This document shows, piece by piece, positions 1 to 64,000 of a stretch of DNA of 64,000 nucleotides (positions are counted from its first letter, which is position 1; the number at the start of each line of letters is the position of its first letter). Under the pieces are notes generated by a model that saw only the letters and a program-made list of their open reading frames with translations, ran no database searches and was not told the origin of the DNA. The position numbers were made by a program, and so were the translations under genes. Origin of the DNA: an uncultured cyanobacterium (GTDB lineage: Bacteria > Cyanobacteriota > Cyanobacteriia > CAKZMO01); contig CAVRCJ010000001.1 of NCBI GenBank assembly GCA_963719515.1, forward strand, positions 288,001 to 352,000, in the 5' to 3' direction.

Positions 1-1021
1 GGGGGACAACTGAGTTCAGAATATCCAAACTGGCAGCTTCCAGGTTTGGACTGCCCAGACTAGCGGCCCCCAGACTAGCGGCCTCCAGGCTAGACGGCTC
101 TTCCCCGAGGGGCTCTTCATTCCCAGACTCGACTGATGCGACCTCTTCTGCCGGTACACTGCTCAACGGGGTGGGCTCTGAAGGCGCTACTGACAGGCCA
201 TTAGGCTCTATGACATCTTCACTACCCTCAACTGCCCGCTCATTATTTTCAGCAGTAGGTCTTTCATCTTCCGGGGCAGCGGCTTCCGCTGGAATGACTT
301 CTAAGTCAACTGCAATTTCCAACGCTCCTGGCTCCAAAGAGGGGAACGACTCGGGCGCTGTCGCGATATCGCCGCCGGTCGATCTTGGCTCGCTGGCTGG
401 CTCACTTAAACCGGGCTCTAAATTACCTGGGCTATCTTCATCCTCCGGGACATTCTGCCCTAAAGCAGCGCCTGACTGCAGGTCTTGAACCTCCGTTTGC
501 GCGATCGCTACATTGGCCCCATCGTTGGCCCAGCCTCCCACTGTCGCCGTCTGCTGAGCTAGCGCGGGCATATCCCCCTCCAGGAGGGGGCGAATGGCCC
601 AGCGCCCGTTTTGAGGGTCTAGCGATCGCAGCTCTACCTGCTGAGCCGCTAGCTCTACATTTGGCTCTAGCTCAATCACCAGGCGGGTTAGCGTCGGCTG
701 AAACTGATTGACGCGAATCTGACGCACGCTGCCTGAGTAGGTCTGCTCAGCGAGCACCGAGCCCACCGTTGTATCCGGCAAATCCACGACGATTCGGGGC
801 GGCTGGGCCAGAATGAAATAGTTGGGCTGCGTGCCTCCTGGCGTGACGATTTCGAGCTGCCGGGTTTGCGGGTCGAACCGCCACCGTACGAGCTGAGCGC
901 TGTAGGCGGGAAGGGGGCTCACCATAGCAGCGATCGCCGTCAGGCTCGCCGCTGTGGTCATCACTTTAGCCATTGAGCTAAGGCTCCAGGCGATCGCCAA
1001 ATGAGAAAAGAGCTGTTTCAT
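1..1021 (-). CDS. AMIN domain-containing exported protein with Pro/Ser/Glu-rich tail (3' end outside window)
   Basis: Not in the ORF track because it has no stop in the window. Manual translation from ATG 1021 gives a signal-like N-terminus, then AQLVRWRFDPQTRQLEIVTPGGTQPNYFILAQPPRIVVDLPDT...QIRVNQFQPTLTRLVIEL, typical of cyanobacterial AMIN domains. Confidence 0.8.
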   Translation of the reverse strand, partial: MKQLFSHLAIAWSLSSMAKVMTTAASLTAIAAMVSPLPAYSAQLVRWRFDPQTRQLEIVTPGGTQPNYFILAQPPRIVVDLPDTTVGSVLAEQTYSGSVRQIRVNQFQPTLTRLVIELEPNVELAAQQVELRSLDPQNGRWAIRPLLEGDMPALAQQTATVGGWANDGANVAIAQTEVQDLQSGAALGQNVPEDEDSPGNLEPGLSEPASEPRSTGGDIATAPESFPSLEPGALEIAVDLEVIPAEAAAPEDERPTAENNERAVEGSEDVIEPNGLSVAPSEPTPLSSVPAEEVASVESGNEEPLGEEPSSLEAASLGAASLGSPNLEAASLDILNSVVP

Positions 1022-1159
1022 GGCACACCGATACCTTAATTCAGGGCGGGAAAGCAGATTCACAGGGTCGATCTGAGCTACTTCTAGAGCGAGAAGCCGT
1101 TTCGACCTAACGATGAGTCTGATTCTTTATACGCAGTGCATTAGGGATGCGTCAAGCAC

Positions 1160-2164
1160 TTACAGCTTCCGGCCCAGGGTCAAAAATCGGTCGAGGTCAG
1201 CGAACGTGCCCGCGTAAGCCTTAGTAGGCAAATCGTACCCTTTGAGGTTGAGGCTGTGGGCCTTGAACAGCTCTGACGTTTCGATAGAGATGGAGAGATC
1301 GTCTCTCAAGTATTGATAGGCCGTTTCACCGAAGGCGATATCCACGCCAATTTGCTTCGTAGAAGACTCTAAGCGAAACGCTGCATTTACGGTATCTCCC
1401 AGTGCCGTATAGTCTGGGTGATCCCCAGTACCTGTATTGCCCACCATGGCATAGCCCGTGTTCAGCCCGGCCCCAACGCGCACCGGCGCGTTCAGCGGAT
1501 AGAGCAGATGCAGCTCGCTAGTCATCTTGTGCAGGTCGTTGATGGCTTTGGCGATTTCCATCATCTCCTCATGACTGACCGTCTCCGCCCCGTGGATCCA
1601 GACCGCCATAATGGCATCGCCAATGTATTTATCCACCCAGCTTCCATAGTCGCGGATGATGTCCCCAGCTCGGCGGAACCAGGTGCCGATGGTTTCTGAG
1701 AGCACCGTCTCCTCAAGCTCGCGGGTCATGCCGGTGAAGTTGCGAATGTCCATCACCAGAACAGAGATCATCCGACGCACGTGCAGCATGGCCGTAGCGG
1801 TGTGCTCTTGAGAGTCGCTGTCACCTAAGCTGCCGTCGTCGGGGCCAAACCGGGCTTTAGGGCTGTAAAAGTCGAGATGGGTTTGGCCAAAGGTCAGGCG
1901 ATCGCCGCTTTTCAGCGTTACCGGGACGGTGACGCGCCTCCCGCCCACAAAGGAGCCGTTGCGGCTACCCAAGTCGATCAGGTAAAACTCGCCGGTTTCC
2001 ATCCGCTGCAGCATGGCGTGGTTGCGCGAAATCCAGCGATCGGGCAGCACAAAATTGTTGTCGTCACCGCGACCGATGGTCCAGCAATTGTTACCCGCCA
2101 GAGAAATATAGCGTTTCCCTGACTCAGTATGGAGGATTAAATGGGGAAGAGATTGTGAATTCAC
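1160..2164 (-). CDS. FHA domain + class III adenylate/guanylate cyclase
   Basis: FHA motifs WTIGR, ISRNHA and DLGSRNG. Cyclase motifs DIRNFT, DKYIGDAIM and YTALGDTVNAAFRLE. Confidence 0.92.
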   Translation of the reverse strand: MNSQSLPHLILHTESGKRYISLAGNNCWTIGRGDDNNFVLPDRWISRNHAMLQRMETGEFYLIDLGSRNGSFVGGRRVTVPVTLKSGDRLTFGQTHLDFYSPKARFGPDDGSLGDSDSQEHTATAMLHVRRMISVLVMDIRNFTGMTRELEETVLSETIGTWFRRAGDIIRDYGSWVDKYIGDAIMAVWIHGAETVSHEEMMEIAKAINDLHKMTSELHLLYPLNAPVRVGAGLNTGYAMVGNTGTGDHPDYTALGDTVNAAFRLESSTKQIGVDIAFGETAYQYLRDDLSISIETSELFKAHSLNLKGYDLPTKAYAGTFADLDRFLTLGRKL

Positions 2165-2385
2165 CGCAGATGTAGGCCGCTGTTACGTCTCCGTTTCCCG
2201 CTTTTGATAGAGATACATCCTGATGGGCACACTGCGACTTTGTTCAGTCACAGAGAGCCCTGGCGCTTGTGAGCTTCTATCCACAGGGTAAAAACTCTAA
2301 GCTAGCCCGATTCCAAAAGCTGAGATCGGGCAACACACGCTGATTATAACCAAGCTGCGGAAGCTTACGTCACATCATCGCATTT

Positions 2386-3114
2386 TTATGCAGCAGCAGT
2401 GGCGGCAATCCAGAACAGCCCGTCCACCAACAACGTACTTAATACGGCACCACTAAAGGCCCATCGGGACAGCTGAGACGATCTCAGCGGCGGCCAACCC
2501 GCCGCTAAAAGCAGAGCAATTAAAGCAAAGGCACAGCCTGCGCCCCAAGGCGTTTGAACCTTCAAAACCGCCGTGCTGAGAATAGAGGGCGCGAAGGAGG
2601 GATCGACTGCGACGAGGGCTCGCCAGTCGGGGATTAAGTTGACTAGATAGAAATAGGCGTCGGTCAGCGCCGTGCCGAGCAAAGACCCCAGGTAAAACCA
2701 ATGGCCAATATGCCCCCCGCGTCGTCGAATGGCCATGACCGTAAACGGCAGGCCAATGGCTTCCACAGGAAGATGCAAAAGCGGTTCCCACCTGAGCCAT
2801 CCCCAGTAGATCGTGCCGGCTAGCCACGTCCAAGCAAATCCCATCAGGAGGTCTCCCCAAGGTGCCAAAGCCGGACGCGATCGCATCAACAGTGCTAATC
2901 CCCACCAGACCAACAGAAGATCAAGGCTGAGAAACGGCGCAACGCGGACTAATGGAGCCTGGAAAAAGACAGGGACAGAGACGAGGAAGATGGCTGCAGC
3001 AAAAATTAGCCACGGCTGCTGCAGCTGGCGCGAAGTTGGAAGCGTCTCAAGGGAAATCGGGGAATGCTGAGTCAGAGTTGTGTAAGCCAAGGGGGAAGAT
3101 GAAATGGGGTTCAC
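2386..3114 (-). CDS. DUF3120 family membrane protein (start uncertain)
   Basis: FLVSVPVFFQAPLVR, WLAGTIYWGWLRWEPLLHLPVEAIGLP and LGTALTDAYF motifs. The track ORF is probably over-extended, so GTG 3114 was chosen. Confidence 0.75.
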   Translation of the reverse strand: MNPISSSPLAYTTLTQHSPISLETLPTSRQLQQPWLIFAAAIFLVSVPVFFQAPLVRVAPFLSLDLLLVWWGLALLMRSRPALAPWGDLLMGFAWTWLAGTIYWGWLRWEPLLHLPVEAIGLPFTVMAIRRRGGHIGHWFYLGSLLGTALTDAYFYLVNLIPDWRALVAVDPSFAPSILSTAVLKVQTPWGAGCAFALIALLLAAGWPPLRSSQLSRWAFSGAVLSTLLVDGLFWIAATAAA

Positions 3115-3433
3115 TTTTCTTAATATACTACAAACGCTCACAACAGGGGTTTCGGCAGAATGCCCCTGGGGGGTATACAGGCAGTGTAGTGCGAATTTCC
3201 TCAGAAAACATGTCCTTGTAGAGGGAGTAGCCCTTAGAAGCGGTTCTTTGGGGGGCAACGGCAGAAATGTGAAATTTTTCTGAAATTTTGACGCTCTGCT
3301 TGCTGTGGCTATGTCCTGCTCATAAGCTGGAGCAACTGAAAGGGCTAATGAAGCGCAAGCCGCCTTGAAGGCTCAGTAAGCGACTCGATTTAGTTAGATA
3401 GGCTTTACCCCAACCGCCGATTAACTTGCATAT

Positions 3434-4357
3434 ATGTTTTCTTTATTGTTATTCGATCTGTTTAGCGCTTATATTTTGGGTCAAAGTCCCGCAGAAACAG
3501 CAAGCAGCGGCGTTGCCGAGCTCGGTGTGTTCAAGTCCATCGTCTTAGGAATCGTACAGGGACTGACAGAGTTTTTGCCCATCAGTAGCACGGCCCACAT
3601 GAAGGCGGTTCCGGTCGCTTTGGGCTGGGGCGATCCCGGCGTTGCCTTCACCGCCATCATTCAGCTAGGCAGCATTGTTGCCATCCTCTGGTACTTTTGG
3701 GATGACCTCACCCAGGTGGTTGCCGGCACAGTCCGCGCGATCGCCAAGTCTGACTACCAGTCCCAGGATTTTCGCATCGGGCTGGGTATCTTTTTGGGCA
3801 CGTTTCCCATCGTGATTTGCGGTCTGTTGATGAAGGCCCTGATCCCCGACCTGGATAACTCTCCCATTCGCAGCATGGGGGCGATCGCCATTGCCTCGAT
3901 TGTGATGGCCCTGCTGCTGGCGCTAGCGGAGCAGATGGGCAAGCGGGAGCGCAACCTGGAAAAGCTAGGCACCCGGGATGGCATCCTCATGGGCTGCGCC
4001 CAGACCCTGGCCCTCATTCCGGGGGTGTCTCGCTCGGGGTCTACCCTTACTGCGGGTTTGTTTATGGGGCTAGAGCGGGCGACGGCGGCTCGCTTTTCCT
4101 TTTTGCTGGGCATCCCCGCCATTACCCTGGCAGGGCTAGTCGAGCTAGCGGGCCTGTTTGAGACCAACTTCGGCGGCATTGGCGTTGTGCCGCTAGTGGC
4201 GGGCCTGATTGCCTCTGCGGCCTCATCCTACGCGGCGATCGCCTGGCTGATTAAGTATCTGCAAAACCACAACACCTGGGTATTTGTCTGGTATCGGCTG
4301 GGGTTTGGGGTGGCTATTTTAGCGGCGCTTGCCCTGGGGCTAGTTGAGAACAGCTGA
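3434..4357 (+). CDS. uppP: undecaprenyl-diphosphate phosphatase (BacA/UppP)
   Basis: QGLTEFLPISSTAH and PGVSRSGST signature motifs. Confidence 0.95.
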   Translation: MFSLLLFDLFSAYILGQSPAETASSGVAELGVFKSIVLGIVQGLTEFLPISSTAHMKAVPVALGWGDPGVAFTAIIQLGSIVAILWYFWDDLTQVVAGTVRAIAKSDYQSQDFRIGLGIFLGTFPIVICGLLMKALIPDLDNSPIRSMGAIAIASIVMALLLALAEQMGKRERNLEKLGTRDGILMGCAQTLALIPGVSRSGSTLTAGLFMGLERATAARFSFLLGIPAITLAGLVELAGLFETNFGGIGVVPLVAGLIASAASSYAAIAWLIKYLQNHNTWVFVWYRLGFGVAILAALALGLVENS

Positions 4358-4385
4358 TTCGAAGGGGCTATTGTAAAATCGGGGT

Positions 4386-5738
4386 ATGTCTACCCCCCAG
4401 CCCGCCCTCGTCACCCGCGTCCTCCCCGACTCCATTGCCGAAGACCTCGGCTTTGAGCCCGGCGATCGCCTGGTGAGCATTAACGGCGAGCGGCCCCGCG
4501 ACCTAATTGACTACCGGTTCCTCTGCGCCGACGAGGTGCTCACCCTGCAGGTCTTAGATAGCGAGAACGAGCTGCACGAGGTGGAGCTGGAAAAAGACCT
4601 AGACGACGACCTGGGCTTAGAGTTCGAAACTGCCCTATTCGACGGGCTCATACAGTGCAACAACCGCTGTCCTTTTTGCTTTATTGACCAGCAGCCCCCC
4701 GGTAAGCGCCAAACCCTCTACCTCAAAGACGACGACTACCGGCTGAGCTTCTTGTACGGCAGCTACCTGACGCTGACCAATCTCACCCCGCCCGAGTGGG
4801 ACCGCATTGCTCAGATGCGGCTCTCGCCTCTCTATGTCTCGGTCCACGCCACGGACCCTGAAGTGCGATCGCGGCTGCTGAAAAACCCCCGGGCGGGCCA
4901 GATTCTAGAGCAGCTGCAGTGGTTTCGTCAGCACCGCCTGCAAATTCACGCCCAGGTGGTGGTCTGCCCCGGCATCAACGACGGCGAGCAGCTGACGCGC
5001 ACTCTGCTCGATTTGGCTCAGTTTCACGATTTTGAAGATCCTACTGTCCTGTCGGCTGCCGTGGTGCCCGTGGGGCTGACCCGGTTTCGCCCCAACCTGG
5101 AAGAGCTCGCCCCCGTCGACCCACCCACGGCCCGCGAGGTGATTGCCCAGGTTCAAGGCCTGCAGGAGAAATTCCTGCAGCAGTATGGCTCTCGGTTTGT
5201 CTGGCTGGCGGACGAGTGGTTTTTGATTGGCCGCGTAGACCTGCCGCCCGCAGCCCAGTACGAGGACTATCCCCAAATTGGCAACGGCGTCGGTTCGATT
5301 CACCAGTTTTTAGACCAGTTTTACCAAGCGGCTGAAGCGCTGCCTAAGGCGCTGCCCGCTGGCGATCGCCGTCTCACCTGGGTGGTGGGCAACGCGGTGG
5401 AATACGCCTTTGCACCCCTGGTGCAGCGCCTCAACCAGGTGGCAGGGCTGACGGTGACGCTGGCCCCCCTGCGCAGCGTCTACTGGGGCCAGGAGATTAC
5501 GGTGACGGGGCTGCTGACCGGGCAAGATTTGCTGGCTCTGAAGGGGCAAGACCTGGGGGAGGGTATTCTGCTGCCTTCCCTGATGCTCAAGCACGACGAG
5601 GCGCGGTTTCTAGACGATATGACGGTGGATGAGGTCGCAGAGGCGCTGCAGACGCCGATTCACGTGGTCAGCGGGGTTGAGGCGCTGATTCAGGTCTGTG
5701 CTCAGGTAGACCCCTTAGGGGCCATTAGCCTGGTTTAG
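4386..5738 (+). CDS. PDZ + radical SAM + DUF512 protein (TIGR03279-type)
   Basis: N-terminal PDZ-like region, CNNRCPFC FeS motif, KDDDYRLSFLYG and TVTGLLTGQDL. Confidence 0.9.
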   Translation: MSTPQPALVTRVLPDSIAEDLGFEPGDRLVSINGERPRDLIDYRFLCADEVLTLQVLDSENELHEVELEKDLDDDLGLEFETALFDGLIQCNNRCPFCFIDQQPPGKRQTLYLKDDDYRLSFLYGSYLTLTNLTPPEWDRIAQMRLSPLYVSVHATDPEVRSRLLKNPRAGQILEQLQWFRQHRLQIHAQVVVCPGINDGEQLTRTLLDLAQFHDFEDPTVLSAAVVPVGLTRFRPNLEELAPVDPPTAREVIAQVQGLQEKFLQQYGSRFVWLADEWFLIGRVDLPPAAQYEDYPQIGNGVGSIHQFLDQFYQAAEALPKALPAGDRRLTWVVGNAVEYAFAPLVQRLNQVAGLTVTLAPLRSVYWGQEITVTGLLTGQDLLALKGQDLGEGILLPSLMLKHDEARFLDDMTVDEVAEALQTPIHVVSGVEALIQVCAQVDPLGAISLV

Positions 5739-5740
5739 CC

Positions 5741-6541
5741 ATGCCGCCCATCACCCTCATCACAGACTTTGGTACCCAGGATGCCTACGTCGGCATCATG
5801 AAGGGGGTGATTGCGGCGATCGCCCCCCAAGTGCCCTGCATTGACCTCACCCACGCCGTGCCGCCCCAGAGTATTCAGGCGGCTCACTTTCATCTGCTGA
5901 CGGCGTATCCCTACTTTCCCCTGGACACCGTCTATCTCGTCGTGGTGGACCCCGGAGTTGGCGGCGATCGCCGCGCCGTGGCGGTGCAGTTCCCCCAAGG
6001 CACCGTCGTCTGCCCCGACAACGGCCTGCTCACCGGGCTCCTCCACCGTCACCCGCAGGATTCCATAGAAGCGGTGGAGCTGAGCGACCCGGACTGCTGG
6101 CGATCGCCCCAGCCCAGCGCCACCTTCCACGGGCGAGATATCTTTGCCCCTGTAGCCGCCCGTCTCGCGGCGGGAATGCCCCTCGCTCAGGTCGGGCACC
6201 CCATCTCGCCGACATCTCTAGTGCAGCGGCGTGGACTCCTGCCGGAGCGGGGCCCCCAGGGGGTTATTCAGCATATCGACCGATTTGGAAATCTAATCTC
6301 GACGCTTCCTGCCGCTATTGTCGAAGCGGGGGCGGTTGGGCCGGGGGCAGTCCTGCAGATCGGCGATCGCCGCATTCCCTTCGGCGCAACCTACAGCAGC
6401 GCCTTACCGGGCCAGCTGATTGCGATCGTTGGCAGTCACGGCTGGGTTGAGGTGGCGGCAAATGGGGCGCGGGCCAGCGACATTTTACGGGCTGAAGTGG
6501 GCCAAGCCGTGGCTATTGAGCCCCAGCCGCCAAAGCTGTAG
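5741..6541 (+). CDS. SAM hydroxide adenosyltransferase (DUF62, chlorinase/fluorinase superfamily)
   Basis: ITLITDFG, VVDPGVG, PDNGLL, TFHGRDIF and IDRFGN motifs. Confidence 0.88.
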   Translation: MPPITLITDFGTQDAYVGIMKGVIAAIAPQVPCIDLTHAVPPQSIQAAHFHLLTAYPYFPLDTVYLVVVDPGVGGDRRAVAVQFPQGTVVCPDNGLLTGLLHRHPQDSIEAVELSDPDCWRSPQPSATFHGRDIFAPVAARLAAGMPLAQVGHPISPTSLVQRRGLLPERGPQGVIQHIDRFGNLISTLPAAIVEAGAVGPGAVLQIGDRRIPFGATYSSALPGQLIAIVGSHGWVEVAANGARASDILRAEVGQAVAIEPQPPKL

Positions 6542-6751
6542 GGTCTGATGTAGATATTGGGCGTGAATATTGGGGATATTAACCCTAATCCCCGGCTTTA
6601 AGGGGGCTGATACCCCTCAGGCAGATCCTCTGATTCGGGCTAATTTAGAGACGCTGCTCAACGTTAAGTAAATCTAAAGGCAGCGCTGGCGGCTACTCTA
6701 ATTTTCGTAGCGCGCCTCATGCTGCATCGCTGAGACCCTCTACCGACTGCT

Positions 6752-7168
6752 ATGAAGCTTTCCTTTCGAGGCACCGTATACGAAAGTCCATTTCTCTCTG
6801 ACGATGTTCACTACATTGCTGACCTACCGTCGCAGTATGGAGCACTCTCCAGCCGGATGAATCAGATCCCTGGCCTACATATGCCAGAAGCTTACCTCCA
6901 GTCGGCGTCCCAAGCGATCGCCATGCCGCTGCTGCTATCGCCAATCGCCTCAATTTTGGTCGTCATTTGGGAACCAGCTCCCCTGAACGAGGCCCGCATC
7001 AGGCCATTCCACTTTGTCGGCAAGTATCTGCTCTCTTCACAGCAGGCCGTATTCGATATACTCAAGCAGTACCATGAGGCTTATCTCGATCAGCCCTGCC
7101 AGCCCTCGCCCAGCTTTTTTATCGGCGTGCGCGGTTCGCTGGTTAGAGTGGCAGCGTCCCTGCGCTGA
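6752..7168 (+). CDS. hypothetical protein; N-terminus resembles the DUF4278 MKLxxRG motif
   Basis: 138-aa ORF filling the gap before the thioredoxin gene; it starts MKLSFRGTVYE. Confidence 0.5.
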   Translation: MKLSFRGTVYESPFLSDDVHYIADLPSQYGALSSRMNQIPGLHMPEAYLQSASQAIAMPLLLSPIASILVVIWEPAPLNEARIRPFHFVGKYLLSSQQAVFDILKQYHEAYLDQPCQPSPSFFIGVRGSLVRVAASLR

Positions 7169-7189
7169 TAAATCAAAACAAAGGCAACT

Positions 7190-8014
7190 ATGGGATATTC
7201 CATCGACGTCACGACGCAAACCTTTGAGGACGCAGTCATCCAGGCATCTCACCAGCAGCCGATTTTGGTCGATTTTTTCGCGCAGTGGTGTGGGCCTTGC
7301 CAGCTGCTAAAGCCCGTGCTGGAGAAGCTGTCTCAGGAATATGGGGTTGGCTTGGCCAAGGTGGATATCGACCACAGCCCAGAGCTAGCCAATGCCTACG
7401 GGGTAGAGGGAGTGCCCGACGTGCGCATCGCTGTCGCAGGCCAAATCCAGCCCGGCTTCGTTGGCGTCCTGCCTGAGCCGCAGCTGCGATCGCTCTTGGC
7501 TGGCTTGGGCGCCACCTCGACCGTGGAGGAGGTGCTCCAGAGCGCCACCGCCGCCATAGAGGCTGGGGACAGTGAGAGTGCGTCACACCAGCTCGACGCC
7601 CTGGTGGAAGAGCACCCTGGCGACGAACGGGTAGTAACGGTAGCGGTACCGTTTTGGGTTGCCCAGGGGCAAGTCAGTCGCGCTCAGACGGCCTTCGAAG
7701 CCGCGATGGCGGTCGTGCCCAATCCTAATGGGGCCCTGATGCGATCGCTGCGGGGTCAGCTTTACCTCGCTCAGCTGTGTCACCAGGCCGTCGGTGGGGC
7801 GGGTGACGGCGGCGATGACCTACAGCAGCTGGCCTGCCGCGCCGTCAAAGGCGGCGACCCTGAAGCTGCTCTGGCTGGCTTTCTAGATTTGCTAGAGCAG
7901 CGACGCCATCAAGACGCGGCGCGAAAAGCAATGATCGCTGTTTTCGATCGCCTTGGGGACGACCACGCCCTCACGAAGGCATACCGCAAGAAAATGATGA
8001 TGGCGCTGTTCTAG
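7190..8014 (+). CDS. thioredoxin + TPR co-chaperone (YbbN/CnoX family)
   Basis: DFFAQWCGPC thioredoxin domain, TPR-like C-terminus ending YRKKMMMALF. Confidence 0.9.
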   Translation: MGYSIDVTTQTFEDAVIQASHQQPILVDFFAQWCGPCQLLKPVLEKLSQEYGVGLAKVDIDHSPELANAYGVEGVPDVRIAVAGQIQPGFVGVLPEPQLRSLLAGLGATSTVEEVLQSATAAIEAGDSESASHQLDALVEEHPGDERVVTVAVPFWVAQGQVSRAQTAFEAAMAVVPNPNGALMRSLRGQLYLAQLCHQAVGGAGDGGDDLQQLACRAVKGGDPEAALAGFLDLLEQRRHQDAARKAMIAVFDRLGDDHALTKAYRKKMMMALF

Positions 8015-8023
8015 AGTTAGCAA

Positions 8024-8551
8024 TCAAACGATCGCCGCAGCGGTCTCTGAGGGTGTTGACGGCGCTATGTGAGCGGTTGAAGAATGCACAATCAGCACAG
8101 AGGTTGGGGCGTGGTGATTCACATACTGACTGACGCTGCCCAACAAAATTTCTCGAATGTTGGAGCGTCCCCGACTGCCGACCATCACTAGGTCAGCGTT
8201 CCACACCTTGGCTTGGCGGCAGATCGAAGGGCCGGCGTGGCCTTTAATCAAGGCAACAGACGCCGCAATTCCCTCGGCGATCGCCCGGTCGGCCCGAGCC
8301 CGCAGTCGTTTGAGCTGCTGCTGTTCGTAGTCACGCTGCTGCTGCCAATACAGCTCCATGGCCTCCCGGTAGACCTCAGGTGAATACTCCATGCCAATGC
8401 TGCTGGGCCAGTAGGGATCGGCATCGTGAAAATCGAGAACATGCAGCAGCAGCAGCTCTGCCCCTAATCCCTGCGCTAGCTCTTGGCCTTTCTCATAGAC
8501 GTCGGCATCGTGTCCTGAGTGGTCTAATGCCGCTAAAATACGGTGAAACAT
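8024..8551 (-). CDS. universal stress protein
   Basis: RILAALD, ADLVMVGSRGRS and LLGSVSQYV motifs. Confidence 0.92.
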   Translation of the reverse strand: MFHRILAALDHSGHDADVYEKGQELAQGLGAELLLLHVLDFHDADPYWPSSIGMEYSPEVYREAMELYWQQQRDYEQQQLKRLRARADRAIAEGIAASVALIKGHAGPSICRQAKVWNADLVMVGSRGRSNIREILLGSVSQYVNHHAPTSVLIVHSSTAHIAPSTPSETAAAIV

Positions 8552-8695
8552 ACCTGTTTCCTCCAGTGACGCTGAGCCGGTCGCCCTACGCTTGCTTCTG
8601 CTGGGCGCAGTACCTTCGGCTCTTATCCTCTAAAGACTAGCGGCAAACTCTGAGGATTTCATGACGTCGAGCCGAACTCGCCCGAATCGGTAGGC

Positions 8696-9841
8696 TCAAT
8701 AAAGCTCGTAGCGCAGCAAACGGCAGTCAATACCGCCGTTTGAGACCGGGATGCGCCGCGAGGGCCGCAGGCCAATTTTCTTCGCCAGCGCCAGGTTGCC
8801 GCACAGCACATAGGCCGTCCAGCCCTGACAGCGCTGCTTCAGTACGTCCCCCAGCTGCTTATAAAATGGCTCTAGAGCCTCGGCCTCCCCAATTCGCTCC
8901 CCATAGGGGGGATTGCAGATGATAATGCCGTGGTCGGCGGGCGGGGTGAGATCTGATAGGGCCTGCTGCCGTAGGGTGATGCAGTCCTCGACCTCGGCCC
9001 GCTCGGCATTGCCCTGAGCCTGCTGAATCACCTCGTCGTCGCCATCGCTGCCCACGATGGGAGCCTCCAGGGAATTCCGGCGCTGCTGCTGGGCCTGCTC
9101 GCGCTGCTGCTGCCACAGCTCGGCGTCGAAGTCAGGCCAGCGCTCAAAGGCAAAGTTCCGGTCTAGCCCTGGCGCAATGCACAGGGCCTGCCGGGCCGCC
9201 TCAATGGGCAGCGTCCCCGAGCCACACAGCGGGTCGAGAAACGGCTGATCCGGGGTCCAGGCCGCCAGCTGCAATAGAGCGGCGGCTAGGGTTTCCTTGA
9301 GGGGAGCTTGACCCATAGCGGGCCGGTAGCCCCGGCGGTGCAGGCTTTCTCCCGTGCTGTCGAGGCTGATGGTAGCGCGACTGGCTCGGCCTGGGCCGTC
9401 GCCGCTGATGTGGACGTTGATGCGCACGTCGGGGTCTTCGGTGTCGATGCTAGAGCGTTCTCCAAACTGCTGCCGCTGCTGGTCGACGATGGCGTTCTTC
9501 ACCTGCAGAGCCGTAAAGTGGGAATGGTTGAGCTGGCGGCTTTTGCCGGTGGCCCGCACGGCAAAGGTTTGCTCCGGGGCCAAATAGCTCGCCCAGTCAA
9601 CGGTCTGCACCGCCCCATAAAGCTGCTGGGCGTCTCGGCAGCCTCGCTCTGCTAGGTTCAGCAGCACCCGAAAGGGAATTCGCCCCCAGAGGTTGACTCG
9701 GTACAGCAGGGCGCGATCGCCTGCGAACCTCACCCCTGCAAACCCCGGCTCCACGGCTTCGGCCCCCAGCTGCTGCAATTCCTGGGCAACGAGCGGCTCT
9801 AGTCCTCGGGCGGTGGTGGCAAAATAGCGGTGGGTTGTCAT
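8696..9841 (-). CDS. THUMP domain class I SAM-dependent RNA methyltransferase (RlmL-like)
   Basis: LHRRGYR, APLKETLAA, DPLCGSGT and NPPYGER motifs. Confidence 0.92.
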   Translation of the reverse strand: MTTHRYFATTARGLEPLVAQELQQLGAEAVEPGFAGVRFAGDRALLYRVNLWGRIPFRVLLNLAERGCRDAQQLYGAVQTVDWASYLAPEQTFAVRATGKSRQLNHSHFTALQVKNAIVDQQRQQFGERSSIDTEDPDVRINVHISGDGPGRASRATISLDSTGESLHRRGYRPAMGQAPLKETLAAALLQLAAWTPDQPFLDPLCGSGTLPIEAARQALCIAPGLDRNFAFERWPDFDAELWQQQREQAQQQRRNSLEAPIVGSDGDDEVIQQAQGNAERAEVEDCITLRQQALSDLTPPADHGIIICNPPYGERIGEAEALEPFYKQLGDVLKQRCQGWTAYVLCGNLALAKKIGLRPSRRIPVSNGGIDCRLLRYELY

Positions 9842-9909
9842 TACGTCAGATTAAAGCCATGATCAAATACTTGCCTAAGCAATAGCGCCTTTAAGGGACA
9901 ATTCTGCCC

Positions 9910-10848
9910 ATGCCGACCCCCGCCTCTACCTCAGCCACCATTCCGCCGTCGCCGCCGGGGTTCCGTTCGGGCTTTGTGGGCATTGTCGGTCGCCCCAATG
10001 TGGGTAAGTCTACCTTAATGAACCGGCTGGTGGGGCAAAAGGTCGCCATCACCTCCCCCGTGGCCCAAACCACCCGCAACCGGCTGCAGGGTATTTTGAC
10101 CCTGCCGGAGGCGCAGATTATCTTTGTCGACACCCCCGGCATCCACAAGCCTCACCACCAGTTGGGTAAGGTGCTGGTGCAAAACGCCCGCACCGCTATT
10201 AATGCCGTAGACCTGGTGGTGCTGACGGTGGACAGCTCAGTTCCCGCCGGACGGGGCGATCGCTTCATTGTGGATCTATTGGCCCAAACGTCGCAGCAGG
10301 TGGTGCTGGGGCTCAACAAGCTCGACCAGCGCAGCGACGAGGGGACAGAGATTAAGGCAACCTATGAGGCGATCGCCAGCGAGCAGGGCTGGCCCCTCAT
10401 CGAGTTTTCTGCCCTCACGGGAAACCAAGTCGACACCCTGCTGAGCCAGCTTGTCGAGCGTCTCGACCCCGGCCCCTATTACTACCCCCCCGATCTGGTC
10501 ACCGACCAGCCGGAGCGCTTCATCATGGGAGAGCTGATTCGCGAGCAGATCTTGCTGCAGACGCGGGAGGAGATCCCCCATTCGGTGGCGATTTCCATTG
10601 ACCGGGTCGACGAGGAGCCCGAGATTACCCGCATTTTGGCGACCATTCACGTGGAGCGGATGTCGCAAAAGGGCATTCTCATCGGCAAGGGCGGCAGCAA
10701 AGCCAAGCAGATTGGCACCGCTGCTCGCGAGCAGATTCAAAAGCTGGTGATGGGCAAGGTCTATTTAGAGCTGTTTGTGCGGGTGCAGGCAAAGTGGCGA
10801 CAGTCTCGCAGTCAGCTGGCGGAGTTCGGCTACCGGACCGAGGAGTAA
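9910..10848 (+). CDS. era: GTPase Era
   Basis: GRPNVGKST, QTTRN, DTPG, NKLD and C-terminal KH domain (ILIGKGG). Confidence 0.97.
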   Translation: MPTPASTSATIPPSPPGFRSGFVGIVGRPNVGKSTLMNRLVGQKVAITSPVAQTTRNRLQGILTLPEAQIIFVDTPGIHKPHHQLGKVLVQNARTAINAVDLVVLTVDSSVPAGRGDRFIVDLLAQTSQQVVLGLNKLDQRSDEGTEIKATYEAIASEQGWPLIEFSALTGNQVDTLLSQLVERLDPGPYYYPPDLVTDQPERFIMGELIREQILLQTREEIPHSVAISIDRVDEEPEITRILATIHVERMSQKGILIGKGGSKAKQIGTAAREQIQKLVMGKVYLELFVRVQAKWRQSRSQLAEFGYRTEE

Positions 10849-10999
10849 GCGTCGCTGGCCGTTTGGTTAGGCTCTATTCGTTACTTGAAGATTGTGGCAG
10901 GCTCGACTTGACTCTCCAGTCGGCTGGAGCTTTTATGGTAGAACTACGCAAATTCGACACATTATTTGCAGGGAGCTGCCTTAAATCGAGGGAAGTATT

Positions 11000-11794
11000 A
11001 TGACACCATCAGTTCAAGCGCCGGTGAAGCTCTACCGAATGTCCCTACCTAACGGGGAATGCCCCTGGGGACGCCGAGCCGTTGACCTATTGAACGAGCA
11101 GAATATTGCTTTTGAAGATCACCTGCTGCGATCGCGGGAGGACGCGGAAGCGTTCAAGGCCAAGCACGAGGTAAGCACCACGCCGCAGGTCTTTTGGGGA
11201 GAGGAGCGTATCGGAGGCTATACCGAGCTAGCGGACCATTTAGGATTCGCTGACCCAGAAGCTGGAGATGAGAAGTCCTACGCCCCGGTGGTGGCTCTTT
11301 TCTCGACCGCAGCGCTGGTGTCCCTGGCCGCTTCCTTGGGAGTCTCTGGCTTCATGGGGGTGGCGCTGTCCATGCTGGCGTCTCTCAAGCTCATGGATCT
11401 CGATGCCTTTGCCCGGAGCTTTGAAAACTACGACTTGATTACCCAGCGCGTCAAGCCCTACGGCAAGCTCTATCCCTTTGCAGAACTGGCCATTGGGCTA
11501 GGCTTTTTGTCCGGCGCTGCGCCCTTGCTGACAGGGGCCGCATCCCTCGCCATCGGGCTGAGCGGCAGTCTCTCGGTCTTCAAGGCGGTCTATCTCGATA
11601 AAAAAGACCTCAACTGCGCCTGCATCGGCGGCAATTCTAAAACGCCGCTGGGGGTGGTAAGCTTCGCCGAAAATGCCATCATGGCCGTAATGGGGGCAAT
11701 CCTGCTGCTGTCGGCGGTGGGGGGAGTAGAGGTCAGCGGCAGGGCAATCGAGGCGACTCCGGGGGTGGCGATCGCCGGTGAGTACAGCCCCTAG
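11000..11794 (+). CDS. glutaredoxin + MauE/DoxX-like membrane domain protein
   Basis: ECPWG, TTPQVF and IGGY glutaredoxin motifs, then TM helices with LNCACIGG. Confidence 0.85.
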   Translation: MTPSVQAPVKLYRMSLPNGECPWGRRAVDLLNEQNIAFEDHLLRSREDAEAFKAKHEVSTTPQVFWGEERIGGYTELADHLGFADPEAGDEKSYAPVVALFSTAALVSLAASLGVSGFMGVALSMLASLKLMDLDAFARSFENYDLITQRVKPYGKLYPFAELAIGLGFLSGAAPLLTGAASLAIGLSGSLSVFKAVYLDKKDLNCACIGGNSKTPLGVVSFAENAIMAVMGAILLLSAVGGVEVSGRAIEATPGVAIAGEYSP

Positions 11795-11803
11795 ATCATT
11801 TCC

Positions 11804-11841
11804 ATAGCTCGCAGCCTATAGCTCGCAGCCTATAGCTCGCA
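11804..11841. repeat. 14-bp tandem repeat (ATAGCTCGCAGCCT x2.7)
   Basis: Directly visible in the intergenic region upstream of the HlyD gene. Confidence 0.85.
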
Positions 11842-11907
11842 CATATCGCCGCGTTGCCCCAAACGCTAACTCGGGAATTCTTGTACTGCCCCGCTTGCCC
11901 TTCTCCT

Positions 11908-13299
11908 ATGACCCAAGACACCGCCCCAGCCCGAGTTCGCCAGACCCGCGCCCAGTTCGTCAACCCAGAAGACTACCTCTCCTATGAGCTGGGCAAAGCC
12001 GTCCGTCAGCTGCCGCCCCTCTATACCCGGCTGCTCGCCGCCAGCATCAGCCTGACCGTCTTTAGCGCGATCGCCTGGGCGCAGTTCAGCAAAATCGATG
12101 AGGTGGCGGTGGCGACGGGGGAGCTGATACCCTCGGCCCAGGTGCGGCCCGTGCGATCGCTAGAAGGTGGGGTGATTGCCGAAATCCTGGTAAAGGAGGG
12201 AGAGATAGTCGCCGCAGGCGACCCCCTCGTGATTCAAGACCAGGCCCTAGCTCAGTCTGACGTGGCGCGGCTGCAAGAGTCTGCAGACGTCGTGCAGCAG
12301 GATATTGACCGCCTGCAGGCGGAGCTGGCGGGAGAGGCTACGGCGGGCAGCCCTTTGCAGGATGAGCTGCTGGCGGCGCGGCTGCAGGCATTTACCGAGC
12401 AGCAGGCGGCCTTAGACAGCGACGTGGCGCGGCTAGCGGCTGCCGTGAGGGAGACAGAAGCCCGGCTGACGCGGCTGCAGCAAAGCTTGCCCAACGCCCA
12501 AAAGCTGCTGCAAAACGCCCGCGATCGCGCCGATAGCCTGGAGGAACTTAGCGCCACGGGAGCCGTTGCCCGGTTTGACTACATCGAGGCTAAAGATCGG
12601 CTCACTGAAGCTGAAGACCGCGCCAGCACCCTGCAGCAGGATATCGCCGCTCAGCAGCAGGCGGTGCAGCAGGCCCAGCAGGCGGTGCAGCAGGCCCAGC
12701 AAGAGCGACTCCGCCTTGTTTCAGAGCGGCGCAGCGACATTCTGACGGAGCTAAACCGCCGCATGGAGGAGATGACTAGTTTTGAAGGGCAGCTTAACCA
12801 GGCGGAGCTGCGGGCAGAGGCCCAGGTGATTACTGCCCCCATTGCCGGCCGGGTCTACAACATCCAGACCACGATGGCGGAGCGCACCACTGAGCCGGGA
12901 GAAGAGCTGCTGTCAATTTTGCCGCAGGAGCAAGAGCTGATCTTAGAAGCAAAGCTGCTCAACCGCGACATTGGCTTTGTGCGGGAGGGCATGCCCGTCA
13001 AGGTGAAGATTGACACCTTTCCATTTCAGGAATTCGGTACGGTGGGCGGCACGGTGCTGCAGGTGAGCCCCAACGCCACTTTAGACCAGCAGCTTGGCCC
13101 CGTGTTTCCTATTCGAATTCGCCTCGATAAGACGGCGATAGTCTTGAGCGATGACTCTTCGACCAGCGCCGCTCAAGCGGTAGAGCTGATTCCCGGCATG
13201 AGCGCCACGGGGGAGGTGGTAACCCGGCGCAAGTCGGTGCTGACGTTTATGCTGGAGCCGATTACCCGCCGCTTTGGCAGCGCCTTTTCGGTGCGGTGA
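11908..13299 (+). CDS. HlyD family secretion periplasmic adaptor subunit
   Basis: One N-terminal TM helix, VKEGEIV lipoyl-like half, long coiled coil, DIGFVREG, FPFQEFG and IPGMSATGEV. ATG 11908 preferred over TTG 11854. Confidence 0.9.
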   Translation: MTQDTAPARVRQTRAQFVNPEDYLSYELGKAVRQLPPLYTRLLAASISLTVFSAIAWAQFSKIDEVAVATGELIPSAQVRPVRSLEGGVIAEILVKEGEIVAAGDPLVIQDQALAQSDVARLQESADVVQQDIDRLQAELAGEATAGSPLQDELLAARLQAFTEQQAALDSDVARLAAAVRETEARLTRLQQSLPNAQKLLQNARDRADSLEELSATGAVARFDYIEAKDRLTEAEDRASTLQQDIAAQQQAVQQAQQAVQQAQQERLRLVSERRSDILTELNRRMEEMTSFEGQLNQAELRAEAQVITAPIAGRVYNIQTTMAERTTEPGEELLSILPQEQELILEAKLLNRDIGFVREGMPVKVKIDTFPFQEFGTVGGTVLQVSPNATLDQQLGPVFPIRIRLDKTAIVLSDDSSTSAAQAVELIPGMSATGEVVTRRKSVLTFMLEPITRRFGSAFSVR

Positions 13300-13334
13300 G
13301 GGTTCCCAAAGGAACCTTCACGGCTTGCGAGGTG

Positions 13335-15491
13335 CTAGGGAATCGCTATCGCCGGAACGCCCTGCGGCGCTGCAGCGGGCCGTCCCTGCTCGACGGCTCC
13401 GCGCGGCGCGTGGACGACCACCATTGAGGTTCCCCAACAGCGGTGAGCAATGGCTTCCGGCAGCCGGCTACTGCTCAGATTGCCACCATAGCGGCGGTAC
13501 TGATCGGGCAATACCAGTAGATCTTGGTTGCTCAGGAGTTCAGAGATACGCCCCGCGGGAGATCCTTCGGCAATTGACCAATCGACGCCTTCGGGAAGAG
13601 CGTCCACCCAAGCGGGGCGCTGACGAGCGCGGGGGCCACTGCGAACTAAGACAACCTTGAGCGGAGCCTTGAGCTGCTCCGAGAGCTGCTGGGCTAGCTC
13701 TATGGAGAGCTGGGCGGCGGCAGAGAGCCGGCGGTCCATAGGCATGGCTAAGACAATCTGCTCTATCGTCTCGAGGGGCTGCGGAAAGCGAGTCACCAGT
13801 ACAGGAATAGACGCCTGCTGAAGAACCCGATCAATCACGCTGCCAAAGGTGCGATTGGCCTTCGACCACCCTTCAGAACCGCGGTGGTTAGATTGCCTCC
13901 AGCCACAGACAATTAGGCTGGCCCGATGCTCAATTCCAGCGCGCACAATGCCCTTGCTGGTGCTGTGGTCAACTCGGGAAATAGTTTGCACATCTACCAC
14001 AGCGCTGTGGGCTAAATCTTCGGCCTCGTCCAGCATACGCTGTTGGGCCATGTGCTGCTGGGGGGAAACAGGACCACGGCGATCGCTAAGGACATTGAGT
14101 GGTAGCAGCGTCCCGGCGGCTTGCTTGGAGAGCAGTATAGCCAGGTTCAGCAAATTGGCCTCGGTTTCCGCGTTAGCTACGGGCACCAAAATACGCTTGC
14201 CCCAGTCTTGGACTGTGGAATCGCTCGCGGCGACAGGCTCCATACGGCTGCCCCAGCGCTGAGTAATCCAGGGAGAGGCAATACAGCTCACCAGAATCAT
14301 GGCGATGACGCCATTCACCGTAGCTTCGTCCACAATTTTGAGGTTATAGGCGACGGTGATGGCCGCTAGGGTAGAGGCGGCTTGGGCTACAGACAAACCA
14401 AATACGGTCATCGAGCTGGCGGGAGACCAGCCGAAGAGCTTTCCAGAGACCCAAGCGGCGATGTACTTACTGAGCAGCTCTGCAGCCACAATAACGCCCG
14501 CTATCAGCAGCGACTTAGGCTCTTTCAAGAGCACCAGCGGGTTTACCAGCATGCCCACCGAGATCAAGAAGAAGGGAACAAACAGGGTATTCCCAATGAA
14601 CTGAATGCGGTTCATCAGCGGGCTGTGGTCGGGAATTTGCTGCGTGATGGCGACACCCACCAGAAAAGCGCCCACAATAGGTTCGATTTCAATCAGACCC
14701 GCAATATAAGACACCACAAACAGCGCCACCAAAACAAAGACGAACTCAGCGCCTTCATCATGGCCAAATTTGACAAAGAACCAGCGCCCTAGGCGAGGCA
14801 GTCCCCACAGGGTCATGACGGTGAATACGATCAGCGAGGGAATGATGAAGAGCCAGAATCCTAGGGTTAACTCGCCAGACTGAGCTTTAACCACGACCGC
14901 CAAAACAAGCAGCGCTAGCACATTCGTAATCAGCGTCCCGCCTAGGGTTGCCGTGACGGGGCGGGCCTTGGTAATCCCCAGCTGACTGAGCAGCGGTAAG
15001 GCGACTAAAGTGTGGGAGGCTAAGCAGGAGGCCACCAGCACCGCCGCGAGCCAGCTATAGCCCGCTAGCAGCATCGCTCCCGTTCCCAAAGCCATGGGAA
15101 CTAGAAAGGTCAACAGGCCAAAGCCAATGGCGGGCTTAGCATTTTGCTTGAGGTCATCCAGGCTCGTTTCCAGGCCACCCAAAAACATAAGAAATAGCAG
15201 CCCTACAGTCCCGAGCAGCACGATGGTTTCATCCCGAGCCAGTAGATTAGCTCCGTAGGGACCAACGGCCATTCCCGCCAGAATCAGGCCGACGATGCCC
15301 GGTAGCCCTAGCCGCTCAAACAGTAGCGGGGCGACCAGCATCATACCTACAATCACTAGGAAAATAGTGACCGGATCGTCGATGGGCAGGCGATCCAAGA
15401 CATCAAACGGCAGGCTGAACGCCGCGGTTGGAGAAGCGCTCAAGCCGCTACAGCGCACCAGAAAAGCAGACATCCATATCAAAGAAGACAT
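13335..15491 (-). CDS. cation:proton antiporter (CPA2) with C-terminal USP-like domains
   Basis: About 12 TM helices, LPGIVGLILAG, EPIVGAFL and FVPFFLISVG, followed by an RILVPVAN USP-like region. Confidence 0.9.
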   Translation of the reverse strand: MSSLIWMSAFLVRCSGLSASPTAAFSLPFDVLDRLPIDDPVTIFLVIVGMMLVAPLLFERLGLPGIVGLILAGMAVGPYGANLLARDETIVLLGTVGLLFLMFLGGLETSLDDLKQNAKPAIGFGLLTFLVPMALGTGAMLLAGYSWLAAVLVASCLASHTLVALPLLSQLGITKARPVTATLGGTLITNVLALLVLAVVVKAQSGELTLGFWLFIIPSLIVFTVMTLWGLPRLGRWFFVKFGHDEGAEFVFVLVALFVVSYIAGLIEIEPIVGAFLVGVAITQQIPDHSPLMNRIQFIGNTLFVPFFLISVGMLVNPLVLLKEPKSLLIAGVIVAAELLSKYIAAWVSGKLFGWSPASSMTVFGLSVAQAASTLAAITVAYNLKIVDEATVNGVIAMILVSCIASPWITQRWGSRMEPVAASDSTVQDWGKRILVPVANAETEANLLNLAILLSKQAAGTLLPLNVLSDRRGPVSPQQHMAQQRMLDEAEDLAHSAVVDVQTISRVDHSTSKGIVRAGIEHRASLIVCGWRQSNHRGSEGWSKANRTFGSVIDRVLQQASIPVLVTRFPQPLETIEQIVLAMPMDRRLSAAAQLSIELAQQLSEQLKAPLKVVLVRSGPRARQRPAWVDALPEGVDWSIAEGSPAGRISELLSNQDLLVLPDQYRRYGGNLSSSRLPEAIAHRCWGTSMVVVHAPRGAVEQGRPAAAPQGVPAIAIP

Positions 15492-15845
15492 CTCTGCTCA
15501 ATCCTTTGGCGATGGGCCAAGAAGTTGTTTAAAAAATCAGGCAGCCACTGGGTTCGAGCTTCCTCCCTAGAGAAGCAGTGGACCCTATCAATTTGAGTAA
15601 AGCTCTGCAGTAGCCCTATTCAGAACGGAGGTCCATTCGAGCAAGGTGGTCGCCATTATTACGCTATTTTCCGGCAGCTGCCTTGGGGAAGCTATCTCTC
15701 TAATGGCAGAATCGCGCCGTATTTGATAGCCGTGAAGCCTCTGCGGTGCGACAGTTGGCGACAATCGGCCCCTCCAACACGACTAAGCCGCATCCTCTAG
15801 TGACGTCCTCCCGACGCTGATGCTACGCATACAGCGCGGGCTTCC

Positions 15846-17055
15846 TCAGTGACTCCCAGCTACTGCTGAGACATTTCCTGAGAGATTAAGGGCTTGATGT
15901 CCCACAGCCCTATTCAATAGGTTGATAGCCGCGTTGTGGTCGCGACAGATCGTTAAGCCGCATGACGGGCAACTATGGACCCGATCGGCCAGCGTCTTTG
16001 GTACCCGCTCACCACAACCCGAGCAATCAATGCTGGTTCCGCGTGGGTTCTCAGCGATGGTCATCTTTCCAGCTTTCGCGGCTTTGAAAGAGCCTATCTC
16101 CAAGAATGTACCCCATGCGGCATCAGCGATTGACTTTGCCAGTCTGGTTCGAGCAAGTCCTTTGATGTTGAGCTTTTCATGAGCGACAACATCGTACTTT
16201 GAGAACAGCCAATCCCACACCTTAGAAAAGAAATCACGACGCTGACGCGATATCTTTAGGTGTAGTTTGGCGATGCGATTCACCTGCTTACGCCAGCGGT
16301 TAGAGCCCTTCTTCTGTCTCGATAGCTGCCGCTGCAGCTTGGATAGCTGCCGCTCTGAGCGTCGAAAGAACTGAGGGATAGGAACGCTCTCACCGTCACT
16401 GGTAACCAAGAAATCCTTCAGCCCAACGTCAACACCGACAGACTTAGCCCTATCGACATCCGGAGTAAGCATCGGAACGGCATTGTTTTCCAGTAACAGG
16501 CTCACATACCAACCATCTGCTTTGCGAGTCACCTTGGCCGTTTTGACAGTAAACCCATCAGGTATCGGGCGATGAAGGATTAGCTTCACCTGGCCAATCT
16601 TAGGCAGGGTAATACGACTTCCATCGATGCAGTCAGGTTTTATCTGCGGGAACGTGAACGTCCTGTAGCGCCCCGCGCCTTTGAACCGAGGCTTGCCGCT
16701 ACGCTTACCGTTTTTATCACCTTTGATGAAACGCTCGAACGTCTGCTTTACCTGCTTCGTCACCTCCTGAAGCGCTTGTGAGTGCAAATCTTTGTACCAG
16801 GGCCGCTCTCGCTTGAGAGGGTACTAGGCTAGCCTTCTGGCTGTAGTAATTAGGATTATCTTTGAGTGGCGCAAGGCTACAGGTGAGTGGGCAGGCGTTG
16901 ACCGAACAGCGGTTCATCTCCCACCAGTCGAAGCGCTCAGCCAGCAACCAGTTGTACTGTGCCCGAAGCATGTCTAGCCATCGGGTCATAGTAACCGTTT
17001 GCTCAGCCGTTGGGCGTAACCTGTACTGATGGGTGATTTTCACTACTGCATCCAA
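15846..17055 (-). pseudogene. tnpB: RNA-guided endonuclease TnpB, +1 frameshift near 16819-16821 (or sequencing error)
   Basis: Two track ORFs join: ...SQKASLVP then, in another frame, LKRERPWYKDLHSQALQ. RuvC residues (VGVDVG, AHEKL, CRDHNAA) and the zinc ribbon are intact. Confidence 0.88.
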
Positions 17056-17096
17056 GTCAGTGATATCATAATAGCATACGCTGATTTCGATGCACC

Positions 17097-17576
17097 ATGA
17101 AAAATGACTTTGTTTCTAACGGTCGCTCAATTTCAGACCTTAAGGCCCATCTGGTTTTGACGACGAAATACTGCCGTAAGGTTTTTACCGAAGAAATGAT
17201 ACGGCGACTTCTAGAGATTGTCGGAGATCTGTGCGAGAAGTGGGACTGCAAGATGATTGAGTTCAACGGAGAGGCCGACCACGTTCATCTGCTGTTTCAG
17301 TATTATCCGCAGATGGAGCTACCCAAGTTCGTCAGTAATTTGAAGTCTGTTTCCAGCCGCAGGCTGAGGTCGGAGTTCGCAGAGCGAGTAGACCAGTTCT
17401 ACTGGCAGTCTGTTCTCTGGAACGAATCGTACTTTATCGCCAGTTGTGGCGGGGTCACTGTCTCTGTGCTGAAACGGTACATTGAGCAGCAGGACGCCCC
17501 GGAGATGGGTGCTTCTGGGGCATTGAACCCCGTCAGCACCCGCGACTCTCATCCCGACGCTCACCCTAGCGGGTAG
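17097..17576 (+). CDS. tnpA: IS200/IS605 Y1 transposase TnpA
   Basis: HLVLTTKY, DHVHLL (HUH motif), LKSVSSR, WNESYF and catalytic Tyr in KRYIEQQ. Confidence 0.95.
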   Translation: MKNDFVSNGRSISDLKAHLVLTTKYCRKVFTEEMIRRLLEIVGDLCEKWDCKMIEFNGEADHVHLLFQYYPQMELPKFVSNLKSVSSRRLRSEFAERVDQFYWQSVLWNESYFIASCGGVTVSVLKRYIEQQDAPEMGASGALNPVSTRDSHPDAHPSG

Positions 17577-18177
17577 ATCGCGGGGCTTCCCGTCTAGCAG
17601 CTAAATGTCCAGCCGCGATCGCCTTCTCAACCATCTCCAGCACCCAAGGCCACAGGGCCGGCGTCCCCACTTCCACCGCCGCCATCCGTCCCATCACCTG
17701 CGCCCGCGTAATCGACTGCCCCCGCCAGGTGCCCCCCGCCGTGTACTGGTTGTGCAAAAACGGCTGAATTCGGTCCAGCGCTGCCGCGAACTGGGCCTCT
17801 GGCGTGCCTTGAGCCTCAAACTCGTCCCACGCTGTCCGAAAAGACTGCGCTAGGTCTGTGGGCAGTAGACCGAACAGCCGGTCCGCGGCCTTCGCCTCCC
17901 GCTCTGCTTTGCCGACGTTGCCCGCTTCGTCGTAGCAAAAGACGTCCCCTGCGTCAATCTCTACGACGTCGTGCAGCAGCAGCATGGTCATGACCCGCTG
18001 TAAATCCACAGGGGTAGGGGCGTATTCTGCCAGTACGAGCGCCATCACCGCGATCTGCCAGGAGTGCTCAGCGCTGTTTTCCCGCCGAGAATCGTCGATC
18101 AGGCGCGTTTGACGTAGGACAGTCTTTAGCTTGTCGAGTTCGGCGATGAACTGGAGCTGCTGGGCGAATCGACTCAT
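17566..18177 (-). CDS. HD domain hydrolase (YfbR/HDDC2-like); last codons supplied by the IS605 left end
   Basis: ENSAEHSW, LLHDVVEIDAGD and AALDRIQP motifs. Confidence 0.9.
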   Translation of the reverse strand: MSRFAQQLQFIAELDKLKTVLRQTRLIDDSRRENSAEHSWQIAVMALVLAEYAPTPVDLQRVMTMLLLHDVVEIDAGDVFCYDEAGNVGKAEREAKAADRLFGLLPTDLAQSFRTAWDEFEAQGTPEAQFAAALDRIQPFLHNQYTAGGTWRGQSITRAQVMGRMAAVEVGTPALWPWVLEMVEKAIAAGHLAARREAPRSTR

Positions 18178-18275
18178 GGGATGGACCCTGTTGGCGTTTT
18201 GGGTACTGTACTACGCTGGAGGCGCTGCAGGCTGGCGTTAAGGTCACGCATGACGTGAGTGGACCCGGCGAAACG

Positions 18276-19196
18276 CTAACCCTTGCACCACTGCTCCACC
18301 TGCTCTAAGAACGCAAACACCGCCGGAGCGTGCATTACCTCCGACAGCGTGGCCGCCGCCAGCGTTCGGGTCAGCGGCTGAGGCAGGTGGCGAACCCTCA
18401 CCGTCTCAGGAATGGGCAGGGCAGCGTAGCGCGGCAAAACGGCCATTCCCAGGCCTTGGGCCACCAGGCTAACAATCATGGCGTCTTCGTTGATTTCGTA
18501 AGCCACCGTCAGAGGCACCTCTGCCTGTTGAAGATACTGCCGCAGCGCCGCGTAGCCGCCATCGTTGGCCGCTGGCATAATCAGGTCATATTGACCCATC
18601 TCCTGCCAGGAAATGGGCTTCTCGTAGCCCAAAGGGGACGGCGGTTCGTTGGAAATACCGGGCGGCAGCAGAGCCACGTAGTCGTCCTCGCAAATGGCGC
18701 AGACCGTCAGCCCCTCGGTGTCATAGATATCCATCAGGCCCACGTCCGCAGTGCGATCGCGGAGGGCTTGGTGAACGCCGTGGTAATCAAAGCACTTAGA
18801 GACCGTGACGTTGAGCTGGGGATGCTGCTGGTGAAATGCCGCTAGCACCGGAGGAAGCCAGTGGGTGGCGAGGCTGCGGATAGAAACGATGCGCACCTGA
18901 CCGGCATCTAGACCCCGCGCCTGGTGGGCGGTTTTTACCACCGCATCGAGGCGCTCTAGAATCGAGTGAATGTCCTGCAGGACAGCTTCCCCCGTGGTGG
19001 TGAGAGTAGCGCCTAGACGCCCGCGAAACAGCAGCTCTACTCCCAAAATTTCTTCTAAGGAGGCGATCGCGTGGCTGACAGACGATTGAGTCACGCCTAG
19101 CTCTAGCGCGGCTCTACCAAAGCTACCGCACTGGGCCACGGCGACAAGGGCTCGAAGCTGAGATAACTTAAGCTTGGAGCTATCAATTTGATTCAT
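18276..19196 (-). CDS. LysR family transcriptional regulator
   Basis: GSFGRAALELGVTQSSVSHAIASLEEILG HTH plus substrate-binding domain. Start set at the second Met. Confidence 0.93.
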   Translation of the reverse strand: MNQIDSSKLKLSQLRALVAVAQCGSFGRAALELGVTQSSVSHAIASLEEILGVELLFRGRLGATLTTTGEAVLQDIHSILERLDAVVKTAHQARGLDAGQVRIVSIRSLATHWLPPVLAAFHQQHPQLNVTVSKCFDYHGVHQALRDRTADVGLMDIYDTEGLTVCAICEDDYVALLPPGISNEPPSPLGYEKPISWQEMGQYDLIMPAANDGGYAALRQYLQQAEVPLTVAYEINEDAMIVSLVAQGLGMAVLPRYAALPIPETVRVRHLPQPLTRTLAAATLSEVMHAPAVFAFLEQVEQWCKG

Positions 19197-19349
19197 GGGG
19201 CCTATCGATGGCGTGGGTTGATGCACCGCGGAAACATCTAATATGGTGTCTCACAATAGCTGTACATCGGGGCCTGCAGGCTCATCGTGCTTACCGAGCT
19301 GCCAGGCCAGTTACCCTCAAACCATCTGTAGCGATATTCTATCCTTGAA

Positions 19350-20715
19350 CAGAATCGCGGCAGTCCCTAATCTCAGCGAAGCGGATTAGGGAAGGATAGC
19401 GCGTGAGCGTAGCGAACATAGTACGATTGTCTCAGTGCATACATCGAGTTATGGCAACACGCCGTGTAACGTATAGGCTCTACCCGACGACCCAGCAAGG
19501 GGCGATGCTGTTCGAGTGGCGGCGTCTTCATGCCTACCTGTACAACGCCTGCATAGAGCACCGCCGCACCAGCTACAAACAGCACGGGCAGTCTGTGGGC
19601 TACATCGACCAGCAAAACCTGCTACCTGCATTCAAGGAGTGCTGGCCAGAGTACAAAGCTTTGGGCAGTCATGCTTTGCAGGCTACGGTCAAGCGAGTAG
19701 ACTTTGCGTTTCAGCGGTTCTTCAAAGGGCTAGGGAAGTATCCCAAGTTCAAGTCGATACGGCTGTTCTCTGGCTGGACCTATCCGTGCGGTTCTGGCTG
19801 GAAGGCGCTAAGCGATGGCATCAATGGTTGCCTGCAGCTATCAAACTTGGGCAAGATTCGGATGCGAGGACAAGCTCGTACCTGGGGGAGACCGACAACC
19901 TGCACGATTGTCTACCGGCCAAGTGAAGGGAAGTGGTACGCCTCCATCACCGTGGCGTGCAGCCCAGAGCGCCAAACCGCTGGCGGTGCTGTCGGGATAG
20001 ACTTAGGCTGCACTAATGCGGTGTCGTTCTCAGACGGCACCAAAGAGGAAAAGCCTGAGTTCATCAAAGCGGGCGATGTCGCGGTTAAGCAGGCCTGCAA
20101 GGTGCTGCGCCGCAAACGCAGGCCCAACCGCAAGCAGGGCGTCAAAGCCTCTAACCGCTGGCGCAAAGCCAGACGCAAAGTTTCCAAGATTCAACGCAAG
20201 GTAGCCAACCAGCGAGCGGATTGGTTGCACAAGCTCACCAGCAACATAGTTAGCCGTAATAGCCTAGTCGCCGGAGAGCAGCTTAACGTCAAGGGCATGA
20301 CCCGCAAGGCCCGCAAAGGCAAGCGGAAACGTCAAAAGGCCGGTCTCAATCGCTCAATCCTGTCGGTGGGGTTTGCAAGGGTTAGACCGCTGCTGTCCTA
20401 CAAGGAAGCTGAGGCGGGCGGATTCTATCTGGAGTCTCCTACCCGGCAGCTCAAGCCGTCCCAGCGCTGCGCTCAGTGCTGGGAGCTGACGCCCAAGACG
20501 TTGAGCGACCGTATCCACCGATGCCAACACTGCGGCCATACCGAAGACCGCGATACCAATGCTGCTCAGGTCAATCTGATCTGGGCACGGGGGCAGGAAT
20601 CTTCCCTCGCAAGCGCTGAGCCGCCTAGCTCTACCAACTGCGGAAGCATGAGGCAACTAGGGGCAATGAAGCGCACGAAACACCTAGCTCAGCGTAGCGG
20701 TTAGGTGTAGTTCAT
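19350..20715 (+). mobile_element. tnpB-only IS200/IS605-family element (IS1341-like), 1366 bp, inserted after TTGAA
   Basis: Left hairpin CCCTAATC-TCAGCGAAGCG-GATTAGGG (19365-19391) and right hairpin CACCTAGC-TCAGCGTAGCG-GTTAGGTG (20681-20707) have nearly identical loops. The element ends TCAT at 20715. Confidence 0.82.
19451..20704 (+). CDS. tnpB: RNA-guided endonuclease TnpB (intact)
   Basis: YRLYPT N-terminus, RuvC residues in VGIDLG, AGEQL and DRDTNAA, and zinc ribbon CAQC..CQHC. Confidence 0.93.
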   Translation: MATRRVTYRLYPTTQQGAMLFEWRRLHAYLYNACIEHRRTSYKQHGQSVGYIDQQNLLPAFKECWPEYKALGSHALQATVKRVDFAFQRFFKGLGKYPKFKSIRLFSGWTYPCGSGWKALSDGINGCLQLSNLGKIRMRGQARTWGRPTTCTIVYRPSEGKWYASITVACSPERQTAGGAVGIDLGCTNAVSFSDGTKEEKPEFIKAGDVAVKQACKVLRRKRRPNRKQGVKASNRWRKARRKVSKIQRKVANQRADWLHKLTSNIVSRNSLVAGEQLNVKGMTRKARKGKRKRQKAGLNRSILSVGFARVRPLLSYKEAEAGGFYLESPTRQLKPSQRCAQCWELTPKTLSDRIHRCQHCGHTEDRDTNAAQVNLIWARGQESSLASAEPPSSTNCGSMRQLGAMKRTKHLAQRSG

Positions 20716-20720
20716 ACCCT

Positions 20721-20750
20721 ATGTTGCCTATCAAATGTTGCCTACCAAAT
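20721..20750. repeat. 14-bp tandem repeat (ATGTTGCCTAYCAA x2)
   Basis: Visible just downstream of the tnpB element right end. Confidence 0.7.
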
Positions 20751-20810
20751 TAGATCAAAGACCAGCTACGCAGAGCGATCGCACCGTAGCCGCCCCGAAG
20801 CGAATCTAGC

Positions 20811-21716
20811 ATGACCAACGCCAAAGCCGCTCCTCCCGCCGCCAGTCCCTTGCTCTATGCCAAGCTGTCGGCCATGACCGTAATTTGGGGCGGTACCTTT
20901 ATCGCTGGTCGGGTCGTCACCCAAACCCTCGGCCCCTTTTCCGCTGCCTTTTGCCGCTACGCGATCGCTACCCTACTGCTGCTACTTCTTACCCGCCGCG
21001 TCGAAGGCCGCTTGCCCCCTCTAAAACAGGCTCAGCTTTTACCCCTGGTCATCTTAGGGCTAACGGGGGTATTTGCCTACAACGCCCTGTTTTTTCTAGG
21101 GCTAGAGCGCATCCCGGCCGGACGTGCCTCCCTCATTGTCACAACCAATCCGACAATGATTGCGTTGGGAGCTGCGATCTTTTTTCGCCATCCTCTGACG
21201 CCGCTGCGGATTTTGGGCATTGCCTTGGGGCTGATGGGGGCAGTGACGGTGATTACTGACGGTGCCCCCTGGGCGATTTTGCACTCAGGCGTCAGCTTGG
21301 GAGATCTGTACCTGGTGGGCTGCGTGTTTTCCTGGGCGGCATACTCCCTAGTAGGCAAAGCCGTGATGGACACCCTGTCGCCCTTTGCCGCCATTACCTA
21401 CGCCTGCCTTGTGGGAACGCCGCTGCTGCTGGGGCCTGCCCTGAGGGAAGGACTGATTGGGGATGTCGTTACCGCCTCGCCCGCGCTCTGGCTCAATGTC
21501 CTGTATCTGGCCGTGCTGGGGACGGTGGTGGCCTTCTACTGGTACTATCAGGGGCTAAAGATTCTGGGACCGGCCCGCGCCTCGATTTTCATTAACTTTG
21601 TGCCGGTGGTGGCAGTGCTGCTGGCGGCGGTGCTGCTGGGGGAGCCGCTATCGGTGTCGCTGCTGGTGGGAGGAGCCTTAGTGGTAATGGGAGTGTTTTT
21701 GACGAACCGATACTGA
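20811..21716 (+). CDS. DMT/EamA family transporter
   Basis: IWGGTF, about 10 TM helices, two EamA repeats. Confidence 0.92.
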   Translation: MTNAKAAPPAASPLLYAKLSAMTVIWGGTFIAGRVVTQTLGPFSAAFCRYAIATLLLLLLTRRVEGRLPPLKQAQLLPLVILGLTGVFAYNALFFLGLERIPAGRASLIVTTNPTMIALGAAIFFRHPLTPLRILGIALGLMGAVTVITDGAPWAILHSGVSLGDLYLVGCVFSWAAYSLVGKAVMDTLSPFAAITYACLVGTPLLLGPALREGLIGDVVTASPALWLNVLYLAVLGTVVAFYWYYQGLKILGPARASIFINFVPVVAVLLAAVLLGEPLSVSLLVGGALVVMGVFLTNRY

Positions 21717-21971
21717 AACGGAGAGCAGGAGAGCTGCCCAAAACGATTTCCGGTCATAAGGGAGCCAATGAATAGCCCCATATCAGTCCCTACCCCATAG
21801 GCTTAGCGATAAAGGAGTTGAACATTGAGGGGACCACGAGCGGGTTTTACGCAACGCGCAATTCTAATTCTTGCGGAGCAGGATGCCCAGCGCTAGGGGG
21901 TATTCTACTAAGGCCTCAATCCATTGACGTCGGCCTTGCGCAACGCGCTAATAGTGAGCCAATATCATCAA

Positions 21972-24900
21972 CTACGAAGTCAAAGATTGCGCTAGCTCAA
22001 CGATGAATTCAGTGCCCTCGCCAGGGTTAGAGTGACAGTAGAGCCTTCCCTGATGGTTACCCGTGACAATTTGGTAGCTGATGGAGAGCCCCATCCCTGT
22101 GCCAACGCCAGTGGGTTTAGTAGTAAAGAAGGGGTTGAAAATGCTGGACTGGGTCGCTGTGTCCATCCCGATGCCGTTATCTTTCACCGAGATAGAAATC
22201 TTGCTTTCAGAAAGGACTGAGGTCTCAATCGTTAGCTTTCCCCCATAGCCTGAGTCCTCGCTGGCCTGTCGCTCTTCAATGGCATCGACAGCATTTACCA
22301 ATAGATTTAAAAACACTTGGTCAAGCAAACTGCCATAGCACTCAATGCGGGGCAGTTTGCCATATTGTTTGACTACGTCAATTCTTGGGTTGCCCGCTCG
22401 ACCGTTAAGACGGTTTTGTAAAATGATGAGGGAATTGTCGATATACTCGTGAACGTCGATCGCCGAGTAATTGGCCTGATTTAGATGGGAGAACGTCCGC
22501 AAAGACTGAACAATATTCTGAATGCGCGTCGCTCCATTTTCCATAGACGCCAATAGCTTGGGAAAATCGCTGAGGATGTAGTCTGCGTCGATTTGGCTGA
22601 TGAGCTTATCGATCGCGCTAGGAGGCTCTGGATAATGTTGTTGATAGAGCTGAATCAACGCCGCTAAACTGTTGGCATAGTCAGACGCTGCGGCTAAGTT
22701 CCCGTAGATAAAGCCCACAGGATTGTTGATCTCATGGGCGATGCCTGCAACAAGCTGCCCCAAACTCGACATCTTTTCAGCTTGGACAAGATGAATCTGG
22801 GCATCTTGTAGCTCTTGATAAGAGCGCTGCAGCTGCTCAGTTTTAGCCTGAGACTCTTTGTAAATCTGGGCCTGAGAGATGGCAATCGCCACCTGATTGG
22901 CAATACTTTGAAACAGCTCCACTTCTTCGTCTTTCCAGGGCTGATCGCTAGTCGCCCGGCCAATATGCAAGCTGCCGATTTCAACGCCAGCAGTATGGAT
23001 AGGTAAGCACAAGAGAGCAGAAATGCCAGACGATTTGAGCTTATCGATTAGGGTTTCATTGTGTGGCTCTGTCAAGCTGTCGATGCGGTAGATTTGATTG
23101 TTAATAATGCTCTCAAAGAGTTGAGGAAAATTTTCAGAACGATAGGTTCCGACACAGCTGCGCAGCCCGCTCACTTTCCTCTCTTCTACCACCTCTATCT
23201 GCCCTGAGGGCAGACCTGAGCTGTCGCTATCTTTGGTGTACCAAGCAAAAACGCAGCTATCCACCGGAAACTCCACAACAATGCCAGTGACGAGATTGCG
23301 TAGAATAATGTTGAGATCGAGGGAGTCGCGAATTTCTGAACCGATGCGGTTGAGGAGCTGCGCTCGGCTAAGCAAGTGGTGGACCTGCGCTTCAGCTTGC
23401 CGGCGATCGGTTACATCTTGTATAGTGACCACCACCCCAAAAACGCTCCCGTTTAGATCTTTTAGAGGCGCTTTGTTGGTCACAAGCCAGCGCTGTTCAC
23501 CACCGGGTACCGTCAAGGGCTCCTCAATTCCAAGCGTTGGTTTACCCGACTCCATCACCTCTCTATCGTCAGCGCGAAAGTGCTCAGCTTCGCTTTGGTC
23601 TACGACAATTTCGAAATCGGTCTTGCCGACAATTTCAGCTGAGGATTTAAATCCAAGAATTGTGGCGAGCTGCTGATTACAGCCTAAATAGACAGAATTA
23701 CGATCTTTCCAATTGACCGGTATTGGCAGCGTGTCTAGCACCGTCTGCAAGAACTGCTCTCGCTCTCGCAGGGCAGCTGTACGTTCCTCAACCTTAATCT
23801 CTAGCTGTTGGTTGAGCTGCTCCGACAAAACTAATGCCCGCTGGCGCTCTAGCTCCGCTGCTGCGCGAGCAGCAAAGACGTGCAGAATTCGGATTGTCTG
23901 CTGTGGCGCTTGAAGAGCCTGCTTGTGCATGACAAACAGGGTACCGATAGCATTTCCTGCACCATCGCGCAGGGCGACACCGAGATAGGCCCGCAGATCG
24001 CCCCAGGGGTGATCTGCGGCCTCCGCAAAGGTATCTTTGATGGGGCCTTCCAAGTAAAACGAGCCGTCTTGTAAGGTACGCCCGCAGGGAAGGGTGGTGG
24101 CATCAAAGGGGGGCAAGTCTTGAAGCTTGCCATCAGCCCAAGATGCCAAGACATGAAGCTTGTTGTCAATCCATTCAGTGATACCGGCGTGGGAAACGTT
24201 GAGGCCCTGTGAGATATGCCTGGCCAATGCAGGAAAAAAGTCCTGCCCGGTGGTCGCTGCTGTGCCCTCAAATAGGTTTTGCAGCTGTGCTTCAGCTTGC
24301 TTACGCTCGGTAATATCTCGAACGACAACCAAAACCTCTTGCGCGTTGAGAGGAGCAATGCGAACTTCTTCGTGGCGCAAGTCTCCGTCGAAATCGAAGA
24401 TCTGCTCGTAAACCTGTAGGCTCTCGCTTTCAATGGCCTGGTTAGCGTAATGGAGGCGCTGCTGTGCTAGCTCAGGGGGCAGCGCCGCATAGACGTCTCG
24501 GTTATCAAGCAATTGGGGAGGATGTTTGATGTGAACGGCGCTTCCCCCAGCGATGCGGCTGTAGCGCCCGTGCCGATCCATCTGAATCAGCAGGTCAGGC
24601 ATCGTGTTGATGATGGCGCGGTTGGTCAATTCACTCTGCCGCAAAGCCGCCTCGGCCCGCTTCCGCTCGCTGATGTCCCGAATCATCAGCAAGACTTCAT
24701 CGTCACCGCTCTTGATCAGGCGCACCTCCTCGTCCTGAAAGCGATCGCCCACCTGCACCCGCTGCTCGTAGATCTGCAGCTCTCCGGTGCGTAAAGCCTG
24801 CTCTATATAGTAGCGCTGTTTAACCGCAATTTTCTCTGGAAGCACATCTGCCATCGCCAGCCCAGTCGGATCGACAGATTCAGGAATGATGACGAGTCCG

Positions 24901-25964
24901 CGCCGGTCCGTTACAGCTTCCCGATAAACGCCATCAGCACCGATGCGCAGCATGTAGTCCGGAATGACGGCCAAAAGCGCTCGGCTTTCAGCCTCTCGCT
25001 GCTGCAGCGCTATCTCGGCCTGCTTGCGATCGCTAATGTCAATAAGGATACCGACATAGCCAACAATTTTCCCGCAGCCATCGTGCTCTGCCATAGCCTG
25101 ACAGTAGGCCCAAACGACCGTCCCATCAGGTCGAAGGAAACGGCACTCAAGCCGAATTTCGCGCTGCTCTTGAACCGATTGCTCCCAAGCTCCGACGACA
25201 GGGCTGTGGTCCTCGGGATGGATGGACTGCTGCCAGCCGGCTCTGAGAGAGGACTCTAAGGTCGCGCCCGTGATTTTACAGTAGCGATCGTTGACATAGG
25301 TGCAGCTGCCTAACGCATCGGTGCGGAAAATGCCGACAGGGACCACAGCGGCTAGAGACGCATAACGACGCTCGCTTTCAAGCAAAAGCGCTTCGATTCG
25401 CCGGCGTTCGTTCAGCTCTTGGTCTAATGCGAGCTGGAGGCTTTCACAGGTGACTAAACCGATGGGGTAGTCCTGTTCATTCAAGATGGGCAGCTGCCGA
25501 CCGCAATGCTGCTGAATTAGGGCGATCGCCGCAGACACATCGACCAGCTCAGCCTCCCTGAGGCTAAGGGTAGCCGGCGTCATGACTTGTCCAACAGTGT
25601 CGGAGGGCGATCGCTGTTGGGCGCTCAGGCGCACGACGTCCGCCTCGGTCAACATCCCGGCGTATCGTCCATTGTCTACAACGAGCACGCAGCTTGACCG
25701 TATCCGCTGATGGAGCGGCAAGTTGCTCCCCCTATGCTGGAAGGAGGGCGACCCGGAGGCCTTTGGTAGGGAGGCACCGCCTCGGACGCGACGCCCCTGT
25801 ACATTGCTTACCGCGACGCCGCTCCTCTGAACCTCGTTGGTCTGGGCAATCTCCCCCTGGGCCTTACTCATCAGAACAATCGCGTCTACTGCTGCCGTAT
25901 CCGGCGAAACAATGAGCGGGTTCCGTATGATAAACGGTCCAAGGTCTGCAAGATTTGAGGGCAT
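21972..25964 (-). CDS. multi-sensor histidine kinase (CBS, several PAS, 2 GAF, HisKA, HATPase)
   Basis: CBS-like N-terminus, repeated DISERK/DITERK PAC ends, AHEINNP H-box, DNGIG and FFTTKPTGVGTGMGL. Confidence 0.93.
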   Translation of the reverse strand: MPSNLADLGPFIIRNPLIVSPDTAAVDAIVLMSKAQGEIAQTNEVQRSGVAVSNVQGRRVRGGASLPKASGSPSFQHRGSNLPLHQRIRSSCVLVVDNGRYAGMLTEADVVRLSAQQRSPSDTVGQVMTPATLSLREAELVDVSAAIALIQQHCGRQLPILNEQDYPIGLVTCESLQLALDQELNERRRIEALLLESERRYASLAAVVPVGIFRTDALGSCTYVNDRYCKITGATLESSLRAGWQQSIHPEDHSPVVGAWEQSVQEQREIRLECRFLRPDGTVVWAYCQAMAEHDGCGKIVGYVGILIDISDRKQAEIALQQREAESRALLAVIPDYMLRIGADGVYREAVTDRRGLVIIPESVDPTGLAMADVLPEKIAVKQRYYIEQALRTGELQIYEQRVQVGDRFQDEEVRLIKSGDDEVLLMIRDISERKRAEAALRQSELTNRAIINTMPDLLIQMDRHGRYSRIAGGSAVHIKHPPQLLDNRDVYAALPPELAQQRLHYANQAIESESLQVYEQIFDFDGDLRHEEVRIAPLNAQEVLVVVRDITERKQAEAQLQNLFEGTAATTGQDFFPALARHISQGLNVSHAGITEWIDNKLHVLASWADGKLQDLPPFDATTLPCGRTLQDGSFYLEGPIKDTFAEAADHPWGDLRAYLGVALRDGAGNAIGTLFVMHKQALQAPQQTIRILHVFAARAAAELERQRALVLSEQLNQQLEIKVEERTAALREREQFLQTVLDTLPIPVNWKDRNSVYLGCNQQLATILGFKSSAEIVGKTDFEIVVDQSEAEHFRADDREVMESGKPTLGIEEPLTVPGGEQRWLVTNKAPLKDLNGSVFGVVVTIQDVTDRRQAEAQVHHLLSRAQLLNRIGSEIRDSLDLNIILRNLVTGIVVEFPVDSCVFAWYTKDSDSSGLPSGQIEVVEERKVSGLRSCVGTYRSENFPQLFESIINNQIYRIDSLTEPHNETLIDKLKSSGISALLCLPIHTAGVEIGSLHIGRATSDQPWKDEEVELFQSIANQVAIAISQAQIYKESQAKTEQLQRSYQELQDAQIHLVQAEKMSSLGQLVAGIAHEINNPVGFIYGNLAAASDYANSLAALIQLYQQHYPEPPSAIDKLISQIDADYILSDFPKLLASMENGATRIQNIVQSLRTFSHLNQANYSAIDVHEYIDNSLIILQNRLNGRAGNPRIDVVKQYGKLPRIECYGSLLDQVFLNLLVNAVDAIEERQASEDSGYGGKLTIETSVLSESKISISVKDNGIGMDTATQSSIFNPFFTTKPTGVGTGMGLSISYQIVTGNHQGRLYCHSNPGEGTEFIVELAQSLTS

Positions 25965-26254
25965 AGGGCTGTGGGCTTATTCCTTCTTCCGGCGGCAGCA
26001 CCTCTCTAAATACTTAGAGGCAAAGATTCACCTTGCGATCGCTGTCTCGTGCATAGGATTGAGAGATCTATTATTTAGACTGAACTTCGCGGGCGATCGC
26101 TGTCTTGACATGGGTTTCCCGCACCCTAGATAGATTATAGTCGAAGGCTTCCCTACAGCAATTTCTCTAAAAACTATTCCTTATTGCCAAAACTGCTGCG
26201 GTTTGATCTTTAAACCAGCAGGCCCAGCGCCGCAAATCTCCGCTGCCGCCCGTC

Positions 26255-27772
26255 TCAACGCTGCCATTCTAGCCACTTCGCCGCAAGCTTCTTAATCAAC
26301 GGCGTGAACTGCTGCAGGCTATACGCTTCTGCGGCTTTGCGGATCACCTCCGCCTGGGTGGGGTAGGGGTGAATGACGTCAGCGATCGCCCCGAGCCCTA
26401 GTCCCTTGGTCATCGCCAGGGTGATTTCGTTGATTATTTCCCCCGCGTGGGCCGCCACCACCGTCGCCCCCAAGATGCGGTCTTTGCTTGGGGCTAGGTA
26501 AATCTTGGCAAACCCCTCGGTCTCCCCATCGGCGATCGCCCGATCGACGTCGCCCAAAGGCACGTGAAAGACGCGACAGCCCGCCTGTGACGCCTCGCTC
26601 GCCGAGAGACCCACCTGTGCGAGCTCAGGGTCGGTATAAACGCAGGACGGCATCGTGAGATCGTTCAGCTCACGACACCCGATGCCAAAGGGGGCAAACA
26701 GAGCATTTTGAACAACAATGCGGGCCGCTGCATCCGCCGCGTGGGTAAACTTCCAGGCCATGCAGCAGTCCCCTACGGCGTAGATGGTAGGGCTGGAGGT
26801 TTGTAGACGCTCGTTGATGAGGATGCCTTTCTTTTTGTCGGCTTTGACGCCCCCCTGCTCTAGCCCCAAGCTGCTGATGTTGGGGGCACGGCCGACGCTC
26901 ACCAGCACGGCGTCCACCTCCACCGAGCGGGCGGCCCCGTTGCTCTCGTAATGCACGACCTTTGCGCTACCCTGCTGCGCTACCCGCGTCACGTCGGCGT
27001 TGAGCAGCAGGGTTACCCCCTCATGGGCAAACCGGCGCTGCAGGAGCTCCGACACTTCAGGCTCACCAGCGCTGAGAATGCGATCGCCTCGCTGCAGCAG
27101 CGTTACCGCCGTTCCCAGGCGCTGAAACGCCTGGGCCAGCTCGCAGCCGATATAGCCGCCGCCAATCACCGCCAGTCGTTGAGGACGCTCGGTGAGGTTG
27201 AAGATATTCTCGTTGGTGAGGTGCTCTACGGTGTCTAGTCCCTCAATGGGCGGCAGCACCGGACTAGAGCCGGTAGCAATGACGGCTTTCTTGAACCGCA
27301 GAATTTGGGTGCCGACGGCGATCGCATCTTTGCTGATAAATTTGGCTTCGCCGAAGAAAAGGTCAATGCCATATGTCTTGACCATATGCTCGGCGGAGTC
27401 GTTCTCGCTGATTTCGGCCCGCACCTGGCGCACCCGTTCCATTACTTCAGAAAAATTGACTGCGACGCCTTCAGGGACATTGACGCCAAAGCGATGAGCC
27501 TGCCGCACCTCATGGGCGGCGCGGGCGGCGCGAATCAAGGTTTTGGAGGGGATGCAGCCGACGTTGGTGCAGTCGCCCCCTAGCAAATGCTTTTCGATTA
27601 GAGCGACTTTACCGCCCAATAGACCGGCCCCGCCCGCGGTGACTAGGCCAGCAGTGCCGCCGCCAATGACAACCAGGTTATAGCGCTCGGCGGGGGTGGG
27701 ATTTTGCCAGTTTGGAGGGTGAACGTGGGAGAGAAGGGTGCGGTTGTGGTGGTCGAGGGGAGAAAGGGTCAT
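26255..27772 (-). CDS. FAD-dependent pyridine nucleotide-disulfide oxidoreductase (mercuric reductase-like, lacking the MerA C-terminal Cys pair)
   Basis: GGGTAG, GGDCTNVGCIPSK, GGGYIGCE and IHPYPT motifs. Confidence 0.88.
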   Translation of the reverse strand: MTLSPLDHHNRTLLSHVHPPNWQNPTPAERYNLVVIGGGTAGLVTAGGAGLLGGKVALIEKHLLGGDCTNVGCIPSKTLIRAARAAHEVRQAHRFGVNVPEGVAVNFSEVMERVRQVRAEISENDSAEHMVKTYGIDLFFGEAKFISKDAIAVGTQILRFKKAVIATGSSPVLPPIEGLDTVEHLTNENIFNLTERPQRLAVIGGGYIGCELAQAFQRLGTAVTLLQRGDRILSAGEPEVSELLQRRFAHEGVTLLLNADVTRVAQQGSAKVVHYESNGAARSVEVDAVLVSVGRAPNISSLGLEQGGVKADKKKGILINERLQTSSPTIYAVGDCCMAWKFTHAADAAARIVVQNALFAPFGIGCRELNDLTMPSCVYTDPELAQVGLSASEASQAGCRVFHVPLGDVDRAIADGETEGFAKIYLAPSKDRILGATVVAAHAGEIINEITLAMTKGLGLGAIADVIHPYPTQAEVIRKAAEAYSLQQFTPLIKKLAAKWLEWQR

Positions 27773-27892
27773 GGCGATCGCCCAATGTTTAGCGCTGTCA
27801 GCGGCTATTGCTTTTGCAGGCTGCACCGGCAGTCGTAAGAAAGAATCATATACTGAAAAAACGTGGCGCAGTAGTTATCTGGAAGCTGTCAT

Positions 27893-28384
27893 ATGAATCG
27901 CCGGCTGTTCTCTAAGCTCTCGCTCGCTTTTGCGGCAGGGGGCATTGCCTTATCAGGCTGCTCAGGGGCCAGAAGCAGTGCCGCAGGTCGGCAAACGTCC
28001 CTCTCAGCGGTGAACAAGCTGATGGTATTCCGCAGCCCAACCTGCGGCTGCTGCGAACAGTGGGTCGACCACATGACGGCAGCAGGCTTTCAGGTGCAGG
28101 ATAAGGTTACCGATGAGATGGTGATGGTGAAGCAGCGCTATGGGGTGCCGCCGCAGCTAGAGTCTTGCCACACCGCCCTGGTCAATGGCTACGTTATCGA
28201 AGGTCATGTCCCAGCGGCGGATGTGCAGCGGCTGCTCGCGGAGCGTCCCGACGTGGCGGGAATTGCGGCACCGGGGATGCCTGCCGGCTCTCCTGGTATG
28301 GAGCAGGGCGATCGCATCGATCCCTACAGGGTAGTTTCCTTCACGGCAGGCGGGGCAACAGCTATTTTCGCAGAGCATTTATAA
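27893..28384 (+). CDS. DUF411 (CopG-like) metal-binding exported protein
   Basis: NRRLF twin-Arg-like signal; SPTCGCC, SCHT, EGHVPA and PGMPAGSPGM motifs. Confidence 0.9.
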   Translation: MNRRLFSKLSLAFAAGGIALSGCSGARSSAAGRQTSLSAVNKLMVFRSPTCGCCEQWVDHMTAAGFQVQDKVTDEMVMVKQRYGVPPQLESCHTALVNGYVIEGHVPAADVQRLLAERPDVAGIAAPGMPAGSPGMEQGDRIDPYRVVSFTAGGATAIFAEHL

Positions 28385-28633
28385 CCACTGATCGCTTTCT
28401 AGCAGACGCTTCGACTGGGCGGGCATCTCTTGGTGGCAAGAGCCACATCGCCAATACACTTCGCCGGAACGAACGTGACGCAGCAGTACGTCGGAACAAC
28501 AGAGGCAGGTTCGTCGACCTCGGGGAGCTGAGCATTTCTTCGAATCGGTCAACGGATGAAGGACTTCTTTGAAAGGAACAACGTGATGTAGAGACGATGC
28601 GTTGGTATTCAGCAGTGCTTTCATGGTAATCAC
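28379..28633 (-). CDS. small Cys-rich (zinc-ribbon-like) cyanobacterial hypothetical protein
   Basis: CLCCSDVLLRHVRSGEVYWRCGSCHQEMP, a CxxC...CxxC pattern I recognise from cyanobacterial small proteins. Confidence 0.7.
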   Translation of the reverse strand: MITMKALLNTNASSLHHVVPFKEVLHPLTDSKKCSAPRGRRTCLCCSDVLLRHVRSGEVYWRCGSCHQEMPAQSKRLLESDQWL

Positions 28634-29151
28634 CGTTAAATTTAAAGTGGTTTTGTTAAAGCGAAGTTAGTTTTTAAAGGATTTAGCCGCGACAGTTAAA
28701 CTATCGGTTTAAATTGGGGTCGTTAAATTGGTGAAAGAAACGATCACAGCATGCTATGAGAGACTTGATTTATTAGGTAAGTGTCAACTTATCTAAATCC
28801 GACATGCGTTTCTTCTACACAAAGGCGTAAATCGAGGTTTGAAGGCGTAGGTCTATAAGCGGACTAGCAGTACTTTAGAGCAATCTATTGGCCTCGAATT
28901 TAGTCTATGCTACGGTGCCCAGCCTGTGCTAGGACTACCAAACGTTTTGTTAACTTGTATCAAGCCAGGTAAACTTTAGAAAGTATCTTATATCGCTTAA
29001 GGAAGAAGAAAAGAGCCTAGCAGAGCTTTTGCAGCTGCCTCCTCTTATGGGTTTGGGTATGAGGGCGTGGCAAACGCTTTCCCTCTGGATAACCGCAAAG
29101 AAAATCAACAGTTATACACATTAATTGTGTAGCGATAACTAAACGTAGCTA

Positions 29152-30372
29152 TCAGGAGGAGATCGAATCGTCCCCGCGAACTGCATCGAGAATAGCCGCA
29201 AAAATACTGTCTACATCCGCCAGTGGATTGGCGGCAACAGAGCGCAGCCAATGTCGGTTATCCAGCACGCAGGTTGACAGCATCCCGTCCGGTAAGCGGC
29301 GGCGGGCTTCTTCCGTTGAGCAGGTTAGAGGGCGAAATACCGTGACCCCGGTTTTGGGCATCGCCCACAGCTCAATATCCGATTCAGCGCTGAGTCGCTC
29401 GGCCAAGCGGGTCGCGATCGCCATCGACCGGTCAATCCGCTCGGCAACGCCGGCCCGGCCCCAAGCCAGCAGCGTGGCCAGCAGCGGGACTGCCGCAGCA
29501 CCACGAGACCCTTGAACACCTATATTCGGGTCGGTGAGATAGCTGCCGCTAAAGCTGATGGCCTTGTGGGCGTCGGGCTCCCGAAACAAAATTAAGGCTG
29601 ATTCTTTGGGCTGAAAGAGCCATTTATGGGCCGATAGGGTCACCGAGTCTGCTGCCTCAACGCCCGCTAGCAAATGTCCGTGAACGGCACTGAGCCGCAG
29701 CGGTCCGCCCCAGGCGGCATCGACGTGGGTCCATTGCGCCTGGCCTATAAGATGAAGTGGGTCAATCGCTCCTGTCGTAGTGGTTCCAGCAATGAGCACG
29801 AGTGCAGCATCAGCCAGGTCGCCCAAACGACTGGCATCGAGCCGACCTCGAGCATCGAGAGGCACCTGCTCATAGGGGAGCCCCAGGATACGGGCGGCTT
29901 TCTCAACACTAACGTGAGCGGCCTGTGAAGCAACCACTCTTTTGACGCCTTTTCCATCCCGCGCGGCCCACAGGGCTGTCAGGTTGGCCAGCGTCGAACC
30001 GGAACAGAGGTGACCACTCGCCATCCCAAAAAAAGGCGTCAGCCAATCTATGACGAGCCGTTCGGCCTCGGTGGCGAAGGGGGCAGTGGAGCGGTGGAGC
30101 AGGTTTTGATTGAGACGGGCATTCCAAAGCGCCATGGCCCAGGTAATCCATGGGGTGGGCGGATCCATATGGGCAAGAACATGGCGATCGCCAAGGGCAG
30201 CTGCACCGCCCAGAACATGGGGCGCAAGGCGCTCTAAGGTCTCTAGCTCTCCTAAACCCTGCTCGGGGCATGAGGCGGGTAGATCAGCCGCATTGAAGGG
30301 GGCCTGGCGCAGTAGCTCAACCGCGCGCTCTAGTCCGGCATTAGGTGAAAAACTGCTATCAAAATGACTCAT
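29152..30372 (-). CDS. group II PLP-dependent decarboxylase
   Basis: AHVSVEKAA, AGTTTTGAID, HVDAAWGG and SAHKWL (PLP lysine). Confidence 0.9.
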   Translation of the reverse strand: MSHFDSSFSPNAGLERAVELLRQAPFNAADLPASCPEQGLGELETLERLAPHVLGGAAALGDRHVLAHMDPPTPWITWAMALWNARLNQNLLHRSTAPFATEAERLVIDWLTPFFGMASGHLCSGSTLANLTALWAARDGKGVKRVVASQAAHVSVEKAARILGLPYEQVPLDARGRLDASRLGDLADAALVLIAGTTTTGAIDPLHLIGQAQWTHVDAAWGGPLRLSAVHGHLLAGVEAADSVTLSAHKWLFQPKESALILFREPDAHKAISFSGSYLTDPNIGVQGSRGAAAVPLLATLLAWGRAGVAERIDRSMAIATRLAERLSAESDIELWAMPKTGVTVFRPLTCSTEEARRRLPDGMLSTCVLDNRHWLRSVAANPLADVDSIFAAILDAVRGDDSISS

Positions 30373-30557
30373 GCGATTCTGCCGTTACCCTCCATCCAAC
30401 TCGCTCTTAAAGCTAATATCTATAAAAATCTTTGCAGACTAGCGCCATGCGCCCCCAAAGCGAAGAACCAGAACGGCGACGGTGCCCCCCCGCAAAACCT
30501 CTCGATTGTATACTCGAATTCTAAGGGAACGAGCGTTTATGGGATTTTGCGACCACT

Positions 30558-31337
30558 ATGCTACCGAAGGACGACTTGCTCAAGGCGGTTGAGAATCGAG
30601 AAACCGCGACTCGTGTGATCGACCAGGCGGAGCAGGCGCTGCGCACCTGGGAGATTGTTCAGACGGGGTTCCTATCGCCGCCGGAGCTGATGGATGCTGA
30701 GGCTATGTTTCAGCAGCTTACAGAGCTGACTAGCCTTGCGGGCGGGGGCTATCCTCAGGCTGAGCGCCAGCGCCTCGCGATCGCCCGCTCTGAGCTACCC
30801 CTAGACCCCTCTCAGATTGAGCTTACCGCCATTAGCATCGCCGGAAATTTCCTCTTTGACACGGCGACCCACCGCGACTTTATGGGGGCGCTGCTAGGGA
30901 CAGGTATCGTGCGCGATAAGGTGGGAGACATCGTCGTGCTGGGCGATCGCGGGGCGCAGGCGGTGGTGGTGCCGGAACTGGTAGAGTTTTTGCAGATGAG
31001 CTTGACCCAGGTGCGTACGGTGCCGGTGAAGGTGGAGCCCATCGATCTAGGTGAGCTGAAGGTGCGCGAACCCCGCCGCAAGGAGATGACTACGGTGGAG
31101 GCGTCGCTGCGGTTAGACGCGATCGCCTCGGCGGGCTTTGGTATGTCCCGCAGCAAGATGGTGGACCTGATCAGCGGCGGCAGCGTGCGGGTGAACTGGC
31201 GGGATGTGACCCAATCTAGCCACCAGCTTGCTGCGGGGGATCTAGTGGCGATTCGCGGTAAGGGGCGGCTGGAAATTGGGGAGGTCAGCGTGACGAAGAA
31301 GGACCGTTATCGAGTGAATCTGACGCGGCTGGTGTAA
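30558..31337 (+). CDS. photosystem II S4 domain protein (Sll1252/YlmH family)
   Basis: THRDFMGALLG, ASLRLDAIASAGF and S4 domain ending IRGKGRL. Confidence 0.93.
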   Translation: MLPKDDLLKAVENRETATRVIDQAEQALRTWEIVQTGFLSPPELMDAEAMFQQLTELTSLAGGGYPQAERQRLAIARSELPLDPSQIELTAISIAGNFLFDTATHRDFMGALLGTGIVRDKVGDIVVLGDRGAQAVVVPELVEFLQMSLTQVRTVPVKVEPIDLGELKVREPRRKEMTTVEASLRLDAIASAGFGMSRSKMVDLISGGSVRVNWRDVTQSSHQLAAGDLVAIRGKGRLEIGEVSVTKKDRYRVNLTRLV

Positions 31338-31410
31338 GTGCTATGCGTCTTGGCTGATGCTGTGTTATCTTGGTTATCCGCGTGGGTGTTACTTACCTGC
31401 TGTGGATTCC

Positions 31411-31484
31411 GGACGTATAGCTCAGTTGGTTAGAGCACCACGTTGACATCGTGGGGGTCACTGGTTCGAGTCCAGTTACGTCCA
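31411..31484 (+). tRNA. tRNA-Val(GAC)
   Basis: Acceptor stem GGACGTA/TACGTCC, D arm, anticodon arm CCACG-TTGACAT-CGTGG, T loop TTCGAGT; CCA not encoded. Confidence 0.97.
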
Positions 31485-31527
31485 TCTCCTAAAGCATAGT
31501 GCTCGGTACAAATACGGTACGGTGCTA

Positions 31528-31564
31528 TTTTCTAGCCCCCGTAATCGTTTCGGGGTCTAGAAAG
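31528..31564. terminator. hairpin between tRNA-Val and the convergent caspase gene
   Basis: TTTTCTAGCCCCCG...CGGGGTCTAGAAAA inverted repeat. Confidence 0.45.
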
Positions 31565-31600
31565 TGCCCTATCCTGACCTTTGCGACCTGGCGCGACGAT

Positions 31601-33883
31601 CTAACGCTCTACGACTTCAATAACTGTCGAGAAAACAGCAATCGCATCCGTGCTGATAGGCGTTTGGTCTTCAGCCATTGGCACCAAATCGAGACTTGCA
31701 GCGCTGCGGGAAACATCGCCCACATCGCCGAGTAAGCTATCCAAAATATCCAGCTCCTCCCCACGTAGCCCAACTGCCCCTCGCTTCTGGCCGCCCCGCT
31801 CAGCGATCGCCTTCAGCCCCCGTAAGGCGCGATTGAGCGGCTGACGGCTGACCAAGGTAAGCAATTCAACAAAGCCGCTGCCGCTCAATCGCAGCTCAAC
31901 CTCATCCTCTTGGCGCGGAACGACTAGCTCCTCGCCTGGGGCGATTAGGGCCGCTTCTGCCGGTGCGTCCCAATTGGCAGGATGAAGAACGACAATGTCG
32001 CCGCTGCCAGCAATGGCGATCGCGCTCAGATAAACGTCGGTGTCCTCATCATTGCGTACGCGAATTTTGACGTTCTCCCCCGCCTGAAAGGCCTGGGCCG
32101 CGATCGCAGCCTGGAAGCCCCGCCCTGCGGCCTGTGCCCCCCGACTGGCAATGGGAATCGCAGACCCCCGCCCGCCCTCTGCAAACAGCTCTCCGCTAAT
32201 GTTGAGGTTCGAGGCCGTGGATGCCATCTCCTGCAAAACCTTGGCGACCAATAGTGACTTCAAACGGTCCCCAAGTCGGCTGATGGCGGCAGTGATAGAT
32301 TCCCCAACAGGCCCTTCAGACTCAGACACGTACTCAGAAAAGTCGGGGGCAAATAGCGCTAGCGTCCCTAAGGGCGGTTGCTCGACGGCTCCAGCCTCAT
32401 CCATCAGCTGACGAATGTCTTCAGTAGTGCGGGCTAGATTAAACGCTACGTCGGCCTGGGTGGTTACCGGTTCAGCCGTGACGCGACGCTGAAGCGCTGA
32501 GCGGATAGCGGTCTCAGCCTCTGCACTCTCTTCGCTAAGGGACTCATGCAGGCCAATGCGCAGGGTGGGGTCGGGAATCGCCAACACCTGCTCCCGCAGC
32601 AGCATGCCTTCCGTGACAGTGAAGGACTCTCCCTCGACAAGGCCAGCCGTCCCGAGCAGACCGTTTCGTCTCGAAAGCCGGAGGCTGCCCAGCGGCGCAC
32701 CATCTGAACCCAGCGCGGTATAGATGGCGTCTGGAGCCGCCGCCTCTAGGTTTTGATACGCCGTGCCACCGAACCAAACTTCGATTTCAGGGCCGGAAGC
32801 AGTGGGTGTTGTTGTTCTAACGACGGCATCGGCAAAGGATCGAGAGGGCGCTAGAAAAAACAGGTTCGCCTGACTGTAGTTGCTGCCGGGGGCGTACTCA
32901 AAAATAGGAATCTGGGCGCTACGCTTTTGTGAGGTTGCTGCCGCTTTGGTGCTGCGGACCAGGTTGGTTCGAATGGTATCAGCAGGTTCAGCGTTAGGCG
33001 ACTGCCAAAGGTAGCTGGTGAGCAGGTAGGTGAAAATTCCCGATACTTTGCCCGACTCGTAGGGAAGCTCTAGGGCCACCTGGTCGCAGCTTGCTGAGCC
33101 GATGGCAACTCCTTTGGAGATGCCGAGCGATCGCCGCCGCTGAAACTCGTCTGGCTCCATTCCCAGGTCTTTCAGCCAGCGCTGCTGATTCTCAAGCTCG
33201 GCCTCGCTGGCCACTAGGGGTACGCCGCTGCGCGACAGCCGCGACTGCACCGCTCGCGCCTGGGCCGTGCCCCGGGTGCCTGCCCCGGAGAAGCAGCTGT
33301 CGAGCACCAGGGTGACGTTATCTGTAGGGATGCGCTCAGTGAGCAAAAAGAGCGATCGCCCCATGATATCGGGCACTACAATGCGATCGCCGGTTTGTCC
33401 CTCGGGGGTAATGTCTTGAGGCACTAGGGTACCGTTGAGTCCATCACCGCTGCTAGCCCCGCAGGCTTCAACGGTAATAGGGTCCGGATCTTCTACCTTA
33501 GACCCATGGCCAGAGTAGTGCACCACCACCACGTCGCCTGGCCGAGCCTGAGCGATGAGGTGCTCCTCGAATGCCTGCAGAATATTGGCGCGAGTCGGCT
33601 CTAAGGCTTCACCGTCGGCGACCTTGAGCACGTCGCTGGGGTTGAAGCCGTAGCGATGGACGAGCAGCTGGTACTGCATCTCAATATCCGTCAGGCAGCC
33701 TGAAAGAGTTGGGACGCTAGAGTCAGGGTAGTTGTTGATGCCGATAAGCAGAGCGAGCTTACGCGGCGTGGACTGGGCCACAGCGCGGTTGAACCGGCTG
33801 GCCTGCTGCAAAAAGCCTGCTTGGCTAAGGCCGATGGCTCCGAGGGCGGAACCGGTAAATTGGAGGAAGTGGCGACGCTTCAT
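31601..33883 (-). CDS. caspase-family (C14) protease with Tat signal and C-terminal DUF4384-like domain
   Basis: MKRRHFLQ Tat motif; KLALLIGINNY; catalytic HYSGHG and LDSCFSG; C-terminal VRNDEDTDVYL...VLHPANW. Confidence 0.92.
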   Translation of the reverse strand: MKRRHFLQFTGSALGAIGLSQAGFLQQASRFNRAVAQSTPRKLALLIGINNYPDSSVPTLSGCLTDIEMQYQLLVHRYGFNPSDVLKVADGEALEPTRANILQAFEEHLIAQARPGDVVVVHYSGHGSKVEDPDPITVEACGASSGDGLNGTLVPQDITPEGQTGDRIVVPDIMGRSLFLLTERIPTDNVTLVLDSCFSGAGTRGTAQARAVQSRLSRSGVPLVASEAELENQQRWLKDLGMEPDEFQRRRSLGISKGVAIGSASCDQVALELPYESGKVSGIFTYLLTSYLWQSPNAEPADTIRTNLVRSTKAAATSQKRSAQIPIFEYAPGSNYSQANLFFLAPSRSFADAVVRTTTPTASGPEIEVWFGGTAYQNLEAAAPDAIYTALGSDGAPLGSLRLSRRNGLLGTAGLVEGESFTVTEGMLLREQVLAIPDPTLRIGLHESLSEESAEAETAIRSALQRRVTAEPVTTQADVAFNLARTTEDIRQLMDEAGAVEQPPLGTLALFAPDFSEYVSESEGPVGESITAAISRLGDRLKSLLVAKVLQEMASTASNLNISGELFAEGGRGSAIPIASRGAQAAGRGFQAAIAAQAFQAGENVKIRVRNDEDTDVYLSAIAIAGSGDIVVLHPANWDAPAEAALIAPGEELVVPRQEDEVELRLSGSGFVELLTLVSRQPLNRALRGLKAIAERGGQKRGAVGLRGEELDILDSLLGDVGDVSRSAASLDLVPMAEDQTPISTDAIAVFSTVIEVVER

Positions 33884-33916
33884 AGGATAAATCGTTGAAG
33901 TAGGGCTGATTACGGC

Positions 33917-34819
33917 TTATTGGGCAAGAATGTCTTGGAGCTTGGCTGAGAGACGCGAGAGATCCACGGCGTAGTTGACAACTCCGGCATTGGCCTCTCC
34001 TGCAGTAAACTCCGCTGAATTCAAGGCAACGATCGCCGGTTCGCCTTCTACAAAGCCAAGAATTGGTCCCCCCGAAGAGCCGCTAAAGGTATCGCAGTTG
34101 TGGCGCAAAAACTCGTCTTCGGCGCTGCCCAAGATGCTGCATCCGTCGTGGACGCTGGCTGTCATGCCGGGATTATCCGCTGGAAAGTCACCGGAGTAAC
34201 CTACAAGGATGTACTGCTCAGGGTTGTCAAGTAAGACCGACAGCGGCAGCACCTTCCAGGCTACGGTGCCGTAGCGCTCTCCTAAGGGCTGGTCTAGCTT
34301 GATGAAGGCCCAATCGTCGGGGTGGGGTGGCTGGGGGCGATCGCGAAAGTCTGTACCCGGCAATACTTCAACAGCGTTTGCGATGTCATCCTGCGACAGG
34401 ATTTCGCCATTGATGACGTTGGGCGCAAACTTAATGTCGCTGTAGAACTCGTGGGTTTCTGGGTCGACAACGCAGTGAGCGTTGGTCAGCACGATGTCAG
34501 TCTCAACCAGGGTGCCGCTGCAGTGACCGCTGCCGTCTGCGGTCTGAAAGTCGACCCGCCCAATAGCGGACCAAGGGTGACTGCGGCTAGTCATCACCAC
34601 GCGATCGTCCCGCTGACCAATGACGCCTCGGCTCCCGCCTTCAGTAGGGCTGCGGGCCTGCCCGAGTCCTTCTGGAACGAACGTCGTGGGGTCGGGGTCA
34701 AGGTTGAGTGAGCTGTCTAGGCTGGGCTGGGCCTGCACGGCGGCGAGACCGGCAAGGGCGGCTCCGGTGAAACCGGCGATCGCCAACAATACGTTGGTGG
34801 GTAGGCGATGATGAGTCAT
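33917..34819 (-). CDS. exported trypsin-like (V8/glutamyl endopeptidase-type) serine protease
   Basis: Signal peptide ending VQA; VIGQRDDR; catalytic TNAHC, DWAFI and GSSGGP. Confidence 0.9.
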   Translation of the reverse strand: MTHHRLPTNVLLAIAGFTGAALAGLAAVQAQPSLDSSLNLDPDPTTFVPEGLGQARSPTEGGSRGVIGQRDDRVVMTSRSHPWSAIGRVDFQTADGSGHCSGTLVETDIVLTNAHCVVDPETHEFYSDIKFAPNVINGEILSQDDIANAVEVLPGTDFRDRPQPPHPDDWAFIKLDQPLGERYGTVAWKVLPLSVLLDNPEQYILVGYSGDFPADNPGMTASVHDGCSILGSAEDEFLRHNCDTFSGSSGGPILGFVEGEPAIVALNSAEFTAGEANAGVVNYAVDLSRLSAKLQDILAQ

Positions 34820-35149
34820 GGTGGTGTTGAACAGGGGCAAAGAACGGTATGCGTAAAAATGGCTCAGTTGACGTTGCGAATCAAGGTGAACGCGGCCCAA
34901 AGACGCGGGTTGGGTGCTGCTCTATGGTGGTGAGCATGGTCTGCCGTAAGGCTTGGGCTTTGTCCACAGGGTTGTCGGGGTCTTGTCACAGGCAGTAGAA
35001 CTGCGGTTGCCTACGGAACTTCGAGCTTTCAGCCGCTTGAACTGTCACAAGCAACCGCGCCAACGCAATAGATCTCAACTAATTTTCCTTAGAAGAGGAT
35101 ACCGCAGCCACCCGACCCCTGGCGTCAGTGTTACAGAATTGTGAACAGC

Positions 35150-36007
35150 TCAAATCCGCGCCTGCTGCCGCTGCCGAATTGCATCGATATTCTCCTGAGC
35201 CTCCGCCAAATTCGGGTTCAGCGTCAGGGTTCGCTCAAACGCCGCGATCGCCTCCTCATTTCGCTCCAGCGCCATCAGCACCACGCCCTTGTAATACCAG
35301 CCGCTCACATTGCTAGCGTTGAGCTGCAGCACCCGCTCAAACGATAGTAGCGCCGTCTCCAGCTGCCCCAACTGCCCCGCCATTCTGCCCCGGTTTAGCC
35401 AAGCCCGCTCGAAGCTGGGGTTTAGCGTCACGGCTTTGTCGTAGGCCGCGAAGGCGTCCTCATAGCGCTCTAGCCGGGTGAGCGTAATCCCCTGGTGGAA
35501 CCACGCGTCGGCGTTGTCGGGATTGAGGGCGATCGCCTCCGCGTAGGCCCCTAGGGCCTCTTGGGGGCGACCCGCATCGTCGAGGGAAATGCCCAGCCAA
35601 ATCCAGGCGTATTGGTGGCTGCTGTCGAGGGTGGTTGCCTGTTTGAGGGACGCGATCGCTTCCTCGTAGCGCTCTAAGTGATACAGCGCGTAGCCTTTGC
35701 CGACGTGGGCTGGGGCGTGGGCTGCATTGAGGGCAATCGCTTCTTCAAAGGCGGCGATCGCGTCGGTATAGCGGCCTGCATCAATTGCGGCAATGCCCTG
35801 GTCCATCCAAGTTTGGAGGGTATCGGCGGTCTTCTGGGAAATGACTATGGGTGAGGCAAACTGCTGAGGGGTGGTGGTCGTTGGCACAGCTGCTAAGGAG
35901 CTAGGCCGATCCTGAAGCCCCATCGCCACGCTTTTAGGCGATGCGCCCAGCGTCAAGCTGGCCGTAGTGGATAGGAGTAATCCGATTCCGAGCTGAGTAA
36001 TACGCAT
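35150..36007 (-). CDS. exported tetratricopeptide repeat protein
   Basis: Signal-like N-terminus and about 6 canonical 34-aa TPRs. Confidence 0.88.
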   Translation of the reverse strand: MRITQLGIGLLLSTTASLTLGASPKSVAMGLQDRPSSLAAVPTTTTPQQFASPIVISQKTADTLQTWMDQGIAAIDAGRYTDAIAAFEEAIALNAAHAPAHVGKGYALYHLERYEEAIASLKQATTLDSSHQYAWIWLGISLDDAGRPQEALGAYAEAIALNPDNADAWFHQGITLTRLERYEDAFAAYDKAVTLNPSFERAWLNRGRMAGQLGQLETALLSFERVLQLNASNVSGWYYKGVVLMALERNEEAIAAFERTLTLNPNLAEAQENIDAIRQRQQARI

Positions 36008-36140
36008 TGTTGTTGTCCTCGGTTAAGTCAATAGAAAATGCTGTGCTCTGCTGAAACGTACGTCTCGCTGTGAGAGACCTATGGGATTTTTGGCGTTGCT
36101 GATTTTGGGTATGCATTTTGTAGGGACATGGCAGTGCCAT

Positions 36141-36524
36141 GTACTTGTTTAGCGTCCTGGAAGCCCCTATCCCTAGCCCTTCCCTCAGAATTGATACCGC
36201 TGGCGAATTTCATGTCTTGTTACATCTCGGCTATTTCTTGCCCCGGAGAAGGCCCCCTTTTCTGGTATGCCCGAAGGGCTTTAAGCCCCCAATTCTGGGG
36301 GACTTCTAGAGCGGTCAGAACTCCTTAAAGGCAATAGCCGCGAATAGTATGGCCACTGCTCCGGTTCCCCCAGAATTGGGGGTTAGGGGGCCTCGAAAGC
36401 GTGCAGCTCGATTACGAAATATTTCGCCAGCGGTATCAGAATTGGGGGAAGGGAACCAGACTCCCCTCTCCCAGTATTGGGAGAGGGGCCGGGAGTGAGG
36501 GCCTTCGATACGCTAAACAGATAC
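36141..36524. mobile_element. outer MITE with 15-bp imperfect TIRs and 8-bp TSD AGTGCCAT
   Basis: TIRs GTACTTGTTTAGCGT / ACGCTAAACAGATAC (13/15). AGTGCCAT occurs at 36133-36140 and 36525-36532. Confidence 0.75.
36194..36436. mobile_element. inner MITE with perfect 14-bp TIRs and 8-bp TSD CAGAATTG
   Basis: TIRs ATACCGCTGGCGAA / TTCGCCAGCGGTAT. CAGAATTG occurs at 36186-36193 and 36437-36444; internal CCCCCAATTCTGGGGG-type palindromes. Confidence 0.8.
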
Positions 36525-36536
36525 AGTGCCATATCC

Positions 36537-38018
36537 GAATGGCACTGACATAAGCTGTATCAGGCTGCCAGTTTAGCTTTGAGGACAGAACGCGGTTGCT
36601 GCATGCGAGGAAAAGGCTTGGGTCTGCGTTTGACCACTCTCGGTTCGTGGCGATTGGGGCGAAAGGGAACGATGAGCTGAGCAATCAGACGCAGCAATAT
36701 CTGATACTGCTGGGAGCGTTGCTGGTGGGTTGCGCCAATAAATGCAGGACGGGCGTGATTCAGCTGCTGTCTTGTGCCCTGCAGCGACAAGCGCAATGCC
36801 GCTGCTGTTGAGTGCTCCGAGGCTTGCCACATCAAGGTGCGCAGCAGATTGTAGGCGAGCAGGTGCATCCATAGGTCCTTTTTGACTATCTGTGGGGTCT
36901 TGGCTGCAATCATCTCCATGCCTAGCGTGGTTTTGAGGTGCTTGAGGTTGACCTCAGTGGCCTGCCAGCGCTGGTGATAGAGGTCAATGAGCTTGGCCTT
37001 TGGATAGCGTTTGGGATCGCTTAAGGTGGTCACCACAATGATCTCAGTTGGCCGAAATCCGCGCTGAGTAATCAGTAGATGCACTTCCCTCACCTCCAGA
37101 TACAACGGCAGCGACTCAAACGCTGCGCTGCTCATTGAGGCTGGACAGCGGGCGGGGCGCTGCCAAACGACACGGTGGTCGCCAATGCCCAGCTTCTTGC
37201 CTCGGCGAAAGTCGCAGCGGCGAGCATGATGCTTGCGAAACACCCCATCAGCACCAGCCGCCTGGACAAGCGCTAAGTCAGCATAGGTGCCATAGGCGGA
37301 ATCAGCTACCACCACATCCTCTGGAGCCAAACAGGCATACAGTTGCCGCGCCAGTTGCCATTCGCTGGTGCCAAACGGAGCAATGGCCGCTTCGAGTACC
37401 GCCCCACTGTTCAGACAAAACCACACCACCACCCGGGCGATGGGAAACCCACAGCCGGGCTTTTGCGTACTCACCTGCGGATATTCCGCCTGATTGGCAG
37501 CAGTATCGCTCATCTGTACTCCGGTGCCATCAAACGCTTTCACCCGTCTGCCACACCAGTACTGCTCAACTGGTACTTGCGCGTGTAGGGCACTCGCGCT
37601 GCGCTTGAGTAACGATGGGAGAATCGCCCAGGGCAGCCGTTTGCGGGCTTTGCTATACCCTCCAGTATCCGATGACGGCACCGCCTCACCTGTCATCGCC
37701 ATCCAGGTGGTCACCCGCTTGACTGCGTTGCTCAGGCTGCTGTCACCATCTATCACTTGCGATATCCACGCCCACACAACCACCATCGGCGTGTAAAGCA
37801 CTTGTCGATAAGTTACTTGGTGTTCCTCTAGCACCTGGGCAATTTGAGATTCGCTGAGCACCTGGGCAAACGGCAGGCCCAGACTGTTTTGGTATTGCTG
37901 CTTGAGAATTTCGGCTCGATTCGGCATAGTAGAGACAGTATTTTGTGGCTTTGATCCCCTGATTGTCCCTAATCATGGGGCTCGAAGCCTTTTTTTGTCT
38001 CTTACGTCAGTGCCATTC
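36537..38018 (-). mobile_element. IS4-family insertion sequence, 1482 bp, 10-bp TSD TGCCATATCC
   Basis: TIR GAATGGCACTGAC(A/G)TAAG (17/18). TSD at 36527-36536 and 38019-38028. Confidence 0.93.
36560..37927 (-). CDS. IS4-family DDE transposase
   Basis: AFDGT, VADSAY and YHQRWQATEVNLKHLK (YREK-like motif). Confidence 0.93.
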   Translation of the reverse strand: MPNRAEILKQQYQNSLGLPFAQVLSESQIAQVLEEHQVTYRQVLYTPMVVVWAWISQVIDGDSSLSNAVKRVTTWMAMTGEAVPSSDTGGYSKARKRLPWAILPSLLKRSASALHAQVPVEQYWCGRRVKAFDGTGVQMSDTAANQAEYPQVSTQKPGCGFPIARVVVWFCLNSGAVLEAAIAPFGTSEWQLARQLYACLAPEDVVVADSAYGTYADLALVQAAGADGVFRKHHARRCDFRRGKKLGIGDHRVVWQRPARCPASMSSAAFESLPLYLEVREVHLLITQRGFRPTEIIVVTTLSDPKRYPKAKLIDLYHQRWQATEVNLKHLKTTLGMEMIAAKTPQIVKKDLWMHLLAYNLLRTLMWQASEHSTAAALRLSLQGTRQQLNHARPAFIGATHQQRSQQYQILLRLIAQLIVPFRPNRHEPRVVKRRPKPFPRMQQPRSVLKAKLAA

Positions 38019-38028
38019 TGCCATATCC

Positions 38029-38448
38029 CTACTGCCTGCCGTTGGGTTTATCCAACGCTGCAAATTCATACCTTGATTTATTAACGCCTCTCTTTGGTTT
38101 AGGAAGGCTGCACCAATGCACGTCGCCCAATGCTCGCGCTAGGGTGAGTGCCTCTTGGTAGCAGCAGTACGCGGCCTGAATCTGACCCAAATGCCAGTAG
38201 CAGCTCCCCAGCCGCTGAAAGATCTGCCGCTCTGCCTGAAAGTTGCCCAAAACCGTCCACAGCGTCAGCGCCGACTCTAGGTATGGGGCGGCGTCGGCGT
38301 ATTGACCTTGGTCATAGAAGGTCATCCCTGTGGTCTGTAGTACTAGGGCGCGGCTCTGCTGCTCGCGAGCGGTAGATGATGCTAGACAAATTTTTTCGGT
38401 GACGTGGTCGCGAAGCTGGCAAAGCAGGTTGACTAAATTTTTCATCAC
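38029..38448 (-). CDS. small TPR protein, probably C-terminally truncated
   Basis: Two TPR-like units, then a non-TPR tail after GDVH. Confidence 0.6.
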   Translation of the reverse strand: MMKNLVNLLCQLRDHVTEKICLASSTAREQQSRALVLQTTGMTFYDQGQYADAAPYLESALTLWTVLGNFQAERQIFQRLGSCYWHLGQIQAAYCCYQEALTLARALGDVHWCSLPKPKRGVNKSRYEFAALDKPNGRQ

Positions 38449-38631
38449 AGCTCTCCTAAATCTGAAAAGGTTCCTCTCTCTTGCTGATGCATACTTCTCG
38501 GCAAGGCAGACATATGGAAATCGTGTTGGCGCTTGCAGGCGTTTTAGCCTTCAGGCAAAGTTTCTGCTTCCATATCTTTTGCTAAACGAGAGCTATTTCG
38601 TAATGTCCCAAGGCGAACCTATAGGAGAGAT

Positions 38632-39111
38632 ATGATGTGCAATGCTGTGCTGCTTCACGTTTGGACGAGCGCTGCCCTGCCGCTGCTGGCGGTCCCCCAG
38701 GCAATCGCGGTGGATATTGGTCGCTATGTGGAGCATCAGACGAACAAAGCTGCCATTTTTAGCGCCGTTGGCGCTGGCCTGTGCGAGGTGGGTCATGTGT
38801 CTCGCGGCGTGGAGTGCCTGGAGCGATCGCGGGCTATCTACGTTGTTTTGGGCGATGAGCGGGCGGAGCGGCGAGTGCTGCTGCAGATGGGGGAGACCTA
38901 TCTGCAGGTGGGGCGCTTCACCCTGGCTATCTGCTGTTTTCAGGAGGCGCTTGCCCTAAGCCAGCGGCTGGGCCGGGTGGCGGAGGTGGAAGCGTTACGG
39001 CTGCTGGCGATAGGCTATGAGCAGGCGGCAATGCCGTTTTCGGCGGCGGATGTGACGCAGCAGGCGGCGCTGCTGGATGGCAGCGGCGTGGTGGATGTCC
39101 CAGTGCATTAG
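38632..39111 (+). CDS. small TPR protein
   Basis: TPR-like units LGDERAERRVLLQMGETY...AICCFQEAL, similar to the divergent neighbour. Confidence 0.65.
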   Translation: MMCNAVLLHVWTSAALPLLAVPQAIAVDIGRYVEHQTNKAAIFSAVGAGLCEVGHVSRGVECLERSRAIYVVLGDERAERRVLLQMGETYLQVGRFTLAICCFQEALALSQRLGRVAEVEALRLLAIGYEQAAMPFSAADVTQQAALLDGSGVVDVPVH

Positions 39112-39201
39112 GGCCACTGCTATATGCCAGCGTTGAGAGCGGCAGCGTTTACTGCACGGTGAGCCTGTAGTCACCGCGCAGCCTGGTTATCTCTACATTT
39201 C

Positions 39202-39579
39202 CTACCGAATAGGCCGCTGCTGCACCAGGTAGCTCAGCACCTGACCGTGGGCGGGGGTGATGTGGACCCCCTTTGCGCCGATGGTGATCAGCGGTGTCCA
39301 GTAGTGGCGCTGTACGTAGTCCAGCAGATGGAGGCGGGCGATCGCCTCCTGGACGCCAGCGGGGGAGCCGATGAGCAGGTGCCGCAGGTGTGAGTCTTCG
39401 ACTGGTCCTGAAGGACCAACGCAGCCCGGAGCGGGGGAGGGCTCTAGCAGGGTGGGGATGTTGGGCTGGGCTTCTAGAGGTGAGTCTAGCCGCGTGGACT
39501 GGTCCGCAGCGAGCTGTTGGCGCACTGCGAGTTGGGCGGCCTCTTGAGGAAGAGACAGCGCGGGGTATTGAATTGTCAT
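39202..39579 (-). CDS. conserved cyanobacterial hypothetical protein
   Basis: LRHLLIGSPAGVQEAIARLHLLDY...WTPL...QVLSYL, a family I recognise; GGAG RBS upstream. Confidence 0.75.
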   Translation of the reverse strand: MTIQYPALSLPQEAAQLAVRQQLAADQSTRLDSPLEAQPNIPTLLEPSPAPGCVGPSGPVEDSHLRHLLIGSPAGVQEAIARLHLLDYVQRHYWTPLITIGAKGVHITPAHGQVLSYLVQQRPIR

Positions 39580-39676
39580 GAGGGACTCCAGTTTTATGTG
39601 TTGGGTTGGAGCCCCCCAAAGAATCTGGGCATTCCAGACGTGTTAAGGGCTCGGTATGACTCAGCTACAATCGACG

Positions 39677-39753
39677 CTAGGTCATCCAAACAGCTCACTC
39701 TGTTCTGGTGGCTTAGGGGCTGCATGTTGCTTGCGACAGCATGCGGCTCCGCC
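39677..39753 (+). ncRNA. candidate antisense sRNA (SymR-like two-hairpin architecture)
   Basis: TACAAT -10 at 39666-39671. Two hairpins (39677-39716, 39716-39750) whose imperfect pairs are G-U only on the + strand. Confidence 0.5.
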
Positions 39754-39806
39754 AGACCGACTCTTTGGGAGACTAGAACCATGGGGACCACGGCTCATAG
39801 CTCCAT

Positions 39807-39835
39807 AAGGTAGATCATTTGTGCGCCGATGGCAA
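39807..39835 (-). promoter_or_regulatory. sigma70-type promoter TTGCCA-N17-TACCTT for the 39579 gene leader
   Basis: -35 at 39835-39830, -10 at 39812-39807, exact 17-bp spacer. Confidence 0.5.
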
Positions 39836-40004
39836 GAGCCTTTTGGATCTTTGCTCAGGAGCGCTGCTACTGCTGAATGGCTTCGTTCACCGCTGCCTGC
39901 AACAGGTCATCGCTCATCCCGTGTCGCTTCAAGCTAACAATCAGGGCAGAGACGAAGGATGCCTATAATCGAGAGGAGCGGTTGCAGCTAAGGGGACAAA
40001 GGCC

Positions 40005-40421
40005 ATGGCGGCTAAAGATAGGTTCCATCGCATCGTATGTATCGCCTTGGAGAAGGAAGGATGGACGATTACAGATGACCCCTTATCTTTTCGGTTTGGA
40101 GGCGTAGATGTACACATTGACCTTGCTGCAGAACGATTCATTGCGGCGGAGCGTGGCGGAGAGAAAATTGCTGTTGAAGTTAAAAGTTTTCTTGGCGCAT
40201 CAGTTGTTTCAGAGTTTCATACGGCGCTAGGGCAGTTTATGAACTACCGCACCGTATTACGACGTAAAGATCCGGATCGGGTCCTTTATCTTGCCGTTCC
40301 TAAAGCCGCGTATGATGACTTCTTCAAGCGACAGTTTACGCAGTTAGTAATTCAAGATTATCAGCTCAGTATTGCTGTCTACGATATTGAGAAAGAGGTG
40401 ATTTTCCAATGGCTTCCATAG
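40005..40421 (+). CDS. xisH: XisH family protein
   Basis: MAAKDRFH..ALEKEGWTITDDPL, IDLAAE, IAVEVKSF and FHTALGQFMNYR. Confidence 0.93.
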   Translation: MAAKDRFHRIVCIALEKEGWTITDDPLSFRFGGVDVHIDLAAERFIAAERGGEKIAVEVKSFLGASVVSEFHTALGQFMNYRTVLRRKDPDRVLYLAVPKAAYDDFFKRQFTQLVIQDYQLSIAVYDIEKEVIFQWLP

Positions 40422-40744
40422 AAGATTATCGGATCCATATTAAGCAGCTGCTGACTAAATATGGGAGCTATTCTTATCGCTACGGCGAAGTCGAATCTCA
40501 AACCCTATTCGATACAGACCATGATCATTATCAGTTAGTCCGAGTTGGCTGGGAAAATAAGCAGCGGGTCTACGGCTGCGTGCTTCACTTAGATATTAAA
40601 GACGGCAAGGTTTGGATTCAGTGGAATTCTTCGGATATTGATATTGGTGAGGAGCTGGTGGCGCTCGGTGTGCCTAAGCAAGATATTGTGATTGGGTTTC
40701 AGCCTGAGTATTTACGCCAGTATTCGGAGTATGCGGTGGGGTGA
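40409..40744 (+). CDS. xisI: XisI family protein
   Basis: FDTDHDHYQL, HLDIKDGKVWIQ and GVPKQDIVIGF; overlaps xisH. Confidence 0.93.
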   Translation: MASIEDYRIHIKQLLTKYGSYSYRYGEVESQTLFDTDHDHYQLVRVGWENKQRVYGCVLHLDIKDGKVWIQWNSSDIDIGEELVALGVPKQDIVIGFQPEYLRQYSEYAVG

Positions 40745-41731
40745 GGTGTATCAAGAATTAATTGCGGTTGCTGTCAGCGATCGCGGGTGGTTGGGCCGCG
40801 TTGAGCTGAAGCTGGCCTATGATTTCCATACCTGATTCTAAGGGAGAGGTATAGGCTATTGATGGCCCTTTGCGCCTAACGCCGTTCCACGAATAGCTAA
40901 CGAGGGTTATGAAAATGCGATCGCCTAATGGAATGAAGTGCTGGTCTGTGGCGGCTTGGATGTTGCCGGGGCTGCTGATGGTGGCGGCTCCGGTCGTGGG
41001 GATGGCGGAGGTAAGGGTGCAGGGGGTGGAGACGGACCGTAAGGCGGAGGCGGACCGGCTGCTTCAGCAGGGCATTGAGGAGTTTAACGGCAGTCAGTTT
41101 CGTGAGGCGCTGCAGTTTTGGGAGCGATCGCTAGAGATTTATCGGGGGATAGGCGATCGCCGCGGGGAAGGCGCTGCCCTGGGCAACTTGGGCCTTGCCT
41201 ACAGCAACCTAGGGCAATACCAACAGGCGATCGCCCTCTATGAGCAACACCTTGAAATCGCCCGAGAGATAGGCGATCGCCGCGGGGAAGGCGCTGCCCT
41301 GGGCAACTTGGGCAATGCCTACCGCAACCTAGGGCAATACCAAGAGGCGATCGCGCTCTATGAACAGTCCCTTGAGATAGCCCGAGAGCTCGGCAACCGG
41401 CTCGCTGCAGGTAATGCCCTCGGCAACTTGGGTCTCGCTTATGACAACCTAGGGCAATACCAACAGGCGCTCGCATTCCATGAGCAGTCCCTTGAAATAG
41501 CCCGAGAGATTGGCGACCGCCGTGGGGAAGGCAATGCTCTGGGAAGCTTGGGCAATGCCTTCCTCCAACTAGGGCAATATCAACAAGCGATCACGCTCTA
41601 TGAGCAGTACCTTGAAATTTTTCAAGAGATTGGTGACCGCCGAGGGGAAGGGGTCGCTCTCGGTAACTTGGGTCTCATTTATGACAGCCTAGGGCAATAT
41701 CAACAGGCGATTGCATCCTATCAGCAGTCCC

Positions 41732-43047
41732 CTTAGTGGTGCAGGGAAGTCCTGAAAGTATTGGTATACATAAAGTCTCAGCCTAGGACAGGGGTTAACG
41801 GTAGGGGTGTTCCATGAGAAGCTTAAGTTCCCCAACTCAAAGCTAAATCAATGGAAACACCCCTGCTTTATCGTCAGCTGATGGACCAACTACGTCAATG
41901 GGTCAACCCAAAAGACGAGCGTCACCTGCAAGGCGTTGCAGAAGCAGTCGCTGCTATCCTGCAATCTCAAAGCGCCTGTCTGGGGAAATGGGTCACCTAC
42001 CTGAGCCATCGAAACTGCGAGGCTAGAGCACACATGGAGCGCCTAAGCTACTTGGTTCACAACCAGCACATCAGCGCTGAGCGCTTCTACGTACCGCTCC
42101 TACGCCATGCTCTGCAAGCATTTGACGGCAGCGAGATTACCCTAACTTTAGACACCAGCATGCTGTGGGAGCAGTTCTGTTTGGTGGAAGTCTGTCTGGT
42201 GTGGGGTGGGCGCTCGTTTGCCTTGGCTCAGGTGGTGCTAGAGCACAAGAGTGCTAGTGTCGCCTTCAAGGACTACAAACACGTTCTTGAGGCAGCCAAA
42301 GCGCTGGTGCCCTCCGGTTGCGGGGTGACGCTGTTGGCTGACCGAGGCTTTGCCCACAGAGAACTGCTGGTCTGGCTCGAGGAGTGCCAGTGGCAGTGGG
42401 CGGTTCGGGTCAAGTGTGACATGCAGGTCCGCCTTGCTACTGGAGCGACTCGTTCGGTGCAATATCTATTCCCCCCAGAGCAGCAAGCTTATCTATTACA
42501 CAATGTCACTGTCTTAGAGGACATTGAGGCGCACCTCGTCACAGGCCACCTTCCCAACGCCAGCGAGCCCTGGGCGGTTCTATCAAGCACGCCCCCCTCC
42601 CTGCAAACCTTCGCGCTCTACGGCAAGCGCTTTGGCGGCATAGAGCCGCACTTCAAAGACTACAAGTCGGCGGCCTTCAATGTTGTCGCTTCCGGTCTAA
42701 GGGATGCTCAAGCCCTGACGTGTCTATTCATGCTGTTGGACACGGCCTATCTGATTGCGCTGATTGTTGGCATGATCCTTGTTCAGAGCGGTCAACGCTC
42801 AAAGCTCGACTGGCATGGCGATAGGGGACTGAGTTTTCTGCAGCTTGGTCTGAGAAATATAGGACGGTGCTGCTACAGGCGAGTGCTACTGCCAACGCTG
42901 ATTGCCCTGCCGCCCCAAAGTCCACCTAAAGCCTGTGCCTCGAGGCGCAAGCGAGCCGCTTTAGACTGCCAAATTGAGTTCTCAAGGGTGGTCGTCTTCT
43001 CATGATGAGTCCGCTTAAGCCTCCTTTGAGATTTCTGCACCACTAAG
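41732..43047 (+). mobile_element. IS4-family insertion sequence, 1316 bp, 10-bp TSD CAGCAGTCCC
   Basis: Perfect 13-bp TIR CTTAGTGGTGCAG. TSD at 41722-41731 and 43048-43057. Confidence 0.95.
41851..43005 (+). CDS. IS4-family DDE transposase
   Basis: LTLDTS, LADRGF and YGKRFGGIEPHFKDYKS. Confidence 0.9.
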   Translation: METPLLYRQLMDQLRQWVNPKDERHLQGVAEAVAAILQSQSACLGKWVTYLSHRNCEARAHMERLSYLVHNQHISAERFYVPLLRHALQAFDGSEITLTLDTSMLWEQFCLVEVCLVWGGRSFALAQVVLEHKSASVAFKDYKHVLEAAKALVPSGCGVTLLADRGFAHRELLVWLEECQWQWAVRVKCDMQVRLATGATRSVQYLFPPEQQAYLLHNVTVLEDIEAHLVTGHLPNASEPWAVLSSTPPSLQTFALYGKRFGGIEPHFKDYKSAAFNVVASGLRDAQALTCLFMLLDTAYLIALIVGMILVQSGQRSKLDWHGDRGLSFLQLGLRNIGRCCYRRVLLPTLIALPPQSPPKACASRRKRAALDCQIEFSRVVVFS

Positions 43048-45336
43048 CAGCAGTCCCTTAAAATAGCCCGAGAGATTGGTGACCGCCGCGGGGAAGGTAA
43101 TGCCCTGGGTAACTTGGGCAGTACCCTTGGCAACCTAGGACAATACAAAGAGGCGATCGCACTCTATGAGCAACAGCTTGAAATTTTTCAAGAGATAGGT
43201 GACCGCCAAGGGGAAGGGGTTACCTTTGGCAACTTGGGCATTGCTTACAGTAACCTAGGGCAATATCAACAAGCGATCGCGCTCCTTGAGCAGCGCCTTG
43301 AGATAGCCCGAGAGATTGGCGACCGCCAAGGGGAAGGCAATGCCATCGGCAGCTTGGGTAACGCTTACCTCCGACTAGGACAATACCAACAGGGGATCGC
43401 ATTTCATAAGCAATACCTTGAGATAGCCCGAGAGATTGGCGACCGCCAAGGGGAAGGCAACGCCCTCGGCAACTTAGGCAATGCTTACCTTCAGGTAGGG
43501 CAATACCAACAGGCCATCGCTTCTTATCAGCAGGCTCTAGCCATCCACCAAGACATCGGCGATCGCGCTGCCGTAGGGCTTGGGTTTAGCAACATCGGCA
43601 ACCTCTTCGCCACGCAAGACCAACCTCAACTCGCCATCCTCTTCCTCAAACAGTCCGTCAACGTCCGCGAATCTATACGCAACGACATCCGCCAGCTCCC
43701 CACCGACCAACAGCAATCCTTTACCGACACCGTCGCGGACACCTACCGCCAGCTAGCCGACCTCCTCCTCCAAGAGAACCGAATCCTAGAAGCCCAGCGC
43801 GTCCTCGACCTCCTCAAAGTCCAAGAGCTAGGCGACTACCTCGGCACCGTCCGCAGCAGCCCCAACACCCAAACCGGCATCGACCTCACCACACCCGAAC
43901 GCCCCGTCCGCGATCGCCAGCAGGCCATCACCAACCGAGCGATCGCCGTGGGCCAGCAAATCGCCCAGCTGCGGCAGATAGACGAAGGGCGATCGCCCCA
44001 GCAGCAGGCGCAGCTCATTGAACTCGAAGCCGAACAGGACGACATCCGCGCCGAATTCTTCGCCTTTATCGACGGGCCAGAGGTGCAGGCCCTGGTTGAC
44101 GCTCTCAGCCGCGACCAGGCTAAGCAAGATCTAGTGGCCAACCTAGAGGAGCTAGTCAACCTGCAAAACAACCTCAAAGACCTGAACCAAAACGCGGTCC
44201 TCATCTATCCCCTAGTCCTAGAAGATCGCCTAGAGCTAGTGCTGGTCACTCCCTTCAGCGAACCCACCCGCTACCCCATCACCGTCCCTCGGGAAGAGCT
44301 GAACCAGGCCATCGTCCAGTTTCGCCAAGCTTTAGAAGATCCCACCAGCAACCCGCTGCCCGCCGCCCAGCAGCTCTACGACTGGCTGATTGCTCCCATG
44401 GCCGATGACCTAGCCGCCATTGACGCTCAAACCCTGCTCTACGCCCCCGATAGCATCCTGCGCTACATCCCCCTCGCCGCCCTGCACAACGGCGACAGAT
44501 GGCTAGCAGAAGATTACCGCGTCAACCACATCACCGCCGCCAGCCTGGGCAACCTCAACCTGCGCCCCGACTCAGAACTCGACATCCTAGCCGCCGCCTT
44601 CAGCGACGGGTTCCACAGCGTTGCCGTGGGAGAGCGCAATCTCGACTTTGACGGCCTCCCCTTCGCCGGGCAGGAGGTAGAGAACTTGGCCAAGGCCTTC
44701 CCCGGCACCACAACTCTGGTCAACGACGACTTCAGCCTTGATGATACTGTCCTGCTCATGGATGATCACACCGTGGTCCACCTGGCCACCCACGCCGCCT
44801 TTGTCCAGGGCACCCCCCAAGATTCCTTCATCCTATTCGGCAACGGCGATCGCATTACCCTGGAGGAAATGAAGCAGTGGCGGGGCCGCTTCAACGCTAT
44901 CGACCTAATTGTGCTCAGCGCCTGTGAAACAGGGCTAGGAGACGATGGCTCCGGCACCGGGGAAGAGATTCTCGGCTTTGGCTACCTGATGCAGCAGGCG
45001 GGGGCCGCAGCGGCGATCGCCTCTCTATGGCAAGTGAGCGACGGCGGCACCCAAGCGCTGATGAACGCCTTTTACACCGCGCTGAGCAACGGCTACAGCA
45101 AAGCAGAGGCCCTGCAGCGATCGCAGCGGGCGTTGATTGAGGGTGACCTCTCGGTTGTGGGGGAACAGCGCGGCACCATTGAGCTGATCAGCACGGCAAC
45201 AGGGGAGCCGATTAGCGCTGATGACCTCAGCCATCCATACTACTGGGCACCGTTCATCCTCATCGGCAACGGGCTGTAGGATGTGCAGGATACCCATGCC
45301 CTACTAAAGAGCAGTCACTAGCGCAGATCCTCTGGG

Positions 45337-46089
45337 TCAATTTGGGCAAAGTACCTCGGGCGCTTCACTGATCAGAGTTACCAGCTCCGCTGAAGGATTC
45401 TCCACCAAAAGGACTTCCCTCCAAAAATCGGACCAAAAGCCTTTAGCCGCGAAGTAGTCAGCGCGTCGTCTGGCCTTTTCTTCAGAGGAGCCCCCCGCCG
45501 CCGCTAGGGCGTCTAGCTCCTCGTTAATTTGCGCCTGCTGGGCTGACGTCAGGGTCACAAACGGCACCTCGACTGGAGGCTGGTCGGTCTCGGGTGAGTA
45601 AATTAGCCACTGGTATATCTGACCTGGAGCGATGGAGGGGGTGCCATTGTAGATGGCGTGACCCTGCTCACCCGTGGTCTGCCACAACGGTGACTGCGCC
45701 CCTTGCAACCGCAGCTCAACGGTCTCTACATCGCCTTTCCACACCAAGGTTGGCCCCGATATCGTCGTCTGGGTCACTTCCAGGTTGGCAACGGATGTCA
45801 ATGGCGCAATCAGGCAAAGGTCAGTCGCGATGGCGCTAGGAGAATCGCCTCTGCTGCCGCCGGGATCAGTCGGGACCGGTGGCTCAATCCTGCGCTCTTG
45901 CAAACTGCCTCGGCTTCCCCCCCCTTCAGCAGGCACCGGGGGATCGCTGCTAAAAATATCGCTCCAAGAGATCCAAGCCGTTGAGGTGAACTGGGCGATC
46001 GCCTCTGTTGCGGGCAGCGCTAGCCCTAACGTGAGACTAGCGACAAGGGACAGGCGAACGGTAGCGCGAGCTGAGCAGTAGAGCATCAT
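45337..46089 (-). CDS. exported DUF928-like protein
   Basis: ATG overlaps the upstream stop (ATGA). Signal peptide ending AIA, two GGSRG motifs, CLIAP, PTLVW, PGQIYQW and GFWSD. Confidence 0.7.
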   Translation of the reverse strand: MMLYCSARATVRLSLVASLTLGLALPATEAIAQFTSTAWISWSDIFSSDPPVPAEGGGSRGSLQERRIEPPVPTDPGGSRGDSPSAIATDLCLIAPLTSVANLEVTQTTISGPTLVWKGDVETVELRLQGAQSPLWQTTGEQGHAIYNGTPSIAPGQIYQWLIYSPETDQPPVEVPFVTLTSAQQAQINEELDALAAAGGSSEEKARRRADYFAAKGFWSDFWREVLLVENPSAELVTLISEAPEVLCPN

Positions 46090-48472
46090 GACTTTTTCCT
46101 GGTGAGTGCTGGAAAGCTGTAAAAGACTATCGTCAGAACCGGAAGCACAACGGGCAGCAAAACTGCCGTAGAAACGAAGAGTTGAAAGCTGATGCCGGTG
46201 CAAAGAGCGGTGCCTGCCGCAAAGATGAGCCACCGCGATCGCCGACTAAGCTGTTCTAGAGAGGATGATCCCGGCTTAGAAAACCGCTGGCGCTGAACAT
46301 ATACCGTCAACGCTTTACCGATAAGAGCCATCAACCCAATCATCCAGAGATTGGGAACCGAGACAACGTACCGTTGATCAAAGTAATGGCTGAGCTGGTA
46401 AGCGTGGATCTCACCGCCCGTGAGAATTTTGCGATTGTCTGATGAGGTCAGCTGTCGCCGCCAGTAGGCAACAGCGGCGGGCGTCGGTTGACTATCTTGG
46501 TTTGCCTTGTGAATTCCAGCCTCGCGATACCCTCCTGCGGCAATCATGACAACCTGATGCTCAAGGGATTGCAGTCGTTCAGGGGTTTCGTTGCTAGAAT
46601 CAGCTGCAAGCAGCTCCCACGCCGAAATCCGCTCATAGACTTGGGGGGGGGAACTGAGAAATCAACTATTGGATGAAGCCACATCTGCCGAAGTCGATAG
46701 CCAATCTCCGAAATCAGCATGGAGCGAGGGGGGGCTAGTTGAGAGACATGACGCGGGTGATAGCGTGTCAGCTCATAGCTAAAGGGCTGAGGTTCAGTCG
46801 GGTCCGCTGACAGCAATTTGAGGTAGTAGGTGTTTCCCAAGCGGCGGTAGCGGATATCGCCGTGGATGCTTTCCTCAAACTGGGCCAGTTCTGGCAGAGC
46901 AAATAGCCAAGCATCATTGAGCGATGGAGTCGCGGCAAAAACAACGTCAACATCTCGATCAGCAGCGGCCTGAAGCGATAGGGCCAGTTGCGCATCGTTA
47001 TCTTGGGGGTAGTCCAAAAGGTAATCCAATCCAATCACTTGGGCATTGAGTGACACTAGCTGATCCACTATCTGCGCCAAATAGCCGCGATCCATCACCT
47101 TCGGATCGCTGATGTTTGCCTTCGCGATCGAGGTGTCATCGATTTGCACCAGCAGCACGGGCGGCACTTGGTCCGCTGTGAACTGCTGAGTTGCGTGGCG
47201 ATAAAAGGCCTGCGCCACCATCCGCCGCTCCAATAGCCAGCTCTGCACCGGCAACTGCCAGCTCAGCGCCGCCAATAGCCCCACCGCGATCGCCTCCCGA
47301 CGGCTAGGTATCAGTTTCTGCAGCCGCTGCCGCCAGCCGTAGGGCTGAAGCTGAAATAGCGGGGCGCTGGGGCGGCAAAAGAGGGAGGGGACCAAATCTG
47401 CAGAAGGATAGGTCAGTTCGGCCTTACTTTTGAGAAACTCGGTGGCGGCAATCAGAGCGGTGTGGACATCCGCGTAGGCAGCGAGGCTCTGTAAGAACTG
47501 CGGCAAAAAGAGCTGGGCCACCCGGTTGTGGATCGGTTCGCGCATCACCGCCACTTGGTTCAGCCCCAGGCCAATGAGGGCGGCGGCGATATCCATGCCG
47601 TTGCAGGAATTGAACAGAGCAAACTGCAGCCCCCGCTGCTGGGCTTTCTCCAGGTGGGGCTGCAGTTCACTAAGGGCAATAGCCGTATTGGGCGCAATCG
47701 CCAGCTCTCCCCCTAGCCCTGGCTTCTCGTTGCTGTGCCCCGCAAAAAAGAGGATGTCCCACCCCTGCTCGGCGGCGATCGCCGCGACGATATCGCGCTT
47801 GAGGGTCTCGATGTCAGCCCCCGGCTGCCAGCCCACAAAGCGGATCTCAGCCAGAGAGGCCAGCGACTGTACCGCCTTGCGGTCTTCCGCAAAATTGAGG
47901 CCGGTATCATCCCCCATAATCGCCAAAATGCGAAGACGACGGCGTGAAGACTGGGGCACAGCCGCCGCAGCGCGAATATTGTCTGGGGTACGGGCAATGC
48001 GGATGCTGCCCGTGGCGGCAAACTCGCGACCAATCTCCCACGCCTCCCACGGCAGGCGGGCGATGTCATCTGTCGAGCAAGTCAGGAAAATATTGACGGC
48101 GGCATCGGCGCGGCTTGCTTTCGCAATCTCAGAGCGGATATCGTGCAGCTCTGGCGATCGCAGCCACTGGTGGAAGTCGTGCAGCAGCCGCGACTTTGCC
48201 TCGACAAGCCGCATCCGCCGGTCATTGGGTGTGGCAATCACGCTACCGCCGCCAACGGCCTTGCCGCGCAGCCCATCCCCAGCCTCTGGTGGGTCTAGAG
48301 AAATCGGCAGCGTTTGATAAAAGCTGAGGTAAGTTCGCTGCCAATCGCGATAGCGCTGCATCAGCACGTCTGGAAAGGTGACCGGGACGCTCAACTGCCG
48401 TTCTCCGTCCCACCTTAAGGTAAACAGGCAGTCTTGCCCCACGTGCCGTACCAAAAGTCGAAAGTTAGTCAT
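46086..48472 (-). pseudogene. CHAT protease + CHASE2 membrane sensor; frameshift in G9 tract 46643-46651
   Basis: LPWEAW, FFAGHS and FNSCNG CHAT dyad; TM helix; VLLVQIDD and IGLDYLLD CHASE2 motifs. Frame shifts at FSVPP to QVYERISAWELL...VMIAAGGY, followed by 3 TM helices. Confidence 0.85.
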
Positions 48473-49784
48473 GACGAATATAGGTAAAAGGCGGTAAGGT
48501 GATTTCCGCGCCGTTGGTTAAATTAACCGTGACCTGAAACTGCTCGCGCCACTCGCCAACGACCTGGGAGAACAAGTAGGCGTCAGGCCCTGTTTCCGAT
48601 AGGGTCTGCTGGTCTAGCACCTGTATATCGTCGCTGATCCTGAGGGTAATGCCAGCGGGTAGCTCTCGGTTGGGCTGTGGCCCGAGCAGCAGCAGTAGGC
48701 ACCAAGCCTGGTCCGATGCGGTGGAGAGATCCCAGGTGATGGCGTAGAGGCGCACCGACACCGTTTCCCAGGTGAGGTCGCGGTAGGCGGCGCGGGCCTG
48801 GGAGGGAATCGGGGTACCGCTTTGGGATATCGTGGTCACGATGTCCTCGAACTGCTCCACGGGCGATCGCGCATACCGCATTGAGGTTGCCTCCTGGAGC
48901 CGCGATAGGGGCGGCAGCAATCGCCAGTCTTGGTCTTGAGGAATTTGTACTGAGTCTTGGAACCACTGCCTGACGTTGACGACAGCCTGCGCCACTGGGC
49001 CGGGTGATGGACTAGGCAATAGCGATCGCCCTAGCTCAGGCTGGGTGAGGACTACCGCTGCCTGCTCCCAGGTGAGCAGCTTCCAAATAGGCACCTGAGA
49101 TTGAAGTCGACCTGCGAGAGTGGATAGGGTCTCTTGCACCTGAGCTACAGAGGGCAGCGTAGGGGGCGCGATCGCCACTGAGCCTGACGCCACTGAGCCT
49201 GACGCCAGAGCTTCGGGCGGCAGGCAGCGCAGGTAAAGCAGCAAGGCATCGGGGTCAAGATCAAACCAGGTTCGGGGGATGGTGTAAGTCCAGTCGCGAT
49301 GAGCGGTCAATTCTTCTGGCAGCGCCGCGATATGGGCGCGCATCTGGTCATAGCGCAGGCATCCCTGCACATCGACCTGTCCGACTTCCTCCCGCACGTC
49401 GACTAGCACCAATAGCTGTGGCACAAACGCGGCTAGCTCTAAAGCAGCTCGGGGAATGGTAACGGCCTCGTCGTCCAGGCTCCCAGCGGGAATGAGACAG
49501 AGGCGAAAGCCGTTAACCTCTAGGCTGCACACGGCGCTCAGCAGCCCCGCCACCTCAGGCCGCGTCACCGAACAGGCGGGGTTTTCTACGGCGATGCCCC
49601 GCTCAGATAGCCACTGCTGAAATCCCACCCAGGCGATCGCATTGAGATGAGCTTGCCAGCCCTCGGCGGGACGGAGGGTTTCAGTTTGTGCAACCGCTCG
49701 CTCTAGATCTTCTTCTGACAAAACAATTAGGTTGGGAGACTGTGTCTCGGCTTCGAGAGCCAGCGAATCTTCAGTAAGTGTCAT
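48465..49784 (-). CDS. DUF1822 family protein
   Basis: WQAHLNAIAWVGFQQWL, LEVNGFRLCLI, VTIPRAALELAAF, VNVRQW and C-terminal LPAGITLRI...EQFQV. Confidence 0.8.
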   Translation of the reverse strand: MTLTEDSLALEAETQSPNLIVLSEEDLERAVAQTETLRPAEGWQAHLNAIAWVGFQQWLSERGIAVENPACSVTRPEVAGLLSAVCSLEVNGFRLCLIPAGSLDDEAVTIPRAALELAAFVPQLLVLVDVREEVGQVDVQGCLRYDQMRAHIAALPEELTAHRDWTYTIPRTWFDLDPDALLLYLRCLPPEALASGSVASGSVAIAPPTLPSVAQVQETLSTLAGRLQSQVPIWKLLTWEQAAVVLTQPELGRSLLPSPSPGPVAQAVVNVRQWFQDSVQIPQDQDWRLLPPLSRLQEATSMRYARSPVEQFEDIVTTISQSGTPIPSQARAAYRDLTWETVSVRLYAITWDLSTASDQAWCLLLLLGPQPNRELPAGITLRISDDIQVLDQQTLSETGPDAYLFSQVVGEWREQFQVTVNLTNGAEITLPPFTYIRHD

Positions 49785-49803
49785 GATATTTAATCTCCTA
49801 ATC

Positions 49804-51168
49804 TTAAATTCTGGTGTCTAAATATCGGCACAGGTGGCGGGCAAATCGACTTTTCAGGGGACCGTTGCGGCGAACGCTAGTTTCCACTTCGGTTTCGTGA
49901 ATCAGGTCTGTAATCTCTTCGTCTAGCGCCTGAGCGAGGCGCTGGTCGAGATCCTGTAGATTAGCGGCATTGGTGAAGGTTTTTGCCAGCAGCAGGATGC
50001 GATCGCGCAGCAGCTGCAGCATCTGGTGCCGCACATCGGTCCGCAGGGGCTTTAGCTTCAGCAAAGCGGTCACCTGATCTTGACGGATATAGCCAATTTT
50101 GGGGGCAATGTCTTTCATGGCTTCTCCCAGGCAGTGAAACAGATGCAGCCCCTTGAGAAACCGCTGGGGGCGATCGCCCTTCCGCCGTCCTAGAAAGCTG
50201 ACCCGCTGCTCAACGACGGTTTTTAGGGCGTCGTCTAGGCTAGAGAGAAACTGCTGCCGGTATTCGCCCAGAAAGACGTCGGCTTGGACGTCATCTGAGC
50301 TGGCATCGGTGGCGGAGAGACTATTTAGCGTTTTGGCTTGGTCGGGGTTGTCTAAAGAATCGGTGGGCAGCACCTTGCTGCGGTTGTGGATGCGCAGGGC
50401 GCGAAGCTGCTGGGCCAGGCTCTGCAGCTGCTGCATGACCTGGTTAGCCGATAGCGACAGCGAATACTCGTCGGCCAGATATGCGGCAATGCGCTGCAGC
50501 TGGTCAGTGCTTGGGGGGGCGCACCGTCCTACCCGCTGCTTTTGCTTCTGCCGCCAGCGATCGCTCCGGTAGACGGCATTATAGCCTTCTAGGAGGGCGC
50601 TAGCCTGGGACATTTCGACGGCGCTCAGCAGATGAAACATCCCTGACGCCTCAAGCTGAGAGGGTTTGGTATCGTTTAATATAGCCCAATCGCTGACCAA
50701 ATAAACGCCGTGCTCTAGGAGGACGGCATTAACCTCGCTGTGCTGGCGAACAAGCCGAATAGTCCAGGTGCTGAGGCTGCTCTGCTGTGGGTCGAAACTG
50801 TCGAGAACTTTGCTGGCGAATGACTGGTACGACGATTGGGGGCGATCGCGGATTAGGGAAGTGTCGTCCAGCACCAGATGCAGCAGGTCGTAGCGGCTGA
50901 CGCCGTGGCGCTTGCCAAAGCCCGCTTCTAGGTCTTGGCAAGCGTAGACAATCTGGTGAGAGATGAAGCATCGCAAACAGGCTTCTGCAGCTTCCGCCTG
51001 ATGGGCTTTCAGCCACCGCTGGATGTCGCGGTGGGGCAGCTCCTGGCGCGATATGCGATCGCTGCCCTCTCGCTCAAGCCAGGTGCGGGTGCTGTCAATG
51101 GTTCTACGCTGTGGGGTTCCAGCGGCGGTGAGATGCAGAAAGGTCCAGTATTGAGAGATGTCATCCAT
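49804..51168 (-). CDS. sigma70/ECF-like or HetZ-like putative transcription factor
   Basis: Region-2-like FDPQQSSLSTWTIRLVR and C-terminal HTH-like GEAMKDIAPKIGYIRQDQVTALLK; first gene of the DUF1822 operon. Confidence 0.6.
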   Translation of the reverse strand: MDDISQYWTFLHLTAAGTPQRRTIDSTRTWLEREGSDRISRQELPHRDIQRWLKAHQAEAAEACLRCFISHQIVYACQDLEAGFGKRHGVSRYDLLHLVLDDTSLIRDRPQSSYQSFASKVLDSFDPQQSSLSTWTIRLVRQHSEVNAVLLEHGVYLVSDWAILNDTKPSQLEASGMFHLLSAVEMSQASALLEGYNAVYRSDRWRQKQKQRVGRCAPPSTDQLQRIAAYLADEYSLSLSANQVMQQLQSLAQQLRALRIHNRSKVLPTDSLDNPDQAKTLNSLSATDASSDDVQADVFLGEYRQQFLSSLDDALKTVVEQRVSFLGRRKGDRPQRFLKGLHLFHCLGEAMKDIAPKIGYIRQDQVTALLKLKPLRTDVRHQMLQLLRDRILLLAKTFTNAANLQDLDQRLAQALDEEITDLIHETEVETSVRRNGPLKSRFARHLCRYLDTRI

Positions 51169-51355
51169 TATCAGTCCTCTAGGTCGTTGAGCGGCAGGGC
51201 ACGACTCCGCCACTAGACTACAGAATTCTTCACTAATGGGAAATAGCTCTGAGCATTTTGAACCTATGGAAGTTTTGAGGTGCTGCCTGAGGTTCTGAAT
51301 TCTGAATGGGTTGGGACGCAGTTTGATGCGCCCATACTACTTGTGGATTGTGGAA

Positions 51356-52804
51356 TTAAAGGCCGTTGCCGATGAGGATAAAGGGTGCCCAGTAGTAGGG
51401 GTGGGCTAAGGGATTTCGCTCAAGGCTTGCGCCTTCTATGACAGTGCCTCTCAGGCTTGGAGAGACATCTTCGCGCTTGATCATCGAAAGCTGCGCCTGC
51501 CGCAGGGCCGCGCCGTAGGAACTGCCCTCCTGCAGCGCTCGATAAAACGCTTCCATAAACGCAGGCGTGCTGCCGTCGCTGATGGCCCATAGAGAGGCGA
51601 TCGCCGCTCTGGCACCAGCCTGCTGCGCTAAATAGCCAAAGCCCAAAATTTCTTCGCCGTTGTCAAAACCGCCTATCCCCGTTTCACAGGCGCTCAGCAC
51701 GACTAAATCCACGTTTTGCAGGGACCAGTTACGCATATCGGCGAGGGTGACGCGATCGCCATTGCCCATCAAGATAAAGGAGTCCTGCGGGGAGCCGGGG
51801 ACAAAGACGGAGTTAGAAGCTAGGTGCAGGACGGTGTAGTTGTTCATTTGAGACCGGAGCGCCGCCGTCGTGAACGCCTCGTTGAGCAACACCGTCGTTT
51901 CAGGCACGATCGCAGCGATCGCCTCCACTTCAGCGCCGGTTCCAGGCAGGCCCGTCAGCGAAACTGGGCGATCGCCAAGTTCAATGTCGTATGTGCCTTC
52001 CGTGTGGGCTGCGGCTAAGACCCTCAGAGGTGCCTGGGGCGATCGCTCTAAATCGGTCAGGGTTGCCGCTGTGATACGGTTGACGATAAAGCGCTCTGTG
52101 AGCCAGCTTTCCCCATCGTGGAGTGCGGCAAGGGGAATATAGCGCAGCGCGCCGTCTGGGGCGTAGAGCAGCGCTTCGGTGCCCGCAGCGGTGAGGGCTA
52201 CCTCCATGGGCTGGATGAGCCACTGGTAGAGCTGCTCAGCGACGGGGCGCGGGTCGCTGCTGGGGTCGCCCAAGCTTTGGCGGAACGCTGCGACAGCTTG
52301 GCTGACCTCAGCGCGAGAAACCGGTACGGTGTAGGTGAGCGGCGACGCGTCGGGGGTGAGCAGAACAAGCTCGATGCGGTCTTCTAGCAGCAGGGGGTAG
52401 AAGATCGCCGCTGGCCGCTCTAAGCGCTGTAAGTTATCTTGCAGGGCGGCGAGATCTTCGAGGGGAAGGGTCGCCTGTCGCTGCCGGGACGCTTCAAGCT
52501 GCTGGACTTCTGGGCTGTCGAGGAACTCACGAAACTGATGAACGAACTGCCGCTGGAGAATGCGTAGGTCTTCGAGCCGCTGCTGTTGCTCAGGAGTGCG
52601 CTCGTCTAGTGGAATGCGCTCTAAGTGACGGCGATCGCGGCCCGCTTCGATGGCGGTGGTGTACTGCTCAGTTAACTGTGACTCAGCCCCCCGAAGTTCG
52701 ATGCCCTGTTCTGTTTGTGCAGATTCGGCAGGGGCGATCGCGGTGGGGTTGAGCAGGGCGATCGCGCTTAGGAGGGCGGTGAGGGTGGGTTTGATAGATT
52801 TCAT
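51356..52804 (-). CDS. exported stand-alone CHAT domain protein, catalytic His replaced by Asn
   Basis: Signal MKSIKPTLTALLSAIALL..AESA; no TPRs; HLASNS in place of HxATHA; LSACETG and HPYYWAPF retained. Confidence 0.85.
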   Translation of the reverse strand: MKSIKPTLTALLSAIALLNPTAIAPAESAQTEQGIELRGAESQLTEQYTTAIEAGRDRRHLERIPLDERTPEQQQRLEDLRILQRQFVHQFREFLDSPEVQQLEASRQRQATLPLEDLAALQDNLQRLERPAAIFYPLLLEDRIELVLLTPDASPLTYTVPVSRAEVSQAVAAFRQSLGDPSSDPRPVAEQLYQWLIQPMEVALTAAGTEALLYAPDGALRYIPLAALHDGESWLTERFIVNRITAATLTDLERSPQAPLRVLAAAHTEGTYDIELGDRPVSLTGLPGTGAEVEAIAAIVPETTVLLNEAFTTAALRSQMNNYTVLHLASNSVFVPGSPQDSFILMGNGDRVTLADMRNWSLQNVDLVVLSACETGIGGFDNGEEILGFGYLAQQAGARAAIASLWAISDGSTPAFMEAFYRALQEGSSYGAALRQAQLSMIKREDVSPSLRGTVIEGASLERNPLAHPYYWAPFILIGNGL

Positions 52805-52820
52805 GGTGATTATGGGGTTG

Positions 52821-52888
52821 GGCACAGCATGCTGTGCCGGTACGTTTGGGGATGGTTTGGATGGGTTGGGGCACAGCATGCTGCGCCC
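52821..52888. repeat. two REP-like palindromes GGCACAGCATGCTG(T/C)GCC
   Basis: Perfect 18-bp palindrome at 52821-52838 and a near copy at 52869-52888. Confidence 0.7.
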
Positions 52889-52910
52889 GTACGACTTGTG
52901 GATTGTAGAA

Positions 52911-55900
52911 TTAAAGGCCGTTGCCGATGAGGATGAAGGGTGCCCAGTAGTGGGGATGGCTGAGGCCGGTCGAGCTAGCTCTTGCGCCTGTGGGGACGAT
53001 GGTGGCGGGTCCGCCGCCTTGCGGAGCTGCGATCGCATCTGCGGTTCCATCATCTTCGCTGGAGGTGGCTTCGCCCTGGGCAATCAGGGTTTGCTGGGCG
53101 AGCTGTAGGGCTCTAGACTTAGATTCACCCTGCTGCAGCGCATCGTAAAAGGCGGTCATCAGCACTTGGGTACCCTGATCGTTTACCTGCCACAGCGAAG
53201 CCAACGTTGCCCTGGCCCCAGCCCGCTGAAACTGATAGCCCAGCCCCAAAATCTCTTCCCCGTTGCCAAAGCCGCCCAGCCCCGTTTCGCAGGCGCTCAG
53301 CACGACTAAATCGACGTTTTGCAGGGACCAGTCGCGCACGTCAGCTAGGGTAGGGCGATCGCCGTTGCCAAACAGTATGAAGGAGTCTTCGGGAACGCCG
53401 GGGACGAAGGCGGCGTGGGTAGCAAAGTGGATGATGTCGTGCTCGTTGAGGCGCGATCGCACTGCAGCGAGGCTAAAGTCTTGGTCGAGGAAGGGGGTGA
53501 TGTTGGGCAGGCTGGCGATTAGGGTTTCGACTTCTATTCCGGCAAAGGGCAAACCCTGAAAGTCGACGCTGCGCTGCCCCACCTGCACAGGGTAGCTGAG
53601 AGTCTCGTCGGCGAAGGCTCCGGCCAGGACGCTGGGCGATTTGGCGGGCTGGGCGGCAAGATCGGTGAGCGATCGCGCGGTGATGTTGTTGACGGCGTAG
53701 CGCTGGGCCAGCCAGGTCTCGCCGTCGTGGAGGGCCGCGAGGGGAACGTAGCGCAGCTGTCCGTCGGGGGCGTAGATGATGGTGTCGATGTCGAGGTTGG
53801 CGAGGTCGTCTTCTAAGGGTTCAACCAGCCACTGGTAGAGCTGATGGGCGGGGGTGATGACGTCGCTATTGGGGTTTTCGAGAGCCTGCCGGAAGGCGAG
53901 GATGGCGCGGTTGAGGTCTTCTCGGGTGACGTTCTCGACGGTGCGCCGCAGGGGGGGAGAGTCGGGGGTGGTGAGCACGAGTTCGAGCCGGTCGTCTAGG
54001 ATGAGCGGGTAGAGCAGGACGGCGTTGAGCTGGCCCAGGTCGTTCCGCAGGGCGGCGATATCGGCGGGGTTGAGGGTTTGCTGGCGGGTGGTGGTGCTGA
54101 GCTGGCTGATGAGAGTAAGGATTTCGTCGCTGTCGATGAAGTTGTTGAACTGGCGGGTCAGCTCTTGCTCTAGGTCAACGAGTTCGCGGATGCGGGCTTG
54201 CTGAGCGGGGGTGCGATCGCTCTCTGGGGTTTGGCGGAGCTGGGTGAGTTCTTGGCCGAGTTCGATGGCTTGCTGCTGGCGGGCGTTGAAGCGCTCCAGG
54301 ATTTCTTGCTCGGGTTGCCAGTATTCGACGCCGCTGGCGGTGGTGGCGTTGCCGCGAACACCGCGCAGGTAGTCATCGAGTTCTTGGACTTTGAGCAGGT
54401 CTAAGACTTGCTGTGCTTCTAGGATGCGGTTTTGTTGGAGGAGGAGGTCGGCGAGTTTGCGGTAGGTGCTTTCAATAGTGTCGGTGAAGGACTGCTGTTG
54501 CTCGGTGGGTAAGTCACGCAAGCCGTCGCGGATGTCTTCGCGAACATTGACGGACTGCTTGAGAAAGAGGATGGCGAGCTGGGGATGGTTCTGGTCGGTA
54601 AGGAGGTTGCCGATATTGCTGAGCCAGGTTCCTTGAGCAGCGCGATCGCCAATATCTTGGTGAATGGCTAGAGCTTGCTGGTAGGAAGCGATCGCCTGTT
54701 GGTATTGCCCCAGGTTGCGGTAAGCGAGGCCCAAATTGCCCAGGGCGGCACCTTCCCCGCGCCTGTCCCCTATCTCTTGGGCTATCTCAAGGTGCTGCTC
54801 ATAGAAGGCGATCGCCTGTTGGTATTGCCCCAGGTTGAGGTAAGCGATGCCCAAGCCGCCCAGGGCATTGCCTTCCCCGCGCCGGTCCCCTATCTCTCGG
54901 ACAATGTCAAGCTGCTGCTCATAGAACGCGATCGCCTGTTGGTATTGCCCCAGGTTGTCGTAAGCGATGCCTAAGTTGCCCAGGGCATTGCCTTCCCCGC
55001 GCCGGTCCCCTATCTCTCGGGCTATCTCAAGTCGTTGCTCATAGAGTGCGATCGCCTGCTGATATTGCCCTAGATTGTCGTAAGCGCTGCCCAAGTTGCC
55101 CAGGGCATTGCCTTCCCCGCGCCGGTCCCCTATCTCTCGGACAATGTCAAGCTGCTGCTCATAGAAGGCGATCGCCTCTTGGTATTGCCCTAGGTTGCGG
55201 TAGGCACTGCCCAAGTTGCCGAGGGCAACGCCTTCCCCTTGTCGGTCGCCAATCTCTCGGGCGATTTCAAGGTGCTGCTCATAGAAGGCGATCGCCTGTT
55301 GGTATCGCCCTAGCCTGAGGTAAGTAGTGCCCAAGTTACCGAGGGCAACGCCTTCCCCTTGTCGGTCGCCAATCTCTCGGGCGATTTCAAGGTGCTGCTC
55401 ATAGAAGGCGATCGCCTCTTGGTATTGCCCTAGGTTGCTGTAGGCACTGCCCAAGTTGCCCAGGGCATTGCCTTCCCCGCGCCGGTCGCCAATCTCTCGG
55501 GCGATTTCAAGGTGCTGCTCATAGAAGGCGATCGCCTCTTGGTATTGCCCTAGGTTGCGGTAGGCACTGCCCAAGTTGCCCAGGGCATTGCCTTCCCCGC
55601 GCCGGTCCCCTATCTCTCGGGCGATTTCAAGTCTTTGCTCATAGAGTGCGATCGCCTCTTGGTATTGCCCTAGGTTGCGGTAGGCACTGCCCAAGTTGCC
55701 CAGGGCATTGCCTTCCCCGCGCCGGTTGCCTATCTCTCGGACAATGTCAAGGGATTGCTCATAGAATGCGATCGCCTGTTGGTATTGCCCCAGGTTGTTG
55801 TATGTAAGGCCCAAATTGCCCAGGGCATTGCCTTCCCCTTGCCGGTCCCCTATCTTCCGATAAATCTCTAACGCCTGCTCCCACGACTGCAGCGCCTCGC

Positions 55901-56432
55901 GAAACTGACTCACATTGAACTGCTCAATCCCCTCCTGGAACAGCCGATCGGCCTCTGCCTTGCGATCATCCTCAACTGGTGACTCCGCCTCACTGCCCTG
56001 AGATTGTCCTTCTGTGGCCACCTCCCGCACCATCAGCCGATACCGCCCCCGATTCTCCGCATCAGCCGCATTAGCAATCACCATGTAGGTGCCATCCTCC
56101 GGCAGCGTCACCACCAGGCCCGCATTCGTCGTCGTTTCGTCCAAATTGTTGTTCTGAGCGATCGCCTCCCCCTGCGGGTCTAGCAGCAGCAGGTAGGTGT
56201 CAAACGCCTCGCTCTCCATCACAATCTGCAAGGTCTGGCCCGCTCGCCCTTCCACAGGATAGGCATCATAGAGGCTGTCATCGTCTGGAACAACGCGATC
56301 GCCCTCCTCCAGCACCCCTTCCACCTGCAAAATCGGCTCCGCCTCCTGCGCCAGCACCCCGCCCGCCACCATCCCCTCTACCACAAGCGCCACTGCCGCT
56401 ATGCCAATCCACGTGATGAGGAAACGCATCAA
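52911..56432 (-). CDS. exported PPC + TPR + CHAT protease
   Basis: Signal ending VLA; PPC-like FDTYLLLLDPQG...LPEDGTY; ten 40-aa TPR units; HFATHA and LSACETG. Confidence 0.93.
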   Translation of the reverse strand: MMRFLITWIGIAAVALVVEGMVAGGVLAQEAEPILQVEGVLEEGDRVVPDDDSLYDAYPVEGRAGQTLQIVMESEAFDTYLLLLDPQGEAIAQNNNLDETTTNAGLVVTLPEDGTYMVIANAADAENRGRYRLMVREVATEGQSQGSEAESPVEDDRKAEADRLFQEGIEQFNVSQFREALQSWEQALEIYRKIGDRQGEGNALGNLGLTYNNLGQYQQAIAFYEQSLDIVREIGNRRGEGNALGNLGSAYRNLGQYQEAIALYEQRLEIAREIGDRRGEGNALGNLGSAYRNLGQYQEAIAFYEQHLEIAREIGDRRGEGNALGNLGSAYSNLGQYQEAIAFYEQHLEIAREIGDRQGEGVALGNLGTTYLRLGRYQQAIAFYEQHLEIAREIGDRQGEGVALGNLGSAYRNLGQYQEAIAFYEQQLDIVREIGDRRGEGNALGNLGSAYDNLGQYQQAIALYEQRLEIAREIGDRRGEGNALGNLGIAYDNLGQYQQAIAFYEQQLDIVREIGDRRGEGNALGGLGIAYLNLGQYQQAIAFYEQHLEIAQEIGDRRGEGAALGNLGLAYRNLGQYQQAIASYQQALAIHQDIGDRAAQGTWLSNIGNLLTDQNHPQLAILFLKQSVNVREDIRDGLRDLPTEQQQSFTDTIESTYRKLADLLLQQNRILEAQQVLDLLKVQELDDYLRGVRGNATTASGVEYWQPEQEILERFNARQQQAIELGQELTQLRQTPESDRTPAQQARIRELVDLEQELTRQFNNFIDSDEILTLISQLSTTTRQQTLNPADIAALRNDLGQLNAVLLYPLILDDRLELVLTTPDSPPLRRTVENVTREDLNRAILAFRQALENPNSDVITPAHQLYQWLVEPLEDDLANLDIDTIIYAPDGQLRYVPLAALHDGETWLAQRYAVNNITARSLTDLAAQPAKSPSVLAGAFADETLSYPVQVGQRSVDFQGLPFAGIEVETLIASLPNITPFLDQDFSLAAVRSRLNEHDIIHFATHAAFVPGVPEDSFILFGNGDRPTLADVRDWSLQNVDLVVLSACETGLGGFGNGEEILGLGYQFQRAGARATLASLWQVNDQGTQVLMTAFYDALQQGESKSRALQLAQQTLIAQGEATSSEDDGTADAIAAPQGGGPATIVPTGARASSTGLSHPHYWAPFILIGNGL
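54648..55847 (-). repeat. 10 x 120-bp intragenic tandem repeat (TPR units)
   Basis: Near-identical units at DNA level, each DRxGEGxALGNLGxAYxNLGQYQxAIAxYEQxLEIAREIG. Confidence 0.95.
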
Positions 56433-56656
56433 ATTCTCTCCGCCAAATGACTCCAGTAGTCTATACCGCTAGGCCGAATAGAGGTATGGAAATTAACAGT
56501 GTTTGATGGTGGCCCTCAGACCCCTGGAATCTAGCAGCTTTTCTCCAACACCACCCGTATTTTGTAGAGATTCCAGCGGTCCACTTCAAGCGCCATACCC
56601 TTTGACACCTCAGAGCTACTTAGCCTATGACTAAGACGTGTTGAGGAGAAAAAACA

Positions 56657-58798
56657 ATGAAGCGACCTACGGGAACCCCGCTACTAGGCGCGATCGCCCT
56701 ATCCACTGGCCTGCTCACCCTGCTCGCCGCCCACCGCCAGCCCGCCACCGCCCAGTTCCAGCCCGCCCCCCAGGACTCCTATTCCTTCTTCGGCCAGCAG
56801 ATTCCGCTGACGACCCAGTCCGACGTCGTTGCCGTCGCCTTTGCGCCACAGTCCGGCACGCGGGGCGTTGGGCAGCCGGCCTACGCTCAGCTTGAGGCCG
56901 ACCTTCGGGGAGAGCCTACAGGAACGCGGGGCGGTCGCTCCCCCTCCCCCTTGCGCTTCGACGTGTGGGTCAGTCCCTTAGGCGATCGCTACGCCTTGGT
57001 CACCACTGAAGACGGGGAAACCGTCCGTCAGGCGATCGCCCAGCGTCCCTACGTCGAGGCAACTCTGCCCGTGTTGACGGTGGGCAGTGGGGAGGACGCT
57101 GCGCAAGTGGTGCTACCCAACGAGATTTTGCTCAGCCTGGAGCCGGATTTGTCGGGCAGCGAGCGGCAGGCGCTGCTCAATCGCTACGGCCTAGAGGTGG
57201 TGAGGCCCCTACAGTTTGCCCGCGATCGCTACCTCGTGCGATCGCGGCGCGAGGTGGGGCTAGCGGTGCTGGAGGTGGCCAATCGCCTCCACGGCGCTGT
57301 GGGAGTTGAGTCCGCCACGCCCAACTTCATTCAGTCGGTGCCCTACCGGGTGCAGGCGCAGGATATCGAAGACGCGACGTTGAGCGATCGCCCCAACGCC
57401 GCCGCCCAGCTCCAGCAGCTTCTGGGCTCATTCCCCAAAATCGACACCGCTTTCCCCAGCAGCCTGTCTCCCCTCGCCTGGCACCTCGACAGTACGCCTC
57501 AGCGCGGCAGACTGCAGCCCCGCACCGACATCCGCGCCACGGAAGCCTGGGGCGAGGGCAACGGCGGCGAGGGCGTAGTGGTAGCCGTTATCGACAGCCT
57601 TATCCAGTGGGACCACCCCGACCTAGCGCAAAACCTCTACTCCACCCAAGATCACCCCGACCGCTACCCCGGCGAAGAGTACGGCTGGGATTTCACCAGC
57701 GAGGCCAACTGCCCAAACGCCCAGCCCGACTGCATTCCCGGCGACCCCGATACCCGCATCAGCGCCGCCGAGGTGGACCTGCTACGCCCCCACCTGCAAA
57801 ACACCTTCCAGCTTTCAGACGCCGCCCTGCTGGAGACCTACAGCGGTTTGGCAGGGCGGATCAAGGAGCGCTATCCCAGCCTCTCCAGCGCCCGCACCGC
57901 TAGCCTCATCCGCAACCTCATTCGTGGTGATATCTCGTCCGAGTTCCACGGCACCTGGTCCGCCGGGGTAGTGGCTGCCCATCCCCAGGGCGGGGAGGGG
58001 GCGATTGGGGTTGCACCTATGGCCAAGATTTTGCCGGTGCGGGTATTTGGCATTGAGGGGGAAATCACCACAGCGCGGCTGATTGAAGCGGTGGGCTATG
58101 CCGCCGACCGAGGCGCGGATGTAATCAACATGAGCTTGGGTAGCGCGGTACCCGACCAGGCGTTTGTTGACCAGATTTTCGCCGTTTTAGACGAGAACCC
58201 CGAGCTTGTGATTGTCGCTTCGGCGGGCAACGACAGCGTCGACGGCGTGGGCTTTCCCGCCGCGACGCCGGGGGTGCTCTCGGTGGGGGCGACCAATCTG
58301 GAGGGCCAGCGCACTTACTACAGCAGCTACGGCGGGCGGCTCGACGTGGTGGCCCCCGGTGGGGAGACAAATCTGTTCCAGCAGGGCGGCATTCTCACCA
58401 CGGGGGGCACTTGGGTCGATGGGTTTTGGAGCGCTTTAGAGGCCCCGCCCTACGGCTGGGGTGCGGCCCTAGACCCGTTAGGTAAGTACGTCCAGGTTCA
58501 GGGCACCTCCTTCTCGGCTCCGGCGGTTTCCGGGGTGGTGGCGCTGATGAAGGGGGTAAACCCGTCGCTGGAGCGCGATCGCCTGCTGGCGGTTTTGCGG
58601 GAGACGGCGAGCTATGAGGGCCTGACGCTCACCCGCGCGGACCTAAACCGCTACCGACTGCAGCGGGAGGTAGGTCTGACGCTGATGGAGGACCGGGTAT
58701 CGGGCCTATTTCCGTTCCCGGAGCCGATTTCGCCAGAGGAGTATTTCTTTGGTGCGGGGTTGGTGGACGCGGAAGCGGCAGTGGAGGCGGTGCGGTAG
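56657..58798 (+). CDS. exported S8 subtilisin-like serine protease
   Basis: Signal peptide and propeptide; catalytic VAVIDS, FHGTWSAG and QGTSFSAP; oxyanion SAGND. Confidence 0.93.
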   Translation: MKRPTGTPLLGAIALSTGLLTLLAAHRQPATAQFQPAPQDSYSFFGQQIPLTTQSDVVAVAFAPQSGTRGVGQPAYAQLEADLRGEPTGTRGGRSPSPLRFDVWVSPLGDRYALVTTEDGETVRQAIAQRPYVEATLPVLTVGSGEDAAQVVLPNEILLSLEPDLSGSERQALLNRYGLEVVRPLQFARDRYLVRSRREVGLAVLEVANRLHGAVGVESATPNFIQSVPYRVQAQDIEDATLSDRPNAAAQLQQLLGSFPKIDTAFPSSLSPLAWHLDSTPQRGRLQPRTDIRATEAWGEGNGGEGVVVAVIDSLIQWDHPDLAQNLYSTQDHPDRYPGEEYGWDFTSEANCPNAQPDCIPGDPDTRISAAEVDLLRPHLQNTFQLSDAALLETYSGLAGRIKERYPSLSSARTASLIRNLIRGDISSEFHGTWSAGVVAAHPQGGEGAIGVAPMAKILPVRVFGIEGEITTARLIEAVGYAADRGADVINMSLGSAVPDQAFVDQIFAVLDENPELVIVASAGNDSVDGVGFPAATPGVLSVGATNLEGQRTYYSSYGGRLDVVAPGGETNLFQQGGILTTGGTWVDGFWSALEAPPYGWGAALDPLGKYVQVQGTSFSAPAVSGVVALMKGVNPSLERDRLLAVLRETASYEGLTLTRADLNRYRLQREVGLTLMEDRVSGLFPFPEPISPEEYFFGAGLVDAEAAVEAVR

Positions 58799-58879
58799 GG
58801 ATGAGGGGCGATCGCTTTCCCATACCTTCTCTTGGCCGAGAGGTATACACTGCTATGTGTCTCGGTCGGAGCAATTCTC

Positions 58880-61800
58880 ATGCGGTTTTCTGTCTTGTGG
58901 TTGGGTTTGACGGTGCTGATGGTGGAGGGGGCGATCGCTCCTCGCGTCCTCGCACAGTCTGAGGGGTCTGCACCGTCAGTGCAGACTGAGGGGGAGGCGT
59001 CGCTTGAGATAAGCGAGGCTGAGGCGCTGCTAGCGGAGGGCGATCGCCTATTCTATCAAGGCCGCCTTCTAGAGGCCCTAGAAACACTAGAGCAAGCCCG
59101 AAACCTGTATCAGGAGCGTGGCGATGCCTTGGGCGAGGCGAACGCGCTGGTCTCCTTATCTCTTGTGCAGGGGTGGCTATCTGAGTATGAGGAGGGGCGA
59201 TCGCTGGTACAGGCTGCCCTTGATATCTATCAGAGTCTAGAATCTGATGCCGAAACGCAATTGGCGGAGGCCCGTGCGCTACATCGGCTCGCAGTCACAC
59301 AATACGGGCTTGACGAGCGGGAGACGGCGCTGGAAACCCTAGCGCGATCGCGGAGCCTGTTTCGCGAGTTGGGAGCATCGGTGGATGAGGGAATTGCCTT
59401 ACTGGATACAGGAGCTATCAGCATCCGCGAGGGAGAGCCAGAGGATGGATTAGAGCCCTTGAATGAGGGCCTAGCCTTGCTAAATAATACTAGCGCCGAT
59501 GCTGAAGCTGGTTCAATTGCCGAGCTACGTCGGGAGTACTACAAAGCACTGGGTCTAGCCTGGATTGGCCGGGGCTATGGTCTGCTGGAGCAGCCGAATG
59601 AGGCATTGGAGGCGATCGCCGCGTCGCTGACAATAAGCCGGAGCATTGATGCTCGACTGGTTGAGAATTCTGCCCTATTGTCCAAAGGCCTGATCTATGA
59701 AAATCAGCAAGAGTTTGATTTGGCTGAGGAGGCCTACAAGCAGGCACTGACTGTCCTACAGCCGATAGGGAGCATGATTTCTGAGGGGAACGTATGGAAT
59801 CGGCTCGGGAATCTCTATAAGCAGCAAGAACAATATGATGAGGCTTTGGCGGCTTATCAACAGGCGCTCTCCCTGTTTCAGCAGGCGGAAAACTTGGAAG
59901 AAATTGGGTCTGCGTGGTACTTCATTGCTACGGTGCATCAATCCCTAGAGCAGTTCGATGAAGCGATCGCCGCCTATCAAAAATCGATTGACATATTTAC
60001 CGCATCAGACGAACTCGGCTTGAGCGGAATCGTTCTTCAGGCTCTTGGAACTCTATACCAAATCCAAGAGCGATATGAGGAGGCGCTAGCAACGTATCAG
60101 CAAGCATTACCCATTCTTCAGGAGGCAGAAGAGCAAGAGCAGGAGGGATGGACTTGGTACTGGATCGCTCAAAACTACACCCTACAGAATCAACAGGAAG
60201 AGGCTATTGAGGCTTACCAGCGATCGCTGACTATATTCACTGAATTGGAGCAGCCCCGCACGCAGGCAACCATGCTCAAGCTGATGGGCGACACCTATCA
60301 GAATCAAGGCCAGTTTGAGCCAGCCATTGAGGCCTACGAGCAAGCCTTAGCGATTCGTCGTGAGGTAGGGGACCAGCCCGAGGAAGCGGTGACTCTCAAT
60401 AGTATTGGTCTTGTGCGCGACAGCCAAGAACGCTACGACCAGGCTCTGGATGCCTATGAGCAAGCTTTAGCCATTGTCCGAGGGATGGACGAGCGTTCGG
60501 GAGAAGACATCATTCTTAGTAATGTTGGCAGCATCTATGAGGACCAGGGACGCTATGACGAGGCCTTAGAGACCTACGAGCAGGTTCTGGACATTCGCCG
60601 GGAGGCGGGCGATCGCGCTGGGGAATGCACGACTCTCAATACCATTGGTTTGATATACGATGATCTTGACCAATATCTCCAAGCCTTAGAAACTCACCAG
60701 CAAGCCTTAATAGTCTGCCGCGAGGTAGGCGATCGCGCGACAGAGAGTTCCGTGCTCGGCAACATCGGCATAGTCTACCGGGCTTTAGGACGCTATGAAT
60801 CCGTCCTGGATGTCTTTCAGCAGGCCTTAATCATTAAGCGGGAGCTAGGCGATCGCGCTGGGGAAGGCCTTGTCCTCAATCATATTGGATTGACTCACAG
60901 CGATCTAGGGCAGTATCTTCAGGCTTTAGAGGCCTATGAGCAATCGCTAGCTATCCGCCGAGAGTTGGGCGATCGCGCTGGGGAAAGTGCTGTCCTCAAT
61001 AATATTGGTGCTATATATAAGGCTCAAAGCCGATATGAGCTAGCCCTCGAGCTTTATGAGCAGTCGCTAGCGATTGACCGAGAGATTGGCGATCGCATTG
61101 GGGAAAGCACAACCCTCGCCAATATAGGTGTAGTGCATAATGTGCAAGGCCGCTATGAGCTGGCCCTAGAACTTACTCAGCAAGCGTTGGCAATCAAACG
61201 CGAAGTGAAGGATCGCGCTGGGCAAGGTGCAGTTCTCGATAATATTGGCTCGGTGTACAACAGCTTAGGGCAGTATGAACTTGCCCTTGAGTTCTACCAA
61301 CAGGCTCTAGAAATTCGCCGAGAGGTGAGCGCTAGGTTAGGGGAGAGCATCACCCTCAGTAGCATCGGTCAAGTCTATATCAACACAGGGCAATATCAAC
61401 AGGCGCTGGACACCTTTCAGCAGGCGCTAGACATCAGTCAGCAGCTCGGCAGTCCTGCCCAAGAGGGAGCAATCCTCAACGATATCGGCATAGTGTATGA
61501 CAGATTGGGGCGCTATCAACCGGCTCTAGAAACTTATGAGCAGGCCTTGGCCATTAACCGAGAGATTGGCAATCGCGCTGGTGAAGGCACTACTCTCAAC
61601 AACATTGGCTTAACTTACGGCAATTTGGGACAGTATCAGGTAGCGCTAGACCTCTTTCAGCAGTCCCTGGCTATCAAGCAGGAGATTGGCGATCGCCCTG
61701 GAGAGGGGACTACCTTCAACAATCTTGCTGGCATCTACGGCGGCTTGGGCCAATATCAGCTCTCGCTAGAGACCTACGAGCAGGCCCTCGCTATCCTTCG

Positions 61801-64000
61801 AGATGTTGGCGATCGCGCTGGAGAGGGTAATATCCTCAACAACATCGGCTCAATCCACAACAGTCTTGGGCGCTACTCGCTAGCGCTGGAGACTTTTGAG
61901 CAGGCGCTGGCCATTCAACAAGATATCGGCGATCGCGATCGGGAAGCCACGACCCTCAACAATATTGGTGGCGTCTACCAAAACCTAGCGCAGTACGAAA
62001 AGGCACTAGATTTCTATCAGCAGGCCCTTACCATTACCCAGGAACTTGAGGATCGCGCCGGGGAGGGCGACATCCTCAACAATATAGGTTTTGCTTATAA
62101 AAGCTTGGGACAGTATCAGCAAGCGCTGAATCTTTACGAGAAATCCCTAGCCATTCGCCGAGAAATTGGCGATCGGGTTGGGGAGGGAGTCAACATGGGC
62201 AATATTAGCTTAGTCTACTTCGATTTAGGACAGCCTCAGCTGGCTCTGAAGACCTCCCAGGAAGCCTTAACCATCCTTCGAGACATCGGCGCTCGTGCCG
62301 AGGAGGGAAGTGCTATCAATATTCTTGGTGGGCTTTATGACAGCTTGGGACAGTATCAGCAGGCGCTGGAGCTCTACGAGCAGTCCCTAGCCATTCGCCA
62401 AGAAATTGGCGATCGCCTTGGCGAAGGAATTACCCTCAACAATATTGGCGTGACCTATGGCCAGCTAGGGCAGTATCAGCTTGCACTGGAGACCGCTCAG
62501 CGAGCCTTAGCCATCTCCCAAGATATCGGTGCTCGCGCTGAGGAAGCAAATACCCTGACTAACATCGGCGTGCTGTATGCCGATCTTGAACAATATCAGC
62601 GCGCCTCAGAGTTCTATCAGCAGGCTCTGGCCATCCGGCAGGAGATTGGCGACCAGGCAGGGGTAGGCCACACGCTCCACAACATCGGCGCAAACTACCG
62701 TGAACTAGGGCAGTATTCTCAAGCGCTAGCGTTTCATCAACAGGCCGTCGCCATTGGTCAAGACATTGGTAATCAGGCCGTAGTAGGCTCTGCCCTCAAC
62801 GGAGTAGGCCTAGCCTACGAGAAGCTCGCTCAATACGAAGAAGCGGTAGCGGCCTATCAGCAAGCTTTAGCTATTCGCCAAGAAGTGGGCGATCGCGCTG
62901 GAATAGGACAAACCTTAGGTGATATGGGCTCTGCACTCAGCGCTCTAGATCAGCCTGAACTCGCCATTCTCTTCCTCAAGCAGTCGGTGAATCAGTACGA
63001 AGCCATCCGCGATGACATTCGTGGCCTCAGCGACGAGCAGCAGCAGTCCTATACTGATACGGTTGAAGAAACCTACCGCGAACTCGCCGATCTGCTGCTG
63101 CAGGAAAACCGTATCCTCGAAGCCCAGCGCGTTTTGGACCTGCTAAAAGTCCAAGAACTCGACGACTACCTAGAAAACGTCCGTAGCACTCCCGAAACTC
63201 GTCAAGGTGTCGAGACGCTGCCTCCAGAAAACGAACTTCTCGAAGAATACAATGCCCGTCTCGCCCGAGCCGTTGAGCTGGGCAAACAGCTCCAGGCTAT
63301 CCCCAACGACCTCACCCAGCGCACCCCTGAGCAAGAGCAGCAGCGCCGCGACATCGAAGACGAGCAAAAGGCGATTCTCAGAGAATTTCTCGACTTCATC
63401 GACACACCTCAGGTCCAAGACCTCGTCGCCCAGCTGCGGCAAACCACCGAAGGAGGAAATCTAGAACCTGCCCTGCTCCGCAGCCTCCAAGACGACCTAC
63501 TAGAGCTAGGGGAAGACGCCGCCCTCATCTATCCTCTCGTCCTTGAAGATCGACTAGAGCTAGTGCTCGTCACACCTTATGCCCCGCCCATCAGTCGCCC
63601 CGTCGGCGTCGGCAAGGCCGAGTTAAATGAAGCCATCTTGGCCTACCGCCAAGCCTTGGATAACCCCACGAGTAATCCTGAACCGCTGGCTCAACAGCTC
63701 TACGACTGGCTCATCCGTCCACTAGATGCTGCCCTGCAAGAAGCCGATACCCAAACCCTGATTTACGCCCCCGACGGGCAACTACGCTATATCCCGCTGG
63801 CCGCCCTTCATGACGGGGAGCAGTGGCTCGCCGAGCGATACCGCGTCAACCACATCACCGCCCTAAGCCTCGCCGACTGGGATGACGCCTCTCAAGCCCC
63901 AAAAATTCTCGCTGGAGCCTTTGGGTCGCAGGGGCAAAGCGTTGAGGTTACGGGCGATCGCCTCACGTTTGACGGCTTGCCGTTCACTATCGACGAGGTT
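58880..64000 (+). CDS. giant exported TPR-CHAT protein (>1700 aa, runs off window)
   Basis: Absent from the ORF track (no stop in window). GGAG RBS, signal MRFSVLWLGLTVLMVEGAIAPRVLA, >20 TPR units, EAQRVLDLLKVQELDDYL and YAPDGQLRYIPLAALHDG. Same frame at start and window end. Confidence 0.9.
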   Translation, partial: MRFSVLWLGLTVLMVEGAIAPRVLAQSEGSAPSVQTEGEASLEISEAEALLAEGDRLFYQGRLLEALETLEQARNLYQERGDALGEANALVSLSLVQGWLSEYEEGRSLVQAALDIYQSLESDAETQLAEARALHRLAVTQYGLDERETALETLARSRSLFRELGASVDEGIALLDTGAISIREGEPEDGLEPLNEGLALLNNTSADAEAGSIAELRREYYKALGLAWIGRGYGLLEQPNEALEAIAASLTISRSIDARLVENSALLSKGLIYENQQEFDLAEEAYKQALTVLQPIGSMISEGNVWNRLGNLYKQQEQYDEALAAYQQALSLFQQAENLEEIGSAWYFIATVHQSLEQFDEAIAAYQKSIDIFTASDELGLSGIVLQALGTLYQIQERYEEALATYQQALPILQEAEEQEQEGWTWYWIAQNYTLQNQQEEAIEAYQRSLTIFTELEQPRTQATMLKLMGDTYQNQGQFEPAIEAYEQALAIRREVGDQPEEAVTLNSIGLVRDSQERYDQALDAYEQALAIVRGMDERSGEDIILSNVGSIYEDQGRYDEALETYEQVLDIRREAGDRAGECTTLNTIGLIYDDLDQYLQALETHQQALIVCREVGDRATESSVLGNIGIVYRALGRYESVLDVFQQALIIKRELGDRAGEGLVLNHIGLTHSDLGQYLQALEAYEQSLAIRRELGDRAGESAVLNNIGAIYKAQSRYELALELYEQSLAIDREIGDRIGESTTLANIGVVHNVQGRYELALELTQQALAIKREVKDRAGQGAVLDNIGSVYNSLGQYELALEFYQQALEIRREVSARLGESITLSSIGQVYINTGQYQQALDTFQQALDISQQLGSPAQEGAILNDIGIVYDRLGRYQPALETYEQALAINREIGNRAGEGTTLNNIGLTYGNLGQYQVALDLFQQSLAIKQEIGDRPGEGTTFNNLAGIYGGLGQYQLSLETYEQALAILRDVGDRAGEGNILNNIGSIHNSLGRYSLALETFEQALAIQQDIGDRDREATTLNNIGGVYQNLAQYEKALDFYQQALTITQELEDRAGEGDILNNIGFAYKSLGQYQQALNLYEKSLAIRREIGDRVGEGVNMGNISLVYFDLGQPQLALKTSQEALTILRDIGARAEEGSAINILGGLYDSLGQYQQALELYEQSLAIRQEIGDRLGEGITLNNIGVTYGQLGQYQLALETAQRALAISQDIGARAEEANTLTNIGVLYADLEQYQRASEFYQQALAIRQEIGDQAGVGHTLHNIGANYRELGQYSQALAFHQQAVAIGQDIGNQAVVGSALNGVGLAYEKLAQYEEAVAAYQQALAIRQEVGDRAGIGQTLGDMGSALSALDQPELAILFLKQSVNQYEAIRDDIRGLSDEQQQSYTDTVEETYRELADLLLQENRILEAQRVLDLLKVQELDDYLENVRSTPETRQGVETLPPENELLEEYNARLARAVELGKQLQAIPNDLTQRTPEQEQQRRDIEDEQKAILREFLDFIDTPQVQDLVAQLRQTTEGGNLEPALLRSLQDDLLELGEDAALIYPLVLEDRLELVLVTPYAPPISRPVGVGKAELNEAILAYRQALDNPTSNPEPLAQQLYDWLIRPLDAALQEADTQTLIYAPDGQLRYIPLAALHDGEQWLAERYRVNHITALSLADWDDASQAPKILAGAFGSQGQSVEVTGDRLTFDGLPFTIDEV

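Follow-up and report, generated by a model that had tools for sequence, protein, structure and literature searches.

Why would a cyanobacterium gather a caspase-family protease, a trypsin-like protease, a subtilase and several CHAT proteins in a single stretch of DNA? We analysed a window of 64,000 nt from an uncultured cyanobacterium (GTDB CAKZMO01; assembly GCA_963719515.1, contig CAVRCJ010000001.1, positions 288,001–352,000 of the forward strand), of which positions 31,601–64,000 are described here. An earlier note had read this locus as a CRISPR-free, periplasmic or extracellular zymogen cascade for defence or cell-cell signalling. Our results are best explained by a cyanobacterial island that recurs in other genomes, is built of two linked halves and is present here in a partly damaged form. 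Judging from conserved sequence features, we place at about 50% the probability that the island encodes a network of exported zymogens with Arg specificity, whose output passes into receptor-protease-sigma signalling.

The caspase, trypsin-like protease, subtilase, three TPR-CHATs, stand-alone CHAT, CHAT-CHASE2 protein, DUF928 protein and TPR-only ORFs listed in the note were all matched by Pfam. On the minus strand lie a Tat-signal orthocaspase (C14) with a C-terminal DUF4384 (31601..33883; Pfam, translation), predicted to be exported; a Sec-signal chymotrypsin-fold, glutamyl-endopeptidase-like protease (33917..34819, also given as 33917-34900; Pfam, start choice); and a small, predicted exported TPR-only protein (35150..36007; Pfam, N-terminus by translation and hydropathy), a kind of signal-peptide TPR gene that recurs in relatives' islands. 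They are followed by an IS4-family transposase (36560..37927, minus strand; NCBIfam NF033592 above cut-off), with three more near-identical copies in the genome (blastn); a divergent pair of short TPR ORFs that lack signal peptides (38029..39111, strand "."; Pfam, translations), which are probably remnants; and a XisH-XisI pair (40005..40744, plus strand; Pfam), also present in relatives' loci L092, L143, L154 and L228. A predicted exported TPR-CHAT gene (40909..45279, plus strand; Pfam on both parts, junctions) is interrupted by an IS element (41731..43047, plus strand) identified by 13-bp terminal inverted repeats, a 9-bp target duplication and six genome copies, and the ends of this element are also found in run contigs. 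The ORF at 40909-41736, which the note had taken for a TPR-only protein, is the 5′ part of this split gene.

Past the receptor and sigma genes described below, the minus strand carries a TPR-less stand-alone CHAT (51356..52804; start, CHAT alignment and tree), predicted to be exported, and a predicted exported TPR-CHAT of 1173 aa (52911..56432; Pfam, dyad) with an extra N-terminal domain that we take to be PPC-like. A predicted exported subtilase (S8; 56657..58798; Pfam, alignment) and a predicted exported TPR-CHAT of 1922 aa (58832..64000, ending 600 bases beyond the window) follow on the plus strand, and the same cluster continues beyond the window end with three further TPR-CHATs and an M48 peptidase. 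CHAT genes are clustered here beyond chance, 8 of the 22 CHAT matches of the genome falling within ~43 kb of 5.28 Mb. Promoter and terminator scans of the locus gave signal at or below chance level.

Translations and a hydropathy scan reveal a Tat-like (RRHFL) or Sec-like N-terminus on seven of the eight protease-family proteins; the note's claim of such signals on most proteases holds, with the exception of the CHAT-CHASE2 protein, which has none. The predicted export motifs of the proteases and of DUF928 are kept in orthologues. In particular, the Tat motif is present in 18/18 C14 proteins in one set and 37/40 in another, and a hydrophobic N-terminus in DUF928 (42/47), S8 (8/10) and TPR-CHAT (28/36) proteins; such an N-terminus is rare in sigma (6/91), DUF1822 (4/85) and EACC2-CHAT (2/51) orthologues.

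The CHAT His-Cys dyad is intact in all three window TPR-CHATs (40909..45279, 52911..56432 and 58832..64000) and is kept in 104/108 long CHATs. The stand-alone CHAT (51356..52804), claimed as a protease, does have the CHAT domain and retains the Cys, but the domain alignment places an Asn at the catalytic His column, and we predict that it is a pseudoprotease; its sequence gave no match in the PDB. In relatives, 10 exported CHATs without TPRs form a clade that has lost the dyad. A quick CHAT tree places the window copy's loss separately and speaks against its orthology with that clade, suggesting two or more origins of a dead TPR-less CHAT in this setting.

Conserved Arg residues at likely cut sites, which are probably a new observation here, recur among the exported proteases. 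In the trypsin-like protease, whose triad is intact in the window, R64, H115, D169 and S249 are invariant in 18/18 sequences; R64 sits at the propeptide junction, and the residue that follows it falls on residue 1 of the PDB chain 1p3c_A, a glutamyl endopeptidase. The subtilase belongs to an island-linked clade (triad intact in the window; triad pattern in 72/80) and carries a repeated T-R-G in its prodomain loop. T/S-R-G/S is found in 56/67 subtilase prodomain loops vs 3.2% of 728 control segments. When motifs of the form X-G/S that stay conserved between variable flanks were compared for every residue X, R alone reached 4/7 families and any other residue at most one. Because the trypsin junction Arg and the subtilase prodomain Arg are conserved, zymogen activation by an Arg-specific protease is supported; the order given in the note (TPR-CHAT to caspase to serine protease) and its TPRs as sensors are not. 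The caspase, DUF928 and DUF1822 carry similar Arg sites. Specifically, the window caspase, whose dyad is intact, has Arg-Gly just downstream of the catalytic Cys, and its orthologues keep the dyad in 38/40 and the post-Cys Arg in 37/40. Several points count against this reading: the TPR-CHATs lack a conserved R-G/S site of their own, and subtilases commonly autoprocess. The orthocaspase MaOC1 self-activates (PMC8283722), and CHAT specificity varies, craspases cleaving after Met or Leu (PMC11506125).

The conserved centre of the island, consisting of a sigma70-like gene, a DUF1822 gene, an EACC2-CHAT-CHASE2 receptor gene and a DUF928 gene, has been described computationally by Kaur et al. 2021 (PMC8195603). 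The note had missed the sigma70-like and DUF1822 genes at the cluster centre. All four genes are on the minus strand: a predicted exported DUF928 protein (45337..46089; weak Pfam match, Atlas), the EACC2-CHAT-TM-CHASE2-TM receptor protease (46086..48472; Pfam, hydropathy), a DUF1822 protein (48465..49784; Pfam above cut-off, model) and a divergent sigma70-like protein with a sigma2-like domain, an insertion and a sigma4-like domain (49804..51213; Atlas, fold comparison). With a sigma factor and a membrane-bound receptor-protease at its conserved centre, the island does not support a wholly extracytoplasmic system.

Receptor relatives are single ORFs of about 790–950 aa, with CHASE2 in 49/49 and CHAT in 48/49 (Pfam). 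H257 and C301 are invariant among 49 aligned proteins, and the window dyad is intact. A conserved N-terminal domain of ~100 aa precedes CHAT in the same 49, an architecture that matches the description in Kaur 2021, the comparison being of architecture rather than of an EACC2 profile. Hydropathy reaches at least 1.6 in a segment before CHASE2 in 38/49, 2–3 C-terminal helices are present in 46/49, and the CHAT domain is probably cytoplasmic. The window receptor, which has no signal peptide, shifts frame at a 9-base homopolymer run (46643-46651), which may be a real mutation or an assembly error: 4/213 conserved control genes of this assembly also had matches in two frames, and no piece bridging the run was found among those listed from four DNA runs, each covering only parts of the stretch.

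The sigma-like window protein had no sigma match in Pfam or NCBIfam. The top Foldseek matches of its model are sigma factors (best E 6e-3); neither this model nor that of DUF1822 had a match with an E value of 0.001 or below. Fold comparison gave middling scores (VIA Z 7.0-7.2; a sigma2 match with Z 7.0, rmsd 3.4 and 92 aligned; residues 295-384 vs AlgU, Z 5.3), comparison of its alignment with a paralogue that passes TIGR02937 gave 89.6% in hhalign, and searching PDB sequences with the sigma alignment turned up nothing meaningful. The putative sigma assignment rests on these weak fold scores and the one paralogue. For DUF1822, the model comprises an alpha/beta domain and a beta-sandwich, not TPRs, and its resemblance to a nuclease fold (Z 7.1) and to beta-sandwiches is too weak for assignment of function; Arg303, with consensus M-R-S-P, is present in at least 90% of 68 sequences and is modelled in the interdomain coil. 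DUF1822 is a candidate substrate and candidate anti-sigma factor. In DUF928, R79, C91 and C247 are conserved in at least 90% of the 39 sequences compared, and its Pro/Gly linker ends in a conserved Arg followed by a folded domain. The residue after this Arg is often Pro (SRP in 10 and PRP in 2 of 50), which counts against cleavage, Pro at P1′ being poor for many proteases.

A close precedent for the receptor is HetF-PatU3-HetZ of Anabaena PCC 7120 (PMC9457339), in which a membrane protein likewise combines a cytoplasmic CHAT with a periplasmic domain and cuts PatU3 after Arg (R117-S118), freeing HetZ, a sequestered regulator of the same operon. The DUF1822 M-R-S-P resembles this site, R117-S118-P119 (PMC9457339). 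HetF differs from the window receptor in having periplasmic TPRs instead of CHASE2, and its system lacks exported proteases. HetF orthology of the receptor was rejected (no NF045509 match; a paralogue reached 25 bits vs a cut-off of 1200), and we found no HMM link between DUF1822 and PatU3 or between the sigma-like protein and HetZ; the matches listed include neither a PatU nor a HetZ model. Kaur 2021, for its part, describes systems with a sigma-like gene, DUF1822 and an alpha+beta domain-caspase-CHASE2-TM protein, and in the source data of its Figure 3 three rows also list, downstream, a 'TM+beta_rich+TPRs' gene and a TPRs+CASPASE gene, as here. The window and its relatives share its C-terminal CHASE2 sensor with TM helices and adjacent DUF1822 and ECF-like sigma genes, the window receptor being frameshifted. 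Its text and searchable supplements, however, yielded neither a subtilase nor a DUF4384 caspase, and no dead CHAT, partner export or common Arg sites; it proposes activation as an autopeptidase, and our DUF1822 model has alpha/beta and beta-sandwich domains, not TPRs.

In the reading we favour, the TPR-CHATs and the Tat orthocaspase (clan-CD) would act outside the cytoplasmic membrane, with the dead CHAT as their likely regulator, and would cleave after Arg in loops of the form T/S-R then G/S/A. Such cleavage would mature the trypsin-like protease, the subtilase (at its prodomain), the caspase and DUF928; processed DUF928 would engage the CHASE2 domain of the receptor, whose cytoplasmic CHAT would then cut DUF1822 at its conserved Arg and release the sigma70-like factor. 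The computations establish what the genes are, that they lie together, and that export motifs, catalytic residues and Arg sites are conserved; from these we infer the Arg specificity of the CHATs, who cuts whom, the binding of DUF928 to CHASE2, DUF1822 as an anti-sigma factor and the trigger, which is likely to be envelope damage or foreign protein.

If the genes form one system, they should be found together elsewhere, and partners do recur in other genomes. To the extent that sequence can tell, this co-conservation and the kept export signals run counter to two of the outcomes that the note named as refuting its reading. Among 34 subtilase-centred loci, 27 have a CHAT, 20 the Tat caspase, 10 the sigma gene and 30 at least one partner, whereas a rough model, taking no account of kinship, predicts 0.3–3.7; loci were picked for long contigs, many come from one family, and the locus sets overlap. 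In a 200-genome sample, the caspase is present in 8/8 subtilase-bearing genomes vs 21/200 overall and the sigma gene in 7/8 vs 20/200, with all three genes within ~30 kb in 5/8. Order-level genomes were too fragmented for linkage comparison. DUF1822 is present in 77/80 sigma loci, and DUF928 lies alongside 35/44 full-length receptors.

The gene content is modular, and the sigma core often occurs without exported proteases nearby: within 10 kb of 80 sigma loci, TPR-CHAT was found at 15, the caspase at 4, the subtilase at 3 and the trypsin at 1, which counts against a joint network. So does the absence of subtilase, caspase or sigma gene within ~7 kb of any of 14 trypsin loci. An early idea that the trypsin is unlinked to the system, being mostly far from the sigma gene, was dropped given a TPR-CHAT upstream in 10/14 of these loci. 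An accretion hot spot, in which independent modules (TPR-CHAT with trypsin, caspase or subtilase; sigma core) gather in variable islands through TPR-repeat recombination and IS activity but share no pathway, would account for trypsin loci without other partners, for the two IS insertions and frameshift that damage the window copy, for several broken copies in relatives, for gene order and strand that vary between loci, and for a patchy spread (the subtilase is in 1/16 family relatives, many of those genomes being incomplete). We nevertheless think it improbable, as it sits poorly with the same gene set in at least 4 families, a long common gene order within one family, few recurring unrelated passenger genes and the repeated origin of a dead TPR-less CHAT.

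A second alternative is that the proteases are an output rather than an input: the receptor-sigma module would sense a small molecule or envelope stress via CHASE2 and induce neighbouring exported proteases as its regulon. Activated locally by themselves or by one another, these would serve to remodel proteins of the cell surface or to attack competitors, with no feedback to the receptor. We regard this as possible, if on balance unlikely. It fits the sigma core without exported proteases, a subtilase gene that often neighbours the sigma gene or diverges from it, as would suit a regulated target, the description of CHASE2 as a small-molecule receptor domain (PMC8195603) and MaOC1 self-activation (PMC8283722). 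It leaves unexplained the export signal and conserved Arg linker of DUF928, the tight DUF928-receptor pairing and the common Arg motif in both island halves.

The defence role proposed in the note has no direct support, because the loci showed no toxin, nuclease or gasdermin-like effector that is conserved. We consider a suicide-type antiphage system, releasing a promiscuous executioner caspase to kill the cell as in SAVED-CHAT/PCaspase or gasdermin systems, highly improbable. In its favour, the Haliangium type III-B CRISPR/CBASS system has CHAT, C14 caspase and sigma factor in one locus, with the CHAT cleaving and activating the caspase upon a cyclic oligoadenylate signal via SAVED (bioRxiv 2023.06.23.546230); a Myxococcus defence island is controlled by a periplasmic TPR-CHAT (PMC11506125); and EACC2 systems count as conflict systems in the classification of Kaur et al. 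(PMC8195603). The window island differs from the Haliangium system in its TPR scaffolds, export signals and serine proteases; for a CHAT-to-caspase cleavage like that of Haliangium, it offers gene adjacency and the conserved Arg sites. It is CRISPR-free, as the note had stated: no CRISPR-like array was found in 28-64 kb and no cas gene nearby, and with the sole Cas1 match of the genome a fragment on another contig (C5), a CRISPR link was rejected. The scanned locus proteins gave no Pfam or PADLOC match to a SAVED sensor, type III CRISPR effector or CD-NTase, PADLOC returned only generic caspase, subtilase and TPR matches for the core proteins, no effector recurred among 556 unassigned neighbour proteins, and the Tat motif of the caspase would direct it away from cytoplasmic targets.

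Another related system is DdvA-DdvS of Myxococcus xanthus (PMC11506125), where a periplasmic TPR-CHAT is tied to ECF sigma release. DdvA is a single transmembrane anti-sigma protein cut by RseP, whereas the window TPR-CHATs are separate, predicted exported proteins with signal-peptide-like N-termini and no DdvA-type anti-sigma domain, and a second, cytoplasmic CHAT lies on the CHASE2 receptor. Cyanobacterial orthocaspases (PMC8283722, PMC6426788) share an Arg-P1 preference and include 23 catalogued C14+DUF4384 proteins; YS pseudo-orthocaspases have Tat-like N-termini, while the window enzyme keeps His-Cys, and the accessible parts of these papers do not describe the neighbourhood. In the mainly open-access literature searched, the island as a whole was not described.

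By analogy, the island may follow a Toll-Spaetzle-like logic: exported caspase-fold and serine zymogens, in an extracytoplasmic cascade tuned by a convergently evolved dead caspase-like decoy, would mature DUF928 as a secreted pro-ligand at Arg, and the CHASE2 receptor, once activated by this ligand, would cut the anti-sigma factor at a similar site with its own cytoplasmic protease. We consider this version rather unlikely; if it is true, CHASE2 would gain a proteolytically made protein ligand, and an alarm could spread along the filament's shared periplasm. In the literature examined, bacterial caspase-fold cascades are tied to CRISPR or CBASS sensors, and the lone periplasmic TPR-CHAT, DdvA, has no known trigger. 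The island is intact in closed genomes of other cyanobacteria, and therefore the cleavage-site predictions are feasible to test at exact candidate positions (trypsin R64, the subtilase prodomain loop, the DUF928 linker Arg and DUF1822 R303). What the island suggests is that many cyanobacteria may connect a network of several exported proteases to transcription, with DUF928 as a candidate CHASE2 ligand, and it offers candidate substrates for many unexplained cyanobacterial TPR-CHATs.

The island that lies in the window and continues past its end is real and is conserved beyond its own genome (cyanobacterial assembly GCA_963719515.1, window at 288001–352000 of contig C1; 5.28 Mb, 21 contigs), and the named close relatives of the window genes are cyanobacteria. 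Pfam agrees with the gene content proposed in the earlier note: a caspase with C14 and DUF4384 domains (31601–33883), a trypsin-like protease (33917–34819), a subtilase (56657–58798), three TPR-CHAT proteins, a stand-alone CHAT (51356–52804), a CHAT-CHASE2 protein (46086–48472), a DUF928 protein (45337–46089), and TPR-only ORFs. The locus is CRISPR-free, as claimed, with no CRISPR-like repeat array and no Cas1 nearby. The supposed TPR-only gene at 40909–41736 is instead part of a TPR-CHAT gene, together with 43114–45279, interrupted by an IS at 41731–43047 (9-bp target duplication; six copies in the genome), and the stand-alone CHAT has its catalytic His replaced by Asn. Eight of the genome's 22 CHAT matches crowd into ~43 kb, a stretch that continues beyond the window and almost reaches the end of the contig; past the window end are three further TPR-CHATs, an M48 peptidase, and a haem peroxidase.

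The continuation of the island (L001:8698–19739 and L002:1–10509, stretches past the window end) encodes a transposase, a haem peroxidase with RTX repeats, a TPR-CHAT, an LRR-TPR-CHAT, a separate LRR ORF, a 484-aa ORF of no assigned family, a TPR-M48 peptidase, PD-(D/E)xK-like and Uma2 proteins, another TPR-CHAT, and an NYN protein. XisH/XisI genes occur repeatedly inside protease islands (window 40005–40744; loci L092, L143, L154, and L228). Elsewhere in the window, HD-domain and LysR genes at 15846–20704 are surrounded by two TnpB/IS605 OrfB genes and one IS200 transposase, and at 39500–39916 contigs from sequencing runs are deep and rich in variants, which suggests a small repeated element.

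A Tat- or Sec-like N-terminus is present, by eye and hydropathy, in seven of eight protease-family proteins. In orthologues, heuristic scoring (Tat motif or N-terminus) detected a Tat motif in 18/18 C14 proteins and an export-type N-terminus in 42/47 DUF928, 8/10 subtilase, and 28/36 TPR-CHAT proteins, whereas such N-termini were rare in sigma (6/91), DUF1822 (4/85), and EACC2-CHAT (2/51) proteins. The proposal of a periplasmic or extracellular system thus fits the predicted export of most proteases but not the receptor (the EACC2-CHAT-CHASE2 protein), whose CHAT is probably cytoplasmic, because it has no signal peptide, is separated from CHASE2 by a segment of moderate hydrophobicity (hydropathy at least 1.6 in 38/49, compared with 11/49 for the best window inside the CHAT part), and belongs to a protein in which two to three C-terminal helices follow CHASE2 (46/49).

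The core fits the EACC2 system that Kaur et al. 2021 described (PMC8195603), and comprises the receptor, DUF928, DUF1822 (48465–49784), and a sigma70-like gene (49804–51213); the earlier note overlooked the last two. The sigma70-like gene has no Pfam or NCBIfam name; its Atlas neighbours carry sigma70 region 4, the top Foldseek matches of its model are sigma factors (E 6e-3 or weaker; VIA-align Z 7.0–7.2), and hhalign relates it, at 89.6%, to a contig C3 paralogue above the TIGR02937 cut-off. The best 80 of 429 related sigma loci include 77 with DUF1822, 50 with the receptor (42 of the 56 that have enough downstream sequence), and 36 with DUF928, which accompanies 35 of 44 full-length receptors. 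The sigma-like model has an insertion (residues 157–267) between its sigma2- and sigma4-like parts that matches SANT/Myb-like folds (ISWI, Z 7.2; GT-1, Z 6.5) and contains the most conserved motif of the family. The DUF1822 model has no TPR array, and its N-terminal domain (residues 35–192) is weakly similar to nuclease folds (D212, Z 7.1; I-Ssp6803I, Z 6.1).

The assembled sequence gives both the receptor and one of the TPR-CHATs as broken genes. The receptor gene, a single ORF of ~790–950 aa in relatives, changes frame at a 9-base run (46643–46651), possibly through assembly error, since 4 of 213 control genes of this assembly likewise match in two frames; no public contig among those listed spans the run. 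A second operon (G000:C3:133176–145294; L140:3176–15294) has a sigma gene passing TIGR02937, genes in the DUF1822 and DUF928 positions, an unbroken CHAT-CHASE2 receptor, a filamentous-haemagglutinin TpsA, and a divergent Omp85/TpsB-like gene.

The link between the core and the exported proteases is asymmetric. One sample of 200 genomes from the phylum includes 8 with the subtilase clade, 21 with the caspase, 20 with the sigma family, and 10 with the trypsin. All 8 subtilase genomes also have the caspase, and 7 have sigma; five of them, representing four families, have all three genes within ~30 kb, and in the remaining 3, the genes are on separate short contigs or sigma has no match. A set of 34 subtilase loci (33 of 76 matches in 251 one-family genomes, chosen for long contigs, plus one from a relative of G000, the genome of the window) contains a TPR-CHAT-type CHAT in 27, the caspase in 20, sigma in 10, DUF1822 and DUF928 in 12 each, and the trypsin in 2, with at least one partner in 30; a rough estimate of chance, which assumes copy numbers and ignores that kin are not independent, predicts 0.3 loci for caspase, 0.4 for sigma, and 3.7 for CHAT. 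Metagenome subtilase loci have at least one partner in 35/56 (21/28 of those of at least 10 kb), and a few records are common to more than one locus set. One common arrangement runs sigma, DUF1822, receptor, DUF928, small TPR, TPR-less CHAT, TPR-CHAT, subtilase, TPR-CHAT, caspase. The 14 trypsin loci have a same-strand TPR-CHAT upstream in 10 (directly adjacent in 7) and no subtilase, caspase, or sigma gene within ~7 kb. Co-conservation of the exported proteases, a check named in the earlier note, is seen around the subtilase; the 80 sigma loci have, within 10 kb, TPR-CHAT in only 15, TpsA in 7, caspase in 4, subtilase in 3, and trypsin in 1. Among rival readings, a sigma regulon whose members act independently is less likely than the main one, and accretion of separate modules is unlikely. 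The 556 unassigned neighbours yielded 13 clusters seen in at least four loci; judged from their sequence starts, these resemble general regulators, transporters, and genes of mobile elements, and no effector stands out among them. Suicide defence appears very improbable.

Putative cleavage sites share an arginine. Trypsin R64 is invariant among 18 aligned sequences, inside a variable stretch, and I67-G68 align to residues 3–4 of glutamyl endopeptidase 1p3c_A, whose chain start we take to be the mature N-terminus; because R64 is invariant and G65 falls on residue 1, the zymogen looks built for cleavage after Arg. Of 80 subtilases examined, 67 were parsed, and 56 of these carry T/S-R-G/S in the prodomain loop, compared with 3.2% of 728 control segments drawn from 104 further proteins that look exported. 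DUF928 has Arg before its first Cys in 50/50 parsed proteins (R79, at least 90% conserved); the next residue is G or S in 32 and frequently Pro. In 37/40 caspases an Arg follows closely on the catalytic Cys; receptor R79 is invariant; and DUF1822 R303 (at least 90% of 68; consensus M-R-S-P) lies in a modelled interdomain coil. In a control scan of seven families, only R gave an X-G/S motif conserved amid variable flanks in four families, any other residue reaching at most one; the TPR-CHATs showed no conserved R-G/S-type site, and the sigma and EACC2 Arg sites have more conserved flanks (0.59 and 0.49). The cyanobacterial CHAT protein HetF cleaves PatU3 at the R117–S118 bond (PMC9457339), and orthocaspases prefer Arg (PMC8283722). 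Craspases cleave after Met or Leu (PMC11506125), so that we only infer Arg specificity for the island CHATs.

His and Cys are kept in 104 of 108 long CHAT proteins. Among 19 TPR-less CHATs of 400–520 aa, the dyad is lost in 11 and kept in 8, of which 3 look like broken TPR-CHAT pieces. In a quick tree, 10 of the 11 form one clade (SH-aLRT 100), with the window CHAT outside it, beside its own TPR-CHAT neighbours; this convergent loss suggests a regulatory role, and the window copy may be a decaying duplicate. Two direct 42-nt copies (52803–52893; 81% alike, 49 bases apart) lie just upstream of its start. Members of a distinct clade of TPR-less exported CHATs with His-Cys (loci L012, L024, L029, L034, and L042) are encoded upstream of sigma, on the strand opposite to it.

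The island would work like the HetF-PatU3-HetZ and SAVED-CHAT/PCaspase (bioRxiv 2023.06.23.546230) systems but is a member of neither, and DdvA is a periplasmic TPR-CHAT linked to sigma release (PMC11506125). The core, which fits EACC2 systems as presented in PMC8195603, is already known computationally; the literature searched contained no description of the exported protease arm, the whole island, or the shared Arg sites. In the Figure 3 source data of Kaur et al., three rows show two genes downstream, one labelled "TM+beta_rich+TPRs" and the other encoding a TPR-caspase, and "subtil" and DUF4384 had no match in the files searched (text and part of the supplements).

The reading we consider most likely, at a probability of about 0.5, is a scheme reaching from exported proteases to transcription. 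Exported TPR-CHATs and the Tat caspase would form an Arg-specific network that matures the serine-protease zymogens and DUF928. The outer zymogen step is probable and better supported than the tentative link through DUF928 and DUF1822, in which DUF928 would act on receptor CHASE2, and the cytoplasmic receptor CHAT would then cut DUF1822 and free the sigma factor.
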